Both the position numbers and the translations under genes were made by a program. The notes below the pieces were generated by a model. The model was given only the letters and a program-made list of their open reading frames with translations. It ran no database searches and had not been told where the DNA came from. A stretch of DNA of 64,000 nucleotides, from the IMG/VR virus record IMGVR_UViG_3300022555_001761; one strand, written 5' to 3'. Source of the DNA: a virus. Shown in pieces: positions 1 through 64,000 of this stretch (position 1 is the first letter of the stretch; the number at the start of each line of letters is the position of its first letter).

Positions 1-295
1 GAACATCTTTTAGATTTCTTTTAAGATAAATAACTTTATATTTATCAAAAACAATATCTAAATATGGTTCCATAAATTCTACTTGATGATGTGATTTACA
101 TACAATATCTTCTATATAAGAATTAACTACAATATCTTTATAAACTTGATGTTCATAATTAGATAAAGTATAAGGTATAGTATTTATTGGAATAAATCCA
201 ATGGTACGAAATTGACCAAAATTGTATTGGTTTATAATGTTGATTAGTAGATGTGTACCTGAGCGTTCGTGAGTGATTACTAATATTGGTTTCAT
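1..295 (-). CDS. sulfotransferase-like P-loop protein, N-terminal part only (gene continues past window start)
   Basis: minus-strand ORF from ATG 295..293 translating MKPILVITHERSGTHLLINIINQYNFGQF...; PILVIxxERSGT resembles the sulfotransferase PAPS-binding P-loop; absent from track because truncated by the window edge. Confidence 0.35.
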   Translation of the reverse strand, partial: MKPILVITHERSGTHLLINIINQYNFGQFRTIGFIPINTIPYTLSNYEHQVYKDIVVNSYIEDIVCKSHHQVEFMEPYLDIVFDKYKVIYLKRNLKDV

Positions 296-328
296 TCTTA
301 ATATATAAAAATGAAAGATGTTTGTTTA

Positions 329-1576
329 TTAAAAATTACAAACTCTAACAGGAGTTAATCTTTGTAATGTAGTATTATCACCCAATTGTCCATAATTATT
401 AACTCCCCAAGTCCAAACATGTCCATTATAATCTATTGCAGATGCATTATAAACACCTGCTGACAAATAACAAAATGTCTTTTTTGCACCTTGTATTGAC
501 ACTGGTGTACAAATTGATGATGTAGAATTATTACCCAAATATCCATTAACATTAGAACCCCAGCCCCATATTTGTCCATTATTATCTAAACCAAGAGTAT
601 AATGAAATTTTCCTGTTGAAATTTGACAAAATGTTTTTTTTGCACCTTTTATTGATACTGGTGTATATCTTGATACCGTTGAGTTGTCTCCCAATTCACC
701 ATATCCATTAAGACCCCAACACCATATTTGTCCATTTTTATCTATTGCCGATACATTATCATTACCCACTGATATTTGACAAAATGTCTTTTTAGCACCT
801 TGAATTGATACTGGCGTACATGTACATATTATTGAATTATTACCTAATTGACCATATTTGTTATATCCCCAACCCCAAGCTTGTCCTTTATAATCTATAC
901 CACTTGAATGATAATGAGTACCAATTGAAATTTGGCAAAATGTTTTTTTGTTACCTTGTATTGATATTGGCGTGCGTTTTGATGTTGTGGAATTATCACC
1001 TAAACAACCAAAATTATTATACCCCCAACCCCATAATATTCCATTTTTATCTATTCCAAATCCCAAATAACTACCTGCTGATATTTGGCAAAATGTTTTT
1101 TTGTTACCTTGTATTGATACAGGTGTACATTTTGATGTTGTGGAATTATTACCTAACATTCCATAATAATTATACCCCCAACCCCATATTTGCCCATTTT
1201 TATCTATTCCAAAAGAATATTGTTCCGAAGAACTTGTGTATACCTTACAAAAAGTTTTTTTAGCACCCTGTATTGATACTGGTATACAAGTTGATACAGT
1301 AGAATTATTACCTAATTGACCTTTTGTATTATACCCCCAAGCCCAAGTTTGTCCACTCTTCAATAATATATTGCCAAATCCAGAACTAATCATCATAGCG
1401 ACCCCCCAAGGTGCTGGTGCTGTATAGACCCAATTACTATAATATCCCATACTTGTGAGCCAAGTTTGAGCAGATAAAGCATTAGGTAAATTGGTATGAA
1501 ATGCTCTATTAACAACAGTTAAAAAAGCAGCATCAGATTTACCAATAGAACGCCAGAAAGAAGGTTGAATTGACAT
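329..1576 (-). CDS. RCC1-repeat (beta-propeller) protein, eukaryote-like
   Basis: 415 aa with about 7 tandem repeats of the pattern GQIWGWGYNxxGxLGxNSTxSxxTPVSIQGxKKTFCQIS, the RCC1 signature WGxNxxGQLG. Confidence 0.8.
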   Translation of the reverse strand: MSIQPSFWRSIGKSDAAFLTVVNRAFHTNLPNALSAQTWLTSMGYYSNWVYTAPAPWGVAMMISSGFGNILLKSGQTWAWGYNTKGQLGNNSTVSTCIPVSIQGAKKTFCKVYTSSSEQYSFGIDKNGQIWGWGYNYYGMLGNNSTTSKCTPVSIQGNKKTFCQISAGSYLGFGIDKNGILWGWGYNNFGCLGDNSTTSKRTPISIQGNKKTFCQISIGTHYHSSGIDYKGQAWGWGYNKYGQLGNNSIICTCTPVSIQGAKKTFCQISVGNDNVSAIDKNGQIWCWGLNGYGELGDNSTVSRYTPVSIKGAKKTFCQISTGKFHYTLGLDNNGQIWGWGSNVNGYLGNNSTSSICTPVSIQGAKKTFCYLSAGVYNASAIDYNGHVWTWGVNNYGQLGDNTTLQRLTPVRVCNF

Positions 1577-1657
1577 TTATAAAAATTTTAGTTTTAATAT
1601 ATATAAAAAATAGAGTGCATATTTTTTTATTTCAGATATTGTTCTTATATTTGTTGT

Positions 1658-1850
1658 GCCGATGTAGCTCAGTTGGAATAAGAGCGCCACCTTCGAAGGT
1701 GGAACATTGAAGTAGATGAATATCAGTTGCAAATGATATAAAATTTATGAATATGTAGAGGTTGAGATCGAAAGTTTGTGTAAGATGCATATAAGCAAAC
1801 ATATAGGTTAATACTGAAGGGTCACAGGTTCGAGTCCTGTCATTGGAGCA
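1658..1850 (+). tRNA. tRNA-like gene, anticodon loop TTCGAAG (anticodon CGA, Ser-type), interrupted by a ~116-nt insertion at the variable-arm position
   Basis: 5' part 1658..1702 has acceptor GCCGATG, D arm GCTC/GAGC and a perfect anticodon arm CCACC-TTCGAAG-GGTGG; 3' part 1819..1850 has variable GGGTC, T arm ACAGG-TTCGAGT-CCTGT and acceptor strand CATTGGA pairing 6/7 with the 5' acceptor; the two halves are separated by 1703..1818. Confidence 0.5.
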
Positions 1851-1851
1851 A

Positions 1852-2466
1852 TTTTAAGTTCTTTGAAAATATTAAAATGTTGTGAATTATAACCAGTAGA
1901 TAAGGGCGCAATCGGACTCTTTAAACATCGTGGGAATGCGTCTCTCCCAATGAGGCTGGAGTAATTCACAGTAAATGGGCTAAACATTGAGCCTTTGTGA
2001 AAAAATTGTGTAGTGAAAACGGAGGGGATGGCAATCCCACAAGATAGGAGTATAAATTTGTCCCTGCTCAGGTCCGCAAGACAATTCTTTGAGTAGAATC
2101 GGCAGAAAACCGAGAACCATGCGCCGTGCCTATCACGCAAAAATTTCACATAAAGATGATAATCCAGTAAATGGATGTTGGATATCAAGACGTCTTGATT
2201 TGAAAAGTAAACGCACCTAACGATTCAGAAATGAACCGAGGACAAAATTCTTAGGTCACCAACGGAGAAATCCTATACGTATCGTTACCATTGAGCAAGG
2301 TAAAACGGAACAGATGCTATGTCTGAAACAAGTACAATAAAAGTACAGTGATTTGATTTATCAAATCTAGGAAAACCGTCCAGACGATACGAATGAGTGC
2401 TCAGCCAAACCCTACTTACTATGTGGGAGTTTTCCGTCAGGGTAATTTCCAATCAGGTTAGAAGAG
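1852..2466. ncRNA. GC-richer noncoding block of about 600 nt with hairpins and GNRA-like loops; candidate structured RNA of unknown class
   Basis: no convincing ORF (track ORF 1808..2188 minus looks spurious); local GC clearly above the surroundings; motifs such as GGGATGGCAATCCC and CAGGTCCGCAAGAC; lies immediately downstream of the tRNA-like gene. Confidence 0.2.
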
Positions 2467-2467
2467 G

Positions 2468-2677
2468 GTGCTAAAATTAAAAATTAAAGAAATGGTAACA
2501 TTATTTTGGATAATTTGGTATATTTTGGGTATATTAGGCGCATTAATTTATAATTCGTTTATGAAATATGAGAACACATTTCTAAAATATATTTGGAATG
2601 CTATTGTAGCATGTAGTGGTGGATTTGGATTTCTTATTTCAATTCTACATTGGATAGGTGTTAAATTTATAAAATAA
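2468..2677 (+). CDS. small membrane protein (2 TM)
   Basis: track ORF 69 aa, hydrophobic helices. Confidence 0.45.
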   Translation: MLKLKIKEMVTLFWIIWYILGILGALIYNSFMKYENTFLKYIWNAIVACSGGFGFLISILHWIGVKFIK

Positions 2678-2800
2678 ATATTTTTTATTATCAAAAAAAA
2701 TGCACTATTATCAGTCAAATGATATCCTAGATATAATACAAAAGAAACAAAAGAAACAAAAGAAAAAAGAAAATCGACATTTTTAGAAAATGGATTTCCT

Positions 2801-3055
2801 ATGAAAAATAAAAAACATAGTGAAGAAACCAAACATAAGATAAGTGAAAGTAAAATTGGTCGCAAAGTATCAGAAGAAACTAAAAAGAAAATGAGTGATA
2901 CGAAACAGAACGTATCAGAAGAAACTAGAAATAAATTAAGAAAAGCGAAAAAAGGAATATCTATGAGAAAAATAAATTGTCCATATTGTAATAAAATTGG
3001 TGGTATATCACAAATGAGGCAATGGCATTTTGAAAATTGTAAAGATAAAAAATAA
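2801..3055 (+). CDS. standalone NUMOD3-repeat plus zinc-finger DNA-binding protein (homing-endonuclease-associated module)
   Basis: repeats HSEETKHKISESKIG / VSEETKKKMSDTK / VSEETRNKLRKAKKG followed by CPYCN...HFENC. Confidence 0.6.
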   Translation: MKNKKHSEETKHKISESKIGRKVSEETKKKMSDTKQNVSEETRNKLRKAKKGISMRKINCPYCNKIGGISQMRQWHFENCKDKK

Positions 3056-3056
3056 T

Positions 3057-3728
3057 ATGAATATCACATTTTTGTCGGATACACACAGCAAACATAAACA
3101 ATTGCTCAATCATCTTCCTGGAGGTGATTTAATTGTCCACGCGGGAGACTTAACCTCAGTTGGTTTCAAACATGAAATTGAAGATTTTTGTAAATGGTTT
3201 GAAAAATTAAAATATTCCAATAAAGTATTTATTGCTGGTAATCATGATCACGGATTTGAAAGAGATCATAATAGTGCATATGAAATTGTTAAAAAATATA
3301 AAATAAACTATCTTCAAGATAGTATGATTGAAATTGATGGAATTAATATATGGGGGTCACCTTGGCAACCAGAATTTTGTAATTGGGCATTCAATTTACC
3401 AAGAAACGGTTGGCAACTTGCAGAAAAATGGAACTATATACCAGAAGATACTGACATTTTAATTACTCACGGTCCACCATTTGGATGTTTAGATATTGTA
3501 AATGGTAGAAAAGAAAATATAGGATGTGAGTTATTAACTGAACGTCTTAAAATAGTTAAACCTAAAATTCATGTTTATGGACATATACATTCTGGATATG
3601 GTTATAAGTTCGATGGTAATACACATTATTTTAATGCTTCTGTATTAAATGAAAAATATGAATATACTAATAAGCCATTGACAATTGATTGGAATAAAGA
3701 AACAAATGAAATAACATTTTTAAAATGA
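3057..3728 (+). CDS. calcineurin-like metallophosphoesterase
   Basis: MNITFLSDTHSKH...GDLIVHAGDL...IAGNHDH...GHIHSGYG metallophosphatase motifs; track start 3030 is a TTG, so the first ATG is at 3057. Confidence 0.75.
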   Translation: MNITFLSDTHSKHKQLLNHLPGGDLIVHAGDLTSVGFKHEIEDFCKWFEKLKYSNKVFIAGNHDHGFERDHNSAYEIVKKYKINYLQDSMIEIDGINIWGSPWQPEFCNWAFNLPRNGWQLAEKWNYIPEDTDILITHGPPFGCLDIVNGRKENIGCELLTERLKIVKPKIHVYGHIHSGYGYKFDGNTHYFNASVLNEKYEYTNKPLTIDWNKETNEITFLK

Positions 3729-3997
3729 ATGAAGAATATAAAAAAGTTTGGAAAGAATATTTGACTGAATATTTAAAAGACTACACAGTAAAAGATAATA
3801 AAAGTATTTATAGTCATTATAATGGTTATAATGATGATTACAAATTAAAGATTGTGGATTACACTCAAATGTTGAAAGAGAAAAAAGAAGATCCTAAAGT
3901 AGCAAATGAAAAAATTTTAGAAAAAATACCTATTGCTGAAATTGAAAAATTCTTACGTAAAAAGAAATTAGAAAATTTAAAAAATAAAGAAGAATGA
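3725..3997 (+). CDS. family-B small protein (C-terminal FLRKKKLENLKNKEE tail)
   Basis: track ORF 90 aa; conserved C-terminal motif; ATGA overlap with the next gene. Confidence 0.55.
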   Translation: MNEEYKKVWKEYLTEYLKDYTVKDNKSIYSHYNGYNDDYKLKIVDYTQMLKEKKEDPKVANEKILEKIPIAEIEKFLRKKKLENLKNKEE

Positions 3998-4212
3998 ATT
4001 ATTCATTAGAAGATATTATGAAAGATATCTCAATTATAAAATATAGAAATCAATTTGAATGTGACTTTAATGACCATGAATATGAATATCAAAGGGAGTA
4101 TCGTAGAATGGAAGTTGAATGGAAAGAAAAATTGGATAATATTGATATTAAGTACATTGAAAAGTATTTGAGAAAAAAGAAATTAGAAAAATTAGAAAAA
4201 ATAAATCAATAA
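3994..4212 (+). CDS. family-B small protein (C-terminal YLRKKKLEKLEKINQ tail)
   Basis: track ORF 72 aa; conserved C-terminal motif. Confidence 0.55.
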   Translation: MNYSLEDIMKDISIIKYRNQFECDFNDHEYEYQREYRRMEVEWKEKLDNIDIKYIEKYLRKKKLEKLEKINQ

Positions 4213-4434
4213 ATGAGCAAAACAACAAAAAATGGAAGTAGTTTATCAGTAACTATATTTCTTATATTTTTAATCTTAAAACTTACTGGTACAATAACTT
4301 GGTCATGGTTGTGGGTGACTAGTCCATTATGGTTAGGCGTTGCACTATTTTTTGTAGGTGCATTTTTAATGTTACTATTTACTACTATAATAGTAGTATT
4401 AGGCACAATATTTGGAAGTAAAAATAATTTTTAA
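4213..4434 (+). CDS. small membrane protein (2 TM)
   Basis: track ORF 73 aa, hydrophobic. Confidence 0.45.
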   Translation: MSKTTKNGSSLSVTIFLIFLILKLTGTITWSWLWVTSPLWLGVALFFVGAFLMLLFTTIIVVLGTIFGSKNNF

Positions 4435-4436
4435 TT

Positions 4437-4694
4437 ATGAAACAAGACGTTTATCCTGAGATTAACCTTTCTCAAAGAATCATTTATGCTCTTAATGAAA
4501 CTTATCAACAAGGTGAAAAAGTTTATTATGATAATGGCTCAATTAGTGGATTTGGCACTGTATGTGGGCAATCATCTAATCCAGTTATATTTGTTGGTGC
4601 AACATATATTATTAGACCTGATGTTCCATTTGATCCTGCTGTGTATAATTTTACACATTTTGCCATACAACAACTTTATATGAAAAAACTTTAA
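4437..4694 (+). CDS. hypothetical protein
   Basis: track ORF 85 aa. Confidence 0.4.
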   Translation: MKQDVYPEINLSQRIIYALNETYQQGEKVYYDNGSISGFGTVCGQSSNPVIFVGATYIIRPDVPFDPAVYNFTHFAIQQLYMKKL

Positions 4695-4724
4695 AATTAA
4701 TTTGTTTATTCAAAAATTTAGTTT

Positions 4725-4735
4725 TACTTTTGTAC
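4725..4735 (+). promoter_or_regulatory. Bacteroidota-type sigma-A -7 box TACTTTTGTAC, with TTTG about 21 nt upstream
   Basis: matches the TAnnTTTG consensus; identical box at 11319; positioned about 22 nt upstream of ORF 4758. Confidence 0.45.
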
Positions 4736-4757
4736 AGTAAACTTAAAACAAACAATT

Positions 4758-4868
4758 ATGAAACGCATTGGTAATAAATTAGTAGTTTTTGACGCAGGAG
4801 AATACACAGTAATTGGTACTTTCAAAAAGGACTCTAATGGACAAGAATACGTAGAGTATTCTATCTAA
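4758..4868 (+). CDS. small ORF (36 aa) MKRIGNKLVVFDAGEYTVIGTFKKDSNGQEYVEYSI
   Basis: ATG shortly after the promoter box and followed by a strong terminator; below the track length cutoff. Confidence 0.35.
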   Translation: MKRIGNKLVVFDAGEYTVIGTFKKDSNGQEYVEYSI

Positions 4869-4901
4869 GATTTTCCGTTGACTTACGAAATCAACACCTC
4901 C

Positions 4902-4942
4902 AGACCCTTTCACAATTTGCAGAGTGAAAGGGTCTTTTCTTG
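4902..4942 (+). terminator. rho-independent terminator
   Basis: AGACCCTTTCAC-aatttgcaga-GTGAAAGGGTCT followed by TTTTCTTG. Confidence 0.7.
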
Positions 4943-5230
4943 TTATAAACTATTATGAATTGTATTTAACATTTCAATAGCGTCTTCAATATTATCAGAT
5001 TGATACAGAATATTTGGTTTATATAAACTATCAGTCATATCATCGTCACCAATTATAAGGGTATTGTTAAAGTAATATCTAATTACGATAGTGTTTATAT
5101 AATCAACTTCAGTATTAATGACTTTGTGTAATTCGATATACTTAAAATTATTACAATTTCTAACTATATTTTTAACAATAATATAATCATCAACTTCATT
5201 GATAACTGTTTGTTCAAATTTATGTTTCAT
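4943..5230 (-). CDS. hypothetical protein
   Basis: track ORF 95 aa. Confidence 0.4.
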   Translation of the reverse strand: MKHKFEQTVINEVDDYIIVKNIVRNCNNFKYIELHKVINTEVDYINTIVIRYYFNNTLIIGDDDMTDSLYKPNILYQSDNIEDAIEMLNTIHNSL

Positions 5231-5478
5231 TAAATTTTTAGTGAATTATATGTTTGAATCTCTTCTATTGTCAATAATCTAATTATTTCATTTTCACTTA
5301 TCCACAAGGATCTAAGACCAATTGTTGAACACAAATATTGATTTGTTACATCTATATCTACTATTTTACAATAATACGACTCAATTGTTGTATAATCTTG
5401 TGGATAATAAATTAAAACATAATCATTTACAACATATAAAAGGCTGGGGTTAAAATAGTCTTCATGAATTTTTTCCAT
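5230..5478 (-). CDS. hypothetical protein
   Basis: track ORF 82 aa. Confidence 0.4.
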   Translation of the reverse strand: MEKIHEDYFNPSLLYVVNDYVLIYYPQDYTTIESYYCKIVDIDVTNQYLCSTIGLRSLWISENEIIRLLTIEEIQTYNSLKI

Positions 5479-5500
5479 ATATTATATATTATTTTTTTAA

Positions 5501-5806
5501 TTGAAGTATTTTTCATATCTTTGTTCCTTATTAAATAAAAAGGCAATGGACAATACAACTAAATGGTATAATTCAAATTATGATTGTTACGGTAATCCAC
5601 TAGGATATATTCAAGATGATATTCAAATAGGGGACACAGTTGAATATGCTTATGCAGATAACCATATGTCTGATGAAAGTGGTAGACCAAAAAGTAAAAG
5701 AGTAACTGTTAAAGTACAAGGTGTATGGGATGGTGAAAAGGCTTGTTTTAATGACAAAAAAAACGTTGTAGTAAGAGCTAAAGCCTGGTTAAAACTTGTT
5801 AAATAA
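5501..5806 (+). CDS. hypothetical protein
   Basis: track ORF 101 aa. Confidence 0.4.
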   Translation: MKYFSYLCSLLNKKAMDNTTKWYNSNYDCYGNPLGYIQDDIQIGDTVEYAYADNHMSDESGRPKSKRVTVKVQGVWDGEKACFNDKKNVVVRAKAWLKLVK

Positions 5807-6255
5807 TGGAAAAGGAAATTAAAAGGCTTGAGGAACAGATTGCTAAATGTGATGTTAAATTATCAAATAGTTCTTTTGTTGATAAAGCACCAAAAGATAT
5901 TATTTTAAAAGAACAACAAAAAAAGAAAGACTTTACAGCACAATTAGAAATTATAAGAAAACAATTAGAAAATTCTAAATCAGTTAGTAAAGATTACTAT
6001 GACGATGAAATTTGTCAATTCACAGTTGGCACAACTGTTTCCTATTTTAAGATACCAAGAACAGAAAGAAAAAAAGAATTTCTAATTTCTAAATTAGATA
6101 GTGTAGAAAAAATAAATTGGCATATTCAATATTTACGTGAACAAAAGACTAATATTGAAATATACAGTGAAGAATGGTATAACTTTATTTATAATGAGGA
6201 AATCACATCTAATGAAATAAATGAATTATTTGAAATTTTTAGGAAATTTGTATGA
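5806..6255 (+). CDS. hypothetical coiled-coil protein
   Basis: track ORF 149 aa. Confidence 0.4.
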   Translation: MEKEIKRLEEQIAKCDVKLSNSSFVDKAPKDIILKEQQKKKDFTAQLEIIRKQLENSKSVSKDYYDDEICQFTVGTTVSYFKIPRTERKKEFLISKLDSVEKINWHIQYLREQKTNIEIYSEEWYNFIYNEEITSNEINELFEIFRKFV

Positions 6256-6653
6256 AAGATATTCTGAGAAAAATAATATATGGTGCAGAAATAACAATTG
6301 TAAATGACACTGATGCATATTTGAATAAATATAGAAATGCTTCTCAAAAAATTGATATTTCTTATGCTAATATTCTACTATTCTTAAAAATAATAGGCTT
6401 TGATAGTGGAAATTTTGAAACTGGTGAAAGACATTATAGATTAGAAGAACCATTTTATTCTGTTAAAGATAAAATTAAAACTATTCATCTTGGAAAAATT
6501 GGAGAATGTATTGAAAGTCATAAACCAGCATACTATGTTACATATCCAGTATTTAAAGAATTAGAAAAAGCATATAATGATTTGAGAAATCAATTATTAC
6601 GAAAAGAAAAATTAAAAAAAATAGAAAATTATGGGAGTAATGAGTTGCTATAG
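6252..6653 (+). CDS. family-B small protein (tail LLRKEKLKKIENYGSNELL)
   Basis: track ORF 133 aa; C-terminal motif. Confidence 0.5.
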   Translation: MKDILRKIIYGAEITIVNDTDAYLNKYRNASQKIDISYANILLFLKIIGFDSGNFETGERHYRLEEPFYSVKDKIKTIHLGKIGECIESHKPAYYVTYPVFKELEKAYNDLRNQLLRKEKLKKIENYGSNELL

Positions 6654-6888
6654 AAATAATTGTGAAAATATAATGTGTGATATATATGTTAATGGTATTG
6701 GTTATGTTTGTTACGAATGTCAGAGTGAGTTTAAAGAATATTTAGCATCAAACGGAATTGTAGTAGAAACAGAAGGAGAAATAAAAAGAGAGTTACAAAA
6801 ATTTATGGAGTCTGAAAAAGATGCATACACAAAAGGAAAAAATATGAGTGTTGACGAATTTTTTAATGAATATAGAAAAGATTATTGA
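6631..6888 (+). CDS. Cys4 zinc-finger small protein
   Basis: CYRNNCENIMC...CYEC. Confidence 0.45.
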   Translation: MGVMSCYRNNCENIMCDIYVNGIGYVCYECQSEFKEYLASNGIVVETEGEIKRELQKFMESEKDAYTKGKNMSVDEFFNEYRKDY

Positions 6889-6889
6889 T

Positions 6890-7054
6890 ATGATATTAGT
6901 AATTTTAATTATAATAGTATTTATTGATATGAATATCATTAATATGATAAGATTTTTTGTTTCAAAAAAATACTTTGATACATTTTTTATCACTCAAAAA
7001 CAATTAAGAAAACTTAAATTAATTAAAATACAAAAAAATAGTGAAAACTTGTAA
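6890..7054 (+). CDS. family-B small membrane protein (tail QLRKLKLIKIQKNSENL)
   Basis: ATG 6890 in frame with track ORF 6848; one TM helix then the conserved tail. Confidence 0.45.
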   Translation: MILVILIIIVFIDMNIINMIRFFVSKKYFDTFFITQKQLRKLKLIKIQKNSENL

Positions 7055-7274
7055 AAAGATTTCAACTGGAGAGATATTTGAATATGAACAATGTGTTTCT
7101 TATCCTGTATTTGATAGAACTCGAAATAACGGCACAATATATTTTGAATTAATTTCAAAAGGTAAGTTTGTTCTGGGTAAGTATATTGGTGAGGACGAAT
7201 TTTATGATGAATATATTGATATTAAAAAAGAAAGAAGACTTAAATTAGAAAAATTAAATCAAATTCTCCAATAA
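7041..7274 (+). CDS. family-B small protein (tail KKERRLKLEKLNQILQ)
   Basis: track ORF 77 aa. Confidence 0.5.
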   Translation: MKTCKKISTGEIFEYEQCVSYPVFDRTRNNGTIYFELISKGKFVLGKYIGEDEFYDEYIDIKKERRLKLEKLNQILQ

Positions 7275-8197
7275 AACCCTTTATATTTAGTATTTTTTGC
7301 TATCGCCTTTCTTAAGTTTTGAATACATATTTCATTATAATTTTTTATTTCCTTAATATTATTCCAAATCCTAACTATACTTCCTTTTTCGTCTATTTGT
7401 TTAATGTTAGTATATTCTCTCGTATTTAAATTTAATTTTTTAATATTATTCTCAATTTCGGCTTTTTCTAAAAAGTTTAATGAATAATAATAATTTTTAG
7501 CATGCCTACATCTATCTTGTAAAACGAAACTTATAGAACGTGGATTAACATTCATTTCTCTTGAGCATTCTTTTATACTGTTAAATTTTTTTATATAATT
7601 TCCAAACATATCATATTGATATATCTCTATGTTTGTACATTTATTTTTATTATCTCTTATTGGTATATTATTTTCTTTTAATATTTTAGTAATAGTTTCT
7701 CTATCAATTTTTAATTCTATTGATATTTTTTTAATTGATAATTTATTAAAATATAATTCTTTAACTACATCAAGATATTTGCTCCTTTTTAATTTGTATG
7801 CTTTTGATACATTATTTCTATGTTCGTTTGTCCATTTCAATTCTAAATTTGTTGCCGCAAATGCTCTAGAATTATATCCATTTTTATAAGAGTTATATTC
7901 ATCAATATAATACTGTTCTCTTTTTATGCAACTATCACGATCACACTCTTCAATTATTTCAAATATTATATTATCAATTCCATACTTATTGACCGCATTT
8001 TGTAAAGAAGGTGAGTTAGATATATTTTTTGATAGTTTTAAAATATGACTGAGCCATCTTTTATGAAACCCATTTTTATTAGAAGTACTACCAATATAAA
8101 CTTTACCATTATTGTTAATAAAACTTATCTTATATACACCAATACTTTTAGGGAATATTTTTTTATCATTTATCGTATATTTCATTTTATATTTCAT
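7259..8197 (-). CDS. GIY-YIG homing endonuclease
   Basis: IGVYKISFINNNGKVYIGSTSN...R...H...EQYYIDEYNSYKNGYNSR GIY-YIG motifs plus C-terminal DNA-binding region. Confidence 0.85.
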   Translation of the reverse strand: MKYKMKYTINDKKIFPKSIGVYKISFINNNGKVYIGSTSNKNGFHKRWLSHILKLSKNISNSPSLQNAVNKYGIDNIIFEIIEECDRDSCIKREQYYIDEYNSYKNGYNSRAFAATNLELKWTNEHRNNVSKAYKLKRSKYLDVVKELYFNKLSIKKISIELKIDRETITKILKENNIPIRDNKNKCTNIEIYQYDMFGNYIKKFNSIKECSREMNVNPRSISFVLQDRCRHAKNYYYSLNFLEKAEIENNIKKLNLNTREYTNIKQIDEKGSIVRIWNNIKEIKNYNEICIQNLRKAIAKNTKYKGFYWRI

Positions 8198-8199
8198 TT

Positions 8200-8370
8200 T
8201 TATAAAATAACATTATCTGTATTTATATTATTGTTATGAAGATATTCTAATATTATATATTCTATCAATCGGCTTTTATTTGTAGATAATTCATCAATTC
8301 TTTTTAAAATTTCACGATTTATAGTGATATTTATTTTTCTTTTCAGTTTTTTATTTGTAATATTGTCCAT
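8200..8370 (-). CDS. ribbon-helix-helix (CopG/Arc-like) small protein immediately upstream of the GIY-YIG gene
   Basis: minus ORF MDNITNKKLKRKINITINREILKRIDELSTNKSRLIEYIILEYL...; beta-strand plus two helices typical of RHH; stop 2 nt before the endonuclease start. Confidence 0.45.
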   Translation of the reverse strand: MDNITNKKLKRKINITINREILKRIDELSTNKSRLIEYIILEYLHNNNINTDNVIL

Positions 8371-8440
8371 AATTAAAATGTTTTTATTTATATATAAATA
8401 TTTAAAAATGAAAAAGTGTGATTTCTATACACATTTTATA

Positions 8441-8470
8441 AAATTAACATAAATTAACATAAATTAACAA
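8441..8470. repeat. perfect 10-bp tandem repeat AAATTAACAT x3, candidate operator
   Basis: three head-to-tail copies ending 8 nt before the RHH start codon. Confidence 0.6.
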
Positions 8471-8477
8471 TAAGAAT

Positions 8478-8648
8478 ATGCCTAGAAAAAAAATGCCAGA
8501 CGAAGAAAAAAAAACAAGATTAACATTAAAAATAAATGATAATCTACTTCATAAATTTGATAGCCTATTAAAATTAGATGATAAAAAAAGATCAACTAAA
8601 ATTGAAGAATTATTACAAGAATATATTAATAAAAGAAATAATGACTGA
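8478..8648 (+). CDS. ribbon-helix-helix DNA-binding protein (antitoxin-like)
   Basis: 56 aa MPRKKMPDEEKKTRLTLKINDNLLHKFDSLLKLDDKKRSTKIEELLQEYINKRNND; stop TGA overlaps the ATG of the nucleotidyltransferase (ATGACTGA). Confidence 0.55.
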   Translation: MPRKKMPDEEKKTRLTLKINDNLLHKFDSLLKLDDKKRSTKIEELLQEYINKRNND

Positions 8649-9252
8649 AGCAGAGAAAATATGTGATGAATTAAATATAGATTACTCTAAAGTTTTGAAC
8701 ATCTACATGTATGGTTCGAAAATTTACGGTACTAATGATGAGTTTTCTGATAGTGATTATATCATTGTTTTTAAATCGTCGTTGCTTCCAAGCGGCGCAT
8801 TTAGAGATAATGCTATTTCATCTGTGGATTATAGCACGCAAGCCGTTTGTTATTCAAGATCAGGCTTCATTGATGCAATAAACAACTACGAAATTGGTGC
8901 TTTAGAATGTATTTTCTTACCAGAAGATAAGATAGTTCAGAAGAAAATGAACTTTGGTATTACAAAATACAACGACAAAGAATTATCAAAAAAAATTATT
9001 CAAAAGGCATCTGCAAGTTGGCACTTTGCAACTTTAGCACACAAAGATGATAATATGGAATCTTGTGCTAAGAATGTTTTTCATGCTTTGAGAATTTTAG
9101 ATTTTGGTATTCAAGTTAAAAGAAACAAAACAATTGTCGATTATTCAAGTATGAATAAAATACAGGCTGAAATAATGAACAACTTTAATTATTTTAATCC
9201 ATATGATTATTATGATATGTTTATAAATTTAAGTGAGGAAATTAAGAAATGA
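8641..9252 (+). CDS. minimal nucleotidyltransferase (MNT/KNTase-like, pol-beta superfamily)
   Basis: IYMYGSKIYGTNDEFSDSDYIIV matches the GS-x(9-13)-[DE]h[DE] NTase motif (compare ANT(4') IGVYGSLGRQTDGPYSDIEMMCV); helical C-terminal half. Confidence 0.6.
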   Translation: MTEAEKICDELNIDYSKVLNIYMYGSKIYGTNDEFSDSDYIIVFKSSLLPSGAFRDNAISSVDYSTQAVCYSRSGFIDAINNYEIGALECIFLPEDKIVQKKMNFGITKYNDKELSKKIIQKASASWHFATLAHKDDNMESCAKNVFHALRILDFGIQVKRNKTIVDYSSMNKIQAEIMNNFNYFNPYDYYDMFINLSEEIKK

Positions 9253-9449
9253 TAACACTATTTATTAATATTAAAAATATATTTAAGTATGCTAAAAAAG
9301 AATTAGTGTACACTTGGATATTCTTTTTATTTTTGGGATTAGCAAGTAAATCACCACACAATTTTTTTGAAAATGTAATACTAAGTGGACTAATGACAAT
9401 TTGTATGGTGATAATAGCAGGAATAATGAAAACTCTTAAATTATTATGA
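9249..9449 (+). CDS. small membrane protein
   Basis: track ORF 66 aa, 2 TM. Confidence 0.4.
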   Translation: MITLFINIKNIFKYAKKELVYTWIFFLFLGLASKSPHNFFENVILSGLMTICMVIIAGIMKTLKLL

Positions 9450-10057
9450 AACCAATAATTTCACCAGTAATTCATATGTTAAATATGAATCAAGTCAGAG
9501 ATAATATTAATACTTGTTTAAGTGTTGGTATTGATCATGTTTTTATTATTAATCATGTTACAGGAGTCCCAGAATTGATTACTTGTACATTAAAAATGAG
9601 GGAAGAATTTCCTGATCTTTGGATAGGAATGAATGCGCTTGGTTATTATCCTTGGCAAGCACTTAATTTTGATTTAGATATTAATGCGCTTTGGATTGAT
9701 GAAACAATAACTACGGAAGAAAGAAATTTCAAAGGACTTGTTTTTGGTGGGCTTGCATTCAAATATCAAAAACAACCAAGTGATATAGAATTAGCTTGTA
9801 AAGATGCAATTAAATTTACTAATGTGGCTTGTACAAGTGGGCCTGGCACTGGAAAAGCACCAGCTATTGAAAAAATAAAAACATTAAGACATTATCTTGG
9901 TGATCACCCATTAGCTATTGCTTCAGGTGTTTCAGTTGATAATGTTCATTTGTATTCAGAATATGTTGATTATTTGATGGTTGCATCTAGCATAACAGAT
10001 AAAAATGAAATGATTAATAAAGATAAATTATATCACTTGTATGAAAGAATTATGTGA
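9446..10057 (+). CDS. predicted TIM-barrel protein, BtpA/SgcQ-like (tentative)
   Basis: N-terminus PIISPVIHML resembles BtpA family PliGvvHL; GPGTGKAP and IASGVS glycine-rich segments. Confidence 0.3.
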   Translation: MKPIISPVIHMLNMNQVRDNINTCLSVGIDHVFIINHVTGVPELITCTLKMREEFPDLWIGMNALGYYPWQALNFDLDINALWIDETITTEERNFKGLVFGGLAFKYQKQPSDIELACKDAIKFTNVACTSGPGTGKAPAIEKIKTLRHYLGDHPLAIASGVSVDNVHLYSEYVDYLMVASSITDKNEMINKDKLYHLYERIM

Positions 10058-10301
10058 TTGTGGTAAAATTGCAATTTGGTTTTATGCGCCAGTAACTGAT
10101 ATTAAGAGAAATCCTTACTATTGTGATGGTTGTGTGCCAAGAGGTTGCTCTTGTAATCATTATCATGTAGATGAAAATGTACATTCTGAAGAAGATCAAC
10201 CTATAAAATGGATAGAAGAAGATAAAGTTTGGTGTAGTGTTGATGAACAAGGTAGAGAATATCCTTGTTGTGAATATTGGTATGATGAATATGGATGGTA
10301 A
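10041..10301 (+). CDS. Cys-rich small protein
   Basis: track ORF 86 aa with multiple CxxC pairs. Confidence 0.4.
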   Translation: MKELCDCGKIAIWFYAPVTDIKRNPYYCDGCVPRGCSCNHYHVDENVHSEEDQPIKWIEEDKVWCSVDEQGREYPCCEYWYDEYGW

Positions 10302-10350
10302 GTTGAAGAATAAAAAAAGCCTCAAAGATGGATGGGAAGTTGAAGAATAA

Positions 10351-10380
10351 AAAAAGCCTCAAATTTTGAGGCTTTTTTTA
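10351..10380. terminator. bidirectional rho-independent terminator
   Basis: AAAAAGCCTCAAA-TTTTGAGGCTTTTTTT between convergent genes. Confidence 0.7.
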
Positions 10381-10803
10381 TTTGTTATCTCTATTTTTAC
10401 CTAGATGATATCCATCACAGTAAATACATTTATACACTGAAAAATGTTTATCCATTTTTTTCGCCATACTATCTGCAGCTTTCTTTGCTGTTTCCTTAGT
10501 ATTATACATCACCTTTAGTTTACCATCCTCTCTCTGGTGACTTCTAATACTAAATAGACCCATTGCGTTGCCTGTAATAAAAAAGTTCTTAAAGGCTCTC
10601 TTTAATGGTAATTGTTCTTTAAGTCCAAGAAACAAATTTTCAACTTTAATTTTCTTATATTTTAATAATAAGTCAATTGCAATCCACAAAATTGCTAATA
10701 TACTACAAATAGCGCCAAACCACAAATAAAATTGGTGTATATGGTAAATAACTAACCATACACTAAGTAACAATATAAATAACGGATATTTTAATGTTTT
10801 CAT
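10378..10803 (-). CDS. membrane protein with C-terminal zinc ribbon
   Basis: track ORF 141 aa; 2 TM; CIYCDGYH. Confidence 0.45.
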   Translation of the reverse strand: MKTLKYPLFILLLSVWLVIYHIHQFYLWFGAICSILAILWIAIDLLLKYKKIKVENLFLGLKEQLPLKRAFKNFFITGNAMGLFSIRSHQREDGKLKVMYNTKETAKKAADSMAKKMDKHFSVYKCIYCDGYHLGKNRDNK

Positions 10804-11087
10804 TTTAATAATCTTAATTTTTCTAGTTTTTGTTTTCTGATATTTTGAATTTTTTTCATTTCAAATAATTTGATATCATATTCTGTAAATATGTCTTTAA
10901 TTGATTGTGTTGAGTCTATGTAAGTATATAATAATTTATTTTTTAAAAATATTTGTTTTTTATTTGTGCCTAATTTTTTTAAAATATTTTTAAAGAAATT
11001 GAACCCAAGTAAAAGGTAAAAAATCATAAATATAGAACATATAAATGATATAAAAAATAGTATTATTAATATTAAAACATCTAGCAT
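10800..11087 (-). CDS. family-B small membrane protein (tail IRKQKLEKLRLLK)
   Basis: track ORF 95 aa; the only minus-strand family-B member. Confidence 0.5.
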   Translation of the reverse strand: MLDVLILIILFFISFICSIFMIFYLLLGFNFFKNILKKLGTNKKQIFLKNKLLYTYIDSTQSIKDIFTEYDIKLFEMKKIQNIRKQKLEKLRLLK

Positions 11088-11108
11088 TGTAATTTAGAAT
11101 TTAATTTT

Positions 11109-11118
11109 CACAAAGATA
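11109..11118 (-). promoter_or_regulatory. -7 box TATCTTTGTG (minus strand) for 10800..11087
   Basis: reverse complement of CACAAAGATA, 21 nt upstream of the start. Confidence 0.4.
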
Positions 11119-11124
11119 ATAAAA

Positions 11125-11203
11125 AATATCATAAGTGATACTTTTTTTAAGTAATTATATAAAAATATTTCACCTAGATAGTAAAAGTATCATAGGTGAT
11201 ACT
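11125..11203. promoter_or_regulatory. two copies of an 18-bp palindrome (AATATCAtaagTGATACT 11125..11142; AGTATCAtaggTGATACT 11186..11203), candidate operator pair
   Basis: near-identical inverted repeats about 61 bp apart in a divergent intergenic region. Confidence 0.5.
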
Positions 11204-11318
11204 TTATATTTTGTTTATATATAACTAATTAATATACATATTTGTCCAGTTATTTTTGTTAAAAAGATGACATTTTTATTTTTTTACATCATTCCTTGTT
11301 TATATGAAGTTTTTTTTG

Positions 11319-11329
11319 TACTTTTGTAC
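11319..11329 (+). promoter_or_regulatory. -7 box TACTTTTGTAC
   Basis: identical to the box at 4725; 21 nt upstream of ORF 11350. Confidence 0.45.
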
Positions 11330-11349
11330 CATTAAATAAAAACTATTTT

Positions 11350-11607
11350 ATGGAACTGAAATATCAATTAGACAAAGAGACATTAGATATGTTCTCAGCA
11401 AAAGTAAACAGAAGTAAAAACCAGACTCAATTTTTATTTAACCTAGTTGATGGTGATTTTGAAAAATTGAAACAACTTGAAATGCAATTGTACAATTGCT
11501 TTGTTTGTTCTTGTCCAGGTGATAAAGAAGAAGTTGAAGAAGTTATGAAATTGGTTCCTAAAAAACAACATTTGGTTTTAGAAGAACCAGATTTTTTGAA
11601 TCAGTAA
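11350..11607 (+). CDS. hypothetical protein
   Basis: track ORF 85 aa. Confidence 0.4.
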   Translation: MELKYQLDKETLDMFSAKVNRSKNQTQFLFNLVDGDFEKLKQLEMQLYNCFVCSCPGDKEEVEEVMKLVPKKQHLVLEEPDFLNQ

Positions 11608-11623
11608 ATTTATAAAAAGTATA

Positions 11624-11878
11624 ATGAAAGAAAAAATATTATGTGCTGCAGTTAATTTCAATGGAGTTATAATTCCTGGTTTTAGGCATGTGGATTGTTA
11701 TGATGTACTAATAAAATTGGGTATTAAGTATGTTGATGAAGAACAAGGATTTCTAACTTCATATAATAGATTTGTTAGTAGGAGAGAAGCATGGATAATT
11801 GCCAAGAAAAATAACCAAATCAGTCCTGAAATATTGAAACAAGATTATTTAGAATTAATTAGTGAAGATTTATATTAA
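11624..11878 (+). CDS. hypothetical protein
   Basis: track ORF 84 aa. Confidence 0.4.
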   Translation: MKEKILCAAVNFNGVIIPGFRHVDCYDVLIKLGIKYVDEEQGFLTSYNRFVSRREAWIIAKKNNQISPEILKQDYLELISEDLY

Positions 11879-12158
11879 AATTATGAAATATTTAACTTTA
11901 GAACATTTAGGTACATTACCTACACCAAGATTACTTACTTACTATAAAATAGTTAGAAGGAAAATTAGAAGGCATCAGAATTCATTATATTGTGAGTGTT
12001 GTGGCACACCTGTTTATCAATTATATGGTAAATTAAATACAAAAGAAGAAAATGAAAAATTGAAACTAGAATTTGAAACTGATCTTCATGATAGTGAAAA
12101 CTATCTTGAATCAATAAAAACATTATTAAACACAAGAGAACACGTAAAACGAAAATGA
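11862..12158 (+). CDS. hypothetical protein with CxxCC zinc motif
   Basis: track ORF 98 aa. Confidence 0.4.
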   Translation: MKIYIKIMKYLTLEHLGTLPTPRLLTYYKIVRRKIRRHQNSLYCECCGTPVYQLYGKLNTKEENEKLKLEFETDLHDSENYLESIKTLLNTREHVKRK

Positions 12159-12829
12159 AACATTACGATAGTTTTGAGAATATTAAGTACGACCAACTTT
12201 TGTTGGGTGAAGAAATCTGGGCATCAAATAAAATTGATGGTCAGAATTTTTGTGCTAAATATTCACCGAGACAAAAAGAATTTACTATGTTTGGATCTAA
12301 AAATCAAAATGTAGATGAAACAAGTGAGCAATTTGGTAAAGCAGTTTTGTATTTCAAACAAAATATGGCTGATACTCTAAAACAAATCATCATAAACAAT
12401 TCAAAAAAAGGTGGAGTATTTACTGGCGTTGAAGAAATTACAGTATTTTGTGAGTGGTACGGTGAGAACACTTTTAGTGGATTTCATGTGCCTGGCGAAG
12501 AATTAAAATTATGTCTAATAGATGTGTTCTTGAAAAAGAAAGGCTACATTGAACCAAAAATATTCTATAAACTCTTTGATGGCTACAGTAATATTGAAGT
12601 ACCAGAACTCATATATAGTGGCAAACTAACAAAGGATTTCATCAATTCTATTGTGAATAATGATTGGACTAAGCCTGGTTGTTTATATCCAACTGTTAAA
12701 GAAGGTGTAGTTTGTAAACGATCAACTTTAATGAAAGGTCAAAGAATGCCAAAGGCAAAAATAAAAACTGGATGGTGGTTAAATAAATTGACAGAATTAT
12801 ATCCTGATAGATGGAAAGAATTAGAATGA
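12155..12829 (+). CDS. Rnl2-family RNA ligase-like nucleotidyltransferase domain protein
   Basis: KHYDSFENIKYDQLLLGEEIWASNKIDGQNF aligns with T4 Rnl2 KKYSSLENHYNS...EWVAREKIHGTNF, including the KxDG adenylation motif. Confidence 0.55.
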   Translation: MKHYDSFENIKYDQLLLGEEIWASNKIDGQNFCAKYSPRQKEFTMFGSKNQNVDETSEQFGKAVLYFKQNMADTLKQIIINNSKKGGVFTGVEEITVFCEWYGENTFSGFHVPGEELKLCLIDVFLKKKGYIEPKIFYKLFDGYSNIEVPELIYSGKLTKDFINSIVNNDWTKPGCLYPTVKEGVVCKRSTLMKGQRMPKAKIKTGWWLNKLTELYPDRWKELE

Positions 12830-12833
12830 ACTA

Positions 12834-14042
12834 CTAAGTAGTTTCCTTACAAAGATTATACTTTATAAGAACTTTAGATAAATCTAAAGGCTCGTTCATA
12901 GAAGCAAAGTGATTTCCGAACCACCTATTCAATATATTTATGGCTGAATTTAAATCACGGTCTATAATTATGGTGTCTGATAACTGAACTTCCCTATTAC
13001 CAAGACTTATTTTATCTTTAAATAGTTTTCCAGTTAGACAGTTAATTTGTGTTGTCCATTTTTCATCAATTTTCACCAAGTTGGTATTTTTTGCTTGACA
13101 CTTATATGTAAGGAATTGTAGAAACATATTGATATTAGATTGACTAAATGACTTTCTAATACCTTTTTTATTCTCATTCACTCCTTCTGTTGACATTAGC
13201 CTCTTAACTGTTAGATCACCAACTACAATTGTATTGTAGTTCATATTCGATAACTTTTTACTCTGAATATGAAGAGTTTGTTTTATTTGTTCGTTCTTTT
13301 TATGATAACATTTATTTAATGTTTTTTTCAATAATAAGTTTCTATTTGATCCTTTTGTTGTTTTACTCCTTTTGTTTTGTATTTTTGCTATTTGTTTCTG
13401 ATAATAATCATTAATTTTTTTAGATTTATTTTTTAATACAATCATACCACCTTTATTATCTATTCCTGTTCCTAATTTACTTAACCCCAAATCAATAGCA
13501 AGAACTTTAGTTTTAACATTAACATCATTAAAATATTCTATTTTATCGTCAATCACCAAATCACACAACCATTTATGTCTAATAAATTTAATTCTTATTT
13601 CTTTTATTTTTAAATCTTTAATATTTAAATTTGATTTATATTCAAATGGAATTTGATTTAGAAAGAACAATCCTTTTTTTATCATCCATCCTGATTGATT
13701 AAAAGAAATAGTATGAAAATAATTATTTTCTATTTTTCTTGGTGGTTTAGCATTTTTATCTTTTTTTATCAAATTAAAAAATGACCTATAAGATCCATAT
13801 AATTCTGTTGCTATTGTTTGAATTGCCTTTGAATTTAATTTCTTCCAATCTGGATATTCTTCTTTTAATAATGGTAATAAATTATTTAACTTGAATTTAT
13901 CTAAAATTATTTTATCTGTTTCATATTTATCTTGTTGTATATCAAGCAATTTATTCCATATATCTTTACGAATATCAGATAATTCTTGTAATTCAAGAAT
14001 TTGTTCTTTTGATGGAAATAATCTTATTTGATACGTCTTCAT
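12834..14042 (-). CDS. tnpB: IS605-family TnpB-like protein with degenerate zinc finger
   Basis: 402 aa; RuvC-III DRDLNSAINI retained, but the CxxC...CxxC zinc finger is replaced by NCLTGK...QLSDT; no tnpA adjacent. Confidence 0.75.
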   Translation of the reverse strand: MKTYQIRLFPSKEQILELQELSDIRKDIWNKLLDIQQDKYETDKIILDKFKLNNLLPLLKEEYPDWKKLNSKAIQTIATELYGSYRSFFNLIKKDKNAKPPRKIENNYFHTISFNQSGWMIKKGLFFLNQIPFEYKSNLNIKDLKIKEIRIKFIRHKWLCDLVIDDKIEYFNDVNVKTKVLAIDLGLSKLGTGIDNKGGMIVLKNKSKKINDYYQKQIAKIQNKRSKTTKGSNRNLLLKKTLNKCYHKKNEQIKQTLHIQSKKLSNMNYNTIVVGDLTVKRLMSTEGVNENKKGIRKSFSQSNINMFLQFLTYKCQAKNTNLVKIDEKWTTQINCLTGKLFKDKISLGNREVQLSDTIIIDRDLNSAINILNRWFGNHFASMNEPLDLSKVLIKYNLCKETT

Positions 14043-14114
14043 TTTACTTATACAACATTTTTTATACTATTATATATAAATATAATAAAATCAAAAAGGC
14101 TATTTTAGTGTCTT

Positions 14115-14144
14115 TTAACATTATTTAACATTAAATTAACATTA
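14115..14144. repeat. TTAACATTA x3 at about 10-bp periodicity
   Basis: same TTAACAT core as the 8441 repeat; located between the tnpB start and the NADAR gene. Confidence 0.5.
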
Positions 14145-14161
14145 AATATAAACAAATATTA

Positions 14162-14171
14162 TATATTTGTA
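14162..14171 (+). promoter_or_regulatory. -7 box TATATTTGTA
   Basis: identical decamer at 29816 and 36242; about 33 nt upstream of 14204. Confidence 0.4.
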
Positions 14172-14203
14172 TAAATCTTGTAAGCAAACGAATAAAAATA
14201 AAT

Positions 14204-14662
14204 ATGGAAAAGAAATATACATTTTTTTGGAATGGAGTTTTTAGTAACTGGCATAGAGCGATATTCAAAGTGGATGGTGTTACATTTAGTTCTGGGGAAC
14301 AGTACTTCATGTACAAAAAGGCTATTGTGTTTCACGATTTTGACTCTGCAGAAAAGATTATGAATGAAGAACATCCAAGAAGGCAAAAGGCTTTAGGAAA
14401 ATTAGTAAAGAATTTTAACAAAAAAACTTGGGATGATCTTTGTTATGATATAGTTAAGGATGGATTACGTGAAAAGTTTAAGCAAAATCCTGATATGAAA
14501 GAATATCTAATTAGTTGTAAAGACACTATTATTGTTGAAGCATCACCAGAGGATAGAATTTGGGGAATTGGATACGGAGAATGGGAAGCACTTGAAAATA
14601 TTGATGATTGGGGTCAAAATCTGTTAGGTAAAATATGTACTGAATTGGCTAATGAACTATGA
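14204..14662 (+). CDS. NADAR (YbiA-like) domain protein
   Basis: FFWNGVFSNWHRA...FSSGEQYFMYKKA...ASPEDRIWGIG NADAR signature. Confidence 0.8.
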   Translation: MEKKYTFFWNGVFSNWHRAIFKVDGVTFSSGEQYFMYKKAIVFHDFDSAEKIMNEEHPRRQKALGKLVKNFNKKTWDDLCYDIVKDGLREKFKQNPDMKEYLISCKDTIIVEASPEDRIWGIGYGEWEALENIDDWGQNLLGKICTELANEL

Positions 14663-14877
14663 AAAAATATTTTGTAATTAAAAACCGTGGTTGGGGTGCA
14701 TTAAAAGAAGGAGACGTGGTTGGTATAACCACTAATGAAGAATATGCAAAATCAAGAGTGGAATGGGCAACTTATTACGAAGAAGTTAAAATGCTTGATT
14801 TTCCAGATTCAATTAAAAAGATTAGAAAAAAGAAATTAAAAAAAATAAATAAAAATGGAAAAGAAATTACCAATTGA
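14659..14877 (+). CDS. family-B small protein (tail IRKKKLKKINKNGKEITN)
   Basis: track ORF 72 aa. Confidence 0.5.
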   Translation: MKKYFVIKNRGWGALKEGDVVGITTNEEYAKSRVEWATYYEEVKMLDFPDSIKKIRKKKLKKINKNGKEITN

Positions 14878-15205
14878 ACTTTTAATCTGTGCTTGTCATA
14901 ACACAGAACATCAACTTATTCTATCACATGAATATGATGAAGATATAAAATTAGATGCTGATGGTAATGAAATGAAGGATGCAAATGGCAAATTTATCTA
15001 CGATAAAAAGTATCCTATTTGTTATGCTCATGTTCATCTTAAAAAACATTATTTTTGGAGTAGACTTAAATATGCTATTAAACATATTTTTGGCTATCAG
15101 TGTAGATATGGAGCTTTTGATGAATTTATTTTTAAGCCAGAAGATGCTCCAAGATTACAGCAGTTAGTTGATCATCTAAATGAACAAATAAAATCAGAAG
15201 AATAA
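14855..15205 (+). CDS. hypothetical protein
   Basis: track ORF 116 aa. Confidence 0.4.
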   Translation: MEKKLPIELLICACHNTEHQLILSHEYDEDIKLDADGNEMKDANGKFIYDKKYPICYAHVHLKKHYFWSRLKYAIKHIFGYQCRYGAFDEFIFKPEDAPRLQQLVDHLNEQIKSEE

Positions 15206-15267
15206 ATAATAAATTTGGTGGTCTCATATAAAAGCAGTATCTTTGTTCTACACTTAAAAACAATAAT

Positions 15268-15618
15268 ATGAACTACTCAGAGATCAAAATGTTAGAAGGT
15301 TCAATCAAAAATGAACTTCAGAAAAGGTTTCCTTATTCATCTACAAAGGTTTCCACATTAGGAGGTGAAAGTAAAGCAACAATCTTTTTCACTTTTAGTC
15401 TTGACAAATCAAGCACTTGGGAAAATGGCATCATGCAGAACAGTCGTTATTTTATCTTCAGTGTAACATACAAAGGTGAAGTAGAATGTATCAGTAAGTC
15501 AGTTAAAGAAGTGAACGTAAGAAAATTCACAATTGAAAATACTGAAAAGTTATTGATCAAGATTTCTAAAGTATTGGATGAAGTTAAAACTAAGGCAAAT
15601 AAAAAAGTTACTGCATAA
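15268..15618 (+). CDS. hypothetical protein
   Basis: track ORF 116 aa. Confidence 0.4.
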   Translation: MNYSEIKMLEGSIKNELQKRFPYSSTKVSTLGGESKATIFFTFSLDKSSTWENGIMQNSRYFIFSVTYKGEVECISKSVKEVNVRKFTIENTEKLLIKISKVLDEVKTKANKKVTA

Positions 15619-15623
15619 TGAAA

Positions 15624-16079
15624 TTAAAATTTAGAGAGCAATTTTTGTTCTCTAAATTTTTTCATAGAATTTGAGATTTTATTTTTTTGTTCCTCACTAA
15701 GTTTAGTATAAACTCTTCCATTTCTTGCAGATTGTATATGTTCAACTGACTTCTTTTTACCCTTTGATGCCTTAGACATTTTTTCTCTTGTCTCTACTGA
15801 AAATATCCTACCAGTGCAACCTTTTCTTATTTTTTCTTTTCTATCATTTGATAACTTGGTACCTGTTAATGTTTTTGATATTTTTTCTTTAGTTTCATCA
15901 CTTAATGGTCCTTTTAGTACACCCTTTAATCTTTTTGACATTTTTTCTTTTGATTCTTCACTCATTTTTTGACCCTTATGTGACTCTGAATTTTTTAATG
16001 TGTGTTCAATTGATTTTTTCTTACCCTTTAATGCAGCAGACATCTTCAATTTTGTTTCTTCAGTATGATGATATCCCAT
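15624..16079 (-). CDS. standalone NUMOD3-repeat DNA-binding protein (homing-endonuclease remnant without nuclease domain)
   Basis: at least five repeats of the xSEETKEKISKxLKG type; no GIY-YIG or HNH domain. Confidence 0.55.
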   Translation of the reverse strand: MGYHHTEETKLKMSAALKGKKKSIEHTLKNSESHKGQKMSEESKEKMSKRLKGVLKGPLSDETKEKISKTLTGTKLSNDRKEKIRKGCTGRIFSVETREKMSKASKGKKKSVEHIQSARNGRVYTKLSEEQKNKISNSMKKFREQKLLSKF

Positions 16080-16186
16080 TATTGTATCGCCACCAATAGT
16101 TAAATTATAACTTGCATACTTATTAAAAATATTTTTTTATTTGCTAAATTTTTTGTATATTTGCACTAACAATAAAAAAATAAATT

Positions 16187-16660
16187 ATGGATATAGGATC
16201 AGGGAAAGAGTACCCATCAAATGCTCTTAGTAATTTCGCACCACATCCATTTATATTTGATGGTGTAGATGTTTCTTCAATGGAAGGACTCCTACAGTCG
16301 TTTAAATATAAGAATTTTGATATGCAGAAAGAAATATGTAAACTCGTGGGGAAAGCAGCAAAATTCAAAGGTAAAAAGAAAAACTGGTACACAGATCAGA
16401 AGCTATATTGGAATGGTGCTGTATATGAAAGAGAATCAAAGGAATATCAATCTTTGTTAGATAGAGCCTTCGATGCTTTGGCTGAGAACACAGGATTTCA
16501 AAAAGCATTAATTGCATCTGGAAAATCAGTATTAACACACGAAATTGGAAAATCAAAAGAAAGTGAAACTGTTTTAACAAAAAGAGAATTCATTTCAAGG
16601 CTAAACAAAATTCGTGAGAGACTATTCAAAGAAAAAACTGGATTTAAATTTTCAGAATAA
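16187..16660 (+). CDS. second NADAR-like domain protein
   Basis: ALSNFAPHPFIFDGVDVSSMEGLLQSFKY matches the NADAR N-terminal LSNFxPxPFxxDG core. Confidence 0.55.
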   Translation: MDIGSGKEYPSNALSNFAPHPFIFDGVDVSSMEGLLQSFKYKNFDMQKEICKLVGKAAKFKGKKKNWYTDQKLYWNGAVYERESKEYQSLLDRAFDALAENTGFQKALIASGKSVLTHEIGKSKESETVLTKREFISRLNKIRERLFKEKTGFKFSE

Positions 16661-16663
16661 AAT

Positions 16664-16696
16664 AAAAAAAGAGGACTTTTCAGTCCTCTTTTTTTA
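16664..16696. terminator. bidirectional rho-independent terminator
   Basis: AAAAAAAGAGGACT-tttc-AGTCCTCTTTTTTT. Confidence 0.7.
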
Positions 16697-17159
16697 TATT
16701 TGCCTTTGTCCATTCTTCTGAAATCTTTCTTAAAGATGTACCTTTTACTAATTTATGATCAAAAAATCTAAACCTTAAAGGTATATGTTTTAATACTTTA
16801 ATAACCTTATATGGTAGGTTGACATTTTCTTTTATCCATTCAAATATTTCTTCATGTTCTTTTGGTATAATAAAAATTCTTTCACCTTCTGCATCTGATT
16901 GTAATATACCAAATCTTTCTTCTAACTCTTCATAGGCACAGGACAAACCGTCTCCAAAATATTTTAATCTCCAGTCACGTTGTGTAATACCTATAAATTT
17001 TTCAAATAATTGCCAAAAGAAAACATGGTATTGCATTGCTCTTTCACTGTGTTGTTCAGGTAAAGGCAGATTATTTTTATCTGATTTATCTAATAGATAT
17101 TTACTTGCATAAACTCTAATTTTTATTATGTAATAATCTTTACAATTAAATTTTTTCAT
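16680..17159 (-). CDS. hypothetical protein
   Basis: track ORF 159 aa. Confidence 0.4.
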   Translation of the reverse strand: MKKFNCKDYYIIKIRVYASKYLLDKSDKNNLPLPEQHSERAMQYHVFFWQLFEKFIGITQRDWRLKYFGDGLSCAYEELEERFGILQSDAEGERIFIIPKEHEEIFEWIKENVNLPYKVIKVLKHIPLRFRFFDHKLVKGTSLRKISEEWTKANIKKED

Positions 17160-17881
17160 TCTACTAATTTTTTAAGAACTGAATATTCATTTTTTTTCTT
17201 ATCAAGCATTTCAATCATTAACTGTAGATGATCATTATTTTTAGTACTGAACAAATGCCTATTGTTTTCTGTATGTTCTATAAATTTCCAAGCATCTTCT
17301 ATTAAATCATTTCTAAATTTTGAAAATTGCTCAACTTTATGTTTTGGTATATAAACATCTTTTGAAGATAGAAATCTAAGTCTATCAGGAAGAAAACCAT
17401 CTCTCCCACCATGATCACAAATAACTCTCATAATTTCTAGAACATCTGCATCTTGTACAATTTGTTTATTTATACTCCAATCACCATGTTTTTCAATAAA
17501 TCTGGAAACATGATATGAATATTCTTCATTTAATCCATTAGATCCCAAATAACTATAACACAAATCTGCGCTATCACTTTCCCAAAGATCAATACCATTT
17601 CCTTGTCTGCCAGAATCGTGAAATGCAATTGCGTGTCTTATTCCGTTAAAATCAACATCTAATCCAAGATCATTGTAGAACCTTGCCATAAGTTCTGAAA
17701 ACAACACAGCTCTTGTAATATGTCTTCTACCGTGAATACCATAAGGGTCGAATGTAGCTTCGTGATTCTGGTAATGTGGTAATATATGTATTTCTAAATC
17801 TTTTGTAAAATTATTCCAACCTTCAATATTTCTAATCATTCTTTTTATTATTTTTATCTTCTGCTCTATATTTTTCTGCAA
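17156..17881 (-). CDS. HD-domain phosphohydrolase-like protein
   Basis: HITRAV...IAFHDSGR H...HD metal-binding motif. Confidence 0.5.
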   Translation of the reverse strand: MQKNIEQKIKIIKRMIRNIEGWNNFTKDLEIHILPHYQNHEATFDPYGIHGRRHITRAVLFSELMARFYNDLGLDVDFNGIRHAIAFHDSGRQGNGIDLWESDSADLCYSYLGSNGLNEEYSYHVSRFIEKHGDWSINKQIVQDADVLEIMRVICDHGGRDGFLPDRLRFLSSKDVYIPKHKVEQFSKFRNDLIEDAWKFIEHTENNRHLFSTKNNDHLQLMIEMLDKKKNEYSVLKKLVE

Positions 17882-18215
17882 GAAGTTCTATGAAAATTTT
17901 TCTTTCTCTTAATTCTTCTGGAGTTAATGTGCATAATTCCTTATTAATGAATTCTTTAACCTTATTAATATTTTCTTCATTCCAAATAGTACCAGGTAAA
18001 TATTCAGCATTATCAATATACCAAGCGCCAAATTTATCTCTCCAAAGTGTATCAGACATACCACATTCATAAGCTTCATGCTTTAATTCTGATGGTAATT
18101 GCTTAAATATTTCTTTAAGTTCTTTTTTTGAACAATTTAGTTTTGTAGTATCCCAAGTTATATCGAGTATGCAATCGTGCATATGATCCCAATCATTCTT
18201 TGTAAATTTTTTCAA
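17832..18215 (-). CDS. hypothetical protein
   Basis: track ORF 127 aa. Confidence 0.4.
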   Translation of the reverse strand: MKKFTKNDWDHMHDCILDITWDTTKLNCSKKELKEIFKQLPSELKHEAYECGMSDTLWRDKFGAWYIDNAEYLPGTIWNEENINKVKEFINKELCTLTPEELRERKIFIELLAEKYRAEDKNNKKND

Positions 18216-18499
18216 TTTTCTTCTTTTTGTTTATAAACTATATATCTTTCTTCTATTGGAATGTTTTTATCAGTTATAAAATATATCCATTCTTCTTTAA
18301 CAATAGACCAATAAGGATCGTACTGAATTTCACCCATCCATAAATATTTATCATGAATGCATACTATATCTCCTTGATCATATTTTGGCTGTTTCGATAA
18401 AAATTCTTCAAATAATAATTTATAGTATCTGCTATCACCATTTTTTAAATGATTATTATTTATTAACCATCTACCAAATCTTATTGAGGCATTTTCCAT
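18212..18499 (-). CDS. hypothetical protein
   Basis: track ORF 95 aa. Confidence 0.4.
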   Translation of the reverse strand: MENASIRFGRWLINNNHLKNGDSRYYKLLFEEFLSKQPKYDQGDIVCIHDKYLWMGEIQYDPYWSIVKEEWIYFITDKNIPIEERYIVYKQKEEN

Positions 18500-18500
18500 T

Positions 18501-18707
18501 TTATATACAGTTATTCATTATTTCAATAATTTTATCTTTATCTATTATTGTACATTTTTCAATTTGTTTATAAATTCTAGATGAGAATTTATCAGTTAAA
18601 ATAACAGCATCTGGTGATTTGAAATATCTATAAAAATTTTCAAAATCACCAGATGTTGCTATTAATCTAATTGAATCTTCAGATATGTATCTTTTATTGA
18701 ATCCCAT
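18501..18707 (-). CDS. hypothetical protein
   Basis: track ORF 68 aa. Confidence 0.35.
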   Translation of the reverse strand: MGFNKRYISEDSIRLIATSGDFENFYRYFKSPDAVILTDKFSSRIYKQIEKCTIIDKDKIIEIMNNCI

Positions 18708-18921
18708 TTATTCTATCTTGTATTTGTTCTAAAACATGCTCAGACGCTTCACCATAATCATATGGTTCTTTATTCATATGATCAATATCATATGAGATAC
18801 CTTTGATACATTTTTTTAATGTATTCAATTCAGTTCTTAATTCCTGTATTTCTCTTTTGTATTCTAATTCTTTTTCTTTATTCATTTCCATTTGTTTGAC
18901 CCAATCTATTTTTAAGTTCAA
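18694..18921 (-). CDS. coiled-coil small protein
   Basis: track ORF 75 aa. Confidence 0.4.
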   Translation of the reverse strand: MNLKIDWVKQMEMNKEKELEYKREIQELRTELNTLKKCIKGISYDIDHMNKEPYDYGEASEHVLEQIQDRINGIQ

Positions 18922-19363
18922 TGAGCTGATTTTTTATACTATCAATACTCATTGAATTAATATTTTCAATCATATAATCAATATCTTCACATGCTATTCT
19001 TTTTAGTTTAGCTTTCCTTTCAAGTTTCAACTTTCTAGCACTATTTAGAACAATTGGTGCTGAATTTCCACTTACACTTGCATATGGCTTAATATAACCT
19101 CCACCACCCCAAGTATAAAATCCACTCATTTCATTTGCAGCATATTCAAGAACATCTTTAAATGTACCTTCAACATTACCTAAAAATGGATTAGAGTGAG
19201 ATCCACCCATATCACAATTATGGTCTTCTCCATAAACAGAATAAACAGTATAGCCAGCATCAACAGATGAATAGGCACTATACCTTAGATCATCAAATTT
19301 CTTTTTAGTTTTCATTTCTTTCAATATATGGTTTAACAATATTCCAAGCAAGAATCCAACCAC
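18878..19363 (-). CDS. hypothetical protein
   Basis: track ORF 161 aa. Confidence 0.4.
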   Translation of the reverse strand: MVGFLLGILLNHILKEMKTKKKFDDLRYSAYSSVDAGYTVYSVYGEDHNCDMGGSHSNPFLGNVEGTFKDVLEYAANEMSGFYTWGGGGYIKPYASVSGNSAPIVLNSARKLKLERKAKLKRIACEDIDYMIENINSMSIDSIKNQLIELKNRLGQTNGNE

Positions 19364-19478
19364 CTATAACGCATAACATCATTGATAATGTACCATTAGC
19401 TAAAACACCAAAAATTAATATTTATTTTTTTATGTTAATATTTTTTAATACTTTTGATTAAAATATTATATAAGTAAT

Positions 19479-19662
19479 ATGGCAACAAAATTTTATGGTG
19501 ATTTGTGGGAAATAGAAGATAGTGGCGTTTGATAAGACTAAGGCATTGGATTTAAATAATGGAATAACATTATGTGAAAAGTGTCACAAATTATTTCATA
19601 AAAATTATGGTAAAAAAGAAAATAATATAGAACAATTAAATGAATTTTTAAATGAAAAATAA
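19479..19662 (+). pseudogene. HNH endonuclease remnant (C-terminal HNH half only, frame-broken)
   Basis: short ORF MATKFYGDLWEIEDSGV then, in another frame, FDKTKALDLNNGITLCEKCHKLFHKNYG (the N..LC..CH...H part of the HNH motif) with no DH catalytic half. Confidence 0.45.
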
Positions 19663-20665
19663 ATTAGAAGAAATAGGTTTTTATACATTAAGTGACAAAA
19701 GAGCAGAAAATGTTTCTATGGAATCACAAATGAAAAGATGTGAAATGATCATAACAGAGTACTGCAATTTTTCTTGCGGTTATTGTAGAGGGTTAAAACC
19801 TGAAATATACGGCAATAGAAAGATAAAAGAATTATCTTTTGATGAAGTATGTAGGAATATTGATCTTTGGTGTGAAAACCAGCCATTAGAAAATATTAGG
19901 TTTTCTGGTGGTGAGCCAACATTACATAAAAATATTGTTGAGATAATATCTTATGCTAAAAGTAAAGGTATTAAAAGAATTGCAATTTCAACAAATGGTA
20001 GCAATAAAATGGAGTTATATACAGCATTAATTAACGCTGGATGTAATGACTTTTCTATATCATTAGATGCTTGTTGTTCTGATGATGGTGATAAAATGGC
20101 AGGTAATATTAATGGTTCTTGGAATGTTGTTGTAAAAAATATAGAAGAAATATCAAAATTAACTTACGTTACTGTTGGTGTTGTTTTAACACCAGATAAT
20201 ATTGATAAAACTATTGATACTATTAGATTTGCGCATAAGTTAGGTGTTGCAGATATTAGAATTATCAGCGCAGCACAATGGAACCAGCCAATACCAAGAT
20301 TAAATGAGGTTGAAGATTATATTAAAGATTCTCATCCAATCTTAAAATATAGAATTAACCACTTCTCAGAAGGAATTAATGTGAGAGGTCTTGTTGATAG
20401 CGACAGTAAAAAGTGCGCTATTGTGTTGGATGATAGCATAATAGGAGGAGAATATTTCTTTCCTTGCGTAATTTACATGAGAGAACAAGGTGAATCTATC
20501 GGAAAAGTTGGTCCAAATATGAGAAAAGAAAGATTTGAATGGTTTAAAACTCATAACACTCACACAGATGATATTTGCAAAAATAATTGTCTTGATGTTT
20601 GTCGGGATATAAATAATAAGATAAGAGATACAAATAAAAAATTAGCAGAATTTTACAATGATTAG
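19652..20665 (+). CDS. radical SAM enzyme (MoaA/viperin-like core; family unresolved)
   Basis: CNFSCGYCRG CxxxCxxC cluster, IRFSGGEPTL and AISTNGS motifs; extra Cys-rich C-terminal region; the true start may be an internal Met (MESQMKRCEM). Confidence 0.7.
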   Translation: MKNKLEEIGFYTLSDKRAENVSMESQMKRCEMIITEYCNFSCGYCRGLKPEIYGNRKIKELSFDEVCRNIDLWCENQPLENIRFSGGEPTLHKNIVEIISYAKSKGIKRIAISTNGSNKMELYTALINAGCNDFSISLDACCSDDGDKMAGNINGSWNVVVKNIEEISKLTYVTVGVVLTPDNIDKTIDTIRFAHKLGVADIRIISAAQWNQPIPRLNEVEDYIKDSHPILKYRINHFSEGINVRGLVDSDSKKCAIVLDDSIIGGEYFFPCVIYMREQGESIGKVGPNMRKERFEWFKTHNTHTDDICKNNCLDVCRDINNKIRDTNKKLAEFYND

Positions 20666-20933
20666 AAGAATACCAGCAGTCCAATTTACTTATGATCTAT
20701 GGAGAGCAGGTTCACTCAATGAATTAGGAATAAGGCATAGAGAATGGGCAATAACTGAAAGAAGTAGATTCATAAGGAAAATGGCTATTGGTTTTACTGA
20801 AGGTGAAAAACTACTGCTTAGAAGAAAAGAAAATCATATTGCAGTAATGTTTTATGATACAAATTTGAAACACTTTTGGACACACTTAACACTTAGAGAA
20901 TTTTACATATGTTTTCCAGAGTTACAAAAATAA
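20658..20933 (+). CDS. hypothetical protein
   Basis: track ORF 91 aa, overlaps its neighbours. Confidence 0.4.
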   Translation: MIRRIPAVQFTYDLWRAGSLNELGIRHREWAITERSRFIRKMAIGFTEGEKLLLRRKENHIAVMFYDTNLKHFWTHLTLREFYICFPELQK

Positions 20934-21334
20934 TAAGAGAATTTAAGGAATGGAAGTATCTTGCTTATCACGACTCATTAACTGGGTTATTAAACAGGAA
21001 CTGGCTTAATGCTTATAAAATGAGCATTAAGAATCCTTACGTTTATTTTATTGATATAAATAACTTGACTAAAATTAACAAAATGGGTCATACTGTTGGT
21101 GATATGCACATTATAAATGTTGTTAAGCACATTCCACAAGTTGATGGAGACTATTTAGTTCGTTATGCTGGAGATGAATTTATTTTATTCTCTAATTCTG
21201 AAAATTTAATTAGTACCAACAAATTATATTCTGTTGGTATGTCAATAAATATAGGTGATTTATCAAACTCTATTATGGAAGCTGACATTAAAATGATAGA
21301 ATCTAAAAAAAGATTTAAGAATGAGAACATTTAA
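20909..21334 (+). CDS. compact GGDEF-domain protein with degenerate AGDEF motif
   Basis: YHDSLTGLLNRNWL ... FIDINNLTKINKMGHTVGDMHI ... RYAGDEFILF. Confidence 0.65.
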   Translation: MFSRVTKIIREFKEWKYLAYHDSLTGLLNRNWLNAYKMSIKNPYVYFIDINNLTKINKMGHTVGDMHIINVVKHIPQVDGDYLVRYAGDEFILFSNSENLISTNKLYSVGMSINIGDLSNSIMEADIKMIESKKRFKNENI

Positions 21335-21566
21335 AGAAGGTGACAAATTGCTATGTTGTAAAAAATTTGATCATTTAAAAATTGGAAAATATTATGAAAT
21401 TATTTTATGCGGTTCATACCGACCATCTAATTGTTTTAATATAAGCGGATTTTGGTTTTCATTAAATAAAACATCATCAGTATACCCATATGTTTATGAA
21501 TATTTCTTTACTGAAAAAGAAGAAAGAAAATTAAAATTACAAATACTTAAATTAAAATCTATATGA
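21321..21566 (+). CDS. family-B small protein (tail EERKLKLQILKLKSI)
   Basis: track ORF 81 aa. Confidence 0.45.
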   Translation: MRTFKEGDKLLCCKKFDHLKIGKYYEIILCGSYRPSNCFNISGFWFSLNKTSSVYPYVYEYFFTEKEERKLKLQILKLKSI

Positions 21567-21853
21567 AAAATAAATGGCTCTGGTCAATGGTCATAGTAAA
21601 TATGTCAATTGTTATAGGTAGTGTTATACTAAATATTTTCACTAAAAATTATGTTGCTCTAACAGCTTGGGTCAACACTGGATTGTGGATATTTATTACA
21701 TTTATGACTCAAAAAAAAATGTACAAACAACAGGAAGAAATAGGTGATATGTGGACTGAAAATATTGAGTTTATTTTAGGTAGATTTAAAATCGATGAAA
21801 TTCAAAAATGGTTACGTAAAAAGAAATTAGAAAATTTAAAAAACAAAGAATAA
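21563..21853 (+). CDS. family-B small membrane protein (tail WLRKKKLENLKNKE)
   Basis: track ORF 96 aa; 2 TM; the tail matches 3725..3997 at peptide level. Confidence 0.55.
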   Translation: MKNKWLWSMVIVNMSIVIGSVILNIFTKNYVALTAWVNTGLWIFITFMTQKKMYKQQEEIGDMWTENIEFILGRFKIDEIQKWLRKKKLENLKNKE

Positions 21854-21856
21854 AAA

Positions 21857-22330
21857 ATGAAGGTACTACTTATTGACATGGATGGTGTTGTAGTTGATTT
21901 ACAACAAAATATAACTGATTGGTTTGAAAAACATCCACATTTACATTCTAAATATGAACATTGTCCAGATCATATACCTGGAATATTTAGAAATCCTAAA
22001 CCTTATCCTGGAGCAATAGAAGCAATTAATAAGCTCTATGAATCAGGCAAATATGATATGTATATTGCAACTGCCGCACCTTGGGGTAATCCTGATGCAG
22101 CAACAGATAAAAGATATTGGATAGAAACTTACTTTGAAAATATGTTTCACAAAAGATTAATTCTTACACATAGAAAAGATATGTTAAAAGGAGACATATT
22201 AATTGATGATAGAGAAAAGAATGGAGCTGCTGAATTTGAAGGTGAACTAATAAGGTTTGGTTATAATCATATGACAGATAGTATGAATGAATATGAAGAT
22301 TGGAATGCAGTATTAGAACATTTATTATGA
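21857..22330 (+). CDS. HAD-family 5'(3')-deoxyribonucleotidase
   Basis: VLLIDMDGVVVDL DxDGV motif; deoxyribonucleotidase-like length and layout. Confidence 0.7.
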   Translation: MKVLLIDMDGVVVDLQQNITDWFEKHPHLHSKYEHCPDHIPGIFRNPKPYPGAIEAINKLYESGKYDMYIATAAPWGNPDAATDKRYWIETYFENMFHKRLILTHRKDMLKGDILIDDREKNGAAEFEGELIRFGYNHMTDSMNEYEDWNAVLEHLL

Positions 22331-22488
22331 TAGAAGAGAAAGATATAACAGAAAAACTTAGAGAAAGTATAGTTCTGTCACTAGATTTTGTGTGGGACTA
22401 TAAAATAGATCCATCACTTATTAAAATCGAAAGAACTAAAGGTATTGGGATATTGCAGTTATATTATATCCTCTTGCCAAATTATTAA
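22327..22488 (+). CDS. hypothetical small protein
   Basis: internal ATG of track ORF 22300, ATGA overlap with the upstream stop. Confidence 0.3.
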   Translation: MIEEKDITEKLRESIVLSLDFVWDYKIDPSLIKIERTKGIGILQLYYILLPNY

Positions 22489-22490
22489 AA

Positions 22491-22706
22491 ATGCCTTTAG
22501 ATGATTTTAGTTATATTTTAGGTGATTGTATTCTTTTTTATATGCCAGAAATATCTAAATATGAAATTATTAAAGGCTTCTTAAATTTAAAAATAAGTGA
22601 TGCTTATTTAATTTCAAGATTATTTTATGTTCAAAAATATTGTGAAGAATTAGAAAGAAGGTCGAAAGAAAATATATATACTCCAAAAAAAGAAGATGAA
22701 GCATAG
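22491..22706 (+). CDS. hypothetical protein
   Basis: track ORF 71 aa. Confidence 0.4.
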   Translation: MPLDDFSYILGDCILFYMPEISKYEIIKGFLNLKISDAYLISRLFYVQKYCEELERRSKENIYTPKKEDEA

Positions 22707-22863
22707 AAATATAAATTCAGAACTTGAGGAATTAAAAGATCAAATAAAATTATTAGAAGAAGAAAACGAAAAATTAAAAAACGAAATAAGAGGTTATTTA
22801 ATAAGTGAAAATGAATTGAAAGCTCAAATAACCACAGAAAGATGTATGAAAAGGAATTATTAA
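22696..22863 (+). CDS. small coiled-coil protein (55 aa)
   Basis: MKHRNINSELEELKDQIKLLEEENEKLKNEIRGYLISENELKAQITTERCMKRNY; stop immediately precedes ATG 22864. Confidence 0.35.
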   Translation: MKHRNINSELEELKDQIKLLEEENEKLKNEIRGYLISENELKAQITTERCMKRNY

Positions 22864-23421
22864 ATGAAGATATATACAAAAACTGGTGATAAAGGCACAA
22901 CATCTTTAATAGGAGGAACTAGAGTATCTAAATATGATGAAAGAGTTGAAGCATATGGAACTTTAGATGAATTGAATTCTTTTTTAGGTTTAATAAGAGA
23001 TTATGATATTGATCAAAAAACTAAAAATCTAATTATTGAAATTCAAGATAGAATATTTACAGCAGAATCTTTGCTTGCGGTAGATCCAGAAAAAATAGTA
23101 AGAAATCTACCAGTGTTATTAGAATATGATATTGAGCTTTTAGAAATTGAAATTGATAAGATGAATGTTGAATTGCCAGAAATATCAAATTTCATCCTAC
23201 CTGGAGGACATAAGGTCGTATCAATTTGTCACATAGCAAGAACTATATGTAGAAGGGGTGAGAGATGTGTCATAAAACTAGTAGAGCATCAACCAAAAAC
23301 AATACAGTCAGAAATGATACTTAAATACTTAAATAGACTATCTGACTTTTTATTTGTGTTATCAAGAAAACTTTCAAAGGATTTTAATGCTACTGAGACT
23401 CCTTGGTCTCCGAAGTATTAA
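22864..23421 (+). CDS. PduO-type ATP:cob(I)alamin adenosyltransferase
   Basis: MKIYTKTGDKGTTSLIGGTRVSKYDERVEAYGTLDELNSFLGL matches the Cob_adeno_trans N-terminal consensus. Confidence 0.8.
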   Translation: MKIYTKTGDKGTTSLIGGTRVSKYDERVEAYGTLDELNSFLGLIRDYDIDQKTKNLIIEIQDRIFTAESLLAVDPEKIVRNLPVLLEYDIELLEIEIDKMNVELPEISNFILPGGHKVVSICHIARTICRRGERCVIKLVEHQPKTIQSEMILKYLNRLSDFLFVLSRKLSKDFNATETPWSPKY

Positions 23422-23554
23422 TTTCTTTTTCCTCTTTTTCTTCCTCTTTCGTTATTTTAATTCCTTTACCACCACAATCATTACATCTAGCTTTAGTTTC
23501 ACGAATATAACCACTGGCATCACACGTGAGACAAATTTTATAGGTATATCCCAT
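23390..23554 (-). CDS. zinc-ribbon small protein (54 aa)
   Basis: minus ORF MGYTYKICLTCDASGYIRETKARCNDCGGKG...; CxxC...CxxC; TAATG junction with the upstream minus gene. Confidence 0.35.
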   Translation of the reverse strand: MGYTYKICLTCDASGYIRETKARCNDCGGKGIKITKEEEKEEKEINTSETKESQ

Positions 23555-24021
23555 TAGATATTATATTTTTCTCTATTTTTTATCACTTCTAACTTTTGAG
23601 CTAATAAACCTTCAACATAATTATATACTCTAACTTTAAATTTAGGTGAAGCATTCTCATTTTTATATTCAATAAACAATGAGTGCCATTTATCATCAGC
23701 ATCTATTTTTACTAAAATGTCAGAATCATGATATTTAGGATTTTCAAATGTAATATCTTTACACACTCCTATAATATTATGTTTTTTGTTTTTCTCATTA
23801 GAAAAATCAGACAAATAACACCAATAGCATTGAAATGCTATTTTTTTATCTAATACAATTTCTTTAACCAAATCATAAAAGCTAATATCATATTTTCTAC
23901 AATCTGACTTTAAATCCTTCAAAATAAATGATTTATAATTTACATCCTTCATTTTTGAAAATTCATCTCTAACTGGTTGATCTCTATGAACAAATATTTC
24001 ATATAATTGTAGATGTATCAT
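23554..24021 (-). CDS. family-A protein (divergent N-terminus; C-terminal KYNI)
   Basis: track ORF 155 aa ending REKYNI. Confidence 0.5.
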   Translation of the reverse strand: MIHLQLYEIFVHRDQPVRDEFSKMKDVNYKSFILKDLKSDCRKYDISFYDLVKEIVLDKKIAFQCYWCYLSDFSNEKNKKHNIIGVCKDITFENPKYHDSDILVKIDADDKWHSLFIEYKNENASPKFKVRVYNYVEGLLAQKLEVIKNREKYNI

Positions 24022-24497
24022 ATATTATATTTTTCTGTTTCTTTCTTTAATTTTACCATTTTATGTAATGGTTTAGTATCAGCATCATAACCATCAATTA
24101 ATATTGCTGTGTTATTTTTAATTAAAAACCATTCGTCATTTGTATTATCATAATCAATAAATTCTTTATTTTTTTGAATTTTTGGATTTTCTAATTTTAC
24201 TTTAACAAAAAATTCATCTTTATATGAAAAATAGTCAACTTCTGTAATTTTACCTTTAACTGTTGGGTGTTTAAAAATCTTATTTTCACTCTGAAATATA
24301 ATACTTTTATTCATAAGTACTTCATCAAAAAATTCCATAATATTATCAATATACGGACTTTCTGGTATAGATTGATCCATAATATCAGAATCTGCTTTCA
24401 GATATTTCATAATATCGTTTATAAAGAACATATTATTTCCAGGAAACATATACCAGTTATTCGTATATTTTTCGAATATTTTAAAATTTGTTATCAT
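24018..24497 (-). CDS. family-A protein (MITNFKIFEKY...TEKYNI)
   Basis: track ORF 159 aa. Confidence 0.5.
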   Translation of the reverse strand: MITNFKIFEKYTNNWYMFPGNNMFFINDIMKYLKADSDIMDQSIPESPYIDNIMEFFDEVLMNKSIIFQSENKIFKHPTVKGKITEVDYFSYKDEFFVKVKLENPKIQKNKEFIDYDNTNDEWFLIKNNTAILIDGYDADTKPLHKMVKLKKETEKYNI

Positions 24498-24865
24498 TTA
24501 TTTCTCTTTTTTGTATCTTTAACAGCATCTCTTTTAACATACAATAGATACTCACCTTTAGTCGTTGTTAGATTATAAACAAACTGACCCTCATTAATAG
24601 CACTTATTATTTCAAGATACTCATCAATTTCATCTTTAGATAATTGACTACACTTTGATAGTTCTTGTAATGCCATTTCTTTGGTAATTTCTTCAGATTT
24701 TATTATCTCTGTCTTTTTCATAGTTGGTAAACTTATATTTTGTATAATAAACCTTATTAGTTTATTATCATAAATTGTATTTATCATTCTCTTTTTTAAG
24801 ATTATATCTCTCAAATTGTTTAGGATATTTTTCTTGTAACTCTTTAACTTTATCTTCGTCTCCAT
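24494..24865 (-). CDS. hypothetical protein (start uncertain)
   Basis: track ORF overlaps about 100 nt with 24768..25499; an internal Met is possible. Confidence 0.3.
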   Translation of the reverse strand: METKIKLKSYKKNILNNLRDIILKKRMINTIYDNKLIRFIIQNISLPTMKKTEIIKSEEITKEMALQELSKCSQLSKDEIDEYLEIISAINEGQFVYNLTTTKGEYLLYVKRDAVKDTKKRNK

Positions 24866-25499
24866 TATTTATCAAATAATCTATGAAATCATCCCCATTT
24901 TCATCTTTAAAATTCCAATCTGCTCCCAACTCTATTAATTTATCTACAACACTATAATAATTATAAACTTTATATCTAATATGTGTAGCAAACATTAAAG
25001 CTGTTCTTTTAGTATAGGATTGCGCATCTAAATCCGCACCATATTTTAATAATAATTCAATGACTTTAGTTACTTTTGATGGTGTAAATTTCAAATTAGT
25101 AATGGCATTCATTATTGGAGTTTTATTTACACCATTTCTTACATTTGGATCTGCGCCTTGATTCAATAAGTCTTCTATCTTATCCAAATTTAAATTTCTT
25201 ATAGCTCCAAATAATTCTTTACTATTAACTGTATTTGACTCAGATATGTTATTTTTTTTTATAAAATTCTTATGAACTAAATATTTCAAATAATTATACA
25301 TCTCTTTAGAATTTGTTAAATCTACACCATAGTTATTAAATAAATAATGATTTATAAATTCTAAAACATGATCCTCAGTCACTGATTCATGTAAATCTTT
25401 AATATTTTTAATGGATTTTTTATATAGCGCGGGAAATAAACTTGTTATAAGTTTAAGATTAACGTTAATTCCCTCATATACTTTAAATTTAGTTATCAT
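24768..25499 (-). CDS. ankyrin-repeat protein with family-A termini (MITKFKVYEG...NDKYNL)
   Basis: LLKYGADLDAQSYTKRTALMFATH and LIELGADWNFKDENGDD ankyrin repeats. Confidence 0.75.
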   Translation of the reverse strand: MITKFKVYEGINVNLKLITSLFPALYKKSIKNIKDLHESVTEDHVLEFINHYLFNNYGVDLTNSKEMYNYLKYLVHKNFIKKNNISESNTVNSKELFGAIRNLNLDKIEDLLNQGADPNVRNGVNKTPIMNAITNLKFTPSKVTKVIELLLKYGADLDAQSYTKRTALMFATHIRYKVYNYYSVVDKLIELGADWNFKDENGDDFIDYLINNGDEDKVKELQEKYPKQFERYNLKKENDKYNL

Positions 25500-25966
25500 T
25501 CATAAATTAAATTTAGTTCTAAGTTTATATTGTTCAGTATCTTCATCTGAATGCACTATTACTTCATCATCTATTGAAGCATCATCTTCTAAACTATCCA
25601 ATGAAATATGAATATGTTCTATATTAAAAGTATTTTCTGGTTTAGCTTCAAATCCACCATTAAAAATAACATCTTTACATATTCCAGTTAGATTTTTACC
25701 ATAATCCTCACTATCAAATGTTATAAGTTTGCCAACTAATAATTTTTTAACAAATCTAATATATTCTTCTTCTTTATCTTTTACTATGTTTTTATCATCA
25801 GGTATATAATATCCACCTCTTACAAATTTTTTAGTTTCTCTTTCATTATTAGCAGATTCTCCATTTCATTAGCAAGTTTATACAAACTAATATATAGATT
25901 CCCATCTTTTTCAACTATGCCATTCCACTTAAACCTATATTCTTCATATGTTTTTAGATATTTCAT
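25500..25966 (-). pseudogene. family-A gene disrupted by a frameshift
   Basis: minus reading MKYLKTYEEYRFKWNG...KEKLKNL stops after 49 codons; another frame continues ...HIHISLDSLEDD...EQYKLRTKFNL and ends in the family C-terminus; no track ORF. Confidence 0.5.
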
Positions 25967-26292
25967 AGATTATATTTTTTAATTCTTTCTACTTGCTTGT
26001 CAAATTCTTCTTCATTTTCAATAAGATTACCATTACCATCACATAGTTCATATTGATAATGATTAGCACCCTCACCTGATTCATTAAGCCACTCTTCTAT
26101 TCCATAAGTAATACACTCTGATCTGTTCCTTTCGGAAGATGCAGATCCTGTGTTATAATACTTATTAAAATATTCAGTATCTTCTATTTTTTTTAATGGA
26201 ACATCAAGACTACCACTGAAAGTAACTTTCAAAATTTTTTCAGTAGGATCATATTTTTTATTTAAGGATTCGTTAAATCTTTTAATTTTCAT
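25963..26292 (-). CDS. family-A protein (MKIKRFNESL...IKKYNL)
   Basis: track ORF 109 aa. Confidence 0.5.
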   Translation of the reverse strand: MKIKRFNESLNKKYDPTEKILKVTFSGSLDVPLKKIEDTEYFNKYYNTGSASSERNRSECITYGIEEWLNESGEGANHYQYELCDGNGNLIENEEEFDKQVERIKKYNL

Positions 26293-26395
26293 ATTCTATA
26301 TATTATTTTTTAAAATAAAAAAACCTCAGAGGTTTTCACTTTGAAAATGTTAAAATACGACTTATTTATATTTATATATACATATAAAACTTTGT

Positions 26396-26539
26396 ATGAA
26401 AATTCAAAAAACATTCACAATTGAAGAAGATATTTCTAAGGAATTTGATAAAATATCAAAAGAGAAATCAATTAATAAATCTTTATTTTTAGAAAATGCA
26501 ATGAAAGATTTTATTGAAAAAAATAAGAAAGAAAAATGA
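26396..26539 (+). CDS. ribbon-helix-helix small protein upstream of the GIY-YIG gene
   Basis: 47 aa MKIQKTFTIEEDISKEFDKISKEKSINKSLFLENAMKDFIEKNKKEK; ATGA overlap with 26536. Confidence 0.5.
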   Translation: MKIQKTFTIEEDISKEFDKISKEKSINKSLFLENAMKDFIEKNKKEK

Positions 26540-27186
26540 TAGGTATATACAAAATTACAAATATTATAAATAATAAATGTTATATAGGTTCATCAGTAGA
26601 TATTGTAGGTAGATGGTATCATCATAAAACAACATTAAAATTTAATAAACATCATTCAATAAAATTACAAAGATCCTATAATAAATACGGTTCAGATAAT
26701 TTTAAGTATGAAATTGTAGAAGAATGTGAAACAGAATTATTATTAATTAGAGAAGAATACTATATCAACTTATTTGATTGTTATAATAATGGATATAATT
26801 TTTCAATACCATCGAATTGTGTTATGCTTGGCAGACATCATAGTGAAGAAACAAAAGAAATACTTAGAGAAAAAAGTAAGGGTAATAAAAATAGATTAAA
26901 TATGACATTTAGTGATGAATCTAAAAAGAAAATAAGTGACAAATTAAAAGGACGGAAATTGTCAGATGAAACTAAACTAAATATGAGCAAAGGACAGAAG
27001 AATAGAATTTATTCAGACGAAGACTTGAAAAAAATTACTGAAATAAATAAATCTAGAATAGGAATACCGTTATCAGATGAGCATAAACTTAAATTAAGTT
27101 TAGCAAAAGTAGGAAAGAAACAAAGTCCAGAAACTATTGCAAAAAGAGTACAAAAAAACACTGGTCAAAAAAGAAAAAAAACTTAA
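26536..27186 (+). CDS. GIY-YIG homing endonuclease with NUMOD3 repeats
   Basis: IGIYKITNIINNKCYIGSSVDIVGRWYHHK...REEYYINLF...NGYN plus HSEETKEILREKSKG repeats. Confidence 0.85.
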   Translation: MIGIYKITNIINNKCYIGSSVDIVGRWYHHKTTLKFNKHHSIKLQRSYNKYGSDNFKYEIVEECETELLLIREEYYINLFDCYNNGYNFSIPSNCVMLGRHHSEETKEILREKSKGNKNRLNMTFSDESKKKISDKLKGRKLSDETKLNMSKGQKNRIYSDEDLKKITEINKSRIGIPLSDEHKLKLSLAKVGKKQSPETIAKRVQKNTGQKRKKT

Positions 27187-27249
27187 TTATTTTTATTACT
27201 ATATAGTATGTGGAATTTTCCGCAAATAAAAATAAATAATAAATTAAAA

Positions 27250-27447
27250 ATGAGTAAATTGAATGGAAAAGTCAAATTTTTTTCTGATAAAGGATTTGGC
27301 TTCATCGTTGAAAATCAAACAGGTGTAGAAGTATTCGTACACGCTACAGGTTTGCTTGATGAAATCAGAGAGAATGACGAAGTTGAGTATGAAGTTGTGC
27401 CAGGTAAAAAAGGCAACAATGCAGTGAATGTTAGAGTTTTAAACTAA
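27250..27447 (+). CDS. cold-shock protein (CspA family)
   Basis: MSKLNGKVKFFSDKGFGFIVENQTGVEVFVHATGL; track start 27208 is upstream and in frame. Confidence 0.85.
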   Translation: MSKLNGKVKFFSDKGFGFIVENQTGVEVFVHATGLLDEIRENDEVEYEVVPGKKGNNAVNVRVLN

Positions 27448-27472
27448 GATATTTTAATCATATTGTCTAATA

Positions 27473-27502
27473 AAAGAGCCTCAAAAATGAGGCTCTTTTT
27501 AT
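27473..27502 (+). terminator. rho-independent terminator
   Basis: AAAGAGCCTCA-aaaa-TGAGGCTCTTTTTAT. Confidence 0.7.
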
Positions 27503-27690
27503 TTAACAAACATCCAGCCATCAACTATCGTCACATAACATTTACAGTTCATACCTCTAACACCCGTGCTTACTTCAATTGGCATTGATTTAGCTCCAAC
27601 GATGAAGAATTTCAAAATCAGCATCCTCTAATTTTTCTGCAAATATTGCATGTAACTGATTCGTAAAAACACAATTTCTTGATACAGAAA

Positions 27691-28098
27691 TCATTTCTGG
27701 TAATATAGTTCTTTGATTTGCCATTGTCTAATAATTATTTTTTGGTTTTGATTAATAAATAAAGCGTCACATAACCTATCTTTACTCTTTATATCTCTTT
27801 TAATATTCCATTCAACAAACTTTCTTTTTGTTAAAAACTTAATGTTGTGTATTTCTTCTATTTTAGTGATGTCTTTGAAATATTCATCATTTAGATAATA
27901 AACATCTTGAAAATCAGTATTATCAAATACAAAAATTAGCTTACTATCTAAGTGATTTCTTAGAATGTCAGCTAATTTCCAGTTTTTATTTTGTCTTGTA
28001 AGTTTCCTAATTTCTAGGACTTCATCAACACATAATTTACATAATACATCATCAGTATCTGTACGTTCAAAACAAGAATATATAAATTCTAAATTCAT
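27691..28098 (-). CDS. hypothetical protein
   Basis: track ORF 135 aa. Confidence 0.4.
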   Translation of the reverse strand: MNLEFIYSCFERTDTDDVLCKLCVDEVLEIRKLTRQNKNWKLADILRNHLDSKLIFVFDNTDFQDVYYLNDEYFKDITKIEEIHNIKFLTKRKFVEWNIKRDIKSKDRLCDALFINQNQKIIIRQWQIKELYYQK

Positions 28099-28325
28099 TT
28101 TAAAGATTCTTTAATATAAGGTCTCAATTTTTTCATAACATAACCTTCCATTGCAAATTGCTTAGATGATGTCCATTCTAATTTAGATTCATCCCAATAT
28201 AAAGTTACGTCTTCAACTTCACCGCAAGAACTACCATGATTTGGTGCACGAAAACTTTCAACTTTACTTTTTAAAACACCACTTGCAGTAAGTTCTTTAA
28301 TCAAGTCTAAAAATTCTGGTTTCAT
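28095..28325 (-). CDS. hypothetical protein
   Basis: track ORF 76 aa. Confidence 0.4.
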   Translation of the reverse strand: MKPEFLDLIKELTASGVLKSKVESFRAPNHGSSCGEVEDVTLYWDESKLEWTSSKQFAMEGYVMKKLRPYIKESLK

Positions 28326-28348
28326 ATCTGATAGTTTTTAATTTGATA

Positions 28349-28358
28349 TACAAAGATA
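28349..28358 (-). promoter_or_regulatory. -7 box TATCTTTGTA (minus strand)
   Basis: reverse complement of TACAAAGATA, 24 nt upstream of start 28325; same box at 28959, 37832 and 38595. Confidence 0.45.
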
Positions 28359-28374
28359 CAAAAAGTAATTGATA

Positions 28375-28749
28375 TTACCTAATTCCAATACCAATATTTA
28401 CATTATTATTAAAATACCTAGATTCTTCTATTCTCGAAATTTCTTTTCCTTTAACTTTTAAGGTGGCTCTATTTAACCTATTTTCTGGCATACCAATATC
28501 TGAATGCATTACTTGATATGAAACTTCTCCAGTTGATTTAATAATTTTTTTACCATAGTAAACTATTCCATATCTCATTTGAAATCCAATGCTAGTAATA
28601 ACATAATAAGAATCAATGGATGTACCTAAGTTACAAGTAACAACATCACCAATTTTAAGATTTGCATTTTCAGAAACATATTTTTCAATGTTAGATTTCA
28701 ACTCTAAAAATGATGTGTTAATTTTTTGTTCTAATTCTTGAAAGTTCAT
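28375..28749 (-). CDS. hypothetical protein
   Basis: track ORF 124 aa. Confidence 0.4.
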   Translation of the reverse strand: MNFQELEQKINTSFLELKSNIEKYVSENANLKIGDVVTCNLGTSIDSYYVITSIGFQMRYGIVYYGKKIIKSTGEVSYQVMHSDIGMPENRLNRATLKVKGKEISRIEESRYFNNNVNIGIGIR

Positions 28750-28751
28750 AT

Positions 28752-28937
28752 TTATTTTTTTAAATGTAAATCATATTCAGCATTATAATCTTCTTCCTCA
28801 ACATCACCAACAATGTTTTGTTCCCATATTTGACTAATTTCACCAAATATATTTTCTGCAACACTAATATCACTTGATTTACGAAGTATTTCTACTATTT
28901 CAAGTGTTAATTTTCTAACTTCATCAGGCTTTACCAT
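28752..28937 (-). CDS. hypothetical acidic small protein
   Basis: track ORF 61 aa. Confidence 0.4.
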   Translation of the reverse strand: MVKPDEVRKLTLEIVEILRKSSDISVAENIFGEISQIWEQNIVGDVEEEDYNAEYDLHLKK

Positions 28938-28957
28938 TTATCACATTTTTAATTAGA

Positions 28958-29170
28958 CTACAAAGATACAAAAAATAAATTAAAAAAACAAGAAAGGAAG
29001 TAACATTTTTTAATATATAACATCCAGTTATATGACACTTCATATAATTCTAAATAGTCTTTGATATAGAAAATTTTATTAATAATATTTTTTAATCTTC
29101 TTGCTACTTTATTGCCTTCCTTTTCTTCTGGCTTTAATTTTATATCTTCAAATGCCTTAATATGTTTCAT
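28958..29170 (-). CDS. family-A-like small protein (MKHIKAFEDIK N-terminus; C-terminus atypical)
   Basis: track ORF 70 aa. Confidence 0.4.
   Translation of the reverse strand: MKHIKAFEDIKLKPEEKEGNKVARRLKNIINKIFYIKDYLELYEVSYNWMLYIKKCYFLSCFFNLFFVSL
28959..28968 (-). promoter_or_regulatory. -7 box TATCTTTGTA (minus strand)
   Basis: 22 nt upstream of start 28937; embedded in a 35-bp stretch repeated at 28331..28370. Confidence 0.45.
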
Positions 29171-29769
29171 ATGTTAAATTTTATTGAATCATTTTTTGCA
29201 TTTTGCGCTTCTATTTCTTCTGGTGTTGCAAATCTAAAATACTTTTTAAAAGAAGTTAATTGCATTTTATCATCAAGTATATAGCCATTTTCTGGACTAT
29301 TTGAATTGATACCATATTTAATTTTAATCATTTTTTCTGATGAACTGACTACTTCTCCAACATTGTTAGTTACAAAGTTCTTTTGTGCAGTATGACCATC
29401 TGAAATAAACGTTGGTAATCCAATCACAAAATCTTCAGATTCAAAATCTTGAAATGTTGGAGAGTAATTTTGTTGGATAGAATGCTCTAAATAATTTTCT
29501 TTAACAGGATTATCTTTTAAATACTGGGCTTGCTTTATAGTTTTGAAACTTATATCTCTTAACTTATTTATTTTATGATTTTTATCATTATTTAACTTTG
29601 TTCTCTTATGTGAATCTTTTTCTTTTTCTAATCTTTTTCTATCACTTTTAATACCTTTTTGTAAATATACCGCATTCTTCAACAGCCCTTTTTTTACTTT
29701 GAAAGGCTTTGCTGAATTGATTGTTATTGGTTTAAAATCCTCAAATGTCTTAATATGTTTCATACTCAT
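29167..29769 (-). CDS. family-A protein (MSMKHIKTFEDF...SIKFNI)
   Basis: track ORF 200 aa. Confidence 0.5.
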   Translation of the reverse strand: MSMKHIKTFEDFKPITINSAKPFKVKKGLLKNAVYLQKGIKSDRKRLEKEKDSHKRTKLNNDKNHKINKLRDISFKTIKQAQYLKDNPVKENYLEHSIQQNYSPTFQDFESEDFVIGLPTFISDGHTAQKNFVTNNVGEVVSSSEKMIKIKYGINSNSPENGYILDDKMQLTSFKKYFRFATPEEIEAQNAKNDSIKFNI

Positions 29770-29815
29770 TATATATAAAAAAATCAGGTCAATTTTTTTT
29801 TATCCATAAATATTA

Positions 29816-29825
29816 TATATTTGTA
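29816..29825 (+). promoter_or_regulatory. -7 box TATATTTGTA
   Basis: same 12-mer TATATTTGTAGT as at 36242; upstream of 29879. Confidence 0.4.
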
Positions 29826-29878
29826 GTAGAGTTGAAAACTTTTAGTACCAGACTCACTAAATAAAAATAAAATTAATA

Positions 29879-30283
29879 ATGAAAATTCGTAGTGGTTTTG
29901 TAAGTAACTCATCTTCAAGTAGTTTTGTTATACTTAGAGATGCTATATCTAATAATCAATTAGATATGATAATAAACATGGATTATTGGATTCGTGAGTT
30001 TATTAACAGGGATGAAAATAATGGTGGATCAGAAAATTTAATGGATAAATTTTGTTATTATGAATCAGATCCTTGGTCAATTGAAGTAAATGATGATTAT
30101 GTCTTTGGTGAAACATCTATGGATAATTTTAGTATTGGTGATTATTTTGAATATATAAAAGTCGACATGAGTTTTGTAAAGTGGGATGATGGATATGTTT
30201 ATTCACCAACTGACGAACAACTTGAATTTATTGAAGAAAAGAAAAAACTTATTCAAAAACCTAATAATTTTATTGATTTATGA
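29879..30283 (+). CDS. hypothetical protein
   Basis: track ORF 134 aa. Confidence 0.4.
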   Translation: MKIRSGFVSNSSSSSFVILRDAISNNQLDMIINMDYWIREFINRDENNGGSENLMDKFCYYESDPWSIEVNDDYVFGETSMDNFSIGDYFEYIKVDMSFVKWDDGYVYSPTDEQLEFIEEKKKLIQKPNNFIDL

Positions 30284-30663
30284 TCTCAGAAATTCCACTA
30301 TTTGCAGTACTTATTTTGTGTAACGCTTTCTTTATACTTAAATATCTTAAATTAAAAAAAGCCATAAGGTCTTATGAAAGAATAGGAACTGGAAGATATG
30401 GTTTTTACAAATATATAGGAACATATAGTCATTATAGTGCTTATGTATATGTAAATGAAATTGATAGATATACAGATGGTTATTCAAAAATTAGAATTGA
30501 TAGAATTGAAGCTTTCACCAAATCAAGTGAAAGTGATGCAATTGAAAAATCAACAAATGCTTTTCTATCATTGAAACTAACAAATGAAATTGAATGGTTA
30601 GAGAGTGAAGATAATATAAAAAGAATTAGAAAAGAAAAATTAGAACAAATAGCTAAATTATAA
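30280..30663 (+). CDS. family-B membrane protein, paralog of 39619..40119
   Basis: N-terminal TM; EIDRYTDGYSKI ... NEIEWLESEDNIKRIRKEKLEQIAKL shared with 39619 (ELDRYTNGMSKI ... TEIEWLESEETIKELRKQKLKKIAEL). Confidence 0.55.
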   Translation: MISEIPLFAVLILCNAFFILKYLKLKKAIRSYERIGTGRYGFYKYIGTYSHYSAYVYVNEIDRYTDGYSKIRIDRIEAFTKSSESDAIEKSTNAFLSLKLTNEIEWLESEDNIKRIRKEKLEQIAKL

Positions 30664-30684
30664 TATTTAGCAAAAATCCTAAAT

Positions 30685-30714
30685 TAGCCACTATCTAGTG
30701 GCTTTTTTATTTTA
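30685..30714 (+). terminator. rho-independent terminator
   Basis: AGCCACTA-tc-TAGTGGCTTTTTTATTTT. Confidence 0.7.
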
Positions 30715-30797
30715 AATTTTTTAAACTATTTGAAAATTTTTATCTATAGTCTTTACAGAATATAAAATTTTCATAGTATAAATCAAAAAACTAAATT

Positions 30798-33209
30798 ATG
30801 GGTTACGAAAACAAAAGAGGGGATTTAATTCTTCCACAAGGCACCTTTGTATATATACAAGACGGTGCTGCAGGTACAGTGCAAGTTGCAGTTGGACCTT
30901 ACAAAGAAAGCATTGGTGAGATTGACAAAATCGTTGTATTTGATGAAAAATCAAGAAAATTCATTCAAGTAAACGAGTTTAACGATGCAATCCAAGTTGC
31001 TAGATCAGCCGATGAAGGTCAATACATTGTGCTGATAAATCCAGCAGAGCCAAAAGACAATGAACAGAAATTCCCACAAAGAGGAAAGAATTCAACAATG
31101 GCAACTCTAAAAACAGGAAGCAAGGTAAATATTCCAGGTCCTGCTACATTTCCACTTTGGCCAGGTCAAATTGGTAAAGTATTAGACGGTCACAATCTTA
31201 AATACAATGAATATCTTATTGTAAGGGTTTACAACGAAGAACAAGCAAAGAAAAACCTTTCTAATGCTATTGTTAAAACTGCCGCATCAGATGATAAATC
31301 TAAATCACTGATCGCAAAAGAAGATTTAGTAACAGGCAAATTACTTGTTATTAAAGGTACAGATGTATCTTTTTACATTCCACCTACTGGTATTGAAGTT
31401 GTTTCTGAAAACGGAAACTATGTTCGTAAATCTGTCACATTAGAGAGATTAGAATATTGTATTCTATTAGATCAAAATGGTGACAAGAGGTACGAAAAAG
31501 GACCAGCAGTTGTTTTCCCTAAACCAACTGAAGAATTCCTTGAACAAGATGGTAAAAAGAAATTCAAAGCACTTGAATTGAATGACAATATGGGTATTTA
31601 CCTTAAAGTCATTGCTGATTATGAAGAAGATGGTCGTCAGTATAAAACTGGTGAAGAACTCTTTCTTACTGGCAAAGAACAAAAAATCTACTTCCCAAGA
31701 GAAGAACACGCTATTATCAAATATGATGATAGGGCTATGCATTATGCAGTTGCGATCACTGGTGGTGAAGCTCGCTATGTCCTTAACAAAGACACAGGTA
31801 GTATTTCATTATTTGTTGGTCCAAAAATGTTCATTCCAGACCCACGAAAAGAAGTAATCGTTAAGAGAATTCTTGATGAAAAAACTATCAAATTGTGGTT
31901 CCCTGATAGTATTGATGCACTTCAGCACAATAAAATATTAGAAGCTGAAATGAGTCAAAATGATTTTTCTGATCTTGGTTACAGAAGTAGTGCATATGTT
32001 GCTGAAAGAGGCGGATTCTCAAAACAAGTAAAAAGCTCATCTTTGAATATGGCAGATGAAATGAGTAGGAAAAACGCATTCACAAAACCAAGAACTTTGA
32101 CAATGGATAACAAGTACGAAGGTGCTGTTACTATCAATGTTTGGCCTGGTTATGCAGTTCAAATAGTTAAGAAAACTGGTGAACGTGAAGTTGTTGTTGG
32201 ACCAAAAGTTAGATTGCTTGAATTTGACGAAACACTTGAAGTTCTTGAACTTTCAACTGGTAAACCAAAAACAGACAATGTTTTAATGAAAACTGTCTAT
32301 CTTCAGACTGAAAACAATGTTGTATCAGACATTATTGATGCTGAAACAAAAGACTTAGTTAATGTTAAAATCCGTTTGTCTTACAGAGTTAACTTCACTG
32401 GAGATAATAAGAAATGGTTCAATGTTTCTAATTATGTGAAATTGATGACTCAACACCTTCGTTCACTTGTTCGTAACAGAGTGAAGAAAATCAACATCGA
32501 AGACTTTAATAGTGATCCTGCTGATATTCTTCGTGATACTGTATTAGGACCAGCAGAAGAAGGCAAGAAAAGGGTAGGTAAAACTTTCTCTGAGAATGGA
32601 ATGCATGTTTATGATATTGAAGTTCTTGATATTATCATTGGTGACAATGAAATCTCATACTTCCTTAAAGATTATCAGAAACATATTGTTAAACAGAATT
32701 TAGAAATGAATAAGCTTCAGAAAGATTTGGATAATACCAAAAAAGAAGAAGATATAACAAGACAAATTCTTGAAGAAAAAGCAAAAACAGAGGATATTCG
32801 TGTTACAATTAACAAATCTAAGATTGAAACTGCAAATTCTATTGAACTGTTGAAAGTAAATGCTGAAAAAGAAAGACAAGTAATTCTTGATGAAATTTCA
32901 AAAATGATTCTTGAAGTTAATAAACTTAAAGATGAACACAAACTTGAAGTTGATAAAGAAAGCTCTGATATTCGTACGGCAGAATATGAAAAACAGATGG
33001 CATCTATTCAGCCTAGATTGATTGAAGCAATGATTACACTTGGTGGTGTTAAAACTACTGAAATCCTTGCCAGAAATCTTAAAGAACAAGGTAATGATTG
33101 GACTAATATGTTCAAAAAAGGCGGAATTGACGGATTATTAGAAACAGTTAAAGGTACTCCTTTATATGATAATTTGATGGCGGTTCTTAATCCTGAAAAA
33201 CCAAAGTAA
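30798..33209 (+). CDS. major vault protein (MVP) homolog
   Basis: 803 aa; N-terminal MVP-repeat region ([80 protein letters not shown]), shoulder region alignable with vertebrate MVP ([26 protein letters not shown] vs [43 protein letters not shown] vs FDDFHKNSARIIRTAV) and a long C-terminal coiled coil (cap-helix equivalent). Confidence 0.8.
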   Translation: [803 protein letters not shown]

Positions 33210-33211
33210 TT

Positions 33212-33445
33212 ATGGAAAGTAGAAGTGAATTAATGACAGTTAGCCAATTGTATGAAGTTTTAACAAAATGTGTTAATAATGGATATGGTGATAAATTTAT
33301 TCAAGTAAATGAATATTTTGTTGGCTATGAAGAAGAAGATGAAGAACAATTTGGTATAGGTGAAGATCAAATATTATTGTCCGCAATTCATGTTCAAGAT
33401 ATTATTGAATATGGAGAAGAAACTGGTGATGAAATTGATTGCTAA
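33212..33445 (+). CDS. small highly acidic protein downstream of MVP
   Basis: track ORF 77 aa, EEEDEEQFGIGED; 2-nt gap after the MVP stop. Confidence 0.45.
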   Translation: MESRSELMTVSQLYEVLTKCVNNGYGDKFIQVNEYFVGYEEEDEEQFGIGEDQILLSAIHVQDIIEYGEETGDEIDC

Positions 33446-33448
33446 TTT

Positions 33449-33637
33449 ATGAAAAAGAAATTCAGAGAATTAGATTTAGATGGTCATAAATATGGCTGGA
33501 TCGTAAAAGATGACGATGATGGAAATTCATTACGCATATATAAAGATAAAAAAATAATTTATGACGAAGTAATATCAGGTGATATTGACATTACTCCAAA
33601 AATAGTAGCCGATATTATTTTTAAAGAAACTAAATAA
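33449..33637 (+). CDS. hypothetical small protein
   Basis: track ORF 62 aa. Confidence 0.4.
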   Translation: MKKKFRELDLDGHKYGWIVKDDDDGNSLRIYKDKKIIYDEVISGDIDITPKIVADIIFKETK

Positions 33638-33660
33638 ATATTTTTTGAATTAGAAAAAGA

Positions 33661-33697
33661 AAATGAGAAGTATTCACATACTTCTCATTTTTTATTT
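33661..33697 (+). terminator. rho-independent terminator closing the MVP operon
   Basis: AAATGAGAAGTAT-tcac-ATACTTCTCATTTTTTATTT. Confidence 0.7.
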
Positions 33698-33771
33698 AAA
33701 ACTTTTCCGTATATTTGTAAAAAATTGTACAATAATGTATATTTAGTTGATGTTGTTTTTATATATACAAT

Positions 33772-34542
33772 ATGGAAAAACGACAAAAAATATGTGGTGT
33801 TTATAAGATAACCAACACATTAACTAAAAAGTATTATATTGGAAGTGCAGTTGATCTAAAAAATAGATTTAAATGTCACAAACAATTATTAAAAAATAAT
33901 AAACATTATAATAGTCACTTACAATCATCATATAATAAATATGGTAAAGAAAATTTTATTTATGAAATCATAGAAACCAATGACAATAAAGAAAATATAA
34001 TAGAAAGAGAACAGTATTGGATTAATTTTTTAGATGCTAATAATACTAAAAAAGGGTATAATAAAAGAATAATTGCCACATCAAATTTAGGAATTAAATC
34101 TTCAGAAAAAACAAAAGAAAAATTAAGACTTTCTCATTTGGGGCATAAACAAAGTGAAGAATCAAAAATAAAAATATCAGAATCACAATATAAAAAAGTT
34201 TGTCAATTTGATAAAAATGGTAATCATATTAATACATTTAATTCTTTTAAAGAAGCTTCTGAAAAAACAAATATTGTAGAACCTGGGATATCAATGGTAA
34301 TAAATAAAAAATTAAAAAGCACAGGTGGTTTTTATTGGTGTTTATTAGAAAATATAAATGAGTTTTCTATTCCAGTTTATAGAATAGATAAAAAACATAA
34401 AAAAATAAAAATAACTTGCTTAGAATCTAATGAAACATTTAATTTTGATTCTATACCAGAAGCAAGTAATAAATTAAACATATCAAAAACATTATTATAC
34501 ACAAAGAATAAAAATAAAAAATATAAATGGGAAAGAATTTAA
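33772..34542 (+). CDS. GIY-YIG homing endonuclease
   Basis: CGVYKITNTLTKKYYIGSAVDLKNRFKCHK ... REQYWINFLD ... GYN plus SEKTKEKLRLSHLG NUMOD-like repeats. Confidence 0.85.
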   Translation: MEKRQKICGVYKITNTLTKKYYIGSAVDLKNRFKCHKQLLKNNKHYNSHLQSSYNKYGKENFIYEIIETNDNKENIIEREQYWINFLDANNTKKGYNKRIIATSNLGIKSSEKTKEKLRLSHLGHKQSEESKIKISESQYKKVCQFDKNGNHINTFNSFKEASEKTNIVEPGISMVINKKLKSTGGFYWCLLENINEFSIPVYRIDKKHKKIKITCLESNETFNFDSIPEASNKLNISKTLLYTKNKNKKYKWERI

Positions 34543-34895
34543 AAAATATTTACCTTGACGACTTGAGAACACCATATGAAGATAAGTGGATAATTGTTAG
34601 AGGGTTCTATCAATTTATTGAAACTGTAGAATCAATTGGCTTAGAAAATATTGGTGCAATTTCATTAGATCATGATCTTGGAATATTTGTAGGTGAAGAA
34701 GAAAAAACTGGTTACGATTGTGCTAAATGGTTAGTCAATTTATCTATGGACAAAGGTATTAATCTTCCACAAATTTATGTTCACTCCGCTAATACAGTAG
34801 GATTACTGAATATTATAAACTATGTAAATAATTATTTACATTTTTGTGAGCAACCAGAAACTTGTTCTATTGGTTATACGGCATTTAAAATTTAA
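34527..34895 (+). CDS. hypothetical protein
   Basis: track ORF 122 aa. Confidence 0.4.
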   Translation: MGKNLKNIYLDDLRTPYEDKWIIVRGFYQFIETVESIGLENIGAISLDHDLGIFVGEEEKTGYDCAKWLVNLSMDKGINLPQIYVHSANTVGLLNIINYVNNYLHFCEQPETCSIGYTAFKI

Positions 34896-34904
34896 AAATA
34901 AAAT

Positions 34905-35099
34905 ATGAGAAATTTATTTAATTGTAAATATGTTATTAATAATGTAGTTAATGGATATAAACTACGTAGAAAAATTACTTTTTTTGGACTAACATTTCAT
35001 GAAACTCTTGATATATGTAGTAACAAAAAAATATTAGATGAATCATTAAAAATACTTGGCATTGATTCATGTAAATGTAAAAATTATCCTGAAAATTAA
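34905..35099 (+). CDS. hypothetical small protein
   Basis: track ORF 64 aa. Confidence 0.35.
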   Translation: MRNLFNCKYVINNVVNGYKLRRKITFFGLTFHETLDICSNKKILDESLKILGIDSCKCKNYPEN

Positions 35100-35100
35100 A

Positions 35101-35128
35101 AAAGTGGCAATTGCCACTTTTTTTTATA
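35101..35128. terminator. bidirectional rho-independent terminator
   Basis: AAAGTGGCAATTGCCACTTTTTTTT palindromic hairpin between convergent genes. Confidence 0.7.
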
Positions 35129-35654
35129 AATTAAATTTTTTTATATTTAATAATAAATTAAATTTTTCTATTGATATTTGATTAATTAAATCTTCTATAT
35201 TATCTAAATTTATAACGTAAGTATAAGACATCGAACTTTTATAAGTATTTTCTAAATTTTCTAAATTGCTAAAATAGTATAATATATTATCAATAAGAGT
35301 ATTTAAATCTGAACCTTTTTTTATTTTTAATAACATAAATACACCACCTGTTTTATTTCGGCTTTCAGATATATAAATTTCAAATTTAAATGAGTATGGT
35401 GATAATATGTTTTTTGATGATTTAAATTCTGTATCATAGTGATATGTATTACAATTACATTTTGTATTTATATCACTATATACATCATCATCAATATTAT
35501 AAAATTTAGTTTCATATCTATATTTAAACCCTTCACCAAAAACCTCACATAAATGATTTGTTAATCTAATTGCATCAGATTTTAACTTATTAAGTAATAT
35601 TTCTTTTTTTTGATTCAAAGTAACATATTTATCAAATATATTTATATATCTCAT
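35124..35654 (-). CDS. family-A protein (MRYINIFDKY...NIKKFNL) co-oriented directly downstream of the endolysin gene
   Basis: track ORF 176 aa. Confidence 0.5.
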   Translation of the reverse strand: MRYINIFDKYVTLNQKKEILLNKLKSDAIRLTNHLCEVFGEGFKYRYETKFYNIDDDVYSDINTKCNCNTYHYDTEFKSSKNILSPYSFKFEIYISESRNKTGGVFMLLKIKKGSDLNTLIDNILYYFSNLENLENTYKSSMSYTYVINLDNIEDLINQISIEKFNLLLNIKKFNL

Positions 35655-35657
35655 ACT

Positions 35658-36191
35658 TTAGACATTAAGGATTCCGCTTATTCTATTACAAATTGATGTA
35701 AGTGTTTGTGCGTAGTTCGGATCCGTAGCATACCCCGCAAGAGAAATTGCATTTATAAATGCAATAGGATCTTCTTTAACTTCCAATGCTGCAGAATATC
35801 TTGGATTTCTAATAAGAAAATTGGCGTGATCAGTAAAACATTCTTCAGGTGATTCATATTTTCTAAAATAATCTTTAACAACATATTTGAAATATTTTTG
35901 TCCATTTCTCACTGTTGGTGTTACTGATATTATTTGAGGAAATTTTAAATCTGCTCTACGGCTATATTCTGTAGTTGTTAGTAGTTGTTCATTTCCATTG
36001 ATTCCATCAGTGTCTTTTACACCGAAATAAGCCCAACCTGGAGAAGATGAATTCCAACCGCTTTCTAATGCGGCTTGTGCCAAAATTGCTATTGCTGATA
36101 TACCAGTTTCATTTTGTGTTGATTCTGCAAAAGGATAAAGTAGTCCAACAAAGTCTTCTGGCTTTAATTTAGTGCTAGGTGTTAGTTCCAT
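35658..36191 (-). CDS. glucosaminidase-domain peptidoglycan hydrolase (endolysin/FlgJ-like)
   Basis: AQAALESGWNSSSPGWAYFGVK ... LAGYATDPNYAQTL glucosaminidase motifs. Confidence 0.7.
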   Translation of the reverse strand: MELTPSTKLKPEDFVGLLYPFAESTQNETGISAIAILAQAALESGWNSSSPGWAYFGVKDTDGINGNEQLLTTTEYSRRADLKFPQIISVTPTVRNGQKYFKYVVKDYFRKYESPEECFTDHANFLIRNPRYSAALEVKEDPIAFINAISLAGYATDPNYAQTLTSICNRISGILNV

Positions 36192-36241
36192 AATTTATTT
36201 TTTTAATTATATATTAATTTTTTATTCTGAATAAAAGGAGT

Positions 36242-36251
36242 TATATTTGTA
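36242..36251 (+). promoter_or_regulatory. -7 box TATATTTGTA
   Basis: 24 nt upstream of ATG 36275. Confidence 0.45.
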
Positions 36252-36274
36252 GTCTAATTAAAAAAATAATTAAT

Positions 36275-36598
36275 ATGGCATATCCTAAAAAAGCGACAAA
36301 ACCAAAATCTTCAAAACATGTTTGTTCAGGATGTATTGAATTTTTTGATGCAAAAGATTTATTTGTTGCACAAGTACCAGATAGAGATTATACTACTATA
36401 TATTGTGCTGAATGTCTTAAAGAGTTAGGTATCAAAGAATCTAGACCTTACCACAAAGTTGCAGAAAGAAAACCTAAAGCTGAAAAAGCAACAACTACTA
36501 AAAAGAGTACAGCATCAAAAACTAAAAAAGGTGTATCTAAAAAAACAGAATCTGTTGTAGAAAAACCTAAAAGAAAATATGTAAGAAAAACGAAATAA
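36275..36598 (+). CDS. zinc-ribbon protein with Lys-rich histone-like tail
   Basis: CSGC...CAEC then KPKAEKATTTKKSTASKTKKGVSKK. Confidence 0.5.
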   Translation: MAYPKKATKPKSSKHVCSGCIEFFDAKDLFVAQVPDRDYTTIYCAECLKELGIKESRPYHKVAERKPKAEKATTTKKSTASKTKKGVSKKTESVVEKPKRKYVRKTK

Positions 36599-36599
36599 C

Positions 36600-37103
36600 A
36601 TGGGACTTTTAAAATTCATTGATAAGAAACTATCATCAAATGAACAATTAAATTATTTAAAAGGTTATTTGTTTTTTGGTGCGCCTTTAGGAATTACACT
36701 AGTTGAAGGATTCAAATATTTTTTTGTGCCAACTTATCATTTTAGTGTTGTTAATTTAATATGTATTATTATTACTGATACTTTATTTGCTTCACCACTT
36801 ATTATTAATTACTTTAAGCATAAAAATAAATATAAAAGACTGGTTGAAAAAATCAGAAATAATGAAAAATTAGATAAAGTTAAAGCTATATTTGATTACA
36901 AATATTTTGAAAAAGGAAAAATATATAACTTGGACACCTCATATTTTGAATATGGAACTAAAATTTATGTGACAGCATCTAGTACTAATTTTCGTGTTGG
37001 AGTATGTAATTTGAAAGATGTTATAAACAAATTTGATTTAGATGATATAAGAGAAGAAAGATTAAAAAAATTAAAAAGATTGAATAAAATATGGAAGAAT
37101 TAA
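36600..37103 (+). CDS. family-B membrane protein (tail REERLKKLKRLNKIWKN)
   Basis: track ORF 167 aa, 2 TM. Confidence 0.5.
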   Translation: MGLLKFIDKKLSSNEQLNYLKGYLFFGAPLGITLVEGFKYFFVPTYHFSVVNLICIIITDTLFASPLIINYFKHKNKYKRLVEKIRNNEKLDKVKAIFDYKYFEKGKIYNLDTSYFEYGTKIYVTASSTNFRVGVCNLKDVINKFDLDDIREERLKKLKRLNKIWKN

Positions 37104-37249
37104 AAAAAATACAAAAAGATCATCACTATATTGTAGATTGGCACATACCAAAAAAGAAAGAAGATATGAAAGATATTCAATCAAAACAAGTTAAACCAGT
37201 TTCTGAAAAAGTATTTATAGATTATGGAGACTATACAAAAAAGGATTAA
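37091..37249 (+). CDS. possible small ORF (52 aa) overlapping both neighbours
   Basis: MEELKKIQKDHHYIVDWHIPKKKED...; overlaps the gmhA start by 26 nt, so doubtful. Confidence 0.2.
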   Translation: MEELKKIQKDHHYIVDWHIPKKKEDMKDIQSKQVKPVSEKVFIDYGDYTKKD

Positions 37250-37808
37250 AAATGTAATTCAAAACTCAATCGATGTTAAACAATTAATCTATTCTGATGA
37301 TAGATTAATTAAAACTATTGAAAATGTAGTGAGTTTAATTAATAATTGTTATTTTTATAATGGCAAAGTTCTTTTTTGTGGTAACGGCGGTAGTGCCGCA
37401 GATGCTCAACATCTTGCTGCTGAACTGTCTGGTAGATTTTATTTTGATAGACCACCACTATATGCAGAAGCATTACATGTAAATACATCTTATGTAACTT
37501 CAGTCGCCAATGACTACTCTTATGATGTAATATACTCTCGTCTTGTGCAAGCAATGGGTATGGAAGATGATATACTAATAGGTCTATCTACGTCTGGTAA
37601 TTCTACAAATATCATTAAAGCCTTTGAAACTGCAAAAGGTAGAGGTATGAGAACAGTTGCTTTTACTGGAGAAAATGGAGGTAAATTAAAAGAATTGTCT
37701 GATTATGTAATAAATGTTCCATCTAATGACACGCCAAGAATTCAAGAATGCCACATTATGATTGGTCATATTATTTGTGAATTGGTTGAAGAAAAAGTGT
37801 TCAAATAA
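37224..37808 (+). CDS. gmhA: SIS-domain phosphoheptose isomerase (GmhA/DiaA family)
   Basis: GKVLFCGNGGSAADAQHLAAELSGRF ... GLSTSGNS ... matches GmhA along its length. Confidence 0.8.
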   Translation: METIQKRIKNVIQNSIDVKQLIYSDDRLIKTIENVVSLINNCYFYNGKVLFCGNGGSAADAQHLAAELSGRFYFDRPPLYAEALHVNTSYVTSVANDYSYDVIYSRLVQAMGMEDDILIGLSTSGNSTNIIKAFETAKGRGMRTVAFTGENGGKLKELSDYVINVPSNDTPRIQECHIMIGHIICELVEEKVFK

Positions 37809-37831
37809 TTTGGTATATCAAAAGTTTTCCT

Positions 37832-37842
37832 TATCTTTGTAC
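37832..37842 (+). promoter_or_regulatory. -7 box TATCTTTGTAC within the conserved TTCCTTATCTTTGTACT
   Basis: TTG 21 nt upstream; identical 17-mer at 38589..38605. Confidence 0.45.
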
Positions 37843-37905
37843 TGTTAAACAAATAAACACTTAGAAAATAGAGTATTAAATAATGATCCAATTGAATTAT
37901 AAATT

Positions 37906-38388
37906 ATGAATGCAACAGAAAAAAGAAGTGTAAAATTACTTGCAAAACTTTGGTCTTTAGCAAGTTGGTTATGTATAATTAACTTTTGTTTGTTATCATT
38001 AGGCTGGGGATTTTTAAACATCACAGATTCTACATCTTTTTCAGATCATATTATATTGCTTGTTGGTGCTGGGATTATGGCTGTGACTGGGCTAGTAACA
38101 GATGGTCTTAAAGAAGGCAATATTCATAAACTTAATCTATACAAAGAACAGATTAATGAATATAGATTACGTAAAAATGTAATCAAAGTATTTGAATTTA
38201 TTGATAATAAAGAATTTGATGAAGCTGAAAAATATTACAAAACATATATAACTGATAAAATTGCCACAAACTTTTTAACTCCTTATATTCTTGGAATTTT
38301 AACTACCAATGAAGATAAAAAAGAAATTGTCAAAGGTTATATTGATGGAATGAAAAATATCTATGACCCTAATAAAATATTCAAATGA
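37906..38388 (+). CDS. membrane protein
   Basis: track ORF 160 aa, 2 to 3 TM. Confidence 0.45.
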   Translation: MNATEKRSVKLLAKLWSLASWLCIINFCLLSLGWGFLNITDSTSFSDHIILLVGAGIMAVTGLVTDGLKEGNIHKLNLYKEQINEYRLRKNVIKVFEFIDNKEFDEAEKYYKTYITDKIATNFLTPYILGILTTNEDKKEIVKGYIDGMKNIYDPNKIFK

Positions 38389-38567
38389 AAAATCTAAACT
38401 TAGAAGTAATTATAAGAAAAATTGCAACTTTAATTGTATTTATTATATTACTTTTTAGTCCATTTACAATAATTGAAATTATTTTATATTCTCTAAGATA
38501 TATATTATATAACATATCATTTCCAAAACAACCATATTGTTTTGAATTATTCTCAAAAATGTGGTAA
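38385..38567 (+). CDS. small membrane protein
   Basis: track ORF 60 aa, ATGA overlap with the upstream gene. Confidence 0.35.
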   Translation: MKNLNLEVIIRKIATLIVFIILLFSPFTIIEIILYSLRYILYNISFPKQPYCFELFSKMW

Positions 38568-38594
38568 ATATTTGTGTAATTCAATTATATTCCT

Positions 38595-38605
38595 TATCTT
38601 TGTAC
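38595..38605 (+). promoter_or_regulatory. -7 box TATCTTTGTAC, with TTTG at 38571
   Basis: 19 nt upstream of ATG 38624. Confidence 0.5.
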
Positions 38606-38623
38606 TATTAAAATAGAGATATT

Positions 38624-39382
38624 ATGAAAGTTTCACAAGAAGTTATTGAAAAACTTAAGCCACTTAAAGGTATTAACCTTGACGTGGCTTTTCGTATTTT
38701 TAAGTCAAAGAAGCTTGATGTTAAAGCCGCAGGGTTTGTAGAAAATCTTATCGCTCTCTTACTTGATAGGGAATTACCTAAAAATGAGCGTGGTATGGAC
38801 TTCAAAGGTCTTTTTGAAGTTAAAGAAATCAAAGTACATTTTACAAAAAGTGGACAAATGAGAACTGGTGGTGACACAAATATTAGTTCTTATTTGAATT
38901 CTGAGCCAAACTTTTTTGAATCAAATATTTGGGACAAAACAAGCAAAATCCTAATTGTTTGTGTTGATGAAAATAGGGTCATTGTTGATGTTAGATTCTT
39001 TGATGGTGAGCCTTTTGCAGAACAAATGAAACAAGATTATGAAGCAATCAAAACAGCCAGAAATCTTTGTCGTCAGAATAATAAAATCCTAGTTTTTAAG
39101 ACTGGTTTCAATTCAATTATGCTTAAAGGTAATTGTGCTATTGATATGAGCGAAAGTATCATTGAAGATGAAAACGAAATTGAAAACCAAGATTCTTACA
39201 TTCGTGGTCTTTTTGATCATAAGTTTCAATCTTATCAGGAAAAATTAAAAACTATTGTTGATAGTATTTTAGCACTTATGAACAGTGCATCTCTGAAAGA
39301 TTTGCAATTGATTATGAAAATGGCTGAAGCTAGAATGAAAGAAAGTGTTGGATTTGATGCAAATGTTGAAATGCCTTTTTAA
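38624..39382 (+). CDS. MutH/Sau3AI-family endonuclease-like protein
   Basis: AGFVENLIALLLDRELPKNERGMDFKGLFEVKEIKVHFTKSGQMR parallels MutH [43 protein letters not shown], including D...E-x-K. Confidence 0.45.
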   Translation: MKVSQEVIEKLKPLKGINLDVAFRIFKSKKLDVKAAGFVENLIALLLDRELPKNERGMDFKGLFEVKEIKVHFTKSGQMRTGGDTNISSYLNSEPNFFESNIWDKTSKILIVCVDENRVIVDVRFFDGEPFAEQMKQDYEAIKTARNLCRQNNKILVFKTGFNSIMLKGNCAIDMSESIIEDENEIENQDSYIRGLFDHKFQSYQEKLKTIVDSILALMNSASLKDLQLIMKMAEARMKESVGFDANVEMPF

Positions 39383-39399
39383 TTAAATAAAATAAATAT

Positions 39400-39543
39400 A
39401 TGAAAACAGTAGAAAGTATCAAGAATGAATGTAATATTAAGCAAGAAAAATGCACACTATTATTGGAACAAAAACGAGAATTTGAAAAACAAATTTCTTT
39501 TTGGAGTTCTATTTATGTCATTTTTTTTATTCTCAATTTATAA
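39400..39543 (+). CDS. small tail-anchored membrane ORF (47 aa)
   Basis: MKTVESIKNECNIKQEKCTLLLEQKREFEKQISFWSSIYVIFFILNL; below the track cutoff. Confidence 0.3.
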   Translation: MKTVESIKNECNIKQEKCTLLLEQKREFEKQISFWSSIYVIFFILNL

Positions 39544-39618
39544 AACAGCAAGATATGAAAAAAATAAACTTGATTAGTATTTTTTAATATAATTATTTGA
39601 ATCATTAAAAAATATCAT

Positions 39619-40119
39619 ATGCAAATTTTAATTTTAATAGCCTTGGGAGTATTCTTTTTAACAAGCATACTCTTTCTTGTTTTATACTTAAAGATGAAAG
39701 AAAAGTGTTCTAAAATTGACTTAGAACTAGAAAAATCACAATCAAACTACTCAACATTATCAAATTACTATGTAGAATTAAAAAATCTATCTAATAGAAA
39801 AGGATTTTATGAAAGTACATTAAATCTTATGAGTCCAGAAGAAAAAGAAAAAGGCTCAAAAGGTGAGCCATATACTTGCATTATTCATGTAAAAGAATTA
39901 GATAGATATACTAATGGTATGTCAAAAATTGAATTAACTAATGTAGAATTGATAGCTGGATTTGACAATTCACAATTTGATCATGTTAAAAATTCAATGA
40001 GAATTAAATTTTCTTCACTTAAGAAAACTACAGAAATAGAATGGCTTGAGAGTGAAGAAACTATAAAAGAATTAAGAAAGCAAAAACTTAAAAAAATAGC
40101 TGAACTTGAAAAAAATTGA
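39619..40119 (+). CDS. family-B membrane protein, paralog of 30280..30663
   Basis: track ORF 166 aa; tail IKELRKQKLKKIAELEKN. Confidence 0.55.
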   Translation: MQILILIALGVFFLTSILFLVLYLKMKEKCSKIDLELEKSQSNYSTLSNYYVELKNLSNRKGFYESTLNLMSPEEKEKGSKGEPYTCIIHVKELDRYTNGMSKIELTNVELIAGFDNSQFDHVKNSMRIKFSSLKKTTEIEWLESEETIKELRKQKLKKIAELEKN

Positions 40120-40417
40120 ATTTAAAATTGATGAAACTGTTCTTTGTAAGAAAAATTATGTTTATATATCCAATTCAAGATTGGTAAAAGATGATCCAAA
40201 TAAAGTATCATTTCTTAAAAATAAAAATTACAAAATATCAGATTTTTCTTACTGGGATGATGAAAATAAAATAATTATGTATCAAATTAATAATTGGTCA
40301 TTCGTTTCAACAAATGAAGTCCATAATTTATTCGTGCCAAGATTTGAAGATTATTTTTATACTAAAAAGGAAATTAGAAAATTGAAACTAAATAAAATAG
40401 AAAATGAAAGAGATTGA
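40106..40417 (+). CDS. family-B small protein (tail EIRKLKLNKIENERD)
   Basis: track ORF 103 aa. Confidence 0.5.
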   Translation: MKKIEFKIDETVLCKKNYVYISNSRLVKDDPNKVSFLKNKNYKISDFSYWDDENKIIMYQINNWSFVSTNEVHNLFVPRFEDYFYTKKEIRKLKLNKIENERD

Positions 40418-40880
40418 AAGAAAGTTTTTAGTTGATAAATATAAACTTTTATCTAATATTAAGTCAACTGATATAATTGAGGATTTTAATATAGAACAAG
40501 GTTATCTTTGTAAAGAAGATGGAATAACAGTCAGAATAAGAATACAAGATGATACTGGTTTCATTACAATTAAAGGTAAAACTGAAAACATTTCTAGAGA
40601 TGAGTATGAATATGAAATACCACTTCAGGATGCAAAGGATCTACTTAAAATGTGTGATAAAACAATAATTAAAGAACGATTAGTTATTGAATATTGTAAA
40701 AAAAATTGGTATGTTGATATATTTGATGGTAATAATATTGGTCTTGTAGTTGCTGAAATTGAACTAAAAAATGAAGATGAGGAATTTTCATCACCAGATT
40801 GGGTACTAAAAGAAGTTAGTGATGATGCAAGATACTACAATTCCAATTTGATAAGTAATCCATTCAATACTTGGAAATGA
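40404..40880 (+). CDS. CYTH-domain (triphosphate tunnel metalloenzyme) protein
   Basis: N-terminal EIERKFLV (ExExK) signature; about 158 aa, typical CYTH size. Confidence 0.7.
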   Translation: MKEIERKFLVDKYKLLSNIKSTDIIEDFNIEQGYLCKEDGITVRIRIQDDTGFITIKGKTENISRDEYEYEIPLQDAKDLLKMCDKTIIKERLVIEYCKKNWYVDIFDGNNIGLVVAEIELKNEDEEFSSPDWVLKEVSDDARYYNSNLISNPFNTWK

Positions 40881-41206
40881 GTTTTCTTAGTAGAATATTA
40901 TTTAAACCAGAAAAATTTGATATTGTATGTCATAACGAAAAAGAATGGAATGATATGCAACTTTTTTTATTTGAAAGAGGATACTATTGGGAAAATTATG
41001 GTAAAAATTTAATGTTTGAATTTAAATGGTGTTTTCCAAGAATATTGAAAAATTATAGAACTGGTGATATATTTGGAAGTAAAATACTAATTATAGAAAG
41101 TTATGAATTTGTAATGAAAAGAAAAGAACTAGGGTTCTATAAAAATGTAACTCCAATAAATGCAATTTCTTATATGAGAAAATTGAAATTAAAAAAAATA
41201 AAATGA
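40871..41206 (+). CDS. family-B small protein (tail YMRKLKLKKIK)
   Basis: track ORF 111 aa. Confidence 0.5.
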   Translation: MEMSFLSRILFKPEKFDIVCHNEKEWNDMQLFLFERGYYWENYGKNLMFEFKWCFPRILKNYRTGDIFGSKILIIESYEFVMKRKELGFYKNVTPINAISYMRKLKLKKIK

Positions 41207-41469
41207 GTACAGTAGTATATGCTAAATATAATTTTGTTGAATATAAATCTTCTGGTGAAGTAAAAAAATATTATGACAAAGAAAATGTATTTGCTCTATA
41301 TATTTTCAAATCTGGTTGGGAACATTTGCATCATTGTATTTTAGAATCAGGTGATTTTGAAACTGTAGATTATTATACTTACACATCTGAACAAATACAT
41401 AAAACATTTGGTATTAAATCATTTTCAAGAAAAGAAAAATTAAATAAGATAAATGCAAGCACTTTGTAA
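41203..41469 (+). CDS. family-B small protein (tail SRKEKLNKINASTL)
   Basis: track ORF 88 aa. Confidence 0.5.
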   Translation: MSTVVYAKYNFVEYKSSGEVKKYYDKENVFALYIFKSGWEHLHHCILESGDFETVDYYTYTSEQIHKTFGIKSFSRKEKLNKINASTL

Positions 41470-41716
41470 AAAAAATTATCATTTTTTTGAAAAAGGAAAG
41501 TATTATAAAATTGATAATATACATTCTGTATTTCAAAAAGATGATTTTATAAGTCTCAATTATGGTAACGATTTATTCAGATTTAGATTAAATCGTTCAT
41601 TAGAATGTATTGAAGGATTTATTGGTGAATTTGAAGTGTACTTTTATGACTATTTCTACAACGTTCAAGACCAAAGAAAAGCTAAATTAGAAAAATTATC
41701 AAATGTAAATTCATGA
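41453..41716 (+). CDS. family-B small protein (tail QRKAKLEKLSNVNS)
   Basis: track ORF 87 aa; its 3' end converges on the tnpB 3' end. Confidence 0.5.
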   Translation: MQALCKKNYHFFEKGKYYKIDNIHSVFQKDDFISLNYGNDLFRFRLNRSLECIEGFIGEFEVYFYDYFYNVQDQRKAKLEKLSNVNS

Positions 41717-41756
41717 ATATATAATAATGAAATACTATTACATTTCTGTAATAGTT

Positions 41757-42944
41757 TCAGGAAACAAGTTCCTTCTTTTTAAGCGTTTCGTTGCTTGTGC
41801 CAATCGAAATTGGTCTTATTTTTGCTCCACGCTCGTAATCAGACGTTCCATCTGATATATTTTTTCTATATCCTTCATTAAGAATATTTATTGATGCATT
41901 TATATCTCTATCATGTTTTCCACCACATTTAGGACAAATCCAAGTTCTATCATTTAAGGTTAAATTGTTGTTAATCCAACCACATTTAGAACAGGTTTTA
42001 GATGAAGGAAAAAGCCTATCTATATGAATGACTTGTTTATCATTCCAAAGTGCTTTATATTCTAAAACATCTATAAATCTACCCCAACTAACATCTGAAA
42101 TTGCTTTTGATAGTTTATGATTTTTCATCATTCCTTTAATATTTAAGTCTTCCAAATAAATTATATCAAAATCATGAATTAGTTTATTAATTGTTTTATG
42201 AATTAAATCCATTCGTGAGTTAGTTATTTTTTCATGAATTCTAGCAACTTTTAATCTTTGCTTTTCATATCTATTTGATCCTTTTGTTTTCCTTGATAGA
42301 TATTTCTGATTTAAGGATAATTTTTTTTCATAATTATTTAGAAATCTGTGGTTCTTGATTTTCGTTCCATCAGATAACACTAAAAAGTCTTTTATTCCTA
42401 AATCTATTCCTACTGATTGATTTGTTTTTTTATTTGGTTGATATTCTTGCTCTGTTAAAATTGATACAAAATATTTTCCAGTAGGAGTTTTTGATATAAC
42501 ACAATGCCTTATATTGCCTTTAATTTGTCTTTCCATTATCATTTCTATACCATCAAGGAACTTTGGAACAAACAATTTAGTTCCGTTGTATCTTACATTC
42601 TGTGGTATAGTAAATGAATTTTTATTTCTTTTTGATTTGAAATTAGGAAATTTAGTTCTTTTATTAAAAAATCCTTGGTATGCCATATCTAAGCATTTCA
42701 AAGAGTATTGTAATGTTTGTGAGTTTATTTCTTTCAACCAAGTATTAATTTTCTTTATTTGTGTTAATTCTCCTGCTTGATCATAATAATTTACTGATTT
42801 TTTATTATTTAAATATTCCTCTTTACGTTGGTTTAAAAAATAATTATAAGTCCATCTAACAGAGCCAAAGTGTTTATTTAATAACACTTGTTGAATTTCT
42901 GTTGGTTCTAACCTGAATTTATATGTGTATTTAATTATTCTCAT
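41757..42944 (-). CDS. tnpB: IS605/IS1341-family TnpB (intact zinc finger and RuvC motifs), no tnpA
   Basis: 395 aa; GIDLGIKDF (RuvC-I), TSKTCSKCG...ICPKCGGKHDRDINASINI (zinc finger plus RuvC-III). Confidence 0.85.
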   Translation of the reverse strand: MRIIKYTYKFRLEPTEIQQVLLNKHFGSVRWTYNYFLNQRKEEYLNNKKSVNYYDQAGELTQIKKINTWLKEINSQTLQYSLKCLDMAYQGFFNKRTKFPNFKSKRNKNSFTIPQNVRYNGTKLFVPKFLDGIEMIMERQIKGNIRHCVISKTPTGKYFVSILTEQEYQPNKKTNQSVGIDLGIKDFLVLSDGTKIKNHRFLNNYEKKLSLNQKYLSRKTKGSNRYEKQRLKVARIHEKITNSRMDLIHKTINKLIHDFDIIYLEDLNIKGMMKNHKLSKAISDVSWGRFIDVLEYKALWNDKQVIHIDRLFPSSKTCSKCGWINNNLTLNDRTWICPKCGGKHDRDINASINILNEGYRKNISDGTSDYERGAKIRPISIGTSNETLKKKELVS

Positions 42945-43106
42945 TTATGAAAAATATGATGTTTTTGTATAAGTATATATAAATAAAATAAAGTCATATT
43001 TTTTTATTTTTGTAATAATTTTGTAATTTTAAAGTAACCATAACTTAACAGAAATTTATGATCTTTTTACTTCTATTATAACTATATAATAATAAAAAAA
43101 TATTCT

Positions 43107-43538
43107 ATGAAATACACATTTTTATTTATATTCATTCTATCATTTCTTTCAATAAAAGCTCAAACTACATCATTACTTTTAGGAAGAGTATTAGATGAAA
43201 AAACAAATACACCAATTGAAAATGTAAATGTTAAAATAACTTATTCTCCTTGGAATATATCAAAAACAACAATTTCTGATAAAAAAGGAATTTTCTCAGT
43301 ATCAAATCTTTCACCAGGAGGACCTTACATTGTGAAATTCTCTTGTAGTGAATATGAAGATCAAATTAGAGAATTATCATCATTGGATCTTGGAAGTAAT
43401 AATTTGTCTTTACATATGAGAAAAACAAAGATTGATGAATTAGCAAATGTAGATAAACAAATATTAGAATTTCGTACTAAAGAATCAATTCTATTATTAG
43501 AAATGATAAAAATAGTAAAAAATGATTGTATGAAATAA
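43107..43538 (+). CDS. secreted CarboxypepD_reg-like domain protein
   Basis: signal peptide ending SIKAQ; LLGRVLDEKTNTPIENVNVKI...SDKKGIFSVSNLSPGGPYIVKFS. Confidence 0.55.
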   Translation: MKYTFLFIFILSFLSIKAQTTSLLLGRVLDEKTNTPIENVNVKITYSPWNISKTTISDKKGIFSVSNLSPGGPYIVKFSCSEYEDQIRELSSLDLGSNNLSLHMRKTKIDELANVDKQILEFRTKESILLLEMIKIVKNDCMK

Positions 43539-44239
43539 TGGGAATTATAATGACATTAAGCATAGTAATTCCAGCTAAAAATGAAGAAAAGAATATTGTA
43601 AATTTATTAGACTGTTTAGATAAACAGACTTTTAAAAACTTTGATATAATAATTGCGGATGCAAATTCAATTGATTTTACAATACTTAATGCTCTATCAC
43701 ACAAATTATCATATAAAATAAAAATAGTTAAAGGTGGCTTACCTGGTGTTGGTAGAAACAATGGTGCAAGAACTAGTAAATCTAAATTTATACTATTTAT
43801 AGATGCCGACACAACAATAAATGATAACAATTTATTACAAAAATCAATAGACTTAATAACTAGCAAAAATTTAGATTTAGTAACCACTAACATTTCTTGT
43901 AGAAATAGTAATATTGCTAAATTTATTTATATGTTGAATAACACATTTCAAGTCTTATCTAAATTTGACATGCCATTCGCGACTGGTATGTATTTTTTTA
44001 TTAGAAAAAGTAAATTTGATGAATTAAATGGATTTAATGAAGAAGATCAATTTGCGGAAGATTACAATTTAAGTAGAAAAATAGACAGAAAAAAATTTGA
44101 TATAGTAAAATCTTTTGTATATTCAGATGATAGGAGATTCAAAAAAACTGGTTATTTTGGTATGATGAAGTTATTTTACAAAACAATGAAAAATAAAAAA
44201 AATGAATCTTATTATAAGGAAAAAATAAGTTATTTCTAA
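43538..44239 (+). CDS. family-2 glycosyltransferase
   Basis: LSIVIPAKNEEKNIVNLLDCLDKQTFKNFDIIIADANSID ... FIDADT; track start 43526 is TTG; first ATG at 43538 overlaps the upstream stop. Confidence 0.7.
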   Translation: MGIIMTLSIVIPAKNEEKNIVNLLDCLDKQTFKNFDIIIADANSIDFTILNALSHKLSYKIKIVKGGLPGVGRNNGARTSKSKFILFIDADTTINDNNLLQKSIDLITSKNLDLVTTNISCRNSNIAKFIYMLNNTFQVLSKFDMPFATGMYFFIRKSKFDELNGFNEEDQFAEDYNLSRKIDRKKFDIVKSFVYSDDRRFKKTGYFGMMKLFYKTMKNKKNESYYKEKISYF

Positions 44240-45102
44240 TGTTAAAACATTTTTTATGCATTATATTTTTATTTTTTTCTATATTACTCAATGCACAAGA
44301 ATTGAATATATTATCTTGGAATATTGGGGATCTACCAATAATAGAAAAACTCAAAAATAATAATAATCGTATAATTTCTATATCTAATTCTTTGGATAAT
44401 AGTAAATTTGACATAATTATTTTAGAAGAAGCATTTATATACAAATCAAGAGAAATTATAAAAAACAAATTAAAAAATTATTCATTTGAATATGGTCCAG
44501 TAAATAATAAAAATAATATTCTTAGATTTAACGGTGGCATCTGGATATTGAGTAAAATACCATTAAAAGTCATAAAAGAAATAACTTTCAAAAATTCAGT
44601 TGGATTAGATTATTTAAGTAAAAAAGGTGCAATTTTATTAGAAGGTGAAATTAATAATGAAAAATTTCAATTAATTGCAACACATTTACAATCTAGTAAA
44701 TCACAAAATATTCAAATTAAACAATTAACTGAAATATACGAAAATTTAGTTGAGCCATATTCAAATACGGAAATACCTCAAATAATATGTGGTGATTTTA
44801 ATTTGAATATTCATTCTAAATATTATTATTCAATATTAAATTTATTAAATTTATCAATAAATAAAAATGATGTAATAAAAGGTGTAACATTTGATGATAT
44901 AAATAACGATGTTTATAAGTCAAGAAATGAGCCTTCTATGATAGATTATATTTTACTTAGAAACTCAAATAATATCAATAATATTAATCGTAATGTTGTG
45001 GTATTTAAAAATAAATGGAAAAAAGGTATTTATTTATCAGATCATAATGCAATAGAAGCCAATATAAAACTAAAAAATATAGAATTACTTACTAAAAAAT
45101 GA
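44239..45102 (+). CDS. secreted endonuclease/exonuclease/phosphatase (EEP) family protein
   Basis: signal peptide ...LLNAQE; LNILSWNIGDLP ... DIIILEE ... SDHNAI motifs. Confidence 0.6.
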   Translation: MLKHFLCIIFLFFSILLNAQELNILSWNIGDLPIIEKLKNNNNRIISISNSLDNSKFDIIILEEAFIYKSREIIKNKLKNYSFEYGPVNNKNNILRFNGGIWILSKIPLKVIKEITFKNSVGLDYLSKKGAILLEGEINNEKFQLIATHLQSSKSQNIQIKQLTEIYENLVEPYSNTEIPQIICGDFNLNIHSKYYYSILNLLNLSINKNDVIKGVTFDDINNDVYKSRNEPSMIDYILLRNSNNINNINRNVVVFKNKWKKGIYLSDHNAIEANIKLKNIELLTKK

Positions 45103-45830
45103 AAGAGAAAATAAAAGTAAAATCTTTATTTATAAGTGATTTACACTTAGGAAATTATAATTCTCAAGCAGATAAAGTTTTAGATGTATTTAAAAAATAT
45201 GAATTTGAAAATCTTTTTTTAGTTGGTGATATTATAGATATGACATATATGAAAAGAAAAAAATTTAGTTGGCATGAAAAGCATTTAGAAGTAATACAAA
45301 AAATTCTGAAATATTCTAAGGATGTAAATATCTATTATATAATCGGCAATCATGATATGTATATAAGAAATATAATAGATAATACTAATATTTATCTTGG
45401 TAAAATATTAATTTGTGATGATTATGTCTATGAAACTAAGAATGAAAGAATATATATAACTCATGGTGATCAATTCGATGGATTTATTAGAATTCATCCA
45501 TTTATATATTGGCTTGGTGATAACGCATATGAATTAGCAATTAAAATTAATAAAGTATATAATTTTTTCAGAAAAATATGTGGCTTCGAATATTGGAGTC
45601 TTTCTTCACATTTAAAATCAAAAGTAAAAAATGCTATAGAATATATTAATGAATATGAAAAAATTTCAAAACAAAAACTAAAAGAATTAAATTGTGATTC
45701 TATTTTAATGGGTCATACACATTCTCCTAAAATAATTAAAAATGAATATTACAACACAGGAGATTTTATTGAAAGTTGTAGTTATATAATAGAAGATTAT
45801 AATAGTGATTTAATTTTAAATTACATATAG
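45099..45830 (+). CDS. LpxH-like calcineurin-type metallophosphoesterase
   Basis: LFISDLHLGNYNSQADKVL...FLVGDIIDM...GNHD resembles LpxH LFIADLHL...ILGDLFE. Confidence 0.6.
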   Translation: MKEKIKVKSLFISDLHLGNYNSQADKVLDVFKKYEFENLFLVGDIIDMTYMKRKKFSWHEKHLEVIQKILKYSKDVNIYYIIGNHDMYIRNIIDNTNIYLGKILICDDYVYETKNERIYITHGDQFDGFIRIHPFIYWLGDNAYELAIKINKVYNFFRKICGFEYWSLSSHLKSKVKNAIEYINEYEKISKQKLKELNCDSILMGHTHSPKIIKNEYYNTGDFIESCSYIIEDYNSDLILNYI

Positions 45831-45850
45831 TTTTTTATATATATAGCTTT

Positions 45851-46426
45851 ATGAAGTATATTAAAAAATATGAAGATTATGGTATTGAATACGAATTTCC
45901 TGGTATGTTTGCTTCAAGAAAACCAGAAGATGAGCCTCAAAACGTACCTGGATTTGAAAGTGGCACAATAGATCCTGATGATGATGAAGTATATGATATT
46001 GAGGGATTTAGTGAAATGTCTGGAAAAGAAGGATATGAAAAAAAGTTTTTAAAAATCATAAAAGAACGAAATTTTGAAGAGACTCAAACAGAAATCAAAA
46101 TAAACGTTCATAGAATTGGCCAAGATTATTGTATGTCAATATATCAACCAACCCTTCATATTAATAAATTTTTAAATGATGAACTAAAAGGCATGTATAT
46201 CACAAAAGGTTTCATCAATGTAATGGAAAAGGATGTTACTGATGTTAATAATTATACATTTATAGAAGGCATAATAGAGAAAGTTAAAGTGACATATTAT
46301 AATGATAAATGTGATGCATTCTTCAATCTAAAACTTAAAGGTAAGCCTTATTCAGAAGATACATTGTGTAATAATACAATAGTTATTGATAAATTAAAAA
46401 CAGATGCAAATAAATATAATATTTAA
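45851..46426 (+). CDS. family-A protein (MKYIKKYEDY...ANKYNI), only plus-strand member
   Basis: track ORF 191 aa. Confidence 0.5.
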   Translation: MKYIKKYEDYGIEYEFPGMFASRKPEDEPQNVPGFESGTIDPDDDEVYDIEGFSEMSGKEGYEKKFLKIIKERNFEETQTEIKINVHRIGQDYCMSIYQPTLHINKFLNDELKGMYITKGFINVMEKDVTDVNNYTFIEGIIEKVKVTYYNDKCDAFFNLKLKGKPYSEDTLCNNTIVIDKLKTDANKYNI

Positions 46427-46623
46427 GGTTTACCTTTAAATGATATTACATCTTTTGTATGATTAGGTGGAACTACAACTGGCTCAATTTCACCAACTCT
46501 CTTTCTTTTCTTCTTCTTAACATCATTTTTATATGATGGATGCTCTCTACTGGGAGCAACAAATTCTACTGGATTAACCTCATTTGGTGCAATCATTTGT
46601 TCAAATGTTTTTAAGTGTTTCAT
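46423..46623 (-). CDS. family-A-like small protein (MKHLKTFEQM N-terminus, Lys-rich, no KYNI end)
   Basis: track ORF 66 aa. Confidence 0.4.
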   Translation of the reverse strand: MKHLKTFEQMIAPNEVNPVEFVAPSREHPSYKNDVKKKKRKRVGEIEPVVVPPNHTKDVISFKGKP

Positions 46624-46626
46624 AAT

Positions 46627-46968
46627 TCAAATATTAAATTTGTCAGTATCTATTTCAATTTTGCTAACTTTAACTTTACCCATAAATTTAAATTCACCTT
46701 TAAATTCTGATATATTACTAGTATAAAACCACCAAAAATCATTATCGTCTGTTATACCTTTTCCAATATAAATATGATCAAATAATCTACCAAGTTTAAA
46801 ATCTCTTATAATATCATCATAACATTGTTCATCAGGTGTTAATCCAATTTTTTTCAATGACACAACAATAGATGGTAAAGATTTACATTCTATCCTCCAG
46901 TAAACATTATAATCTAAGTTAATCAAACTGCTTGGATAACTAATTTCAAATGTTTTTAAGTATTTCAT
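46627..46968 (-). CDS. family-A protein (MKYLKTFEIS...TDKFNI)
   Basis: track ORF 113 aa. Confidence 0.5.
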   Translation of the reverse strand: MKYLKTFEISYPSSLINLDYNVYWRIECKSLPSIVVSLKKIGLTPDEQCYDDIIRDFKLGRLFDHIYIGKGITDDNDFWWFYTSNISEFKGEFKFMGKVKVSKIEIDTDKFNI

Positions 46969-47276
46969 AAGTTATATTTATTTGCATCAAATTCTGTATC
47001 AGACTTAAATCTTGTTGATTCCCATCCTTTAGTTATTTCTCCAGTTTCTAAATTTTCAACATCAACTCTTCTATATGTTATTTTTAGATATTTATCTTCT
47101 AGGTTATTATATATTCTCAAAACTTTATATTTAGCGCCATCTATTAATGGATTATGTTTAAATGCCTTAAGATTAGGTATTTTATCATCAGAACAAATTA
47201 CAGTATCACCTTCACCATAATCTAATGCTTGTCCTGTTTCTGTATTAAAAAATTCGAATGTTTTTAAGTATTTCAT
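46965..47276 (-). CDS. family-A protein (MKYLKTFEFF...ANKYNL)
   Basis: track ORF 103 aa; ATGA junction. Confidence 0.5.
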   Translation of the reverse strand: MKYLKTFEFFNTETGQALDYGEGDTVICSDDKIPNLKAFKHNPLIDGAKYKVLRIYNNLEDKYLKITYRRVDVENLETGEITKGWESTRFKSDTEFDANKYNL

Positions 47277-47716
47277 ATGTTAAATTTTTTTCTATCTGCT
47301 TTTAATTCAAAATCTTTTATTGATATTTGATCAATTATATTATCAACATTATCAACAATTTCAAATTGTGTATTAAAAAAACCTGGATTTTCACTATACA
47401 ATTTTAATCCAGATATAGTCTTCAAGTAATCAGGAATAAACTCTACTAACTCATCATCTACACTTGCAATTCTCATAGTCACTGATAAAAATATCAAGGA
47501 ATTAGAAAATTCACCATCTATATCAAACGCTCTTCTATCAAAATTATTTTTAAAATCTTGATTATAAAAATTATTTACGTATTGATATTCATCATAGTGC
47601 GCTTGATGTCCATATCCAAGTTCTTTAAACATAGACACAAAATGACTTAACAACTTTTTAAGTTCATCTAATCTAGAATTTGGATTTACACTTTCATATT
47701 TTTTAATATACTTCAT
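47273..47716 (-). CDS. family-A protein (MKYIKKYESV...RKKFNI)
   Basis: track ORF 147 aa. Confidence 0.5.
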   Translation of the reverse strand: MKYIKKYESVNPNSRLDELKKLLSHFVSMFKELGYGHQAHYDEYQYVNNFYNQDFKNNFDRRAFDIDGEFSNSLIFLSVTMRIASVDDELVEFIPDYLKTISGLKLYSENPGFFNTQFEIVDNVDNIIDQISIKDFELKADRKKFNI

Positions 47717-48018
47717 AGATTAAATTTTAATTGCTTCATTTTTAATTCTAATTCTTCTATTGTAGGTGCAAATGCTACTATATCATTTAAACTCATTGAT
47801 ACTCTTTTAGATGGTAATATTTTTACAGGAGCATCGTCATAATATATCATATATTTGTTTTTTGATAATGAAGGATAATTAGGATTAATTATTCTAAATT
47901 GACCAATGTTATCATTTACAACACTTCTATATATGTTATCTGGCTCAGCATAACAATACACATAATCACCAATTTGTGGCTTATTTTCAAAATTCTCAAA
48001 TAATCTCAAATGCTTCAT
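47713..48018 (-). CDS. family-A protein (MKHLRLFENF...QLKFNL)
   Basis: track ORF 101 aa. Confidence 0.5.
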   Translation of the reverse strand: MKHLRLFENFENKPQIGDYVYCYAEPDNIYRSVVNDNIGQFRIINPNYPSLSKNKYMIYYDDAPVKILPSKRVSMSLNDIVAFAPTIEELELKMKQLKFNL

Positions 48019-48638
48019 TGACCAATTCTAGTTATTAATTTTGTTATTAAATACTTGCTAATCAAATCATTATTAACTATACTATTAACATCACCAACTG
48101 AAACTCTAATACATTTTGATAATTTTTCAACTTTAGAACCATCTGTTGGTGGTTTAATCTGGCGATAAGAATTCACTGGTAGTTCTAATAAGCAAACCCA
48201 AATTTGGCTAGTATTATATTTATCAACAAAATACGGTCCTTCAACTTCAAATGGATATAAATTGTTAAGAAGTAATCCACTTTCTTCGTATAATTCTCTT
48301 CTAATAGTTTTGTCTGGTGTTTCACCATCTTCTATAGCTCCTGTAATAACTGTTAAATAATTTGTAATTCTTTTAAGGTTAGATTTATCCATATTTTTAT
48401 ATTGATAGGCTGGTAAATATTCTAATCTCATCAAAAATGTTGCTTCATCTCTAAAATAAGGTAGTATTGCAACTTTATCTTTAACTTGTAGAATTTCTGT
48501 CTCTTTATAATTAATAATATCTAAAAACTTTCCATTAAATAATGATACTTCATCAGGTACAAGCGGCTTATCTTCAATTTGTGTAAATTTTTCCATTAAG
48601 AAACTTTTTTCTTTATATATTAAAAAACAAAAATACAT
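48015..48638 (-). CDS. Nudix hydrolase
   Basis: Nudix box GAIEDGETPDKTIRRELYEESGL (Gx5Ex7REUxEExGU). Confidence 0.75.
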   Translation of the reverse strand: MYFCFLIYKEKSFLMEKFTQIEDKPLVPDEVSLFNGKFLDIINYKETEILQVKDKVAILPYFRDEATFLMRLEYLPAYQYKNMDKSNLKRITNYLTVITGAIEDGETPDKTIRRELYEESGLLLNNLYPFEVEGPYFVDKYNTSQIWVCLLELPVNSYRQIKPPTDGSKVEKLSKCIRVSVGDVNSIVNNDLISKYLITKLITRIGQ

Positions 48639-48672
48639 TTTAAGAATATACTATTAAAAATAATTCTAAATA

Positions 48673-49533
48673 GTGATTCAAAAAATTAAAATAGAACTTT
48701 TTGATAATAAGTTCTATTCAGTAACTAAAGTCAATGCTCAACAAGTAAATATATCATATATAGATTTCTATACCACTCCAGCACCAACACCTTTAGGTAT
48801 GGCAACAATATCACCAAATGTTTATAACAAAGTTGTTAAATTAAAAAAGTTAGATATTTCAATTCCAAATAATTATGGTTATAATGATGATATGAGAGAA
48901 ACATATTTTTTATACAATTGTATAAAAAATTCAATAGATGCTGAATTCTTTATTAAAGTCTCAGAACTTGGTGAATTAAATAGAGTAAATGCTCCTATGA
49001 ATTTTTTAGATTTTAATATTAAAAAAATGAAAATAGGAGTTGATTCATCAGAATTATCAAGAAAAATCATATCTAAATTTGTAACTGTCTCAAATTATAT
49101 AGCTTCTGATGGTAGAATTGGTCCTTCACAATGGATAGTTTCAAATAGTCAAACATATAAGTATATTTTAGATAACTTAGATTCTCCATCTATAATTTAT
49201 GACAGTAACAATAATTATATCTTATTTGGTAATTCAGCATTTATTATTAATGATTCAATAAAAGATGACATAATATTACTTGGTCGTAAAAACAATAACC
49301 AACAATCTGGTGCTCATTGTTTTATATTAGCTGACAATGATGGTAATATTATTACTCAAGAATTTGCACAATTTGGAGGATTAACTCATAATAAAATAAT
49401 ATCAATCTATTACTCAATAGAAGAGATTGGAATTAAACCACAATCACAGTTTTTGGCATTAAAAACCAGAAGTATAGGATATTATAGAGCTAAAAAACTA
49501 CAAAGAATTAAAGAGTTATATGGTGAAGATTGA
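48673..49533 (+). CDS. hypothetical protein with family-B-like C-terminus (YYRAKKLQRIKELYGED)
   Basis: track ORF 286 aa. Confidence 0.4.
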   Translation: MIQKIKIELFDNKFYSVTKVNAQQVNISYIDFYTTPAPTPLGMATISPNVYNKVVKLKKLDISIPNNYGYNDDMRETYFLYNCIKNSIDAEFFIKVSELGELNRVNAPMNFLDFNIKKMKIGVDSSELSRKIISKFVTVSNYIASDGRIGPSQWIVSNSQTYKYILDNLDSPSIIYDSNNNYILFGNSAFIINDSIKDDIILLGRKNNNQQSGAHCFILADNDGNIITQEFAQFGGLTHNKIISIYYSIEEIGIKPQSQFLALKTRSIGYYRAKKLQRIKELYGED

Positions 49534-49643
49534 ATTCATATTCAAATGGTATGATTTTTGGGTTGGTATTTTTTATGACAAGAAGAAGAATTGGATCTAC
49601 ATATTACCATTACCAATGATTGGTATAATAATAAAATTAAAAA

Positions 49644-49895
49644 ATGGATTATAGTAAGATTATAGAAATAATAGAAAAAGATTGTAATCCTCCTTGGACA
49701 CATGGTGCATGGGGAATTGCTGGAGTATATGGCACAGTGTTAAAAACAGAAAAAAAGATAAATGATCACAATTATTATTATGAACTAGTAGCTAGTCAAC
49801 ACGGTGGAACTAGGGTAAAATATATTACTTGCACAGATATAAAATTTATAAGAAAAGAGAAATTAGAAAAAATAAACAATATTACAAATGAATGA
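49644..49895 (+). CDS. family-B small protein (tail FIRKEKLEKINNITNE)
   Basis: track ORF 83 aa. Confidence 0.5.
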   Translation: MDYSKIIEIIEKDCNPPWTHGAWGIAGVYGTVLKTEKKINDHNYYYELVASQHGGTRVKYITCTDIKFIRKEKLEKINNITNE

Positions 49896-52218
49896 TTTTT
49901 TTATACAAGCCCACACAAGTTTTATTGGGCAGACAGGATATAATGCTCATGCAAGAGATTTCTTCACAGCATTAAGTTATAAAAATCCATTAAGAATTAG
50001 AAATTTTACTGTAGGAAAAACTTGGGATGGATTAGGTCCAATGAACTCAAATGGTAGATATAATGATCCTCATGCAAATGAGTCATACATAACTGATTAC
50101 CAGAGAAAACTAATAAATATTCAGACATTATATTGTGGACTAGGTTCTCAAAACAGATATGGAAGTGGACTTTGTGACAGTGATGTTAATAGCGAAACAA
50201 AATATTTAAATGTACCAAAAGTAGATTTGATTTTAAGTGAAACCAATCATCATTATTATCATTGTCTCGAAAAATATACTGGTTTAAAAATTGCATATAA
50301 TGTTTGGGAATCAACAAAATATGAAGATGGATTTTTTGAAATACTTAAAAAGTTTGATCAATTCTGGTGTCCATCAAAATGGCAGAAACAATGTATTGTA
50401 AATCAAGGTTATCCAGAAAATAAAGTTTTTGTTGTACCTGAAGCTGTTGATGGATCTATTTTCAATCCAGACTTCTTCAATTACAATTTAGATATGTATA
50501 AAGATAATAGATTCAAATTTATATTATTTGGAAGATGGGAATATAGAAAAGCAACAACAGAAATTATTGATACTTTTATAAAAACATTTAGAAAAGAAGA
50601 GCCAGTTGATTTAATATTGGCAGTTGACAATTCAGATTATTCTAATGATGGAATGAAAACAACTGAAGAAAGATTAAATCATTATAATTTTAATGATAAT
50701 AGATTGAAAGTCTTGCATTTTGTTGATAGAAAAGATTATGTAAATTATCTTAAAAATGGTCATGTATTTTTATCTTGTGCAAGATCAGAAGGATGGAACT
50801 TACCATTGTGTGTTCCTTCTGGAAAATTAATATTTGGTAATAATAATTTCATTCCAATAGAATCAATAAAAGAAAATGATATAGTTATTAGTCACATTGG
50901 AAGAGAACAGAAAGTATTAAAAAAATTTAAAAATAAATATAATGGCGACATAATAAATATAAATTTGTATAACGATTTTGAAATGTTAAAATTAACACCT
51001 GAGCATCCAGTTTATGGTATTAAAAGAGAATCTTTTATAACAAAAAAAGGTAAATTTAATAATATTCAAAATATTAAGCCAGAATGGATAAAATCAAAAA
51101 ATATTAAAAAAGGTGATATAATACTGAGAACAACATTACCTCAAAAATATTTTAATAATGAAATAATTGATTTATTAACATTAGATAATACATTATTATT
51201 TGATGATGATAAAGTTTGGTATAAAACTGGATTTAATTATAAAAGTGAGCAACTTAAATATAATAGATTTGTTAATTTACATGATTTATCTTTTTTATTC
51301 GGATGGTATATTTCTGAAGGCACAGATGGTATATCAAAATTAATATTTTCATTAAATTATCAGAAAGAAATGCCAATTGCTGAAAAAATTATATTTGAAA
51401 TAAATAAAATATTTGGTGCTATTGGTAATTATGATATTAAAGGAAATAGGTTAATTGTAACTTTTAATTCCACTTTACTATGTAAATTTTTTACATTTTT
51501 TTGTAATAAAATGTCTTACAATAAAATAATACCAGAAAAAATTCTTTTAGGACCATTAAATATTTTAGATGAATTAATTAAAAATATGGTTTTAGGTGAT
51601 GGTTGTTATTCCAATGAAAGATTCAATTATACAACAGTATCATACTTACTAACTAGGCAATTGATGTTCGCAAATCAGCGATTAAACAAAAAAACTTCTT
51701 TACAACTCAATAAAAGAAAAAAAATTGGTAAACGTCCATGTTATACTCTATCATGGAGTATAAATAATGAAAATAATAGGCATAGTAATAAATCTTGGTG
51801 GCATCCAGAAGGATTAGCAATATTAGTTAAGAATTCTATATCAGAAAATTATAATGATTATGTTTACAATTTAGAAGTAGAAAATGATAATTCTTACTTA
51901 TTATCAAATGCAACTGTACACAATTGCGAAGCAATGGCTTGTGGTACGCCATCAATTTATTCTAATTGTAGTGGTCAGTTAGAATTCGCAGAAGGAAAAG
52001 GTCATCCAGTTAAAATAGTAAATGAAAAACCAATTCCAAATGGAGTAGGAAATTATTACGAACCTGATTTTGGTGATTTATCAAAAGTAATGAGAGATGT
52101 TTACACAAATTATTGGAAATATAAGAAAAAGGCATTAGAAGATTCTGAATTACTAATAAATGAATTCTCTTGGGATAATGCAGCTAATAAAGCACTTGCT
52201 ATATTAAAAAATATTTAA
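49888..52218 (+). CDS. GT4-family glycosyltransferase interrupted by an in-frame intein (404 aa after splicing)
   Basis: exteins ...FLSCARSEGWNLPL | intein | CEAMACGTPSIYS... together rebuild the GT4 EX7E motif (EGWNLPLCE) and the EAMAxGxP nucleotide-sugar binding signature. Confidence 0.8.
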   Translation: MNDFFIQAHTSFIGQTGYNAHARDFFTALSYKNPLRIRNFTVGKTWDGLGPMNSNGRYNDPHANESYITDYQRKLINIQTLYCGLGSQNRYGSGLCDSDVNSETKYLNVPKVDLILSETNHHYYHCLEKYTGLKIAYNVWESTKYEDGFFEILKKFDQFWCPSKWQKQCIVNQGYPENKVFVVPEAVDGSIFNPDFFNYNLDMYKDNRFKFILFGRWEYRKATTEIIDTFIKTFRKEEPVDLILAVDNSDYSNDGMKTTEERLNHYNFNDNRLKVLHFVDRKDYVNYLKNGHVFLSCARSEGWNLPLCVPSGKLIFGNNNFIPIESIKENDIVISHIGREQKVLKKFKNKYNGDIININLYNDFEMLKLTPEHPVYGIKRESFITKKGKFNNIQNIKPEWIKSKNIKKGDIILRTTLPQKYFNNEIIDLLTLDNTLLFDDDKVWYKTGFNYKSEQLKYNRFVNLHDLSFLFGWYISEGTDGISKLIFSLNYQKEMPIAEKIIFEINKIFGAIGNYDIKGNRLIVTFNSTLLCKFFTFFCNKMSYNKIIPEKILLGPLNILDELIKNMVLGDGCYSNERFNYTTVSYLLTRQLMFANQRLNKKTSLQLNKRKKIGKRPCYTLSWSINNENNRHSNKSWWHPEGLAILVKNSISENYNDYVYNLEVENDNSYLLSNATVHNCEAMACGTPSIYSNCSGQLEFAEGKGHPVKIVNEKPIPNGVGNYYEPDFGDLSKVMRDVYTNYWKYKKKALEDSELLINEFSWDNAANKALAILKNI
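50809..51924 (+). mobile_element. intein (372 aa) with LAGLIDADG homing endonuclease
   Basis: begins CVPSGKLIFGNNNFIPIESI (block A, Cys1); ends VYNLEVENDNSYLLSNATVHN followed by extein Cys+1 (blocks F/G); internal LSFLFGWYISEGTDG and ELIKNMVLGDGCYS LAGLIDADG motifs. Confidence 0.8.
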
Positions 52219-52223
52219 AATGA

Positions 52224-52481
52224 ATGGAAGGTCCTATACTATTAAGGATTTTTAGTTGTAAAGAGTGTGAACACTTAAAAAAAGCAACACTTTTTATAAA
52301 TGGTTCACCATATACTTGTTTTCATAATAATGTAATTAAAGGAATGAATGGCGTACAATTAATATCTGGAAGTATAGGTAAAGATAAAGTAACACCTGAA
52401 TTTTGCCCTTTTTTATTTAAAAGAGAAAGAGTTGAAAAATTGAAATTGTTACAAAATTATGACGAAGATGTTAAAAAATGA
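52224..52481 (+). CDS. family-B small Cys-containing protein (tail RERVEKLKLLQNYDEDVKK)
   Basis: track ORF 85 aa. Confidence 0.45.
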   Translation: MEGPILLRIFSCKECEHLKKATLFINGSPYTCFHNNVIKGMNGVQLISGSIGKDKVTPEFCPFLFKRERVEKLKLLQNYDEDVKK

Positions 52482-52659
52482 ATAAAAATAATAATATTTA
52501 TAAACTTTTATAAAATAAATTAGTAAAATAATCTATGAAAAAATATAATCAAAGTATAAAAGTTCGTCAAGAGTAGGTGTAGTTGTCAAATAACTATACC
52601 TATTTTTTTTATATAAATCAATAAATAAATAAATTTAAAAAAAACAAAAAAAAACTAGT

Positions 52660-55600
52660 ATGGAAAAATTAAAAAGAGTGATGTTCGTGATTATGTTATT
52701 ATTGTTCTCAATCGTAGCAAGATCACAAGAAACTACTTCTGAAATTTCAGGAACAATTTTAGAAGGTAAATCTCCGTTACCAAATGTTATCGTAACGGCA
52801 GTCCACGTTCCAACAGGTACTAAGTATATGACAACGACACGGTCAGATGGTCGTTACAATTTGCCAAACGTTAAAATTGGCGGACCATATACTTTGACAA
52901 CTTCGTTTGTAGGATACAAACCAGAAACAAGAGGTGATATATTCTTGAATTTGGGTCAGGTATACAAAGAAGATTTTTTACTAACAGATGCCGCTACTCT
53001 ATTAGGTGAGGTTGTTGTCAAGTCTACAAATGATAAGAACTTCAATAGTTCAAGAATGGGCTCACAGGAGTTAATTACTAGAAGTCAAGTTGATCGTTTA
53101 CCAACAATTAATAGATCAATTCAAGATTTTGTGAAATTAGAACCAACATCAAATGGTTTGAATGTCGGAGGTAGAAGCAACCAGTATAATAACATGACAG
53201 TTGACGGTGCGAATTTTAATAATTCATTTGGTTTATCTTCTATATTAGGGGGTCAAACATCAGCACAACCAATTTCATTAGACGCTATTGAAGAAATACA
53301 AGTTAACGTGTCACCATATGATGTTAAACAAGGTGGATTCGCTGGCGCTGGTATTAATACTGTAACTAAAAGTGGTACAAACAAATTCAAAGGTAGTATT
53401 TACCAATACTCAAGAAACGAAAATTATTTAGGCTATAATGTCGGACCAACAACAGTTGTTAAAACACCTTTTGATTATAAAATCAAAGGATTTAGTATAG
53501 GTGGTCCAATTATTGAAAATAAATTATTCTTCTTTGTAAGTGCTGAGCAAGTAAGACAAGATGCTCCAGCAACTTCAATGTTAACATCAGATGCTTCTCA
53601 TGCTGCTGGTGGAAATTATTCACAAGCAAATTCAGACACTCTAACCGTTTTATCTAATTTCTTGAAAAGTAAATATGGATATGATCCAGGCGAATTTCAA
53701 GGTTACACTTTCAAAACTTATTCTGATAAGATTACAGCAAAATTAGATTGGAATATTAATGCTAAAAATACTTTTACATTAAAATACAATTACCTTAAAT
53801 CTTCTGCGGATCAATATGCATCAACATCTAGACCAGGTAGTGGTCAAGTAACTGGTGGTCAACCAGGTACATATTCTATGCCTTTCTTTGGTAGTGGCTA
53901 TGTTATCAACAACAACTTTAATATTTTAATTGCAGAATTAAATACTCGTTTTAGTAATAAGTTGTCAAATAAATTACAAGTTGGTTATACAGAATTAAAA
54001 GACTTCCGTTCTCCACACTCAAGTAGTGAAACATTACCATTAGTTGATATTCTAAACAATGGTAATATTTATACATCTTTTGGTTATGAAATGTACACTT
54101 ATAATAATAAATTAAATACAACAGTTTATCAATTAAACGATATTTTAACTTATTATAAAGGTGCACACGAACTAACTATTGGTACTCAAAATTCACTTAA
54201 GAAATATCAGAATGCATTTGCACCTGGTTATCAAGGTGTTTATCAATTTAATAGTTTAACTGATTTCTATAATTCAGCAAAATATGGAACAGCAAATGCT
54301 AAATCATATTACTTGCAATATTCTGCATTACCTGGTGGCGAATTCCCTTGGGCATATGCTGGATCAACTGAATTATCACAATTTGTACAAGATAAATGGA
54401 AAGTTTCAAATAACTTCACATTAACTTATGGATTGAGAATTGACGAAACTATCTACAAACAAGCAATGACCGATAATCCTTACTTTGATGCATTAAAATT
54501 CAAAGATGGCGTAACATACAATATTGGTGATGCTCCTATGAATAATGTTATTGTATCACCAAGATTAGGTTTCAACTGGAATCCTAGAGGTGACAAATCA
54601 TTACAAGTTAGAGGTGGAACAGGTATTTTTGCAGGACCTCCACCGTTTGTTTGGATTTCTAATCAAGCGTCAAATAATGGTATTCAATTTGGATCATTTA
54701 CAAATAGTAAAGTAGCATTCAATGTTGACCCAAATGCGTATAGACCAACTGCTGGTGCAGCAAATACATCTTATAGTACAGCATTAGTATCTAACAACTT
54801 CAAATACCCAACAGCATGGAAATCATCTTTAGCAGTTGATAAAAGATTAACTGGAGGTTGGATTCTAGGTGCTGAATATACATACACAAAGGATATTAAC
54901 GCAGTTTATTATTCCAATGTAAACTTGAACGAAACTAATGGATTTAATTTAGCAGGGGTAGACAATAGAACTCGTTTCTTAACATCTGTTGCAAATACCA
55001 ACAAATACTATTATGGATCAACATTAGCTAATCCTAACCTTGGTAATGCAATTTTAATGAGTAACACAAATCAAGGTTATGTTTACACTTTAACTTTCAA
55101 AGTTCAAAGGAATACTGCAAATCTTGCATATGGTATAGCATATACACACTCAGTATCTAAAAATACAGCAGAAGGTGGGTCTACAGCATCTTCATTGTGG
55201 AGTGCGGCATCAGTTTCAAATCAAGATCCAAACTCAGCTAACTTAGGATATGCATCTTATTATCAACCAAATAGAATTATTGCAAACTTCGCTTATAAAA
55301 TTAACGAAGGCAAACACCTTGCAACAACAATTGGTGCAATTTACGAATTGGCTAATAACGGTGTAAACTCTTATGTTTACAATGGTGACTTAAATGGTGA
55401 TGGTAATTCAGGTAATGACTTGATTTACATTCCAAAAACAGCATCTGATATTAACTTGGTAAAAGTTGGGTCTGGTGGTTTAGGTACTCTAACATCAACA
55501 GACACAAGAACAGCGGCACAAATATGGTCACAAGTAGATGCATTTATCTCTAATTCAACCTACTTGAATACACATAGGGGTGAATATGCTGGAAGAAATG

Positions 55601-55926
55601 CAACTGTTGCGCCATACTTTAGCAAATTAGACTTGAATCTTACACAAGATGTAAATCTAAAATTTGGTAAAGATGCACACACTGTTAAATTCTCATTGGA
55701 TGTTATAAATGCTGGAAACCTAATAAACAGAGATTGGGGAGCAGTTAAAATTCCTACAGTTACAAACTTCTTAAAATATGAAGGATTAGCTGCAGACGGA
55801 AAAACTCCATCATTCTCTTATCCATTTCAAACAGGAACAACACCATTTGTACAACCTTACCAGAACTCAACTGGTCTTAGTTCAAGATGGCAAATGATGT
55901 TTGGTATCAAATACCTTTTTAATTAA
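52660..55926 (+). CDS. TonB-dependent outer-membrane receptor, SusC/RagA-like with N-terminal CarboxypepD_reg domain
   Basis: signal peptide; GTILEGKSPLPNVIVTAV...TTRSDGRYNL (CarbopepD_reg); plug domain ending YDVKQGGFAGAGINTVTKSGTN; about 1000 aa beta-barrel; C-terminal aromatic ...KYLFN. Confidence 0.85.
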   Translation: MEKLKRVMFVIMLLLFSIVARSQETTSEISGTILEGKSPLPNVIVTAVHVPTGTKYMTTTRSDGRYNLPNVKIGGPYTLTTSFVGYKPETRGDIFLNLGQVYKEDFLLTDAATLLGEVVVKSTNDKNFNSSRMGSQELITRSQVDRLPTINRSIQDFVKLEPTSNGLNVGGRSNQYNNMTVDGANFNNSFGLSSILGGQTSAQPISLDAIEEIQVNVSPYDVKQGGFAGAGINTVTKSGTNKFKGSIYQYSRNENYLGYNVGPTTVVKTPFDYKIKGFSIGGPIIENKLFFFVSAEQVRQDAPATSMLTSDASHAAGGNYSQANSDTLTVLSNFLKSKYGYDPGEFQGYTFKTYSDKITAKLDWNINAKNTFTLKYNYLKSSADQYASTSRPGSGQVTGGQPGTYSMPFFGSGYVINNNFNILIAELNTRFSNKLSNKLQVGYTELKDFRSPHSSSETLPLVDILNNGNIYTSFGYEMYTYNNKLNTTVYQLNDILTYYKGAHELTIGTQNSLKKYQNAFAPGYQGVYQFNSLTDFYNSAKYGTANAKSYYLQYSALPGGEFPWAYAGSTELSQFVQDKWKVSNNFTLTYGLRIDETIYKQAMTDNPYFDALKFKDGVTYNIGDAPMNNVIVSPRLGFNWNPRGDKSLQVRGGTGIFAGPPPFVWISNQASNNGIQFGSFTNSKVAFNVDPNAYRPTAGAANTSYSTALVSNNFKYPTAWKSSLAVDKRLTGGWILGAEYTYTKDINAVYYSNVNLNETNGFNLAGVDNRTRFLTSVANTNKYYYGSTLANPNLGNAILMSNTNQGYVYTLTFKVQRNTANLAYGIAYTHSVSKNTAEGGSTASSLWSAASVSNQDPNSANLGYASYYQPNRIIANFAYKINEGKHLATTIGAIYELANNGVNSYVYNGDLNGDGNSGNDLIYIPKTASDINLVKVGSGGLGTLTSTDTRTAAQIWSQVDAFISNSTYLNTHRGEYAGRNATVAPYFSKLDLNLTQDVNLKFGKDAHTVKFSLDVINAGNLINRDWGAVKIPTVTNFLKYEGLAADGKTPSFSYPFQTGTTPFVQPYQNSTGLSSRWQMMFGIKYLFN

Positions 55927-55942
55927 TCTTAATTAATCATAG

Positions 55943-55977
55943 AAAAAAGAGATCATCTAAAAAATGATCTTTTTTTA
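55943..55977 (+). terminator. rho-independent terminator
   Basis: AAAAAAGAGATCAT-ctaaaaa-ATGATCTTTTTTTATTT. Confidence 0.7.
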
Positions 55978-56031
55978 TTTTAAACATTTTGAGTATTATT
56001 TTCTATACTATTTAGAATAAATATAAATAAT

Positions 56032-56796
56032 ATGAGAGGAATAAACACAATTTATAATGAAGACAATTTAACAACTATGAGTAAAATGCCAGATCATTTT
56101 ATATCTGGAATTATAACTTCACCACCCTACAATATGGGAAGAAATCCTAATCATCGTAGAAAAGATCAAGATGATTTTCATTTATATGAAAATGATGTAG
56201 ATAATCTTACAACTGAGCAATATTTAGAATTAAGATTAAAAGAATTCAAAGAATTTCAAAGAATACTTAAACCAGATGGTGTTATATGTTATAACATGTC
56301 ATATTCTGGAGACAATCCAATACTACCAACTTTACTTTTAAATAAGATTCATACTGAAACTGATTTAACTCTTACTGATATTATAATATGGAAAAAGAAC
56401 TCAGCAAGTCCATTTCAAACAAGTCCAAATAAACTAACAAGAATATCAGAATTGATTTATATAATTGTAAATAAGAAATATCTAAATACTTTCAAGGCAA
56501 ATAAAGAAGTTAGTACAATCAATGAAAAAACAAATCAAAAGTTTTATAAAAACTACACAAATTTAATAGAAGCTAAAAATAATGATGGATTCAAAACAAA
56601 ATTAAAAGCAACCTACTCAAGTGAATTAGTTGAAAAATTAATTCATATCTATTTTCCTGAAAAATCACTAATATATGATCCATTTATGGGAATTGGTACA
56701 ACAGCAAAAGGTTGTATTAATAAAAATTGCAACTATATTGGTAGTGAAAGAGTTGAAGAATTTTATAATGATACTAAAATGAATATAAATAAATGA
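56032..56796 (+). CDS. beta-class DNA N6-adenine/N4-cytosine methyltransferase, solo
   Basis: motif IV IITSPPYNMG near the N-terminus and motif I DPFMGIGTT near the C-terminus (PF01555 order); no adjacent restriction enzyme. Confidence 0.7.
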   Translation: MRGINTIYNEDNLTTMSKMPDHFISGIITSPPYNMGRNPNHRRKDQDDFHLYENDVDNLTTEQYLELRLKEFKEFQRILKPDGVICYNMSYSGDNPILPTLLLNKIHTETDLTLTDIIIWKKNSASPFQTSPNKLTRISELIYIIVNKKYLNTFKANKEVSTINEKTNQKFYKNYTNLIEAKNNDGFKTKLKATYSSELVEKLIHIYFPEKSLIYDPFMGIGTTAKGCINKNCNYIGSERVEEFYNDTKMNINK

Positions 56797-59480
56797 TATA
56801 CAAAGATAGGGAAGAATTTCTTAAACTAATAAATGAATTAAATCTTAAAATTGGTTGTGATATTGGTGTTTATAAAGGAGATTATAGCATTAAAATATTA
56901 GAAAAAACAAATTTATCAAAATTATATTTAATTGATTCTTGGCAACATTTAGATAATTACAACGATATTTCAAATCATAGCAATCCAGAATTTGATTTTA
57001 TATTACAAGGAGTTAAAAACAAAATATCAAATCATAAAGAACGAGTTGAAATAATTAAAGGATTATCTGAAAATATAGTTAATAATTTTGAAGATGATTA
57101 CTTTGATTTTTTATACTTAGATGCAGATCACTCTTATTCAGCGTCTAAAAAAGATGTTAGCTTATGGTATAGTAAAGTTAAACCTGGTGGCATATTTTCT
57201 GGACATGATTATTTAAATGGTAGCCTACCTCAAGGTGAATTTGGTGTAAAGCAATCAATAGATGAATTTGTTAAACAAAATAATCTAGAATTACACGTTA
57301 CAGGAGAAGATCAATGGAAATCTTGGTTTATAATTAAACCTAATAAATTGGACACTGTAATATATTGTACAGAAAATTATTATGAAACTTCAGTAAACTT
57401 AATTAATACATTAAATTTATTTCATGATAACCTTAATATTCATTTATATGAAATAAATTTCAACAAAAATCCTCATATAAATAATGTAAATATCATAAAT
57501 TTAGAAGATAAAAGAATAGGTGATATTCAATTTGAAGGTGATAGAAATAATATGAATAATCATAATATGTTTAGAGCTATATTCTTAAAAAGTAAAGTTA
57601 TTTTACATTCAATAAAAGAATTAAAATTAAAAAAAGTTTTATACTTAGATGCAGACATTTTACCAAACAGCAAATTGGACTTATTATTTGAAAAATTTAA
57701 AGATATTACAAATTATCCATTAATTCAAAAAGGACCAGCAGAATATATATTTTTTACTGATTTTAATCCTGATAGTACTATTAAAGGTATAAGAGGTAAT
57801 CCTTATGAAAATGGTTATTTTGAACCAACTAAAATATTAGAATATCCAATATGTCAACAATTAGGAATTCCTATTGAAAATAGAATTTGTTATGCGAATG
57901 CATCTATTGTTTTATATAATTCAAATTGTCTAGAATTTATTGAAGAATATGATAAAATAAATGAATCAACATTTAATTTAAGTTTAGACGAAATTAGACA
58001 TTATTACCCATTTGCGGATGAAACCACTATAAATATTCTTTTGTGGAAGTATAAATATAATAATAGACTACCATTTGTTCAAGTAAATATAAATAATATA
58101 GATGAAGTAAAAGAATTTTATTACTCTTATTATAATGAAGAAAAAATATATTCAACATTTACAAAAATACCATCAGATTTAGAAAAACCGAACAAATACA
58201 TATTTCATGGAGTAAAAAATAAAACATCCAAAGAAACATCAGATTTTATTAAGAATTTTTATTTTAATAATAAAAACTTTAATATAAGATGCAATTTAGA
58301 TGAAAATAGAACATATATCTATTGTAACTCAAAATTGAAAGTTAAAGTTAATTTATATGAATGGAATTCATACTATGATAGCAATACATTATTATATAGC
58401 ACATTATCATTCTTTAATAATAACGAATTATGGTATTCTACAACAAATTTAAATAATATAAAAGGATTAAAAGTTGAAATAACATATGATAATGTTATAT
58501 TGAAAGAACAACATTTTAATTTCAAAAATATACACAATCAAAAAATAAAAAAACAAGTTTTGGTTTTACATTCTCAAGTTGGCATTGGAGATAATTTATC
58601 AGCAACACCAACAATAAAAAAAATGTCAGAAATATATAATCAAAAAGTTACAATACTAACATATATACCATCAGCATTTATTAATAACCCTTACATAGAT
58701 CAAATTATACCAATAAATAACAATTTAGATCAATTGCTAAATTCATTTAATATTCAAAATTTTGATATACACCATTTATTTAATCTTATTGGTACAAATT
58801 GGAGATTAATTGATCACAAACAAATTTGTGCATATAATTGTGGTTTTCAGTTAAAATCAAATGAACTTGATATGGAGTTTTACCCAGATGAATTTGAAAA
58901 AATAGAAAATTTACCTGAAAACTTTATATGCATAAATCCATCTGAAACAGAACCTGAAAGAACCTGGGGTTATAAAAATTGGCAGGATTTTATAGATTTA
59001 ATACAAGAACATATTCCAGTAGTTGCAATTGGAAAAGAAACATTTTTAGATGTGAATCTAAATAAAAAATTTTCTAATATTCAAATAAAAAATGGTTTAA
59101 ATCTATTAAATAATCCTTGTCAGAATACTATATCACAAGCTTATCATATAATAAGTAAAAGCAAAACATTTGTAACCATGAACAATGGATTATATATTCT
59201 ATCTCTTTGTAATTTAGATAATCATATAACAGAACTATCAACATCTTGGAACACATATTTTTATAGAATAAGAAAAGGTGTTGAAAATTATAATTTAGAT
59301 TATGTAAGGGGTGAATGTAAAGTGGAATGTTTGGCTAATCCAAAAATTTGTATAGATCAATCATGCACTACACAAATTCTAAAATCTGGTATTTGTTACC
59401 TAAATAAACCTACATATGAGTGTCACCCAACACCAGAACAAGTTTGTAATTCTATATTAAAATCATTAAATATAAAATGA
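56793..59480 (+). CDS. tri-domain glycan-modifying protein: TylF/MycF-like class I SAM O-methyltransferase plus GT8-like DxD glycosyltransferase plus GT9 (heptosyltransferase)-like domain
   Basis: N-terminal GCDIGVYKGDYS...LYLDADHSYSASKKDVSLWYSKVKPGGIFSGHDY; middle VLYLDADILPNSKLD (DxD); C-terminal LHSQVGIGDNLSATPTIKKM. Confidence 0.55.
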   Translation: MIYKDREEFLKLINELNLKIGCDIGVYKGDYSIKILEKTNLSKLYLIDSWQHLDNYNDISNHSNPEFDFILQGVKNKISNHKERVEIIKGLSENIVNNFEDDYFDFLYLDADHSYSASKKDVSLWYSKVKPGGIFSGHDYLNGSLPQGEFGVKQSIDEFVKQNNLELHVTGEDQWKSWFIIKPNKLDTVIYCTENYYETSVNLINTLNLFHDNLNIHLYEINFNKNPHINNVNIINLEDKRIGDIQFEGDRNNMNNHNMFRAIFLKSKVILHSIKELKLKKVLYLDADILPNSKLDLLFEKFKDITNYPLIQKGPAEYIFFTDFNPDSTIKGIRGNPYENGYFEPTKILEYPICQQLGIPIENRICYANASIVLYNSNCLEFIEEYDKINESTFNLSLDEIRHYYPFADETTINILLWKYKYNNRLPFVQVNINNIDEVKEFYYSYYNEEKIYSTFTKIPSDLEKPNKYIFHGVKNKTSKETSDFIKNFYFNNKNFNIRCNLDENRTYIYCNSKLKVKVNLYEWNSYYDSNTLLYSTLSFFNNNELWYSTTNLNNIKGLKVEITYDNVILKEQHFNFKNIHNQKIKKQVLVLHSQVGIGDNLSATPTIKKMSEIYNQKVTILTYIPSAFINNPYIDQIIPINNNLDQLLNSFNIQNFDIHHLFNLIGTNWRLIDHKQICAYNCGFQLKSNELDMEFYPDEFEKIENLPENFICINPSETEPERTWGYKNWQDFIDLIQEHIPVVAIGKETFLDVNLNKKFSNIQIKNGLNLLNNPCQNTISQAYHIISKSKTFVTMNNGLYILSLCNLDNHITELSTSWNTYFYRIRKGVENYNLDYVRGECKVECLANPKICIDQSCTTQILKSGICYLNKPTYECHPTPEQVCNSILKSLNIK

Positions 59481-60637
59481 AAACATTATATTTTACTAAT
59501 TTTAATTGTCATAATGGTGATTTGCATTATTATAGGGAATTTATAAAAGATATAATAAATAAAACTGATTTTGATAACTATTATTTATTAGAAAAAAAAT
59601 CATCATCAAAATTATTATTAGATATACCTAAAATTAATTTTGGGGAGTTAAATGAAAATTGTTTCATAGATCAAACATACTATAAAATAAATCAAGATGT
59701 TTATATAAATATTCATTTTGTAAGAACAAATCCTTTGTACTATTTTGCATTAAAAGACAATGAATGGCTATTATATAAGTCATTACTTGAAGCATACTAT
59801 AAATACTATTCTTTCATTTATAATAAGCTTAATATTCAATTAAGTGAAAAAAACCTATACATACCAGAAATAGATTATTCAAAATATGAAATTTCAAATA
59901 TAGATAACTATATTCAGCAAAATGACAAATTCAAAGTTTTAATCTGCAATGGCAAAGTTTTATCAGCTCAGTCAGATATTTCACTTGATGAAATAATTAT
60001 AAATTTATCTGATTTACATCCAAATATTGATTTTATACTAACTAAAAAAATAGACACAATAAAAGAAAACATATTGTTTACAGATGATATTATAAAATGT
60101 CAATTGCCAGATTTAAATGAAATATCTTACTTATCTACCTATTGCAATATAATTGTTGGTAGAGCATCTGGACCATATTGTTACACATTAACAAAAAGTA
60201 ATTTTAATGATCCATATAAAACATTTATAGCTATAACAACTAGTTATATTATGGCTTTTTATTCAGAGTTTAGTAAATCTGATAGAATATTAATCACTAA
60301 TGACAATAGTGATAATATCTTTAATGTTATTAATGAAGAAGTTATAAAAAAATACAAATTATTTTCAAATAAAAGAAATGTTACAAAATTAAATATATCC
60401 AAAGAAAATAATAAAATACAATTTAATTGCACAGAAGATTTATATAATATTTCAATTCAATCTTTTATAGATTTAAATAATGATGGCAATTTCGATAGAT
60501 CATATGGACTATCATATGAAAGAATTACAAAAAATACGGGCTATTTTTTCATTATAAGTAGGATAGTTCTAAACGGAAGTAAAGTAAAATTACAATTTAT
60601 ACACTTTCATGAAATATTATATGAAGTGATATTATAA
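59477..60637 (+). CDS. hypothetical protein in the glycosylation cluster
   Basis: track ORF 386 aa, no recognisable motif. Confidence 0.4.
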   Translation: MKTLYFTNFNCHNGDLHYYREFIKDIINKTDFDNYYLLEKKSSSKLLLDIPKINFGELNENCFIDQTYYKINQDVYINIHFVRTNPLYYFALKDNEWLLYKSLLEAYYKYYSFIYNKLNIQLSEKNLYIPEIDYSKYEISNIDNYIQQNDKFKVLICNGKVLSAQSDISLDEIIINLSDLHPNIDFILTKKIDTIKENILFTDDIIKCQLPDLNEISYLSTYCNIIVGRASGPYCYTLTKSNFNDPYKTFIAITTSYIMAFYSEFSKSDRILITNDNSDNIFNVINEEVIKKYKLFSNKRNVTKLNISKENNKIQFNCTEDLYNISIQSFIDLNNDGNFDRSYGLSYERITKNTGYFFIISRIVLNGSKVKLQFIHFHEILYEVIL

Positions 60638-60650
60638 AAACAAATAAAAA

Positions 60651-61424
60651 ATGAAAAATTTAGTAATAGGCAACACATCACAATTATCTTATTATTTTCC
60701 AGATGATTATGAAAAAATATCATCCAGAGATATATTTTTCACAGAAGAACTTTATGATAGAGTTTATATTTGCTTTGCTGAGCAAAGAACTTATATTCAA
60801 GATAATAGAGATATTTTTTTAAATACAAATATTGATTACACACTCAAAATAATAGATCATTTTAGTAAGTATTCTAATAAAATTATAATATATGGCACGA
60901 GTGAATTATGGAACAATTGTAATGGAACTATAGATATAACTACACCATATAATTATAAATCAACAAATTATATAGATTCTAAAAAAATAATGATTGAAAA
61001 AATAAAAGATAAATATGAAAAAGTTATAGTTCTTTATCCATTTAATTTCAATTCTATTTACAGAAAAGAAGGTTTTTTATTTTCTAAAATTTTTGATTCA
61101 ATTATTAATGAAAAGAAGATAACTATTGGAAACACATATTTTTACAGAGAATTAATACATCCAAAATTTGTTGTAGATCAATCTATAAAAGCTCAATCAG
61201 ATGATATAATTGGATCTGGAAGATTAATATTTGTTAATGATTTTATTAGAAGTTTATATTCTCATTTTAATATGAATTATGATGACTTTGTTACAGAGAG
61301 TTATAAAGAAAATATAACATCAGATGAAAGAATTTTTTATTTAAAATCTAAACAAGTGTTATATAATGATCTATATAATGATACTATTTCTGAAATAGAA
61401 AAAATAAAAGTAATAAATGGATAG
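60651..61424 (+). CDS. hypothetical protein, possibly a degenerate Rossmann/epimerase-like fold
   Basis: N-terminal LVIGNTSQLS resembles a degraded GxxGxxG; tentative. Confidence 0.3.
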   Translation: MKNLVIGNTSQLSYYFPDDYEKISSRDIFFTEELYDRVYICFAEQRTYIQDNRDIFLNTNIDYTLKIIDHFSKYSNKIIIYGTSELWNNCNGTIDITTPYNYKSTNYIDSKKIMIEKIKDKYEKVIVLYPFNFNSIYRKEGFLFSKIFDSIINEKKITIGNTYFYRELIHPKFVVDQSIKAQSDDIIGSGRLIFVNDFIRSLYSHFNMNYDDFVTESYKENITSDERIFYLKSKQVLYNDLYNDTISEIEKIKVING

Positions 61425-62574
61425 AATTACACTAGTTAAGGATACTATTGATACTAATGATATTAGTTTATTAATAGAATGGTTAAAAACAAACCCAATA
61501 CTCACCAAAAATAAACTTACTATAGAATTTGAAGAGAAATTTTCTAAATATCAAAATAGAAAATATTCGGTATACGTCAATTCTGGATCATCAGCTAACC
61601 TTGCTATGATTTATAGTTTATTAATTTCTGGTAAATTAAAAAACAAAAATATTATACTGCCTGCAGTCTCATGGACAACAACTGTTGCTCCAATTATTCA
61701 AGTAGGATTAAATCCTATATTATGTGATTGTGATAAAGAAACACTTGGGTTAGATATTGATGATCTAAAAAGATTAATAAAAGAACATAGTCCATCTGTT
61801 GTAATGTTAGTTCATGTACTTGGATTTCCAAATAAAATGAAAGAAATAATTGACTTATGCTTAGAAAATGACATTATTTTATTAGAAGATTCTTGTGAAA
61901 GTATTGGTTCAACATATAATGGTATAAAAACTGGTTCATTTGGTTTAATGAGTTCATTTTCATTTTATTTCGGTCATCATTTATCAACAATAGAAGGTGG
62001 TATGATCACAACAGATGATTACGAATTATATAGCATATTAAAATCAATAAGAGCGCATGGCTGGGATAGAGATTTAGATGAACCATTTAAATCTGAATTA
62101 AAAAAGGGATTTGAAGTTGATGAATTCGAAGATTTATATAAATTTTATTATCCTGGGTTCAATTTAAGATCAACAGACTTACAAGCATTCATTGGAATAC
62201 ATCAAATGGATAAAATTGATAGGGTAGTTCACACCAGGCAATTTAATTATTTTTATTACAATGAATTAATTAAAAATGATTATTGGAAAATTACTGATTT
62301 TCCAAATACATATATTTCAAATTTTGCCTATCCTATAATTCATCCAAATAGGAAAAAAATTGCAGAAGAATTAAATAAAGGAGGTGTTGACTGTAGACCA
62401 TTAATTTGTGGGTCTATTGGAAATCAGCCTTATTGGGTAAAATTATACGGTAAACAATCTTTTAACTTTGCTGATATAGTAGATAAATATGGATTGTATG
62501 TGCCAAATAATCCAGATATAGGACTAGAAGAAGTAGAGTATATCTGTGATATAATAAATAAAAATGTAATATGA
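61417..62574 (+). CDS. colD: GDP-4-keto-6-deoxy-D-mannose 3-dehydratase (ColD; PLP/PMP enzyme with His in place of the Schiff-base Lys)
   Basis: PAVSWTTT, ILLEDSCESIGSTYNGIKTGSFGLMSSFSFYFGHHLSTIEGGMITTDDYELYSILKSIRAHGWDRD, YPGFNLR align closely with E. coli O55 ColD (PAVSWSTT; ILLEDNCESMGATFNNKCAGTFGLMGTFSSFYSHHIATMEGGCIVTDDEEIYHILLCIRAHGWTRN). Confidence 0.85.
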   Translation: MDRITLVKDTIDTNDISLLIEWLKTNPILTKNKLTIEFEEKFSKYQNRKYSVYVNSGSSANLAMIYSLLISGKLKNKNIILPAVSWTTTVAPIIQVGLNPILCDCDKETLGLDIDDLKRLIKEHSPSVVMLVHVLGFPNKMKEIIDLCLENDIILLEDSCESIGSTYNGIKTGSFGLMSSFSFYFGHHLSTIEGGMITTDDYELYSILKSIRAHGWDRDLDEPFKSELKKGFEVDEFEDLYKFYYPGFNLRSTDLQAFIGIHQMDKIDRVVHTRQFNYFYYNELIKNDYWKITDFPNTYISNFAYPIIHPNRKKIAEELNKGGVDCRPLICGSIGNQPYWVKLYGKQSFNFADIVDKYGLYVPNNPDIGLEEVEYICDIINKNVI

Positions 62575-62915
62575 TAGGTGAAAGAATAGAAGATATCATT
62601 AAAACAACAATTAATAATACATTAAATAAATCAACAAATGTGGATATGCCATCTGATATTATTGAAACTGATAATATTGGTGAAGTAATAGAAAAATTAT
62701 CAATACTACATTGTAGAATGTGGTATTTAGAAGATGCAATTGGATTATCAACTTCAGATGCAGAAATTGCTGATTTGAAAAGGAAAATTGACATTTGTTT
62801 TAAACAAAAAAGACCAAAATATGTTGAGGCGATTAACAGAATGATGGAAAAATCAATTATAGAAGGAAAATCTTTAATTGAAGATTCTGTAAAACTTTAT
62901 AAAGGTCACGAATAA
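62571..62915 (+). CDS. hypothetical protein between colD and colC
   Basis: track ORF 114 aa. Confidence 0.4.
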   Translation: MIGERIEDIIKTTINNTLNKSTNVDMPSDIIETDNIGEVIEKLSILHCRMWYLEDAIGLSTSDAEIADLKRKIDICFKQKRPKYVEAINRMMEKSIIEGKSLIEDSVKLYKGHE

Positions 62916-62930
62916 AAATAATTAATATGA

Positions 62931-63860
62931 ATGGAATTAAATAGTAAAATTTTTGTAGCTGGACATAATGGAATGGTCGGTAGTGCAATAGTTAGAAAAT
63001 TAAAAAATGAAGGTTATACTAATATAATTACTGCTAGTCATCAAGAGCTTGATCTTACAAATCAATCTAGAACTTATAATTATTTTAAGAACGAAAAACC
63101 AGATTATGTATTTTTAGCCGCAGCAAAAGTTGGTGGAATTATGGCTAATAATCTATATCCTGCTGAATATATTTATCAAAATCTAATGATTGAAACAAAT
63201 GTGATAAACTCTTGTTTCAATTTTGATGTTAAAAAATTGCTTTTATTAGGATCAAGTTGTATCTATCCTAGAGAATGTCCACAGCCAATTAAGGAAGAAT
63301 ATTTATTGTCAGGATATTTAGAGCAAACAAATGATGCATACGCAATAGCAAAAATTGCTGGTATTAAAATGTGTCAATCATATAATAAACAATATAATAC
63401 AAATTATATTTCTGTAATGCCAACAAATCTTTATGGACCTAACGATTCATATCATCTTGAAAATTCACACGTGTTTCCAGCAATGATAAGGAAAATTCAC
63501 GAAGCAAAAGTAAGAGGTGATAAATCTATCACTCTTTGGGGTACTGGATCACCTTATAGAGAATTCTTACATGTTTATGATTTAGCGGATGCTTGTTTGT
63601 TTTTAATGGAAAATTATAACCAAAATGAAATAATCAATATAGGTAGTGGTAAAGATTTAACAATAAAAGATTTAGCACTATTAATGAAAAAGATTATAGA
63701 ATTTGAAGGAGAAATATATTTTGATTCATCTAAACCAGATGGAACACCAAAGAAACTTTTAGATGTTTCTAAACTACATTCATTAGGATGGAATCATACT
63801 ATTGAATTAGAAGAAGGTATAAAAGAAACTTATAAAAATTATCTAACTACGTTAGAATAA
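62931..63860 (+). CDS. fcl: GDP-L-colitose synthase / GDP-L-fucose synthase family (ColC or Fcl)
   Basis: FVAGHNGMVGSAI...YVFLAAAKVGGIMANN.YPAE.IYQNLMIE.N...LLLLGSSCIYP...YAIAKIAGIKMCQSYN.QY...SVMPTNLYGPND...NSHV.PA...GTPKKLLDVSKLHSLGW closely parallels E. coli Fcl. Confidence 0.85.
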   Translation: MELNSKIFVAGHNGMVGSAIVRKLKNEGYTNIITASHQELDLTNQSRTYNYFKNEKPDYVFLAAAKVGGIMANNLYPAEYIYQNLMIETNVINSCFNFDVKKLLLLGSSCIYPRECPQPIKEEYLLSGYLEQTNDAYAIAKIAGIKMCQSYNKQYNTNYISVMPTNLYGPNDSYHLENSHVFPAMIRKIHEAKVRGDKSITLWGTGSPYREFLHVYDLADACLFLMENYNQNEIINIGSGKDLTIKDLALLMKKIIEFEGEIYFDSSKPDGTPKKLLDVSKLHSLGWNHTIELEEGIKETYKNYLTTLE

Positions 63861-63876
63861 AAATAATTATTAATAA

Positions 63877-64000
<124 letters not shown>

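Follow-up and report, generated by a model that had tools for sequence, protein, structure and literature searches.

The common view of phage tRNA genes is that they help with codon usage or give protection against tRNA-cutting defenses. The tRNA shape also serves RNAs that have left decoding behind: the tRNA-like domain of tmRNA, bacterial YrlA (Y RNA-like), the TMER units of the herpesvirus MHV68, and the MALAT1 mascRNA all keep the acceptor, the T arm, and the elbow and have lost anticodon function. Within translation, class II tRNAs (Leu, Ser, bacterial Tyr, and Sec) carry extra structure in the variable region and retain the L-shape. The longest natural variable arms known to us have only about 20 to 25 nt, and the tRNA introns that we know of in bacteria and phages all belong to group I or group II and interrupt the anticodon loop. 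We know of no natural insert of the size described below at tRNA position 44/45.

The tRNA-like gene described here lies in a 64-kb stretch of viral DNA (the window, meaning the whole stretch analyzed), and all of its features are on the plus strand. Direct reading of the sequence confirmed a split cloverleaf at positions 1658-1848. The 5′ body (1658..1703) comprises the acceptor 5′ strand GCCGATG (1658-1664) followed by U8 and A9, a D arm (1667-1685) with the 4-bp stem GCTC/GAGC and the G18 G19 pair in its loop, G26 (1686), a vestigial anticodon hairpin CCACC-TTCGAA-GGTGG (1687-1702), and A44 (1703). The 3′ body (1820..1848) begins with G45 G46 U47 C48 (GGTC, 1820-1823) and continues through a canonical T arm, ACAGG-TTCGAGT-CCTGT (1824-1840), with a 5-bp stem and a loop of the GTTCRANNC type, to the acceptor 3′ strand CATTGGA (1841-1847) and a discriminator G (1848); CCA is not encoded. 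The original prediction, made from this sequence by itself, had recognized an acceptor and D arm upstream and a canonical T arm with the acceptor 3′ strand downstream, and both are readily seen. Its statement that the two halves pair through the acceptor holds for six of the seven pairs (G4-U69 being a wobble) and fails at the first, where G1 lies opposite A72.

Between A44 and G45 there are 116 nt (1704..1819), where a class I tRNA has 4 to 5 nt and a class II tRNA at most about 25 nt. This length had been given correctly, with bounds (1703..1818) that we correct to 1704-1819. In the Rfam alignment of a related variant, L074, the insert follows model position 44 and precedes position 45, so the interruption is indeed at the variable-arm position, as had been proposed, and not at the 37/38 site. 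The junction residues are canonical, with A44 on one side, G45 G46 U47 C48 on the other, and G15 free for the Levitt pair; because such variable-loop residues flank the insert, the core should be able to fold with the insert looped out. Folded at minimum free energy, the full 193 nt retain the cloverleaf. The energy does not stand out against shuffled sequence (z = -1.24 for the element and -0.67 for the insert alone), which counts against a retained structured domain, and the structural support described below comes from the comparison of seven sequences.

The anticodon hairpin coincides with a 16-nt palindrome, CCACCTTCGAAGGTGG, that imposes a 5-bp stem and a 6-nt loop, TTCGAA (1692..1697), judged unable to decode from the ARAGORN output and from sequence reading; the alternative fold has 6 bp and a UCGA tetraloop. 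The palindrome at 1687-1702 had been predicted, together with a loop TTCGAAG and an assignment to tRNA(CGA) that cannot be upheld: the window copy has no 7-nt loop with U33 and a 3-nt anticodon, and the relatives with a canonical loop, L073 and L074, carry GAT, the isoleucine anticodon. The TCG codon is nearly absent from the genome (5 of 5636 sampled codons). As far as its sequence tells, the window copy does not decode, the loop having apparently shrunk to 6 nt in the window's lineage. ARAGORN at default settings finds no tRNA in the whole 64-kb window, and Rfam returns no match to the window copy at gathering score; against the threshold of 29 bits for the tRNA model (RF00005), the 5′ part reaches 16.9 bits and the T arm 13.2 bits. 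In-silico deletion of 1704-1819 is enough for ARAGORN, at its default threshold, to report a tRNA whose anticodon has 2 nt. In intron mode it splits the anticodon itself with a 105-nt "intron" and draws a tRNA-Ile(gat) whose variable arm has 15 nt, a parse that was rejected because it breaks the CCACC/GGTGG hairpin and receives no support from the alignment.

Six further distinct variants were identified in syntenic metagenomic phage contigs, giving seven with the window. These phages are present in samples such as ERZ27245625, ERZ27313080, ERZ18629311, ERZ27297473, ERZ4223863, and JGI 3300045970, 3300029998, and 3300030943. Contigs L062-L064, L066, and L069-L071 were rejected as relatives, being chance pattern matches, and the neighboring RCC1 gene, a member of a repeat family, proved a poor bait for relatives. 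No match was obtained by blastn of positions 1500-2600 against cultured phages, by exact-pattern scans of GTDB species genomes, or by first motif scans of IMG/VR and JGI. Cultured phages and Escherichia coli showed only generic tRNA similarity (about 80% or less among the matches listed), and the tRNAs of the fetched loci included no close homologue without the insertion.

The insert is 116 to 117 nt long in all seven variants and always lies between tRNA positions 44 and 45. Pairing of the proposed helices is maintained in 96.9% of cells across the seven variants, compared with 28 to 44% in slid controls, and seven pairs have changed on both sides, compared with none or one in the controls. 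Throughout, the D stem and the acceptor show either no change or only changes that a wobble pair accommodates, and the 5′ and 3′ acceptor strands pair, changing compatibly, in every variant. Since these strands co-pair in all seven, a fusion of neighboring tRNAs or a foreign 5′ half was rejected. The last pair of the anticodon-hairpin stem covaries (C-G and U-A), and three of the five T-stem pairs are compensatory (ACAGG/CCTGT, ATAGG/CCTAT, GTAGG/CCTAC, and GTGGG/CCCAT). Position 72 is A, U, or C, and the discriminator is G, A, or U.

Anticodon loops are the least conserved segment (50% mean identity). L073 and L074 retain a perfect tRNA-Ile loop, CTGATAA (C32 U33 G34 A35 U36 A37 A38), and L074 has G1-C72 as well; the other five variants, including the window, have a 6-nt loop. 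Rfam tRNA scores are 43.6 bits for L074 and 36.4 for L057, both above 29, and 26.4 for L073. The gene descends from a tRNA-Ile by the evidence of the anticodon, the one feature on which the isoleucine assignment is based. The variants with compensatory T-stem changes (L057, L061, and L068) all have the 6-nt loop, so selection on the tRNA fold has persisted without decoding.

Nucleotide identity of the element among the seven lineages is 78 to 90%. Between the window and the L060/L061 lineage, the most distant one, it is 82%, compared with 60% (45% at the amino acid level) for the phosphoesterase gene and 71% for the small membrane-protein gene; between the window and L056 it is 87%, compared with 70% (57% amino acid identity) for the RCC1 gene. 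Judged by these values, purifying selection on the element exceeds that on most of its neighbors.

Insert and body match each other in conservation. In a five-variant alignment the mean pairwise identity of the insert is 85%, against 86% and 78% for the tRNA body, and 82 of 117 columns are invariant; the loops are better conserved than the stems. Because of this pattern, a functional domain is to be expected rather than a spacer removed by proteins. Three hairpins can be drawn. H1 (1704..1756; RNAalifold consensus and pair counts) is built from a basal helix ACAU/AUGU, a symmetric and invariant internal loop UGAA/GAAU, a helix GUAGAU/AUUUAU, and the apical stem ATATCA-GTTGCAAA-TGATAT (1720-1725/1734-1739), located by sequence reading and pair counts. 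This last stem had already been picked out from the window sequence, and it is real, as its closing pair covaries (A-U three times, C-G twice, and U-G once); its loop holds the hexamer UUGCAA (1727-1732), invariant in the seven-variant alignment. H2, GGU-UGAG-AUC (1760..1769), is weakly supported, with three pairs that are compatible in all seven variants and changes that are one-sided only. H3, GUUUGU/GCAAAC (1774..1800), has a large loop and is supported by pair counts, its outer two pairs changing on both sides (G-C and C-G; A-U, U-A, and U-G). The H3 block GATGCATA is invariant in the seven variants, as is the loop palindrome AUGCAU (1785-1790). UUGCAA and AUGCAU are both palindromic loops and have UGCA in common. 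The insert has no closing helix at its base, which counts against its being a retained domain.

The insert occurs once per genome, with no further copy in the window or in 0.7 Mb of related sequence. Several other readings of it were rejected. Pairing of its loops with the downstream element C fails for want of a conserved TGCA in that element; the C/D-box or K-turn suggested by a weak SNORD24 match (17 bits) has a putative C box that is not conserved among the variants; and the micro-ORF ATGAATATCAGTTGCAAATGA has no start codon in other variants. Minus-strand ORFs at 1577-1732, 1632-1802, and 1808-2188 contain indels that are not multiples of three and changes that compensate pairs, and gene callers predict nothing over the region in any contig, which likewise counts against them.

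Upstream, a promoter-like -7 box, TATATTTG (1646..1653), lies 4 nt before G1 and matches the Bacteroidota sigma-A consensus TAnnTTTG (PMC7366714). It is kept in all six variants with upstream sequence, only the "nn" positions differing (TATATTTG or TATCTTTG), and it probably functions as a promoter. The locus is single-copy, syntenic, and in the position of a phage tRNA island. The nearest cultured relatives of the neighboring phosphoesterase are found in Flavobacterium phages with a tRNA cluster beside their phosphoesterase genes, and a related contig, L013, has 20 tRNAs at the corresponding place; in that array the covariance model does bridge adjacent tRNAs. Both the TAnnTTTG box and the Flavobacterium phage relatives fit a Bacteroidota host, and the carrier would be a large virus of these bacteria.

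The element always comes first after the promoter and is followed by further RNAs (elements B and C) and/or a gene for a 60-amino-acid membrane protein. Element C (1881..2477), which lies outside the tRNA-like gene, is about 600 nt long. It has long-range helices, and its alignment with L056 and L057 shows long invariant blocks and indels that correspond to entire hairpins. Rfam has no match to it, the GOLLD and ROOL models included (E<=10), and it is missing from L061 and L074, both of which have the tRNA-like gene. By this comparison, element C is a separate, unclassified structured RNA and an optional neighbor.

We propose that a phage gene descended from tRNA-Ile(GAU) has been converted to a tRNA-scaffolded noncoding RNA that retains its insert, an explanation to which we give roughly an even chance of being right. 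For its transcription the RNA would have a promoter of its own, of the Bacteroidota type, a few nucleotides before G1. The intact acceptor/T-arm minihelix and D/T elbow would allow it to be trimmed and stabilized by host tRNA enzymes, the candidates being RNase P (where a leader exists), the 3′ tRNase, and the CCA-adding enzyme. The three-hairpin, 116-nt domain would be kept in the mature RNA, would project from variable-loop position 44/45 much as a class II variable arm does, and would be the working part of the molecule. Its internal loop UGAA/GAAU and palindromic loops UUGCAA and AUGCAU may be the contacts, either for a protein or for loop-loop interactions within one molecule or between two, and a role of the domain in binding or assembly is suggested. 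The kissing-loop or dimer idea draws on invariant sequence, in which covariation cannot show. Among the three options raised in the original prediction, a giant variable arm fits best, given the constant length, the conservation, and the compensatory support in the helices. The perfect anticodon loops of L073 and L074 count against retention of the insert, as they are what would be expected if a working tRNA were still made, which would be easier after excision.

Excision is the core of an alternative that we regard as unlikely. Here the insert would be a true intervening sequence that either processes itself out or is removed by enzymes of the phage or the host. Rejoining of the halves would leave a tRNA with a length of about 75 nt, functional as tRNA-Ile(GAU) in the L073 and L074 lineages and a nondecoding relic in the window. 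The junction would join ...AAGGTGGA to GGTCACAGG... (also written as AAGGTGGA to GGTCACAGGTTCGAG). Exact removal of 1704-1819 leaves a textbook 5-nt variable loop, A-GGUC, and without the insert every one of the seven variants is recognized by ARAGORN as a tRNA, L073 and L074 as tRNA-Ile(gat). Strong conservation such as the insert shows would be in keeping with catalysis by the RNA, and a phage tRNA-Ile would be useful, AUU and AUC making up about 4.9% of sampled codons. However, the host is bacterial, and the bacterial and phage tRNA introns known to us are of group I or II in the anticodon loop, the smallest of the group I introns being about twice as long as the 116 nt seen here. Five of the seven variants would keep a 6-nt loop after splicing, yet "exons" and "intron" alike are under selection, and the T stem has changed in a compensatory way.

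The searches for a splicing or cleavage mechanism point the same way. Rfam covariance models for group I and II introns and for hammerhead, twister, pistol, hatchet, HDV-like, and other ribozymes gave no match at E<=10 over 1-6000 or 1640-1870 (screening for the first four had been recommended), so these searches lend no support to the novel intron or ribozyme raised in the original prediction, which is possible but unlikely. Group I features fail further in that the 5′ exon ends in A and not U, the terminal G being present but trivial. The group II signatures 5′ GUGYG and 3′ AY are absent from 1704-1819, and domain V has no Rfam match. RNAduplex comparison of the junction neighborhoods in five variants gave weak and mutually inconsistent pairings and no consistent bulge-helix-bulge motif, in which two 3-nt bulges flank a helix of 4 bp. 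If the insert is nevertheless excised, a bacterial-virus tRNA-Ile may be interrupted at position 44/45 by an intervening sequence of a novel type, whose removal follows none of the group I, group II, and bulge-helix-bulge mechanisms, a proposition we hold to be improbable. Such an insert might be a very small self-processing RNA or the substrate of a phage-specific cut-and-rejoin pathway, and the excised piece, highly conserved as it is, might be the selected product.

It is also doubtful that the tRNA fold is a processing and stability handle only, a form of "tRNA punctuation" by which cuts by RNase P and the 3′ tRNase set free the structured RNAs downstream or the message for the small membrane protein. 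The gene order would suit such a role, as the element is always first after the promoter, with elements B and C and/or the membrane-protein gene always downstream, and GOLLD and ROOL also adjoin tRNA islands (PMC12286853, PMC5737381). For this purpose, however, a plain tRNA would suffice; a fixed-length 116-nt domain with invariant loops goes unexplained, as does the constancy of the element beside downstream RNAs that come and go.

There is very little to recommend the idea that the full-length RNA is aminoacylated and used on the ribosome, and it could at most apply to the relatives with canonical loops. L073 and L074 have the required anticodon loop, L074 also has G1-C72, and class II tRNAs demonstrate that translation tolerates an extra arm at this place. 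It is inapplicable to the window copy, with its 6-nt loop and G1-A72 mismatch; the insert far exceeds the 20 to 25 nt of the natural variable arms known to us, and the discriminator varies. Least credible of all is a decaying tRNA pseudogene disrupted by an accidental insertion or by a mobile-element scar, the latter having been raised in the original prediction: silent tRNA finders, a degenerate anticodon loop, and a mismatched first acceptor pair would agree with decay, but in our judgment the comparative data refute it, with 78 to 90% identity kept in seven lineages whose neighboring genes fall to 60% (nucleotide identity, farthest lineage), compensatory changes in seven pairs, a constant insert length, a conserved promoter box, and an insert under purifying selection that is found once per genome and only in its tRNA context.

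If the tRNA-scaffolded reading is right, a phage tRNA gene has here been turned into the carrier of a conserved 116-nt RNA domain, and selection on the tRNA shape has outlasted decoding. Within the family, the tRNA-Ile anticodon loop is perfect in two variants and not in the other five; this natural series bears on how large a variable-region domain is tolerated by processing enzymes, synthetases, and ribosomes and on the nontranslational jobs of a tRNA body in a phage. If the insert is instead excised, bacterial tRNA introns would gain a new class. The locus also illustrates that standard tRNA finders and Rfam overlook such genes, and it draws attention to an unclassified large structured RNA in a niche of the GOLLD/ROOL type.

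Comparison with described systems places the element near several of them. Class II arms are single hairpins of at most about 20 to 25 nt with a closing helix, whereas here there are three hairpins and no closing helix, on a body with a class I-type D arm, a parent anticodon for isoleucine (class I), and a window copy that is unable to decode. Group I introns in tRNA-Leu (UAA), tRNA-fMet, and the Azoarcus tRNA-Ile (CAU) likewise interrupt bacterial tRNA genes with conserved structure; they lie in the anticodon loop, measure about 200 nt or more, and match the Rfam model Intron_gpI, in contrast to the 116 nt at position 44/45. Archaeal tRNA introns at noncanonical positions are likewise found away from 37/38 but need a bulge-helix-bulge and the archaeal splicing endonuclease and are usually poorly conserved, while the insert described here is conserved and its host is a bacterium. 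With tmRNA, YrlA, TMER, and mascRNA the element shares the features recognized by tRNA enzymes, which in those RNAs serve processing, stability, or protein binding; unlike them, it has a full cloverleaf with a domain in the variable loop and no sequence or model match. The YrlA model (Rfam RF02553, cutoff 69 bits) scores 15.8 bits in the window and 18.1 bits in L074, in the T-arm region only; ARAGORN in tmRNA mode reports none, even at a relaxed threshold, and C3-G70 stands in place of G3-U70.

GOLLD and ROOL occupy a similar niche, a phage tRNA island in which a large ornate RNA (here, element C) lies by a tRNA-type gene, and GOLLD can carry covalently linked tRNAs (PMC12286853). They differ in that the tRNA-like gene of the present family also exists without the large RNA (L061 and L074) and in that their Rfam models find no match here at E<=10. 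The proposed architecture resembles, finally, an engineered one. The "tRNA scaffold" of Ponchon and Dardel was reportedly devised for recombinant RNA expression, and there too a foreign RNA with a fold of its own is carried by a tRNA and is processed and protected as one. That scaffold is artificial and replaces the anticodon arm, whereas the element described here would be a natural graft, set in the variable loop.

The tRNA-like gene (window 1658-1848, + strand) reads as an interrupted cloverleaf, in agreement with the split-gene outline of the original prediction. The acceptor 5′ strand GCCGATG and TA are followed by the D arm GCTC-AGTTGGAATAA-GAGC, a G, the anticodon-position hairpin CCACC-TTCGAA-GGTGG, and an A; the insert (1704-1819, 116 nt) and GGTC then precede the T arm ACAGG-TTCGAGT-CCTGT, the acceptor 3′ strand CATTGGA, and the discriminator G. 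Closer reading corrects that outline in detail. G1 stands opposite A72, and neither the 7-nt anticodon loop nor the CGA anticodon first described is present, because the 16-nt palindrome dictates a stem of 5 bp and a loop of 6 nt. The scarcity of TCG (5/5636 sampled codons) is a further argument against reading the gene as Ser(CGA); AUU and AUC together account for approximately 4.9% of the sampled codons. ARAGORN at default settings found no tRNA in the entire window, and Rfam gave no match at the gathering score. At an E value of ≤10, Rfam returned nothing relevant for window 1-6000 or for 1640-1870; in the latter stretch, the two halves scored only 16.9 and 13.2 bits with the tRNA model. 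The intron mode of ARAGORN forced a tRNA-Ile with an intron within the anticodon, which was judged unconvincing. With 1704-1819 deleted in silico, a tRNA with a 2-nt anticodon was called at the default threshold. Minimum-free-energy folding of the full 193 nt preserves the cloverleaf, but at an energy that is not unusual relative to shuffles (z = -1.24).

Neighboring proteins or exact-motif scans led to six additional distinct variants in related metagenomic phage contigs (L-numbers), for a total of seven with the window: L056 (NCBI assembly GCA_964520455.1), L057, L068, L073, L074, and one sequence common to L060, L061, L065, and L067. Several ENA assemblies hold identical copies of the element. 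A search of 185,579 species genomes, bacterial and archaeal, for the exact junction pattern found no copy of the element, and none was found in cultured phages. In 0.73 Mb of related sequence, a covariance model of the element identified a single copy on each genome segment and none that had diverged, and a profile of the insert alone had no match outside the context of the tRNA-like gene. All six variants with upstream sequence (window, L056, L057, L061, L068, and L073) carry a promoter-like box, TA(TA/TC)TTTG, at window 1646-1653, which sits 4 nt before G1 but 10 nt before it in L057. Its variation is confined to the nn positions of TAnnTTTG, the Bacteroidota -7 promoter consensus that it matches (PMC7366714). 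This match implies probable transcription by a bacterial (Bacteroidota) host polymerase, with a predicted start at or a few nucleotides from the mature 5′ end. A separate motif, TATATATAAAAAWWA, occurs at window 1598-1612 and at ten other intergenic sites (e.g., 8382, 14071, 29770, and 42974), an enrichment of 11 matches over an expectation of 2.6. The motif is seen again upstream of genes in related contigs and is a possible phage promoter or regulatory box.

The ancestry of the tRNA body is indicated by L073 and L074, in which the hairpin CCACC-CTGATAA-GGTGG has a textbook anticodon loop (C32, U33, anticodon GAU, A37, and A38). G1-C72 is present in L074, which scores 43.6 bits with the Rfam tRNA model (gathering score, 29), with the entire insert aligned between model positions 44 and 45, the variable region; L057 scores 36.4 bits. 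With the insert removed in silico, both L073 and L074 are called as tRNA-Ile(gat) by ARAGORN. In the remaining five variants, the loop is only 6 nt long (TTCGAA, CACGAA, TTCGAA, ATTTAA, and ATCGAA). On this comparison of loops, the family derives from a tRNA-Ile(GAU) in which the insert was already present or was gained early; decoding capacity was lost in most lineages, including that of the window. The insert sequence places the window with L073 and L074, while its loop resembles that of the other clade; the canonical loop may have been lost more than once, or phage recombination may have shuffled the 5′ half.

The element is more conserved than most genes around it. Pairwise identity among the first five variants was 78 to 90%. 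Between the window and the L060/L061 lineage, the element is 82% identical, compared with 60% of nucleotides (45% of amino acids) for the phosphoesterase gene and 71% of nucleotides for the small membrane-protein gene; the window and L056 share 87% of the element and 70% of nucleotides (57% of amino acids) of the RCC1 gene. Across the cloverleaf and three insert hairpins in the seven-sequence alignment, 96.9% of the cells are paired, versus 28 to 44% with slid partners, and 7 pairs changed on both sides, versus 0 to 1 with the partners slid. The score for covariation exceeds those of all 500 shuffles. Three T-stem pairs covary (ACAGG/CCTGT, ATAGG/CCTAT, GTAGG/CCTAC, and GTGGG/CCCAT), and each of the three derived forms belongs to a variant whose loop has 6 nt; the tRNA fold thus remained under selection once decoding had been lost. 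The last pair of the vestigial anticodon stem covaries, and one whole base pair of this stem is cleanly lost in L057. Within the insert, the hairpin noticed originally is borne out, as its apical stem covaries (A-U, C-G, and U-G), and the outer pairs of the third hairpin (1774-1800) covary as well. Insert length is 116 to 117 nt in all seven variants, and the insert (85%) matches the two parts of the tRNA body (86% and 78%) in conservation; the “anticodon” loop, at 50%, is the least conserved region. The symmetric internal loop UGAA/GAAU and the palindromic hairpin loops UUGCAA (1727-1732) and AUGCAU (1785-1790) are invariant. Since both palindromes contain UGCA, pairing of one with the other, or from molecule to molecule, is conceivable.

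Within its RNA cluster, the tRNA-like gene is the part that stays constant. In all six variants with downstream sequence, the cluster is followed by the gene of a protein of 60 to 61 aa that is predicted to have two membrane helices (window 2492-2677, +). In a set of 5.8 billion proteins, the homologues of this protein form only four clusters, each of them from these phages. The intervening gap is empty in L074; it contains element B in L061, element C in L056 and the window, B together with C in L057, and a shortened C in L073 and L068. Element C (window 1881-2477, +), directly 3′ of the tRNA-like gene, is a conserved, ORF-free structured RNA of approximately 600 nt, also located at ∼7232-7700 (-) in L056 and 1157-1925 in L057, and in shortened form at ∼314-680 in L073 and at the end of L068. 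Its invariant runs reach ∼50 nt between lineages whose neighboring proteins are 54 to 81% identical, and its indels are whole hairpins, the window being ∼145 nt longer than L056 near 2005-2150. Long-range helices are present (1954-1968 with 2391-2406, for instance), as is a single compensatory pair, which lies in CGTATCGTT/GACGATACG. It had no Rfam match at an E value of ≤10, ROOL and GOLLD included; it shares their niche, the phage tRNA island, and it merits separate study. Element B, a structured module of ∼115 nt closed by a 10-bp stem (GTAATCAATT/AATTGATTAC), separates the tRNA-like gene from the following unit in certain lineages (L057, ∼1040-1156; L061, ∼945-1063; also L060, L065, and L067); it is missing from the window and had no match in Rfam.

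The closest cultured relatives of the calcineurin-like metallophosphoesterase (3057-3728, +) come from Flavobacterium phages assigned to the genus Immutovirus (57% amino acid identity), where a tRNA cluster adjoins the phosphoesterase genes. Many relatives of the enzyme in IMG/VR have tRNA genes as neighbors as well; in contig L013, there are 20 directly upstream. The window is therefore part of a large tailed Bacteroidota phage, in which the tRNA-like gene occupies the site where relatives have a tRNA island. In many phages of Bacteroidota (L013, L022-L025, L027, L029, L032, L040, and Immutovirus), tRNA clusters lie beside orthologues of the enzyme, a candidate that may act in tRNA end healing or repair. 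The window has a G+C content of 23 to 33% and encodes an RCC1-repeat protein, two GIY-YIG/NUMOD homing endonucleases (7259-8197, -; 33772-34542, +), and two TnpB/OrfB_IS605-type proteins (12834-14042, -; 41757-42944, -) with HTH, OrfB_IS605, and Cas12f1-like TNB domains. In T4, homing endonuclease genes of this kind (segB) are located in the tRNA region. A group 1 glycosyltransferase (49888-52218, +) is apparently interrupted by an intein (Intein_splicing match over residues 340-679, under the Pfam cutoff). Unusual phage cargo includes a protein that combines shoulder and repeat domains of the major-vault-protein type (30798-33209, +) and a 1,088-aa SusC/TonB-dependent-receptor-like beta-barrel with a CarboxypepD_reg domain (52660-55926, +).

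We favor, at about even odds, a tRNA-scaffolded noncoding RNA, a reading based on comparison of seven sequences. The tRNA part would be recognized by RNase P, 3′ tRNase, and the CCA-adding enzyme and would confer stability, while the insert would supply the function, binding or assembly. Retention of the insert fits better than splicing: because it is flanked by the canonical A44 and G45-G46-U47-C48, the tRNA core could form with the domain looped out at the class II extra-arm site; the base of the insert has no closing helix. Excision of the insert as an intron is unlikely: the host is bacterial, there is no match to any Rfam intron or ribozyme family, the junctions form no consistent bulge-helix-bulge, the boundaries do not follow the rules of group I or group II introns, 116 nt is too small for either, and in five of the seven variants the spliced tRNA could not decode, yet everything is conserved. 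The novel intron or ribozyme suggested earlier likewise finds no positive sign in Rfam families, junctions, or size; a new class of tRNA intervening sequence, the most novel of the readings, is improbable. Somewhat less likely than excision is a tRNA-like fold serving purely as a processing handle, and a translating tRNA with a giant arm, conceivable for the relatives only, is very improbable. A pseudogene is the least credible reading, as the selection data exclude it along with the scar of a small mobile element.

In its way of working, the tRNA-scaffolded RNA most resembles the tRNA-like modules of tmRNA, YrlA, gammaherpesvirus TMERs, and mascRNA, as well as the engineered tRNA scaffold, but it belongs to none of them; it scored 15.8 to 18.1 bits as a YrlA RNA (cutoff, 69), and ARAGORN found no tmRNA. 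The giant variable arm first considered is right as to site, 44/45 with canonical flanks, which is the position of the extra element in class II tRNAs, but the insert is about five times the class II size and differs in architecture and parentage. The genomic niche is common to GOLLD and ROOL, which are located beside tRNA islands in phages and may be joined to tRNAs (PMC12286853, PMC5737381). We rate the element as kin in type to the tRNA-derived nondecoding RNAs, as a variant not previously known.

Follow-up and report, generated by a model that had tools for sequence, protein, structure and literature searches.

Why should about one in eight genes in a stretch of DNA from an uncultivated huge phage end with the same short basic peptide? 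In the 64,000-nucleotide stretch that we analysed (IMG/VR record IMGVR_UViG_3300022555_001761; hereafter the window) these genes share a 14-residue, probably helical C-terminal segment (…[IL]K.[LI]RK.KL.K[IL]N…). The first-pass annotation listed 19 ORFs with such a tail, and all 19 are found where it placed them (Table 1), with GTG 6848 as an alternative start of ORF 6890 and TTG as the start codon of ORFs 40106 and 40871. The sequence R-K-x-K-L-x-x-[IL] ends 16 of them, the other three being divergent, and lies 8-17 residues before the stop. We confirm that the tail is real and far above chance. A six-frame scan of the window with R[KR].KL..[ILMV] gave 17 matches, 16 of them C-terminal in real ORFs, 9-17 codons ahead of the stop, and the other an internal, tandem copy in ORF 18878-19363 that is followed by a helix-like extension of 38 residues; from shuffling residues within each of the 122 genes, 0.018 C-terminal and 0.18 internal matches are expected, and shuffling never gave more than three matches in total. 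RK.KL-type words are also the top over-represented gapped peptides of the window proteome, and a tail HMM trained solely on tails from other contigs recovers the identical 16 ORFs, 0-6 residues from the C-terminal end, at 8-26 bits and with a clear gap above noise. Richness in lysine, glutamate and leucine does not explain the motif, since shuffles yield next to none and the related, equally AT-rich 462-kb phage LR756500 (GC 24 %) has none in the 200 kb examined.

Table 1. ORFs of the window that carry the tail motif, with the position of the motif and the score of the tail HMM.
ORF	Strand	Product	Tail	Tail position	Tail HMM
3725..3997	+	90 aa, soluble	EKFLRKKKLENLKN	3944-3985	14.8 bits
3994..4212	+	72 aa	EKYLRKKKLEKLEK	4159-4200	16.5 bits
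6252..6653	+	133 aa	NQLLRKEKLKKIEN	6588-6629	14.0 bits
6848..7054	+	68 aa (54 aa from ATG 6890), N-terminus hydrophobic	QKQLRKLKLIKIQK	6995-7036	21.5 bits
7041..7274	+	77 aa	IKKERRLKLEKLNQ	7221-7262	18.4 bits
10800..11087	-	95 aa, N-terminal TM helix; sole strong member on this strand	IQNIRKQKLEKLRL	10809-10850	11.5 bits
14659..14877	+	72 aa	IKKIRKKKLKKINK	14812-14853	21.6 bits
18878..19363	-	161 aa, internal tandem motif copy	ARKLKLERKAKLKRI		six-frame scan match
21321..21566	+	81 aa, SH3-like	EKEERKLKLQILKL	21513-21554	16.8 bits
21563..21853	+	96 aa, N-terminal TM helix	QKWLRKKKLENLKN	21803-21844	8.1 bits
30280..30663	+	127 aa, TM protein, 39619 paralogue	IKRIRKEKLEQIAK	30616-30657	14.2 bits
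36600..37103	+	167 aa, possible member	LDDIREERLKKLKR (divergent variant)	37038-37079	at noise
39619..40119	+	166 aa, N-terminal TM helix and beta domain	IKELRKQKLKKIAE	40063-40104	
40106..40417	+	103 aa, SH3-like beta-barrel	KKEIRKLKLNKIEN	40364-40405	26.0 bits
40871..41206	+	111 aa	ISYMRKLKLKKIK	41165-41203 (one residue past core)	16.2 bits
41203..41469	+	88 aa	KSFSRKEKLNKINA	41416-41457	18.5 bits
41453..41716	+	87 aa, SH3-like	VQDQRKAKLEKLSN	41663-41704	20.1 bits
48673..49533	+	286 aa, probable member	IGYYRAKKLQRIKE (variant)	49474-49515	weak, at noise
49644..49895	+	83 aa	IKFIRKEKLEKINN	49839-49880	24.9 bits
52224..52481	+	85 aa, Cys-rich, possible member	FKRERVEKLKLLQN (divergent variant)	52416-52457	at noise

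The three ORFs that the HMM leaves at noise level keep their variant tails in orthologues. Those of ORF 48673 (n=13, 38-95 % identity) have a YYR[AKN][KL]KLQRIKELYG-type tail, with YYR.[KL]KLQRIKE in 13 of 13, and the L008 orthologue has a strict RKKKLQKI; REERLKKLKRLNK is kept in an orthologue of ORF 36600 (37 % identical), and R[VS]EK[LI]K..[LI] in those of ORF 52224. Retention is likewise seen for ORF 6252 (LLRKEKLKKI in an L022 orthologue, 45 % identical), for ORF 41203 (in L004 and L007) and for ORF 39619, whose family comprises 223 clusters: 67 of its 71 retrieved relatives (30-100 % identity) keep the tail, with R153 and K156 invariant, and the others are truncated or variant.

Selection acts on the peptide and not on a DNA repeat, as had been proposed from synonymous variation: the motif is always in the reading frame of its gene, its codons vary and its flanks are unconserved. 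Tails in the window use AGA, CGT and CGA for arginine and TTA, CTT, CTA and TTG for leucine. In the clade-wide set described below, motif arginines use AGA, AGG, CGA and CGT (the CGN share, 8-10 %, lies below the background of 19 %) and motif leucines use CTN codons in 27-34 % (background, 26 %). Nucleotide identity of the core is 0.767, against 0.723±0.019 expected from peptide and codon usage, and falls to 0.37-0.40 in the flanks; across 152 homologous pairs, identical core residues have a different codon in 16 % (50 switches at leucine). These changes of class at six-fold-degenerate codons, together with the unconserved flanks, are incompatible with a repeat. Cluster-weighted information content is limited to positions -4 to +9, within which the x positions vary, and there is zero conservation across body clusters upstream of -5. 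RK.KL predominates in the clade (231, with RK.KI 21, RR.KL 16 and RN.KL 10), and practically no tail has lysine at 0 or arginine at +3, even though the proteome is rich in lysine. The set was, however, gathered in part by DNA pattern, and R0, K+3 and L+4 are built into the strict regular expression.

Tail and body are separable, as comparison of sequences indicates. Carrier bodies include TM, all-helical and beta-barrel proteins, a 286-aa protein, a gp32-like SSB core, and full-length DUF7448 (residues 31-139 of 166) and DUF6794 (residues 10-92 of 138) domains, the tail lying outside the domain in both. Conversely, a sub-clade of the 39619 body family is tailless and ends ...SDIEWLESKK, and ORFs 3725 and 21563, whose bodies are unrelated, share ~57 nt of tail DNA at ~93 % identity. 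The earlier description of the bodies as unrelated holds for most, but not for 30280 and 39619, which are clear paralogues (1e-12), nor for 21321, 40106 and 41453, which are weakly related and SH3-like.

The window is part of a clade of huge tailed bacteriophages (GC 21-27 %, contigs of up to 501 kb) related to the 735-kb "Mahaphage". Its contigs encode a T4-type topoisomerase II, a gp5-like baseplate hub and a large terminase, the last sharing 52 % identity with the terminase of LR756501, a phage of 735 kb. We collected 255 different tailed ORFs from the clade. BLAST sorts their bodies into 141 clusters, a number that overestimates unrelatedness in short, fast-evolving proteins, the largest cluster, to which ORF 40106 belongs, alone having 59 members. 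The motif starts 8-21 residues before the end (mode 13); occasional copies lie inside a protein or at its N-terminus. Tailed genes lie in accessory arrays, not in structural modules; one contig (L059) has a tandem array of 60-100-aa genes, 20 in 6.3 kb. Sequence comparison shows the tail to be confined to this clade of AT-rich phages: besides its absence from LR756500, zero tails were found in 100 kb of LR756501, and unrelated viral contigs had just single, non-terminal chance matches.

Two structural details of the first-pass annotation require revision. AlphaFold2 models of two carriers with unrelated bodies end in a confidently predicted helix formed by the tail (residues 146-165 of ORF 39619, pLDDT 90), but the tail is not classically amphipathic, its helical hydrophobic moment being 0.20 as against 0.235 in random body segments. 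TM helices had been assigned to roughly half of the carriers; by strict criteria the figures are 5-6 of 19 in the window and 11 of 255 in the clade. Carriers with a TM helix have just one, at the N-terminus, preceded by 0.18 K+R and followed by 2.4, and from this charge distribution the tails of TM carriers are probably cytoplasmic.

We lean towards the view that the tail is a lineage-specific, transferable docking helix that would serve a large, fast-evolving accessory proteome as its shared address or tether, with one putative partner. The module appears to be a helix of ~14 residues, [IL]-K-x-[LI]-R-K-x-K-L-x-K-[IL]-N-[KN], after which come, as a rule, 0-13 variable polar residues and then the stop; many accessory proteins of one phage clade, unrelated to one another, have apparently acquired it at their C-terminus. 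A predicted face formed by I/L-4, R0, K+3, L+4 and I/L+7 may dock stereospecifically into a common receptor, both helix and conserved face being model-based. This putative receptor would lie in the host cytoplasm and would most likely be a protein whose groove is both acidic and hydrophobic, possibly phage-encoded. The address might be a phage-built structure to which carriers are localised, or a common machine to which they are handed over. A shared sorting or targeting signal, as first proposed, still gives the best general reading, without the nuclear localisation and the link to the major vault protein (MVP) homolog that had been attached to it.

A specific form of docking is that the tail is a degron or tether that delivers its carriers, or targets bound to their variable bodies, to an AAA+ protease or unfoldase of the host or of the phage, for timed turnover of early proteins or as a library of degradation adaptors. 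We consider this unlikely. The adaptor SspB, with its C-terminal XB tail, and MuA, with its basic C-terminal signal for ClpX, offer precedents for such tethers; like the phage tail these signals are short, C-terminal, basic and hydrophobic, and they tether to a hub, the ClpX N-domain. The strong C-terminal preference, the occurrence on soluble and membrane-anchored cytoplasmic proteins alike, the very large client set and the variable-body, constant-tail layout, which suits adaptors, all agree with this possibility. However, the SspB and MuA signals sit at the extreme C-terminus of single proteins, whereas the phage tail has another consensus, more than 100 carriers and 0-13 variable residues after the motif, unlike signals that depend on the terminal carboxylate; the internal and N-terminal copies indicate that a free C-terminus is not required, which weakens models of terminal recognition. 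Zero Clp or Lon genes were seen in the window, and, if LR756500 infects similar bacteria, its lack of tails would sit oddly with a conserved hub of the host.

It is also improbable that the tail is a packaging signal that loads cargo into the capsid, to be co-injected, or into a shell built by the phage, for example one made of the MVP homolog. Encapsulins, bacterial microcompartments and the T4 prohead select their contents by short terminal peptides common to unrelated cargo, an analogy that may extend to the tail; a huge capsid would be roomy enough, and the MVP gene (30798-33209) has tailed genes around it, ORF 30280..30663 immediately upstream. MVP-bearing relatives nevertheless show no tails where examined, and the proposed link is not supported: the regions examined in LR756500 (MVP 53 % identical) and LR756501 (49 %) each include 50 kb holding the MVP gene, and five more distant MVP-bearing contigs have zero tails. 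Some carriers are membrane-anchored, distinct carriers are very numerous, and tailed genes lie outside structural modules. Encapsulin cargo-loading and microcompartment peptides share with the tail a usually terminal position and a variable linker and suffice to send cargo to one receptor, which for the phage tail is only putative; the tail differs in consensus, lacks a GSL-type motif and amphipathicity, has far more numerous and diverse carriers, and no encapsulin or microcompartment shell gene was seen here. The T4 capsid targeting sequence (IPI-III, Alt) is likewise a phage-specific short peptide on unrelated proteins and directs them to a phage structure, but it is N-terminal, of ~10 residues, and cut off by the prohead protease at L/I-x-E, whereas the tail is C-terminal and basic, has no evident cleavage motif and occurs on membrane-anchored proteins too.

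There is a small chance that the tail is a nucleic-acid-binding helix holding its carriers on DNA of the phage or host, on RNA or on ribosomes. In favour of this are its net charge, +3.6 where the bodies are roughly neutral, its presence on the gp32-like SSB and the very AT-rich DNA of the phage and probably of the host, but arginine and lysine are not interchangeable and leucine or isoleucine is invariant on the same face, which is unusual for backbone binding. Moreover, a lone 14-residue helix that does not dimerise would bind weakly, and lysine exceeds arginine, unlike in arginine-rich RNA-binding motifs.

That the carriers form a single, extremely diverged paralogous family, with the tail as the last conserved ancestral segment, a helix for structure or oligomerisation, is very unlikely and largely refuted by the variety of folds with the tail outside the domain, by bodies that occur without it, by conservation that ends at -5 across clusters and by the exchange of tail DNA between unrelated genes; arrays such as that of L059 do resemble paralogue expansions, and the 59-member cluster is SH3-like, with borderline similarity joining 21321, 40106, 41453 and 36600. 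A DNA or RNA element (repeat, promoter or coupling signal), a compositional artefact or a eukaryotic nuclear localisation signal has next to no likelihood and is refuted, despite the A-rich core (AGAAAA...AAATTA), the next start codon that many tailed ORFs overlap and the match of RKKK to K-K/R-x-K/R, by the frame, codon, flank, shuffle and 200-kb same-GC control evidence, zero Rfam matches, several tails followed by long spacers or convergent genes (TnpB after ORF 41453; ORF 7041, where downstream coupling is therefore absent), and a bacterial host, evident from the terminase, baseplate hub and topoisomerase II, which excludes nuclear import.

Two further systems resemble the docking helix that we favour. 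Poxvirus ankyrin-repeat proteins with a PRANC/F-box-like motif also form a large viral repertoire in which variable target-binding bodies are linked to one machine by a constant C-terminal motif; in eukaryotic cells, however, PRANC binds Skp1 through a fold of ~40-50 residues, the phage bodies do not form one repeat class, the host of the phage is a bacterium, and a Pfam search gave zero matches to the tail. The RxLR/PEXEL motifs of oomycete and Plasmodium effectors are, like the tail, short and lineage-specific with invariant arginine and leucine, and mark hundreds of otherwise unrelated, fast-evolving small proteins, but they are N-terminal, proteolytically processed and act in secretion or export, whereas the tail is C-terminal and, by prediction, cytoplasmic. 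In this clade of phages, considerably more than a hundred small, unrelated proteins carry the tail; their variable bodies would supply individual functions and the constant tail a common connection, so that an extensive and rapidly changing repertoire of small proteins may have one common address or tether in the infected cell.

All 19 window ORFs that the first-pass annotation credited with a shared basic C-terminal tail translate as described, and the tail recurs far more often than chance would allow. A six-frame scan of the 64 kb with the expression R[KR].KL..[ILMV] gives 17 matches, 16 of which sit 9-17 codons ahead of the stop of a genuine ORF, the remaining one being an internal tandem copy (see table). 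When residues were permuted within each of the 122 non-overlapping window genes, the shuffled controls gave on average 0.018 C-terminal and 0.18 internal matches, and never more than three in total; words of the RK.KL type also top an over-representation ranking of gapped peptides in the window proteome. An HMM built exclusively from tails on other contigs retrieves 16 window ORFs at 8-26 bits, with tails 0-6 residues from the C-terminal end and a clean score gap above noise. ORFs 48673, 36600 and 52224 (ORFs are named by their start in the window) score at noise level; their orthologues (37-95 % identity) keep the variant tails, and from these sequences 48673 is probably, and 36600 and 52224 are possibly, divergent members. 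Tailed genes account for 13-16 % of the genes in the stretch.

It had been considered that a proteome rich in Lys, Glu and Leu might generate the motif by itself. The shuffles and the AT-rich genome LR756500, tail-free in the 200 kb sampled, rule out such a compositional or low-complexity artefact. LR756500, a complete huge-phage relative (462 kb, GC 23.5-24.4 %), has a base composition equal to that of the window, and its MVP homolog shares 53 % identity with the one encoded there; the 200 kb sampled contain three six-frame motif matches, none of them at the end of a genuine ORF; in the 735-kb relative LR756501 there are no tail matches within the 100 kb sampled. A DNA-pattern scan of IMG/VR has a bimodal outcome: contigs of the clade give many matches, nearly every one C-terminal (all 22 in contig L023, and all 20 inside 6.3 kb in contig L059), and unrelated phages and giant-virus bins give one non-terminal match each. 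Because the scan is bimodal and both complete relatives lack C-terminal tails in the stretches sampled, the motif is not the product of amino-acid richness; on the contigs compared, the tail is a trait of one sub-clade.

With equal weight given to each body cluster, the consensus reads [IL]-K-x-[LI]-R-K-x-K-L-x-K-[IL]-N-[KN], where Arg is position 0, Lys +3 and Leu +4; information is present only from -4 to +9, and no conservation is seen upstream of -5. The start of the motif lies 8-21 residues ahead of the C-terminal end (mode 13) in the 255 distinct tailed ORFs collected, with 0-13 variable polar residues after position +7, and the residue that follows the Leu is Glu in 30 %, Lys in 25 % and Asn in 13 %. 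In AlphaFold2 models the tail forms a confidently predicted terminal helix both in the TM protein 39619 (residues 146-165; pLDDT 90, 41 sequences) and in the SH3-like protein 40106 (residues 86-101; pLDDT 82), the latter modelled on 5 sequences, its homologue search having given only 2. A PDB fold search with the two models found no significant match, and only weak SH3-like matches to the body of 40106. On a helical wheel, I/L-4, R0, K+3, L+4 and I/L+7 fall inside an arc of ~80° and the variable positions +2, +5 and +9 lie on the opposite side. The tail had been called amphipathic, a description we do not retain: its mean hydrophobic moment is 0.199 compared with 0.235 for random body 15-mers, and it is not raised because the conserved charged (Arg, Lys) and hydrophobic (Leu, Ile) residues share one face. 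A census of variants (RK.KL 231, RK.KI 21, RR.KL 16, RN.KL 10, RE.KL 5) shows that Lys at 0 or Arg at +3 is practically absent, even though Lys far exceeds Arg proteome-wide. This census is the strongest hint that the sequences give of specific recognition, which is favoured because generic electrostatic binding would accept Lys/Arg swaps.

BLAST groups the bodies of the 255 carriers, trimmed of the tail and of eight upstream residues, into 141 clusters (E < 1e-3), the largest of which consists of 59 small SH3-like barrels, including window ORF 40106. Carriers include single N-terminal TM anchors, all-helical mini-proteins, beta-barrels and one 286-aa protein. The claim that the bodies are unrelated is right for most window ORFs and has to be given up for 30280 and 39619, which are clear paralogues, and for 21321, 40106 and 41453, which are weakly related. 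The earlier estimate that roughly half carry a TM helix was too high, the counts being 5-6 of the 19 window ORFs and, by strict criteria, 11 of 255 clade-wide. Carriers with a TM helix have just one, which starts at residues 1-5, with Lys plus Arg at 0.18 before it and 2.4 after it; because this excess follows the helix, the predicted topology is N-out/C-in, which would place the tail in the cytoplasm. We note that the plus strand encodes 15 of the 16 strong members in the window and that C-terminal tails are absent from the minus-strand small-ORF arrays at 16680-19363 and 46423-48638, a distribution that suggests that tailed genes may be confined to particular transcription units or to a temporal class.

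We lean modestly towards a general docking or address model, in which the short helix would dock stereospecifically, via its conserved mixed face, onto one common receptor that we infer to be cytoplasmic, and would thus provide a common address or tether for a fast-turnover accessory proteome. We favour docking because a conserved mixed helix face and non-interchangeable Arg and Lys are combined with a huge and diverse set of clients. A k-mer census brought out no complementary acidic motif, and a recurrent ORF of ~360 aa in the tail arrays, a candidate for the receptor, proved to be several unrelated proteins that are alike in length. A bolder proposal, which we regard as doubtful, is that the clade runs its own protein-sorting system, in which the C-terminal address helix would be read by a dedicated phage-encoded receptor and more than 100 accessory proteins would be routed to a phage-built replication or assembly factory, to a protein shell, or to the capsid for co-injection; genes would then enrol by gaining the 40-nt tail cassette through recombination.

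More specific forms of the docking model are rated lower. It is unlikely that the tail is a protease or unfoldase tether or a degron. The tails of SspB and MuA (ClpX C-motif 2 / XB), which engage ClpX and are among the closest analogues in how they work, lie at the extreme C-terminus, whereas up to 13 residues can trail the phage motif and internal copies of it exist. A cargo or packaging signal is quite unlikely. Encapsulin cargo-loading peptides and the targeting peptides of microcompartments (BMCs) are also among the closest analogues; the GSL / LxIGSLKG-type consensus of the former, which goes with an adjacent HK97-fold shell gene, is absent from the tail, and the genes annotated in the window include no encapsulin domain. 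Another such analogue, the T4 capsid targeting sequence, is N-terminal and has an L/I-x-E protease site, whereas the tail is C-terminal and the residue after its Leu varies. Encapsulation peptides of BMCs and helices of the MinD-FtsA type have a high hydrophobic moment, unlike the tail, whose moment is below random; this low moment also contradicts a membrane-targeting amphipathic helix. As to nucleic-acid binding by the tail, whose net charge is ~+3.6 on bodies that are roughly neutral, the exclusion of Lys/Arg swaps has to be weighed, and we consider such binding decidedly unlikely.

The tail is shown to be separable from the body and transferable. It lies beyond a complete DUF7448 domain in one carrier (residues 31-139 of 166) and beyond a complete DUF6794 domain in another (residues 10-92 of 138). 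A carrier with a T4 gp32-like SSB core, on the related contig L113, terminates in an RKEKLEKI tail, which is basic where T4 gp32 has an acidic protein-interaction domain. At 50 % identity the 39619 family splits into 223 clusters, and the tail is kept in 67 of the 71 retrieved sequences (30-100 % identity), the other four being truncated or variant. A tail-less sub-clade of this family has another, multi-TM N-terminus and ends in ...SDIEWLESKK right after the common body domain; a contig of 25 % GC, from a sample in which a near-identical relative of the window also occurs, has one tail-less gene of this type amid its core genes. Between ORF 3725 (soluble) and ORF 21563 (TM), ~57 nt of tail DNA are 93 % identical, and the remainder of the two genes is unrelated; the tail cassette has therefore apparently been exchanged recently, by transfer or gene conversion. 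Tailed-cassette content differs between related genomes. Descent of all carriers from one common ancestor would, as a sole explanation, account for the paralogues noted above, but it is at odds with complete domains outside the tail, with the tail-less paralogue and with the cassette exchange, and is highly improbable.

Internal copies of the motif are rare, and most of them lie where a tailed ORF has become fused to the gene that follows it. In a family of the related contigs L031 and L054 the motif is at residue ~40 of a 130-170-aa protein (116-168 aa in the array that both contigs hold), and about 11 of the ~13 paralogous proteins of the array match strictly, as FYDE..IRK.KLCKLNN embedded in the protein; such an embedded motif may have given rise to the tag or may represent another use of it. 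Since internal copies exist, C-terminal placement is overwhelming yet not obligatory. We also note that the counterpart of 39619 in the related contig L004 is split into two ORFs, as is a gene of this type in NCBI assembly GCA_964520455.1; it looks like a frameshifted or decaying copy, which fits rapid gene turnover.

As the first-pass annotation proposed, selection acts on the peptide and not on a DNA repeat: the frame is constant, synonymous codons are varied and the flanks are not conserved. A DNA pattern served to retrieve part of the collection of tailed ORFs, and three positions are preset by the strict expression; hence figures are also given without pattern-matching tails, in addition to the window-independent HMM test. 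The frame of the motif is always the reading frame of the gene. Over the 255 ORFs the invariant Leu is encoded by TTA, CTT, CTA, TTG, CTG and CTC, with a CTN share of 27-34 % compared with 26 % elsewhere in the same ORFs, and the invariant Arg by AGA, AGG, CGA and CGT. The 24-nt core has an identity of 76.7 % across the 16 window tails, where the peptide and background codon usage predict 72.3 ± 1.9 %, and the 36-nt flanks are 37-40 % identical compared with 31 % for random segments. In 152 homologous pairs (35-92 % identity) 16 % of the residues that stay identical in the core are encoded by another codon, compared with 23.5 % in the bodies, codons switch 50 times at the motif Leu, and the x positions are conserved no better than the bodies (0.50 and 0.47). 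The tail is thus a peptide tag under purifying selection. A DNA repeat or mobile regulatory cassette (REP, MITE or PeSL-like) is rejected since peptide and codon usage explain the core identity, and is further contradicted by flanks that are near random and by a motif that is never out of frame. No translational-coupling element needs to be invoked, since downstream of several tails there is a convergent gene or more than 130 nt of spacer; Rfam has no match in the window. The likeness to a nuclear localization signal is trivial, in that every tail satisfies K-K/R-x-K/R through RKKK or RKxK, but the clade is one of bacteriophages, with no nucleus or importins to address. DNA-level, compositional and NLS explanations together are refuted and keep virtually no credence.

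Other known systems have also been compared. Poxvirus ankyrin proteins with a constant C-terminal PRANC/F-box motif work analogously, but the tail has no profile match to it; the RxLR and PEXEL motifs of eukaryotic pathogens are likewise analogous in how they work, and the tail belongs to neither. Judged by eye only, FtsZ C-terminal peptide mimicry (FLRK) fails because the invariant tail residues mismatch the key residues and positions, and the NUMOD3 motif, the APIM/PIP clamp motifs and the T4 gene-60 nascent peptide (KKYKL) mismatch the invariant residues as well. Pfam leaves the tail uncovered in all 19 window ORFs and 50 clade representatives, no PHROGs family extends over it in the scanned subset of window ORFs, and in the PDB a sequence search with one tail was empty and a profile of 91 tails gave one chance match (E 0.15). 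A full-text literature search found no description of it. The tail belongs to none of the systems compared, whose testable defining features it lacks; it is real, statistically overwhelming and apparently undescribed, although shared short targeting or docking peptides are a known concept.

The source of the window is an uncultivated huge tailed bacteriophage, not a eukaryotic virus. This assignment rests on tail-sharing contigs, which encode a large terminase, a T4-type topoisomerase II, tail-fibre proteins and a baseplate hub that resembles T4 gp5 and has a lysozyme or peptidase. Their terminase shares 52 % identity with its counterpart in the 735-kb uncultured phage LR756501, and 38-43 % with the terminases of other phages, whose genomes measure 630-640 kb. 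The 735-kb genome is reportedly the largest described by Al-Shayeb et al. in 2020, in their "Mahaphage" group. The window (GC 23-31 %) has short, tightly packed and frequently overlapping ORFs in an operon-like organisation, and no tRNA genes were found in it. GenBank phages offer no near-identical DNA match to the window, IMG/VR contigs related to it reach 501 kb, and the 39619 family was found neither in the GenBank phage collection nor in GTDB representative genomes.

The suggested link between the tail and the MVP homolog, for instance as vault cargo that binds MVP in the manner of an INT domain, is unsupported, because relatives possess MVP without tails: LR756500 and LR756501 lack C-terminal tails in the 200 kb and 100 kb sampled, including 50-kb MVP stretches, and five MVP contigs (L014, L015, L017, L019 and L020) give 0 tail matches. 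The MVP homolog itself is 42-91 % identical in many huge-phage contigs and 49-53 % in LR756500 and LR756501. Phage MVP homologs have been reported once before, in a 2023 preprint (bioRxiv 10.1101/2023.11.10.566534).

Several neighbouring genes merit mention. The TonB-like barrel, 32 % identical to human-gut phage contig MT837825, and the separate CarboxypepD_reg protein contain sequence hints of a Bacteroidota-type host. Orthologues of the glycosyltransferase in the related contigs L004 and L005 are 404 aa long and have no intein domain, which suggests that the intein is an insertion polymorphism. The TnpB genes are mobile insertions, because relatives hold TnpB elsewhere, and the three homing endonucleases are scattered among accessory arrays. 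Eukaryote-like repeat proteins are also present, and the methyltransferase and sugar-enzyme cluster looks like a phage-carried sugar or surface-modification module.

Features of the window and of related contigs
Feature	Location	Strand	Details
Internal tandem motif copy (ORF)	window 18878-19363	-	remaining match of 17 in six-frame scan
Near-identical tail DNA pair	window 3944-3997 and 21803-21853		
T4 gp32-like SSB core carrier	L113 10657-11241	+	194 aa; phrog_224, E 7e-8
Tandem array with embedded motif	L054 1-6256, and L031		IMG/VR 3300030339_000011, 3300030019_000063
Split 39619 counterpart (166-aa TM-plus-tail gene)	L004 10001-10494		91-aa N-terminal and 66-aa tailed C-terminal ORF
Radical-SAM enzyme	window		annotated gene
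RNA ligase	window		annotated gene
RCC1 repeat protein	window 329-1576	-	seven repeats
ORF with valyl-tRNA synthetase tRNA-binding coiled-coil arm	window 5806-6255	+	149 aa; arm at N-terminus, PF10458, E 3e-14; no synthetase body
GIY-YIG/NUMOD homing endonuclease	window 7259-8197	-	
GIY-YIG/NUMOD homing endonuclease	window 26536-27186	+	
GIY-YIG/NUMOD homing endonuclease	window 33772-34542	+	
TnpB (IS605 OrfB / Cas12f-like)	window 12834-14042	-	
TnpB (IS605 OrfB / Cas12f-like)	window 41757-42944	-	closes a tail-gene array
TnpB in relative	L004 15425-16639		
Ankyrin repeat protein	window 24768-25499	-	
MVP homolog	window 30798-33209	+	803 aa; MVP shoulder and vault repeat domains
77-aa protein	window 33212-33445		net charge -17; directly after MVP homolog
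CarboxypepD_reg protein	window 43107-43538		143 aa; upstream of TonB-like barrel
GT4-like glycosyltransferase	window 49888-52218	+	776 aa; intein-splicing-domain match
TonB-dependent-receptor-like outer-membrane beta-barrel	window 52660-55926	+	1088 aa; CarboxypepD_reg, weak plug match
Contiguous methyltransferase and sugar-enzyme cluster	window 56032-63860	+	DNA methylase, 895-aa methyltransferase-domain protein, DegT-type aminotransferase, NAD-dependent epimerases/dehydratases

Huge phages carry hundreds of small genes to which no function has been assigned. Here one invariant peptide unites over 250 distinct proteins, spread across 141 or more sequence clusters of the clade, and so turns an unannotatable gene set into a single experimentally addressable system; the identity of the receptor would give the whole tailed set a common cellular context. 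Should the tag suffice for targeting, it would provide a compact, portable handle for synthetic biology. Lastly, exchange of a very short cassette may be a route by which a phage recruits new genes into a pathway.

What the first reader, a model, noticed from the sequence alone, without database searches (positions are those of the whole stretch)
30798..33697. Full-length major vault protein (MVP) homolog in a prokaryote/virus-like, Bacteroidota-promoter context, with two small downstream ORFs
The 803-aa ORF aligns along its whole length with eukaryotic MVP: the N-terminal MVP repeats, the shoulder region and a long C-terminal coiled coil equivalent to the cap-helix. It forms a compact operon with a very acidic 77-aa ORF and a 62-aa ORF, and is closed by a strong terminator. 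Vault shells are classically eukaryotic and bacterial or viral MVP homologs are rare and uncharacterised. Together with the two tagged small-protein families in this window, this raises the possibility of a vault-like nanocompartment with dedicated cargo, which would be a new system in this lineage.
Basis: partly seen in the sequence, partly recalled or inferred. Interest (0 to 1): 0.85.

Follow-up and report, generated by a model that had tools for sequence, protein, structure and literature searches.

The report
Vault-shell protein gene in a huge phage
A very large, AT-rich bacteriophage carries a full-length, strongly conserved relative of the protein that builds eukaryotic "vault" particles; such phage and bacterial relatives are common and have been noted before, and the proposed operon partners and "cargo tags" are not linked to it.

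Summary
The 803-aa ORF at 30798-33209 is a genuine full-length major vault protein (MVP) homolog. Pfam MVP_shoulder and Vault_3 pass their curated cut-offs. The family profile matches PDB MVP at E=7e-32. The AlphaFold model's best Foldseek hits are whole vault MVP chains (E~1e-26) and the murine R1-R7 crystal structures (E~1e-9).

The window is part of a huge, ~26% GC phage related to Mahaphage-type genomes.

- MVP relatives are not rare: >6,000 metagenomic clusters, at least 357 bacterial species genomes and at least 187 IMG/VR contigs.
- A 2023 preprint already described phage MVPs.
- The 77-aa and 62-aa ORFs are a strain-specific insertion between the MVP stop codon and its ancestral terminator. 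They are absent from 169 other MVP loci.
- The C-terminal tag (R-[KR]-x-K-L-x-x-[LI]) is real, on 16 window ORFs. It is confined to this phage clade and does not track MVP.

The most likely role is a stand-alone, self-assembling vault-like cage made during infection. Its cargo and purpose are unknown. I rate it a new member of a known kind, of moderate interest.

The parts
30686..30703 (+). Terminator-like hairpin closing the upstream gene (30280-30663). It marks the 5' boundary of the MVP transcription unit.
   Evidence: 7-bp stem with 4 GC pairs, followed by TTTTTTATTTT; a hairpin at the same place in L004 with different stem bases that still pair.
30704..30797 (+). Non-coding leader and probable promoter region of the MVP gene. 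No promoter class could be assigned.
   Evidence: conserved with L004 (TTTTATCTATAG..TTTACAGAATAT); no TAnnTTTG here; only weak sigma-70-like matches.
30798..33209 (+). Major vault protein (MVP) homolog, 803 aa, soluble.
   Evidence: no TM segment (max Kyte-Doolittle 0.98); dN/dS 0.06-0.19.
30822..31871 (+). N-terminal beta-repeat body (residues ~9-358), about six small beta domains equivalent to MVP repeats.
   Evidence: strand pattern, with pLDDT 80-93 for residues 10-210 and lower for 213-315. Foldseek to murine MVP R1-R7, E 9e-10; profile piece 213-346 against MVP 275-409; residues 211-358 are the best-conserved part of the family.
31878..32093 (+). Poorly conserved helical plus disordered insertion (residues 361-432), at the position of MVP repeat R8.
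   Evidence: helices 361-392, pLDDT below 50 for 391-427; conservation 0.29. Register offsets.
32094..32294 (+). Last repeat(s) before the shoulder (residues 433-499), containing the invariant S-T-G-x-P-K-T-D loop (486-493). This loop is equivalent to the human MVP 'keyhole loop'.
   Evidence: Pfam Vault_3, residues 444-502; invariant S486, P490, K491. Alignment read against the residues listed in PMC12280208.
32316..32642 (+). Shoulder (SPFH-like) domain, residues 507-615.
   Evidence: MVP_shoulder 1.7e-26; Band_7 at 21.5 bits is below its 23.6 cut-off; pLDDT 86-94; second-tier Foldseek hits to HflK/C, flotillin, prohibitin and stomatin.
32646..33038 (+). Cap-helix equivalent: one continuous 131-residue helix (residues 617-747), 40% charged.
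   Evidence: profile alignment to the MVP cap-helix up to residue ~825.
33048..33206 (+). C-terminal short helices (residues 751-803), at the position of the MVP cap-ring. Low confidence and low conservation.
   Evidence: pLDDT 33-63; conservation 0.26.
33212..33445 (+). Acidic 77-aa ORF, co-transcribed with MVP in this strain only. A near-orphan.
   Evidence: pI 4.05; 3 clusters among 5.8e9 proteins; no hit in 169 MVP loci; its relatives are not beside MVP.
33449..33637 (+). 62-aa ORF. It belongs to a widespread ~60-aa domain family (MKKKFRxITVDGxKYxW...IW.DKKIIY...ITPK) that is not linked to MVP.
   Evidence: 93 representative clusters; alignment; one member is fused to cREC_REC; no hit in MVP loci.
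33658..33693 (+). Intrinsic terminator of the unit, homologous to the terminator that directly follows the MVP stop codon in L004.
   Evidence: dG -17.5 kcal/mol, z -6.1; aligned with L004, with a compensatory G:C to A:T change.
33772..34542 (+). GIY-YIG/NUMOD homing endonuclease inserted between the terminator and cREC_REC. It is not part of the MVP unit.
   Evidence: absent at this site in L004; one of several copies in the window.
34527..34895 (+). cREC_REC gene. It is the ancestral downstream neighbour of MVP in the closest relatives, but only there.
   Evidence: PF20274, 2e-22.; found in only 5 of 169 loci.

Best explanation
The 803-aa ORF is a genuine prokaryote/phage-type major vault protein carried by a huge, AT-rich (Mahaphage-like) phage. 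The host is probably a member of the Bacteroidota.

Ancestrally the gene is a stand-alone unit: upstream terminator, leader, MVP, terminator. In this strain two small ORFs were inserted between the stop codon and the terminator, and a GIY-YIG homing endonuclease was inserted after the terminator. These are lineage-specific passengers, not partners.

Inferred mechanism: during infection the soluble protein self-assembles. Side-by-side packing of the beta-repeat body and the SPFH-like shoulder, plus bundling of the long C-terminal helices, would give a ring, then a dome, then probably a closed vault-like hollow cage in the host cytoplasm. No conserved partner gene is linked to it. The function therefore probably resides in the shell itself, as sequestration or shielding of a generic cellular or phage component. 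That component could be a nucleotide-type ligand bound at the invariant S-T-G-x-P-K-T-D loop.

Shown: homology, fold, conservation, stand-alone genetics and wide distribution in large phages and bacteria. Inferred: assembly into a cage, and any cargo or function.
For: Family membership:
- Pfam MVP_shoulder and Vault_3 score above their cut-offs.
- Profile against PDB MVP gives E=7.3e-32 over R9, shoulder and cap-helix.
- Foldseek gives full-length MVP matches at E~1e-26 and MVP R1-R7 at E~1e-9.
- The model shows repeats, a shoulder and a 131-residue helix, with no TM segment.

Phage context:
- Full-length tblastn hits occur only in the 462-735 kb huge phages LR756500/1/3. The 735-kb genome is a Bacteroidetes-infecting Mahaphage.
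- Homologs lie on 222-531 kb contigs.
- The window is collinear with phage contig L004.
- The window carries homing endonucleases, TnpB, an RCC1 protein and a SusC-like outer-membrane protein.

Selection:
- dN/dS is 0.06-0.19.
- About 90 columns are invariant across 147 sequences.

Stand-alone gene:
- No neighbour family occurs in more than 11 of 123 dereplicated loci.
- The small ORFs are absent from all other loci.
- The terminator is homologous to the one directly after MVP in L004.

Distribution:
- More than 6,000 clusters, at least 357 GTDB genomes and at least 187 IMG/VR contigs, 38 of the 79 listed being 100 kb or longer.
- Phage sequences separate from bacterial chromosomal ones in an NJ tree.

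The keyhole-loop G-[KR]-P-K is conserved from human to phage.
Against: - There is no direct evidence that any prokaryotic or phage MVP forms a vault.
- The cap-helix and C-terminal region drive closure of the eukaryotic vault cap. They are the least conserved parts (0.26-0.29 against ~0.6 for the body), and the helix is shorter than in rat MVP.
- The register suggests about one repeat fewer at the N-terminus and an insertion at 361-432. The geometry could therefore differ.
- AlphaFold confidence is low for residues 213-261 and 296-315.
- Most human NAD+-pocket residues are not conserved: R507 to T, H509 to N, R511 to L, W545 to V.
- Expression timing and localisation are unknown.
Confidence: 0.6

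Rival explanations
1. MVP plus the 77-aa and 62-aa ORFs form a dedicated nanocompartment operon. The small proteins carrying the basic C-terminal tag (R-[KR]-x-K-L-x-x-[LI]) are cargo docked inside the vault.
For: - The three ORFs are 2-3 nt apart and share one terminator.
- The tag is highly non-random: 16 of 129 ORFs against 0.03 expected, always 9-17 residues from the C-terminus, with synonymous codon variation.
- The gene immediately upstream of MVP carries it.
- The arrangement is stable across more than 30 contigs of this strain.
Against: - The small ORFs are absent from the 91%-identical relative and from all 169 MVP loci.
- The 77-aa ORF is a near-orphan.
- Relatives of both small ORFs sit away from MVP.
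- The one fusion found for the 62-aa domain is with cREC_REC, not MVP.
- The tag is found on 0 of 1,565 ORFs in other MVP phage loci and on 1 of 841 ORFs in bacterial loci with distant MVPs.
- Within the clade, genes adjacent to MVP are tagged only in the WIN/L004 group.
- The tag density of 12-19% of ORFs is far higher than expected for cargo of a single shell.
Confidence: 0.07
2. The protein works as an SPFH-type scaffold: an open ring or single dome, possibly at the membrane or around a protease or complex as with HflK/C, flotillin or prohibitin. It would not be a closed two-halved vault.
For: - The shoulder is SPFH-like. Band_7 scores 21.5 bits, just under its cut-off.
- Foldseek matches HflK/C, flotillin, prohibitin, erlin and stomatin cages at E 1e-7 to 1e-5 over shoulder plus helix.
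- NCBI names one bacterial homolog 'SPFH domain-containing protein'.
- The cap region and the N-terminal ~120 residues (the waist contact) are among the less conserved parts.
Against: - There is no TM segment or membrane anchor.
- About 500 residues of MVP-type beta repeats, which classical SPFH proteins lack, are present. Residues 121-358 and 433-499 are the most conserved parts.
- Full-length MVP chains outscore SPFH proteins by about 19 orders of magnitude in E-value.
Confidence: 0.25
3. The MVP homolog is a virion component: an inner-capsid, scaffold or decoration protein, or an alternative shell for nucleic acid.
For: - Vault-like shells resemble capsids. The idea is raised in the 2023 preprint.
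- The gene is widespread and conserved in large phages.
Against: - The gene lies among small hypothetical genes, homing endonucleases, a glucosaminidase, and nucleotide or replication genes (dUTPase, DNA polymerase B, DHFR, NAD synthase in L002). It is not in a structural module.
- Close homologs (42-48% identity) are chromosomal in free-living bacteria such as Bernardetia, Microscilla and Nannocystis.
- There is no PHROG structural family hit.
Confidence: 0.06
4. Artefact: a eukaryotic or bacterial contaminant, or a chimeric assembly, placed an MVP gene in a phage-like contig.
For: MVP is classically eukaryotic. The local GC (0.29-0.31) is slightly above the window mean of ~0.26.
Against: - The identical arrangement is seen on more than 30 independent contigs.
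- The flanks are syntenic in relatives, including contigs of 400-531 kb.
- Identity to human MVP is only ~15-17% in the structural alignments, whereas phage relatives reach 91%.
- The gene is an intron-free ORF flanked by phage-style terminators.
Confidence: 0.01

Closest known systems
Eukaryotic major vault protein (rat, human and rabbit vault shell; PDB 4V60, 9BW5, 9Z4W)
   Same: - Same domain order and similar length: beta repeats, then the last repeat with the G-[KR]-P-K loop, then the SPFH-like shoulder, a long cap-helix and a short C-terminal region.
- Pfam MVP_shoulder and Vault_3 score above their cut-offs.
- Foldseek gives full-length matches at E~1e-26.
   Different: - Only ~15-17% identity.
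- PF01505 Vault repeats are not detected by sequence.
- About one repeat fewer at the N-terminus, and a 70-residue helical/disordered insertion at 361-432.
- A shorter helix (131 residues against ~155).
- No TEP1, PARP4 or vault RNA was found in the window, and no conserved neighbour family was found in related loci.
- Most NAD+-pocket residues are not conserved.
- Assembly has not been shown.
Bacterial MVP homologs (Cytophagales such as Bernardetia litoralis, Microscilla marina and Thermoflexibacter ruber; Myxococcota such as Nannocystis and Enhygromyxa). See Daly et al. 2013, PMC3762200.
   Same: - 42-48% identity over the full length and the same Pfam architecture.
- They are also stand-alone genes without conserved neighbours.
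- Their function is also unknown.
   Different: - The bacterial genes are chromosomal, whereas this one is phage-borne.
- The phage sequences group apart from the bacterial ones in the NJ tree.
Phage MVPs of gut Caudoviricetes ctOa11 and ct2Ri15 (Santos et al. 2023, bioRxiv 10.1101/2023.11.10.566534)
   Same: - Phage-encoded MVP homologs of ~811 aa with predicted repeats, shoulder and cap-helix.
- They lie outside the structural module.
- They are related to bacterial rather than eukaryotic MVPs, and their function is unknown.
   Different: - Those phages are placed near phages of Bacillota. This one belongs to a ~26% GC huge-phage lineage related to the 462-735 kb Mahaphage-type genomes.
- The preprint knew of two cases. 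Here at least 187 IMG/VR contigs and thousands of metagenomic clusters were found.
SPFH/Band-7 cage proteins (HflK/C, flotillin, prohibitin, stomatin, erlin)
   Same: The shoulder plus long helix resembles the SPFH domain plus coiled coil that builds ring or dome cages.
   Different: This protein has no membrane anchor, it has ~500 residues of N-terminal MVP repeats, and Band_7 scores below the Pfam cut-off.

Membership tests
Major vault protein family | MVP shoulder domain (Pfam PF11978) above the gathering score | tested here: met
   93 bits against a cut-off of 25, E=1.7e-26, residues 506-615 covering profile positions 2-117 of 118.
Major vault protein family | MVP repeat domains detectable by sequence (Pfam Vault PF01505, Vault_2, Vault_3, Vault_4) | tested here: inconclusive
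   only Vault_3 (PF17795) passes, at 39 bits against 28.8 for residues 444-502. PF01505, Vault_2 and Vault_4 were not reported at E<=0.1; profile piece 213-346 against MVP 275-409 has i-E 0.03.
Major vault protein family | N-terminal array of small beta-sandwich repeats with the MVP repeat fold | tested here: met
   repeated 4-6-strand units over residues 9-358 and 433-499. Foldseek to the murine MVP R1-R7 crystal structures at E 9e-10 to 2e-8. The exact number of repeats was not determined, and confidence is low for 213-261 and 296-315.
Major vault protein family | Long cap-helix directly after the shoulder, collinear with MVP | tested here: met
   a single helix at 617-747, pLDDT 72-92; aligned to MVP residues ~647-825.
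Major vault protein family | Assembly into a hollow 78-mer (2 x 39) vault particle | not testable with these tools
   No multimer prediction or experiment was available. In the library searched, no paper reports a particle from a prokaryotic or phage MVP.
Major vault protein family | Association with minor vault components (TEP1/TROVE, PARP4, vault RNA) | tested here: not met
   - No such Pfam domain was found in the 18 window ORFs scanned.
- No Rfam family reached gathering score in the 64 kb window.
- No conserved neighbour family was found in 123 loci.
- The preprint also found no TEP1 or vPARP in phage genomes.
- These components are not universal even among eukaryotes, so this does not exclude membership.
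SPFH / Band 7 family | Band_7 (PF01145) domain above the gathering score, usually with a membrane anchor | tested here: not met
   21.5 bits, below the 23.6 cut-off; no TM segment. There is structural resemblance only.
Shell-plus-targeting-peptide nanocompartment (encapsulin-like logic) | Cargo genes with a short terminal targeting peptide that co-occur with the shell gene across lineages | tested here: not met
   the tag is present only in the clade with MVP at least 70% identical (122 of 640 ORFs), and on 0 of 1,565 ORFs in other MVP phage loci; no consistent adjacency. The shell fold is MVP, not HK97.

The most novel reading that the evidence does not exclude
Huge phages of this clade build vault-like cages in the infected Bacteroidota cell. 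The clade-specific basic C-terminal tag (R-[KR]-x-K-L-x-x-[LI]), carried by 12-19% of their small proteins, is a targeting peptide that loads these proteins into or onto the cage. This would be a phage-made proteinaceous organelle with dozens of clients, and the first functional handle on vaults.
Probability: 0.06. Interest if true: 0.92.

Novelty: new member of a known kind. Interest (0 to 1): 0.5.

Why it matters
Nearly 40 years after their discovery, the function of vaults is still unknown. A strongly conserved MVP family that is widespread in jumbo and huge phages and in culturable bacteria (Bernardetia, Microscilla, Nannocystis) offers genetically tractable systems. These could be used to ask what an MVP shell does and whether it really assembles outside eukaryotes.

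For phage biology, a self-assembling 90-kDa shell protein kept under purifying selection across phages spanning 22-67% GC suggests a general infection-stage function, such as sequestration, shielding or nucleotide binding. No such function is currently described.

This particular locus adds no new principle. It is one more member of the family. Its apparent 'operon' and 'cargo' are a local insertion and an unrelated, though itself curious, lineage-specific tag.

Tried and rejected
1. The first AlphaFold run used a shallow alignment of 30 sequences and gave pLDDT 55 with an uninterpretable N-terminus. It was replaced by a 147-sequence alignment.
2. I looked for conserved neighbours by clustering ORFs from 170 loci. 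Nothing occurred in more than 11 of 123 groups, and the top family is homing-endonuclease-like.
3. A VWA gene and a zinc-ribbon gene lie ~5 kb upstream of MVP in L001, L004 and L007, which recalled the vWA domains of TEP1 and PARP4. They are absent from the window and not adjacent, so I dropped the lead.
4. IMG/VR pattern scans for the two small ORFs found nothing.
5. NAD+/ADP-ribose pocket conservation: only the G-[KR]-P-K part of the keyhole loop and an Asp-to-Asn position are kept. This is not enough to claim nucleotide binding.
6. The Bacteroidota -7 promoter motif is not enriched and is absent upstream of MVP. Sigma-70-like matches are at background level.
7. An Rfam scan for vault, Y or other RNAs found nothing.
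8. PHROGs gave no informative hit for MVP.
9. The contexts of relatives of the small ORFs are short contigs and were uninformative, except that they lack MVP.
10. One call failed on a wrong frame end and was repeated.


Full report
**1. Observation**

All are on the + strand, separated by 2 and 3 nt. The 77-aa product is very acidic (pI 4.05; 20 D/E against 3 K/R). A 16-bp hairpin followed by a U-run lies at 33658-33693, with dG -17.5 kcal/mol and z=-6.1 against shuffles. A second terminator-like hairpin at 30686-30703 closes the upstream gene. The physical unit is therefore terminator, leader, MVP, 77 aa, 62 aa, terminator.

**2. Is it an MVP?**

Yes.
- Pfam MVP_shoulder scores 93 bits against a cut-off of 25 (residues 506-615). 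Vault_3 scores 39 bits against 28.8 (residues 444-502). Band_7 falls just short of its cut-off.
- phmmer against PDB finds only MVP chains, at E=8.5e-11.
- Family profiles raise this to 2.6e-31 and 7.3e-32. The alignment covers residues ~447-781 against MVP 461-825 (R9, shoulder, cap-helix). A weak collinear piece covers 213-346 against 275-409.
- The first AlphaFold model, built from 30 sequences, was poor. The second, built from 147 sequences at 42-91% identity, has mean pLDDT 73. It shows repeated small beta domains over 9-358, a helical/disordered insertion at 361-432, further beta repeats at 433-499, the shoulder at 507-615, one continuous helix at 617-747, and short C-terminal helices.
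- Foldseek against the PDB ranks whole vault MVP chains first (rabbit 9Z4W, human 9BW5/9BW6, rat 4V60; E 9e-27 to 1e-21, aligned over the full length). The murine MVP R1-R7 crystal structures follow (E 9e-10). SPFH cage proteins such as HflK/C, flotillin, prohibitin and stomatin come only after that.
- The protein has no TM segment.

Three caveats apply. The N-terminal homology rests mainly on the predicted structure. PF01505 is not detected. The register suggests about one repeat fewer at the N-terminus and an insertion where MVP has R8.

**3. What genome is this?**

- The window is ~26% GC and has no tRNA gene.
- It encodes GIY-YIG/NUMOD homing endonucleases, two TnpB genes, an RCC1-repeat protein, DNA methyltransferases, an intein-containing glycosyltransferase, sugar-nucleotide enzymes and a SusC/TonB-type outer-membrane protein.
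- In the phage collection, the MVP finds full-length matches in only three records: the huge uncultured phages LR756500 (462 kb, 53% identity) and LR756501/LR756503 (735 kb, 49% identity).
- Al-Shayeb et al. 2020 place the 735-kb genome in the Mahaphage clade, predicted to replicate in Bacteroidetes. That paper never mentions vaults.
- Close homologs (72-91% identity) lie on contigs up to 531 kb.
- The window is collinear with phage contig L004 over ~20 kb, apart from indels.
- Contamination is excluded. The identical arrangement occurs on more than 30 contigs from independent samples.

**4. The 'operon'**

- In L004 (MVP 91% identical) the MVP stop codon is followed directly by a terminator hairpin and then by the cREC_REC gene.
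- That hairpin is homologous to the one that follows the 62-aa ORF in the window: AAAATGAGAA[G/A]TATT...[C/T]TTCTCATTTTTT, with a compensatory change.
- So the two small ORFs sit between the MVP stop codon and its ancestral terminator. The GIY-YIG gene sits between the terminator and cREC_REC.
- Neither small ORF has any tblastn hit (E<=0.01) in 169 MVP-containing loci totalling 2.15 Mb, nor in the IMG/VR pattern scans.
- The 77-aa protein has only three clusters among 5.8 billion proteins. Its two relatives are on short contigs without an adjacent MVP.
- The 62-aa protein belongs to a real ~60-aa domain family with 93 representative clusters. One member is fused to a cREC_REC domain. Other members are not beside MVP.
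- The small ORFs are therefore co-transcribed passengers in this strain, not conserved MVP partners.

**5. Does MVP have any conserved partner?**

I clustered all ORFs from 170 loci, which fall into 123 dereplicated groups split roughly evenly between viral and bacterial. No family occurs in more than 11 groups, and the top family is homing-endonuclease-like. The closest relatives share up2, (up1), MVP, (cREC) and a glucosaminidase on the opposite strand, but this synteny fades below ~80% MVP identity. No TEP1, PARP or TROVE domain was seen in the 18 window ORFs scanned, and no Rfam RNA was found in the window.

**6. The 'tagged families'**

- The two families share a single motif, R-[KR]-x-K-L-x-x-[LI], located 9-17 residues from the C-terminus.
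- It occurs on 16 of 129 window ORFs, against 0.03 expected from shuffles, with one occurrence elsewhere. Codon usage varies synonymously, which points to protein-level selection.
- It is confined to the clade whose MVP is at least 70% identical (122 of 640 ORFs). It is found on 0 of 1,565 ORFs in other MVP-carrying phage loci, and is essentially absent from bacterial MVP loci.
- Within the clade, the genes flanking MVP are tagged only in the WIN/L004 group.
- The tag is a striking lineage-specific feature, but it does not co-vary with MVP. The cargo idea is unsupported, though not strictly excluded for this clade.

**7. Distribution and evolution**

- MVP relatives are abundant. 6,069 and 6,939 clusters scored E<=1e-3 in two capped searches. 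All listed hits are ~800 aa with the same Pfam architecture, and JGI often names them 'major vault protein'.
- At least 357 GTDB species genomes carry one. These include isolates of Nannocystis, Enhygromyxa, Thermoflexibacter, Bernardetia and Microscilla at 42-48% identity.
- At least 187 IMG/VR contigs carry one. Of the 79 listed, 38 are 100 kb or longer and 17 are 200 kb or longer.
- In an NJ tree, phage sequences (loci spanning 22-67% GC) separate from bacterial chromosomal ones. The few 'genome' sequences among the phages are MAG contigs with phage-like composition.
- dN/dS against relatives is 0.06-0.19.
- The body repeats and shoulder are the most conserved parts (~0.6-0.66). The insertion, cap-helix and C-terminus are the least conserved (~0.26-0.29).

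**8. Mechanism**

By homology, the most likely activity is self-assembly into a ring or dome, and probably into a closed vault-like cage in the cytoplasm of the infected cell. The absence of linked partners argues that the shell itself is the functional unit.

The most conserved motif, S-T-G-x-P-K-T-D (486-493), aligns with the human 'keyhole loop' (G503-R504-P505-K506). That loop lines the NAD+/ADP-ribose pocket (PMC12280208; bioRxiv 10.64898/2026.05.01.722283). Most other pocket residues differ, however, so nucleotide binding is only a lead.

Assembly, cargo and biological role are all inferred. In the library searched, no paper reports a particle from a prokaryotic or phage MVP.

**9. Comparison with what is known, and novelty**

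- Bacterial MVP homologs have been known since at least Daly et al. 2013 (PMC3762200, listed).
- Phage MVPs were described in silico in two gut Caudoviricetes by Santos et al. 2023.
- Borg elements also encode predicted vault proteins.
- This locus is a new member of that known kind, in a different (huge-phage) lineage.
- What this analysis adds is that the family is widespread and apparently long-resident in jumbo and huge phages, genetically stand-alone, and under strong constraint.

Interest is moderate. The system could make the old question of vault function tractable. The specific claims that made the finding look exceptional (rarity, operon, cargo) do not hold.

Noticed in passing
window 3725-3997, 3994-4212, 6252-6653, 6848-7054, 7041-7274, 10800-11087(-), 14659-14877, 21321-21566, 21563-21853, 30280-30663, 39619-40119, 40106-40417, 40871-41206, 41203-41469, 41453-41716, 49644-49895: Sixteen otherwise unrelated small ORFs share a basic C-terminal motif, R-[KR]-x-K-L-x-x-[LI], 9-17 residues from the end. 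Shuffles give 0.03 expected, and the codons vary synonymously. The motif is carried by 12-19% of ORFs in this phage clade only, on 122 of 640 ORFs there against 0 of 1,565 in other MVP phage loci. Its function is unknown; it could be a targeting or binding tag. It deserves its own study.
   Followed up: partly
window 33449-33637 and 34527-34895; protein P0273: The 62-aa ORF belongs to a ~60-aa domain family with 93 representative clusters. One member (P0273, 211 aa) is fused to a cREC_REC domain, the same family as the window gene two positions downstream. This hints at a functional link between this small domain and cREC_REC rather than MVP.
   Followed up: partly
window 7259-8197(-), 26536-27186, 33772-34542; NUMOD-only ORFs 2801-3055 and 15624-16079(-): There are several GIY-YIG/NUMOD homing-endonuclease genes and fragments in 64 kb. 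The copy at 33772-34542 is an insertion relative to L004. The copy at 33772 has a TAnnTTTG motif ~55 nt upstream.
   Followed up: partly
window 12834-14042(-) and 41757-42944(-): Two TnpB (OrfB_IS605 / Cas12f-like TNB) genes. The second has no tblastn counterpart in the syntenic region of L004.
   Followed up: no
window 49888-52218: A group-1 glycosyltransferase interrupted by an intein splicing domain. A relative in L009 has an intein-bearing DegT aminotransferase.
   Followed up: no
window 52660-55926 and 43107-43538: A phage-encoded 1,088-aa SusC/TonB-dependent-receptor-like outer-membrane barrel with an N-terminal CarboxypepD_reg domain. A 143-aa ORF is similar to its N-terminal part. I read this, from my own knowledge of the family, as a Bacteroidota-type surface protein and a host clue.
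   Followed up: no
window 329-1576(-): An RCC1-repeat (WD40_RLD) protein of 415 aa.
   Followed up: no
window 29167-29769(-): This 200-aa ORF matches the N-terminus of a 438-aa L004 gene and, separately, a 110-aa L004 gene. This suggests a deletion that fused two genes and removed the block between them, which includes the VWA gene.
   Followed up: partly
window 30280-30663 and 39619-40119: The gene just upstream of MVP has a paralog 9 kb downstream. Both have a hydrophobic N-terminal stretch, a conserved core (..ELDRYT.G.SKI.. / ..TEIEWLESE..) and the C-terminal tag.
   Followed up: no
L012 (Promethearchaeota MAG), L019 (Methanosarcinales MAG), L014/L043/L046/L054/L072 (CPR MAGs), L011: MAG contigs assigned to archaea or CPR bacteria carry phage-type MVPs. 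L012 is 77% identical at 25% GC and has tagged ORFs. These contigs group with the phage sequences in the tree. They are probably huge-phage contigs binned with cellular genomes.
   Followed up: partly
BFVD entry A0A3G5A4K1 (Harvfovirus sp., 802 aa): A giant-virus 'prohibitin domain-containing protein' aligns structurally over the full length of the phage MVP model (E 2.7e-10, 886 columns). It may be an unrecognised MVP homolog in the Nucleocytoviricota.
   Followed up: no
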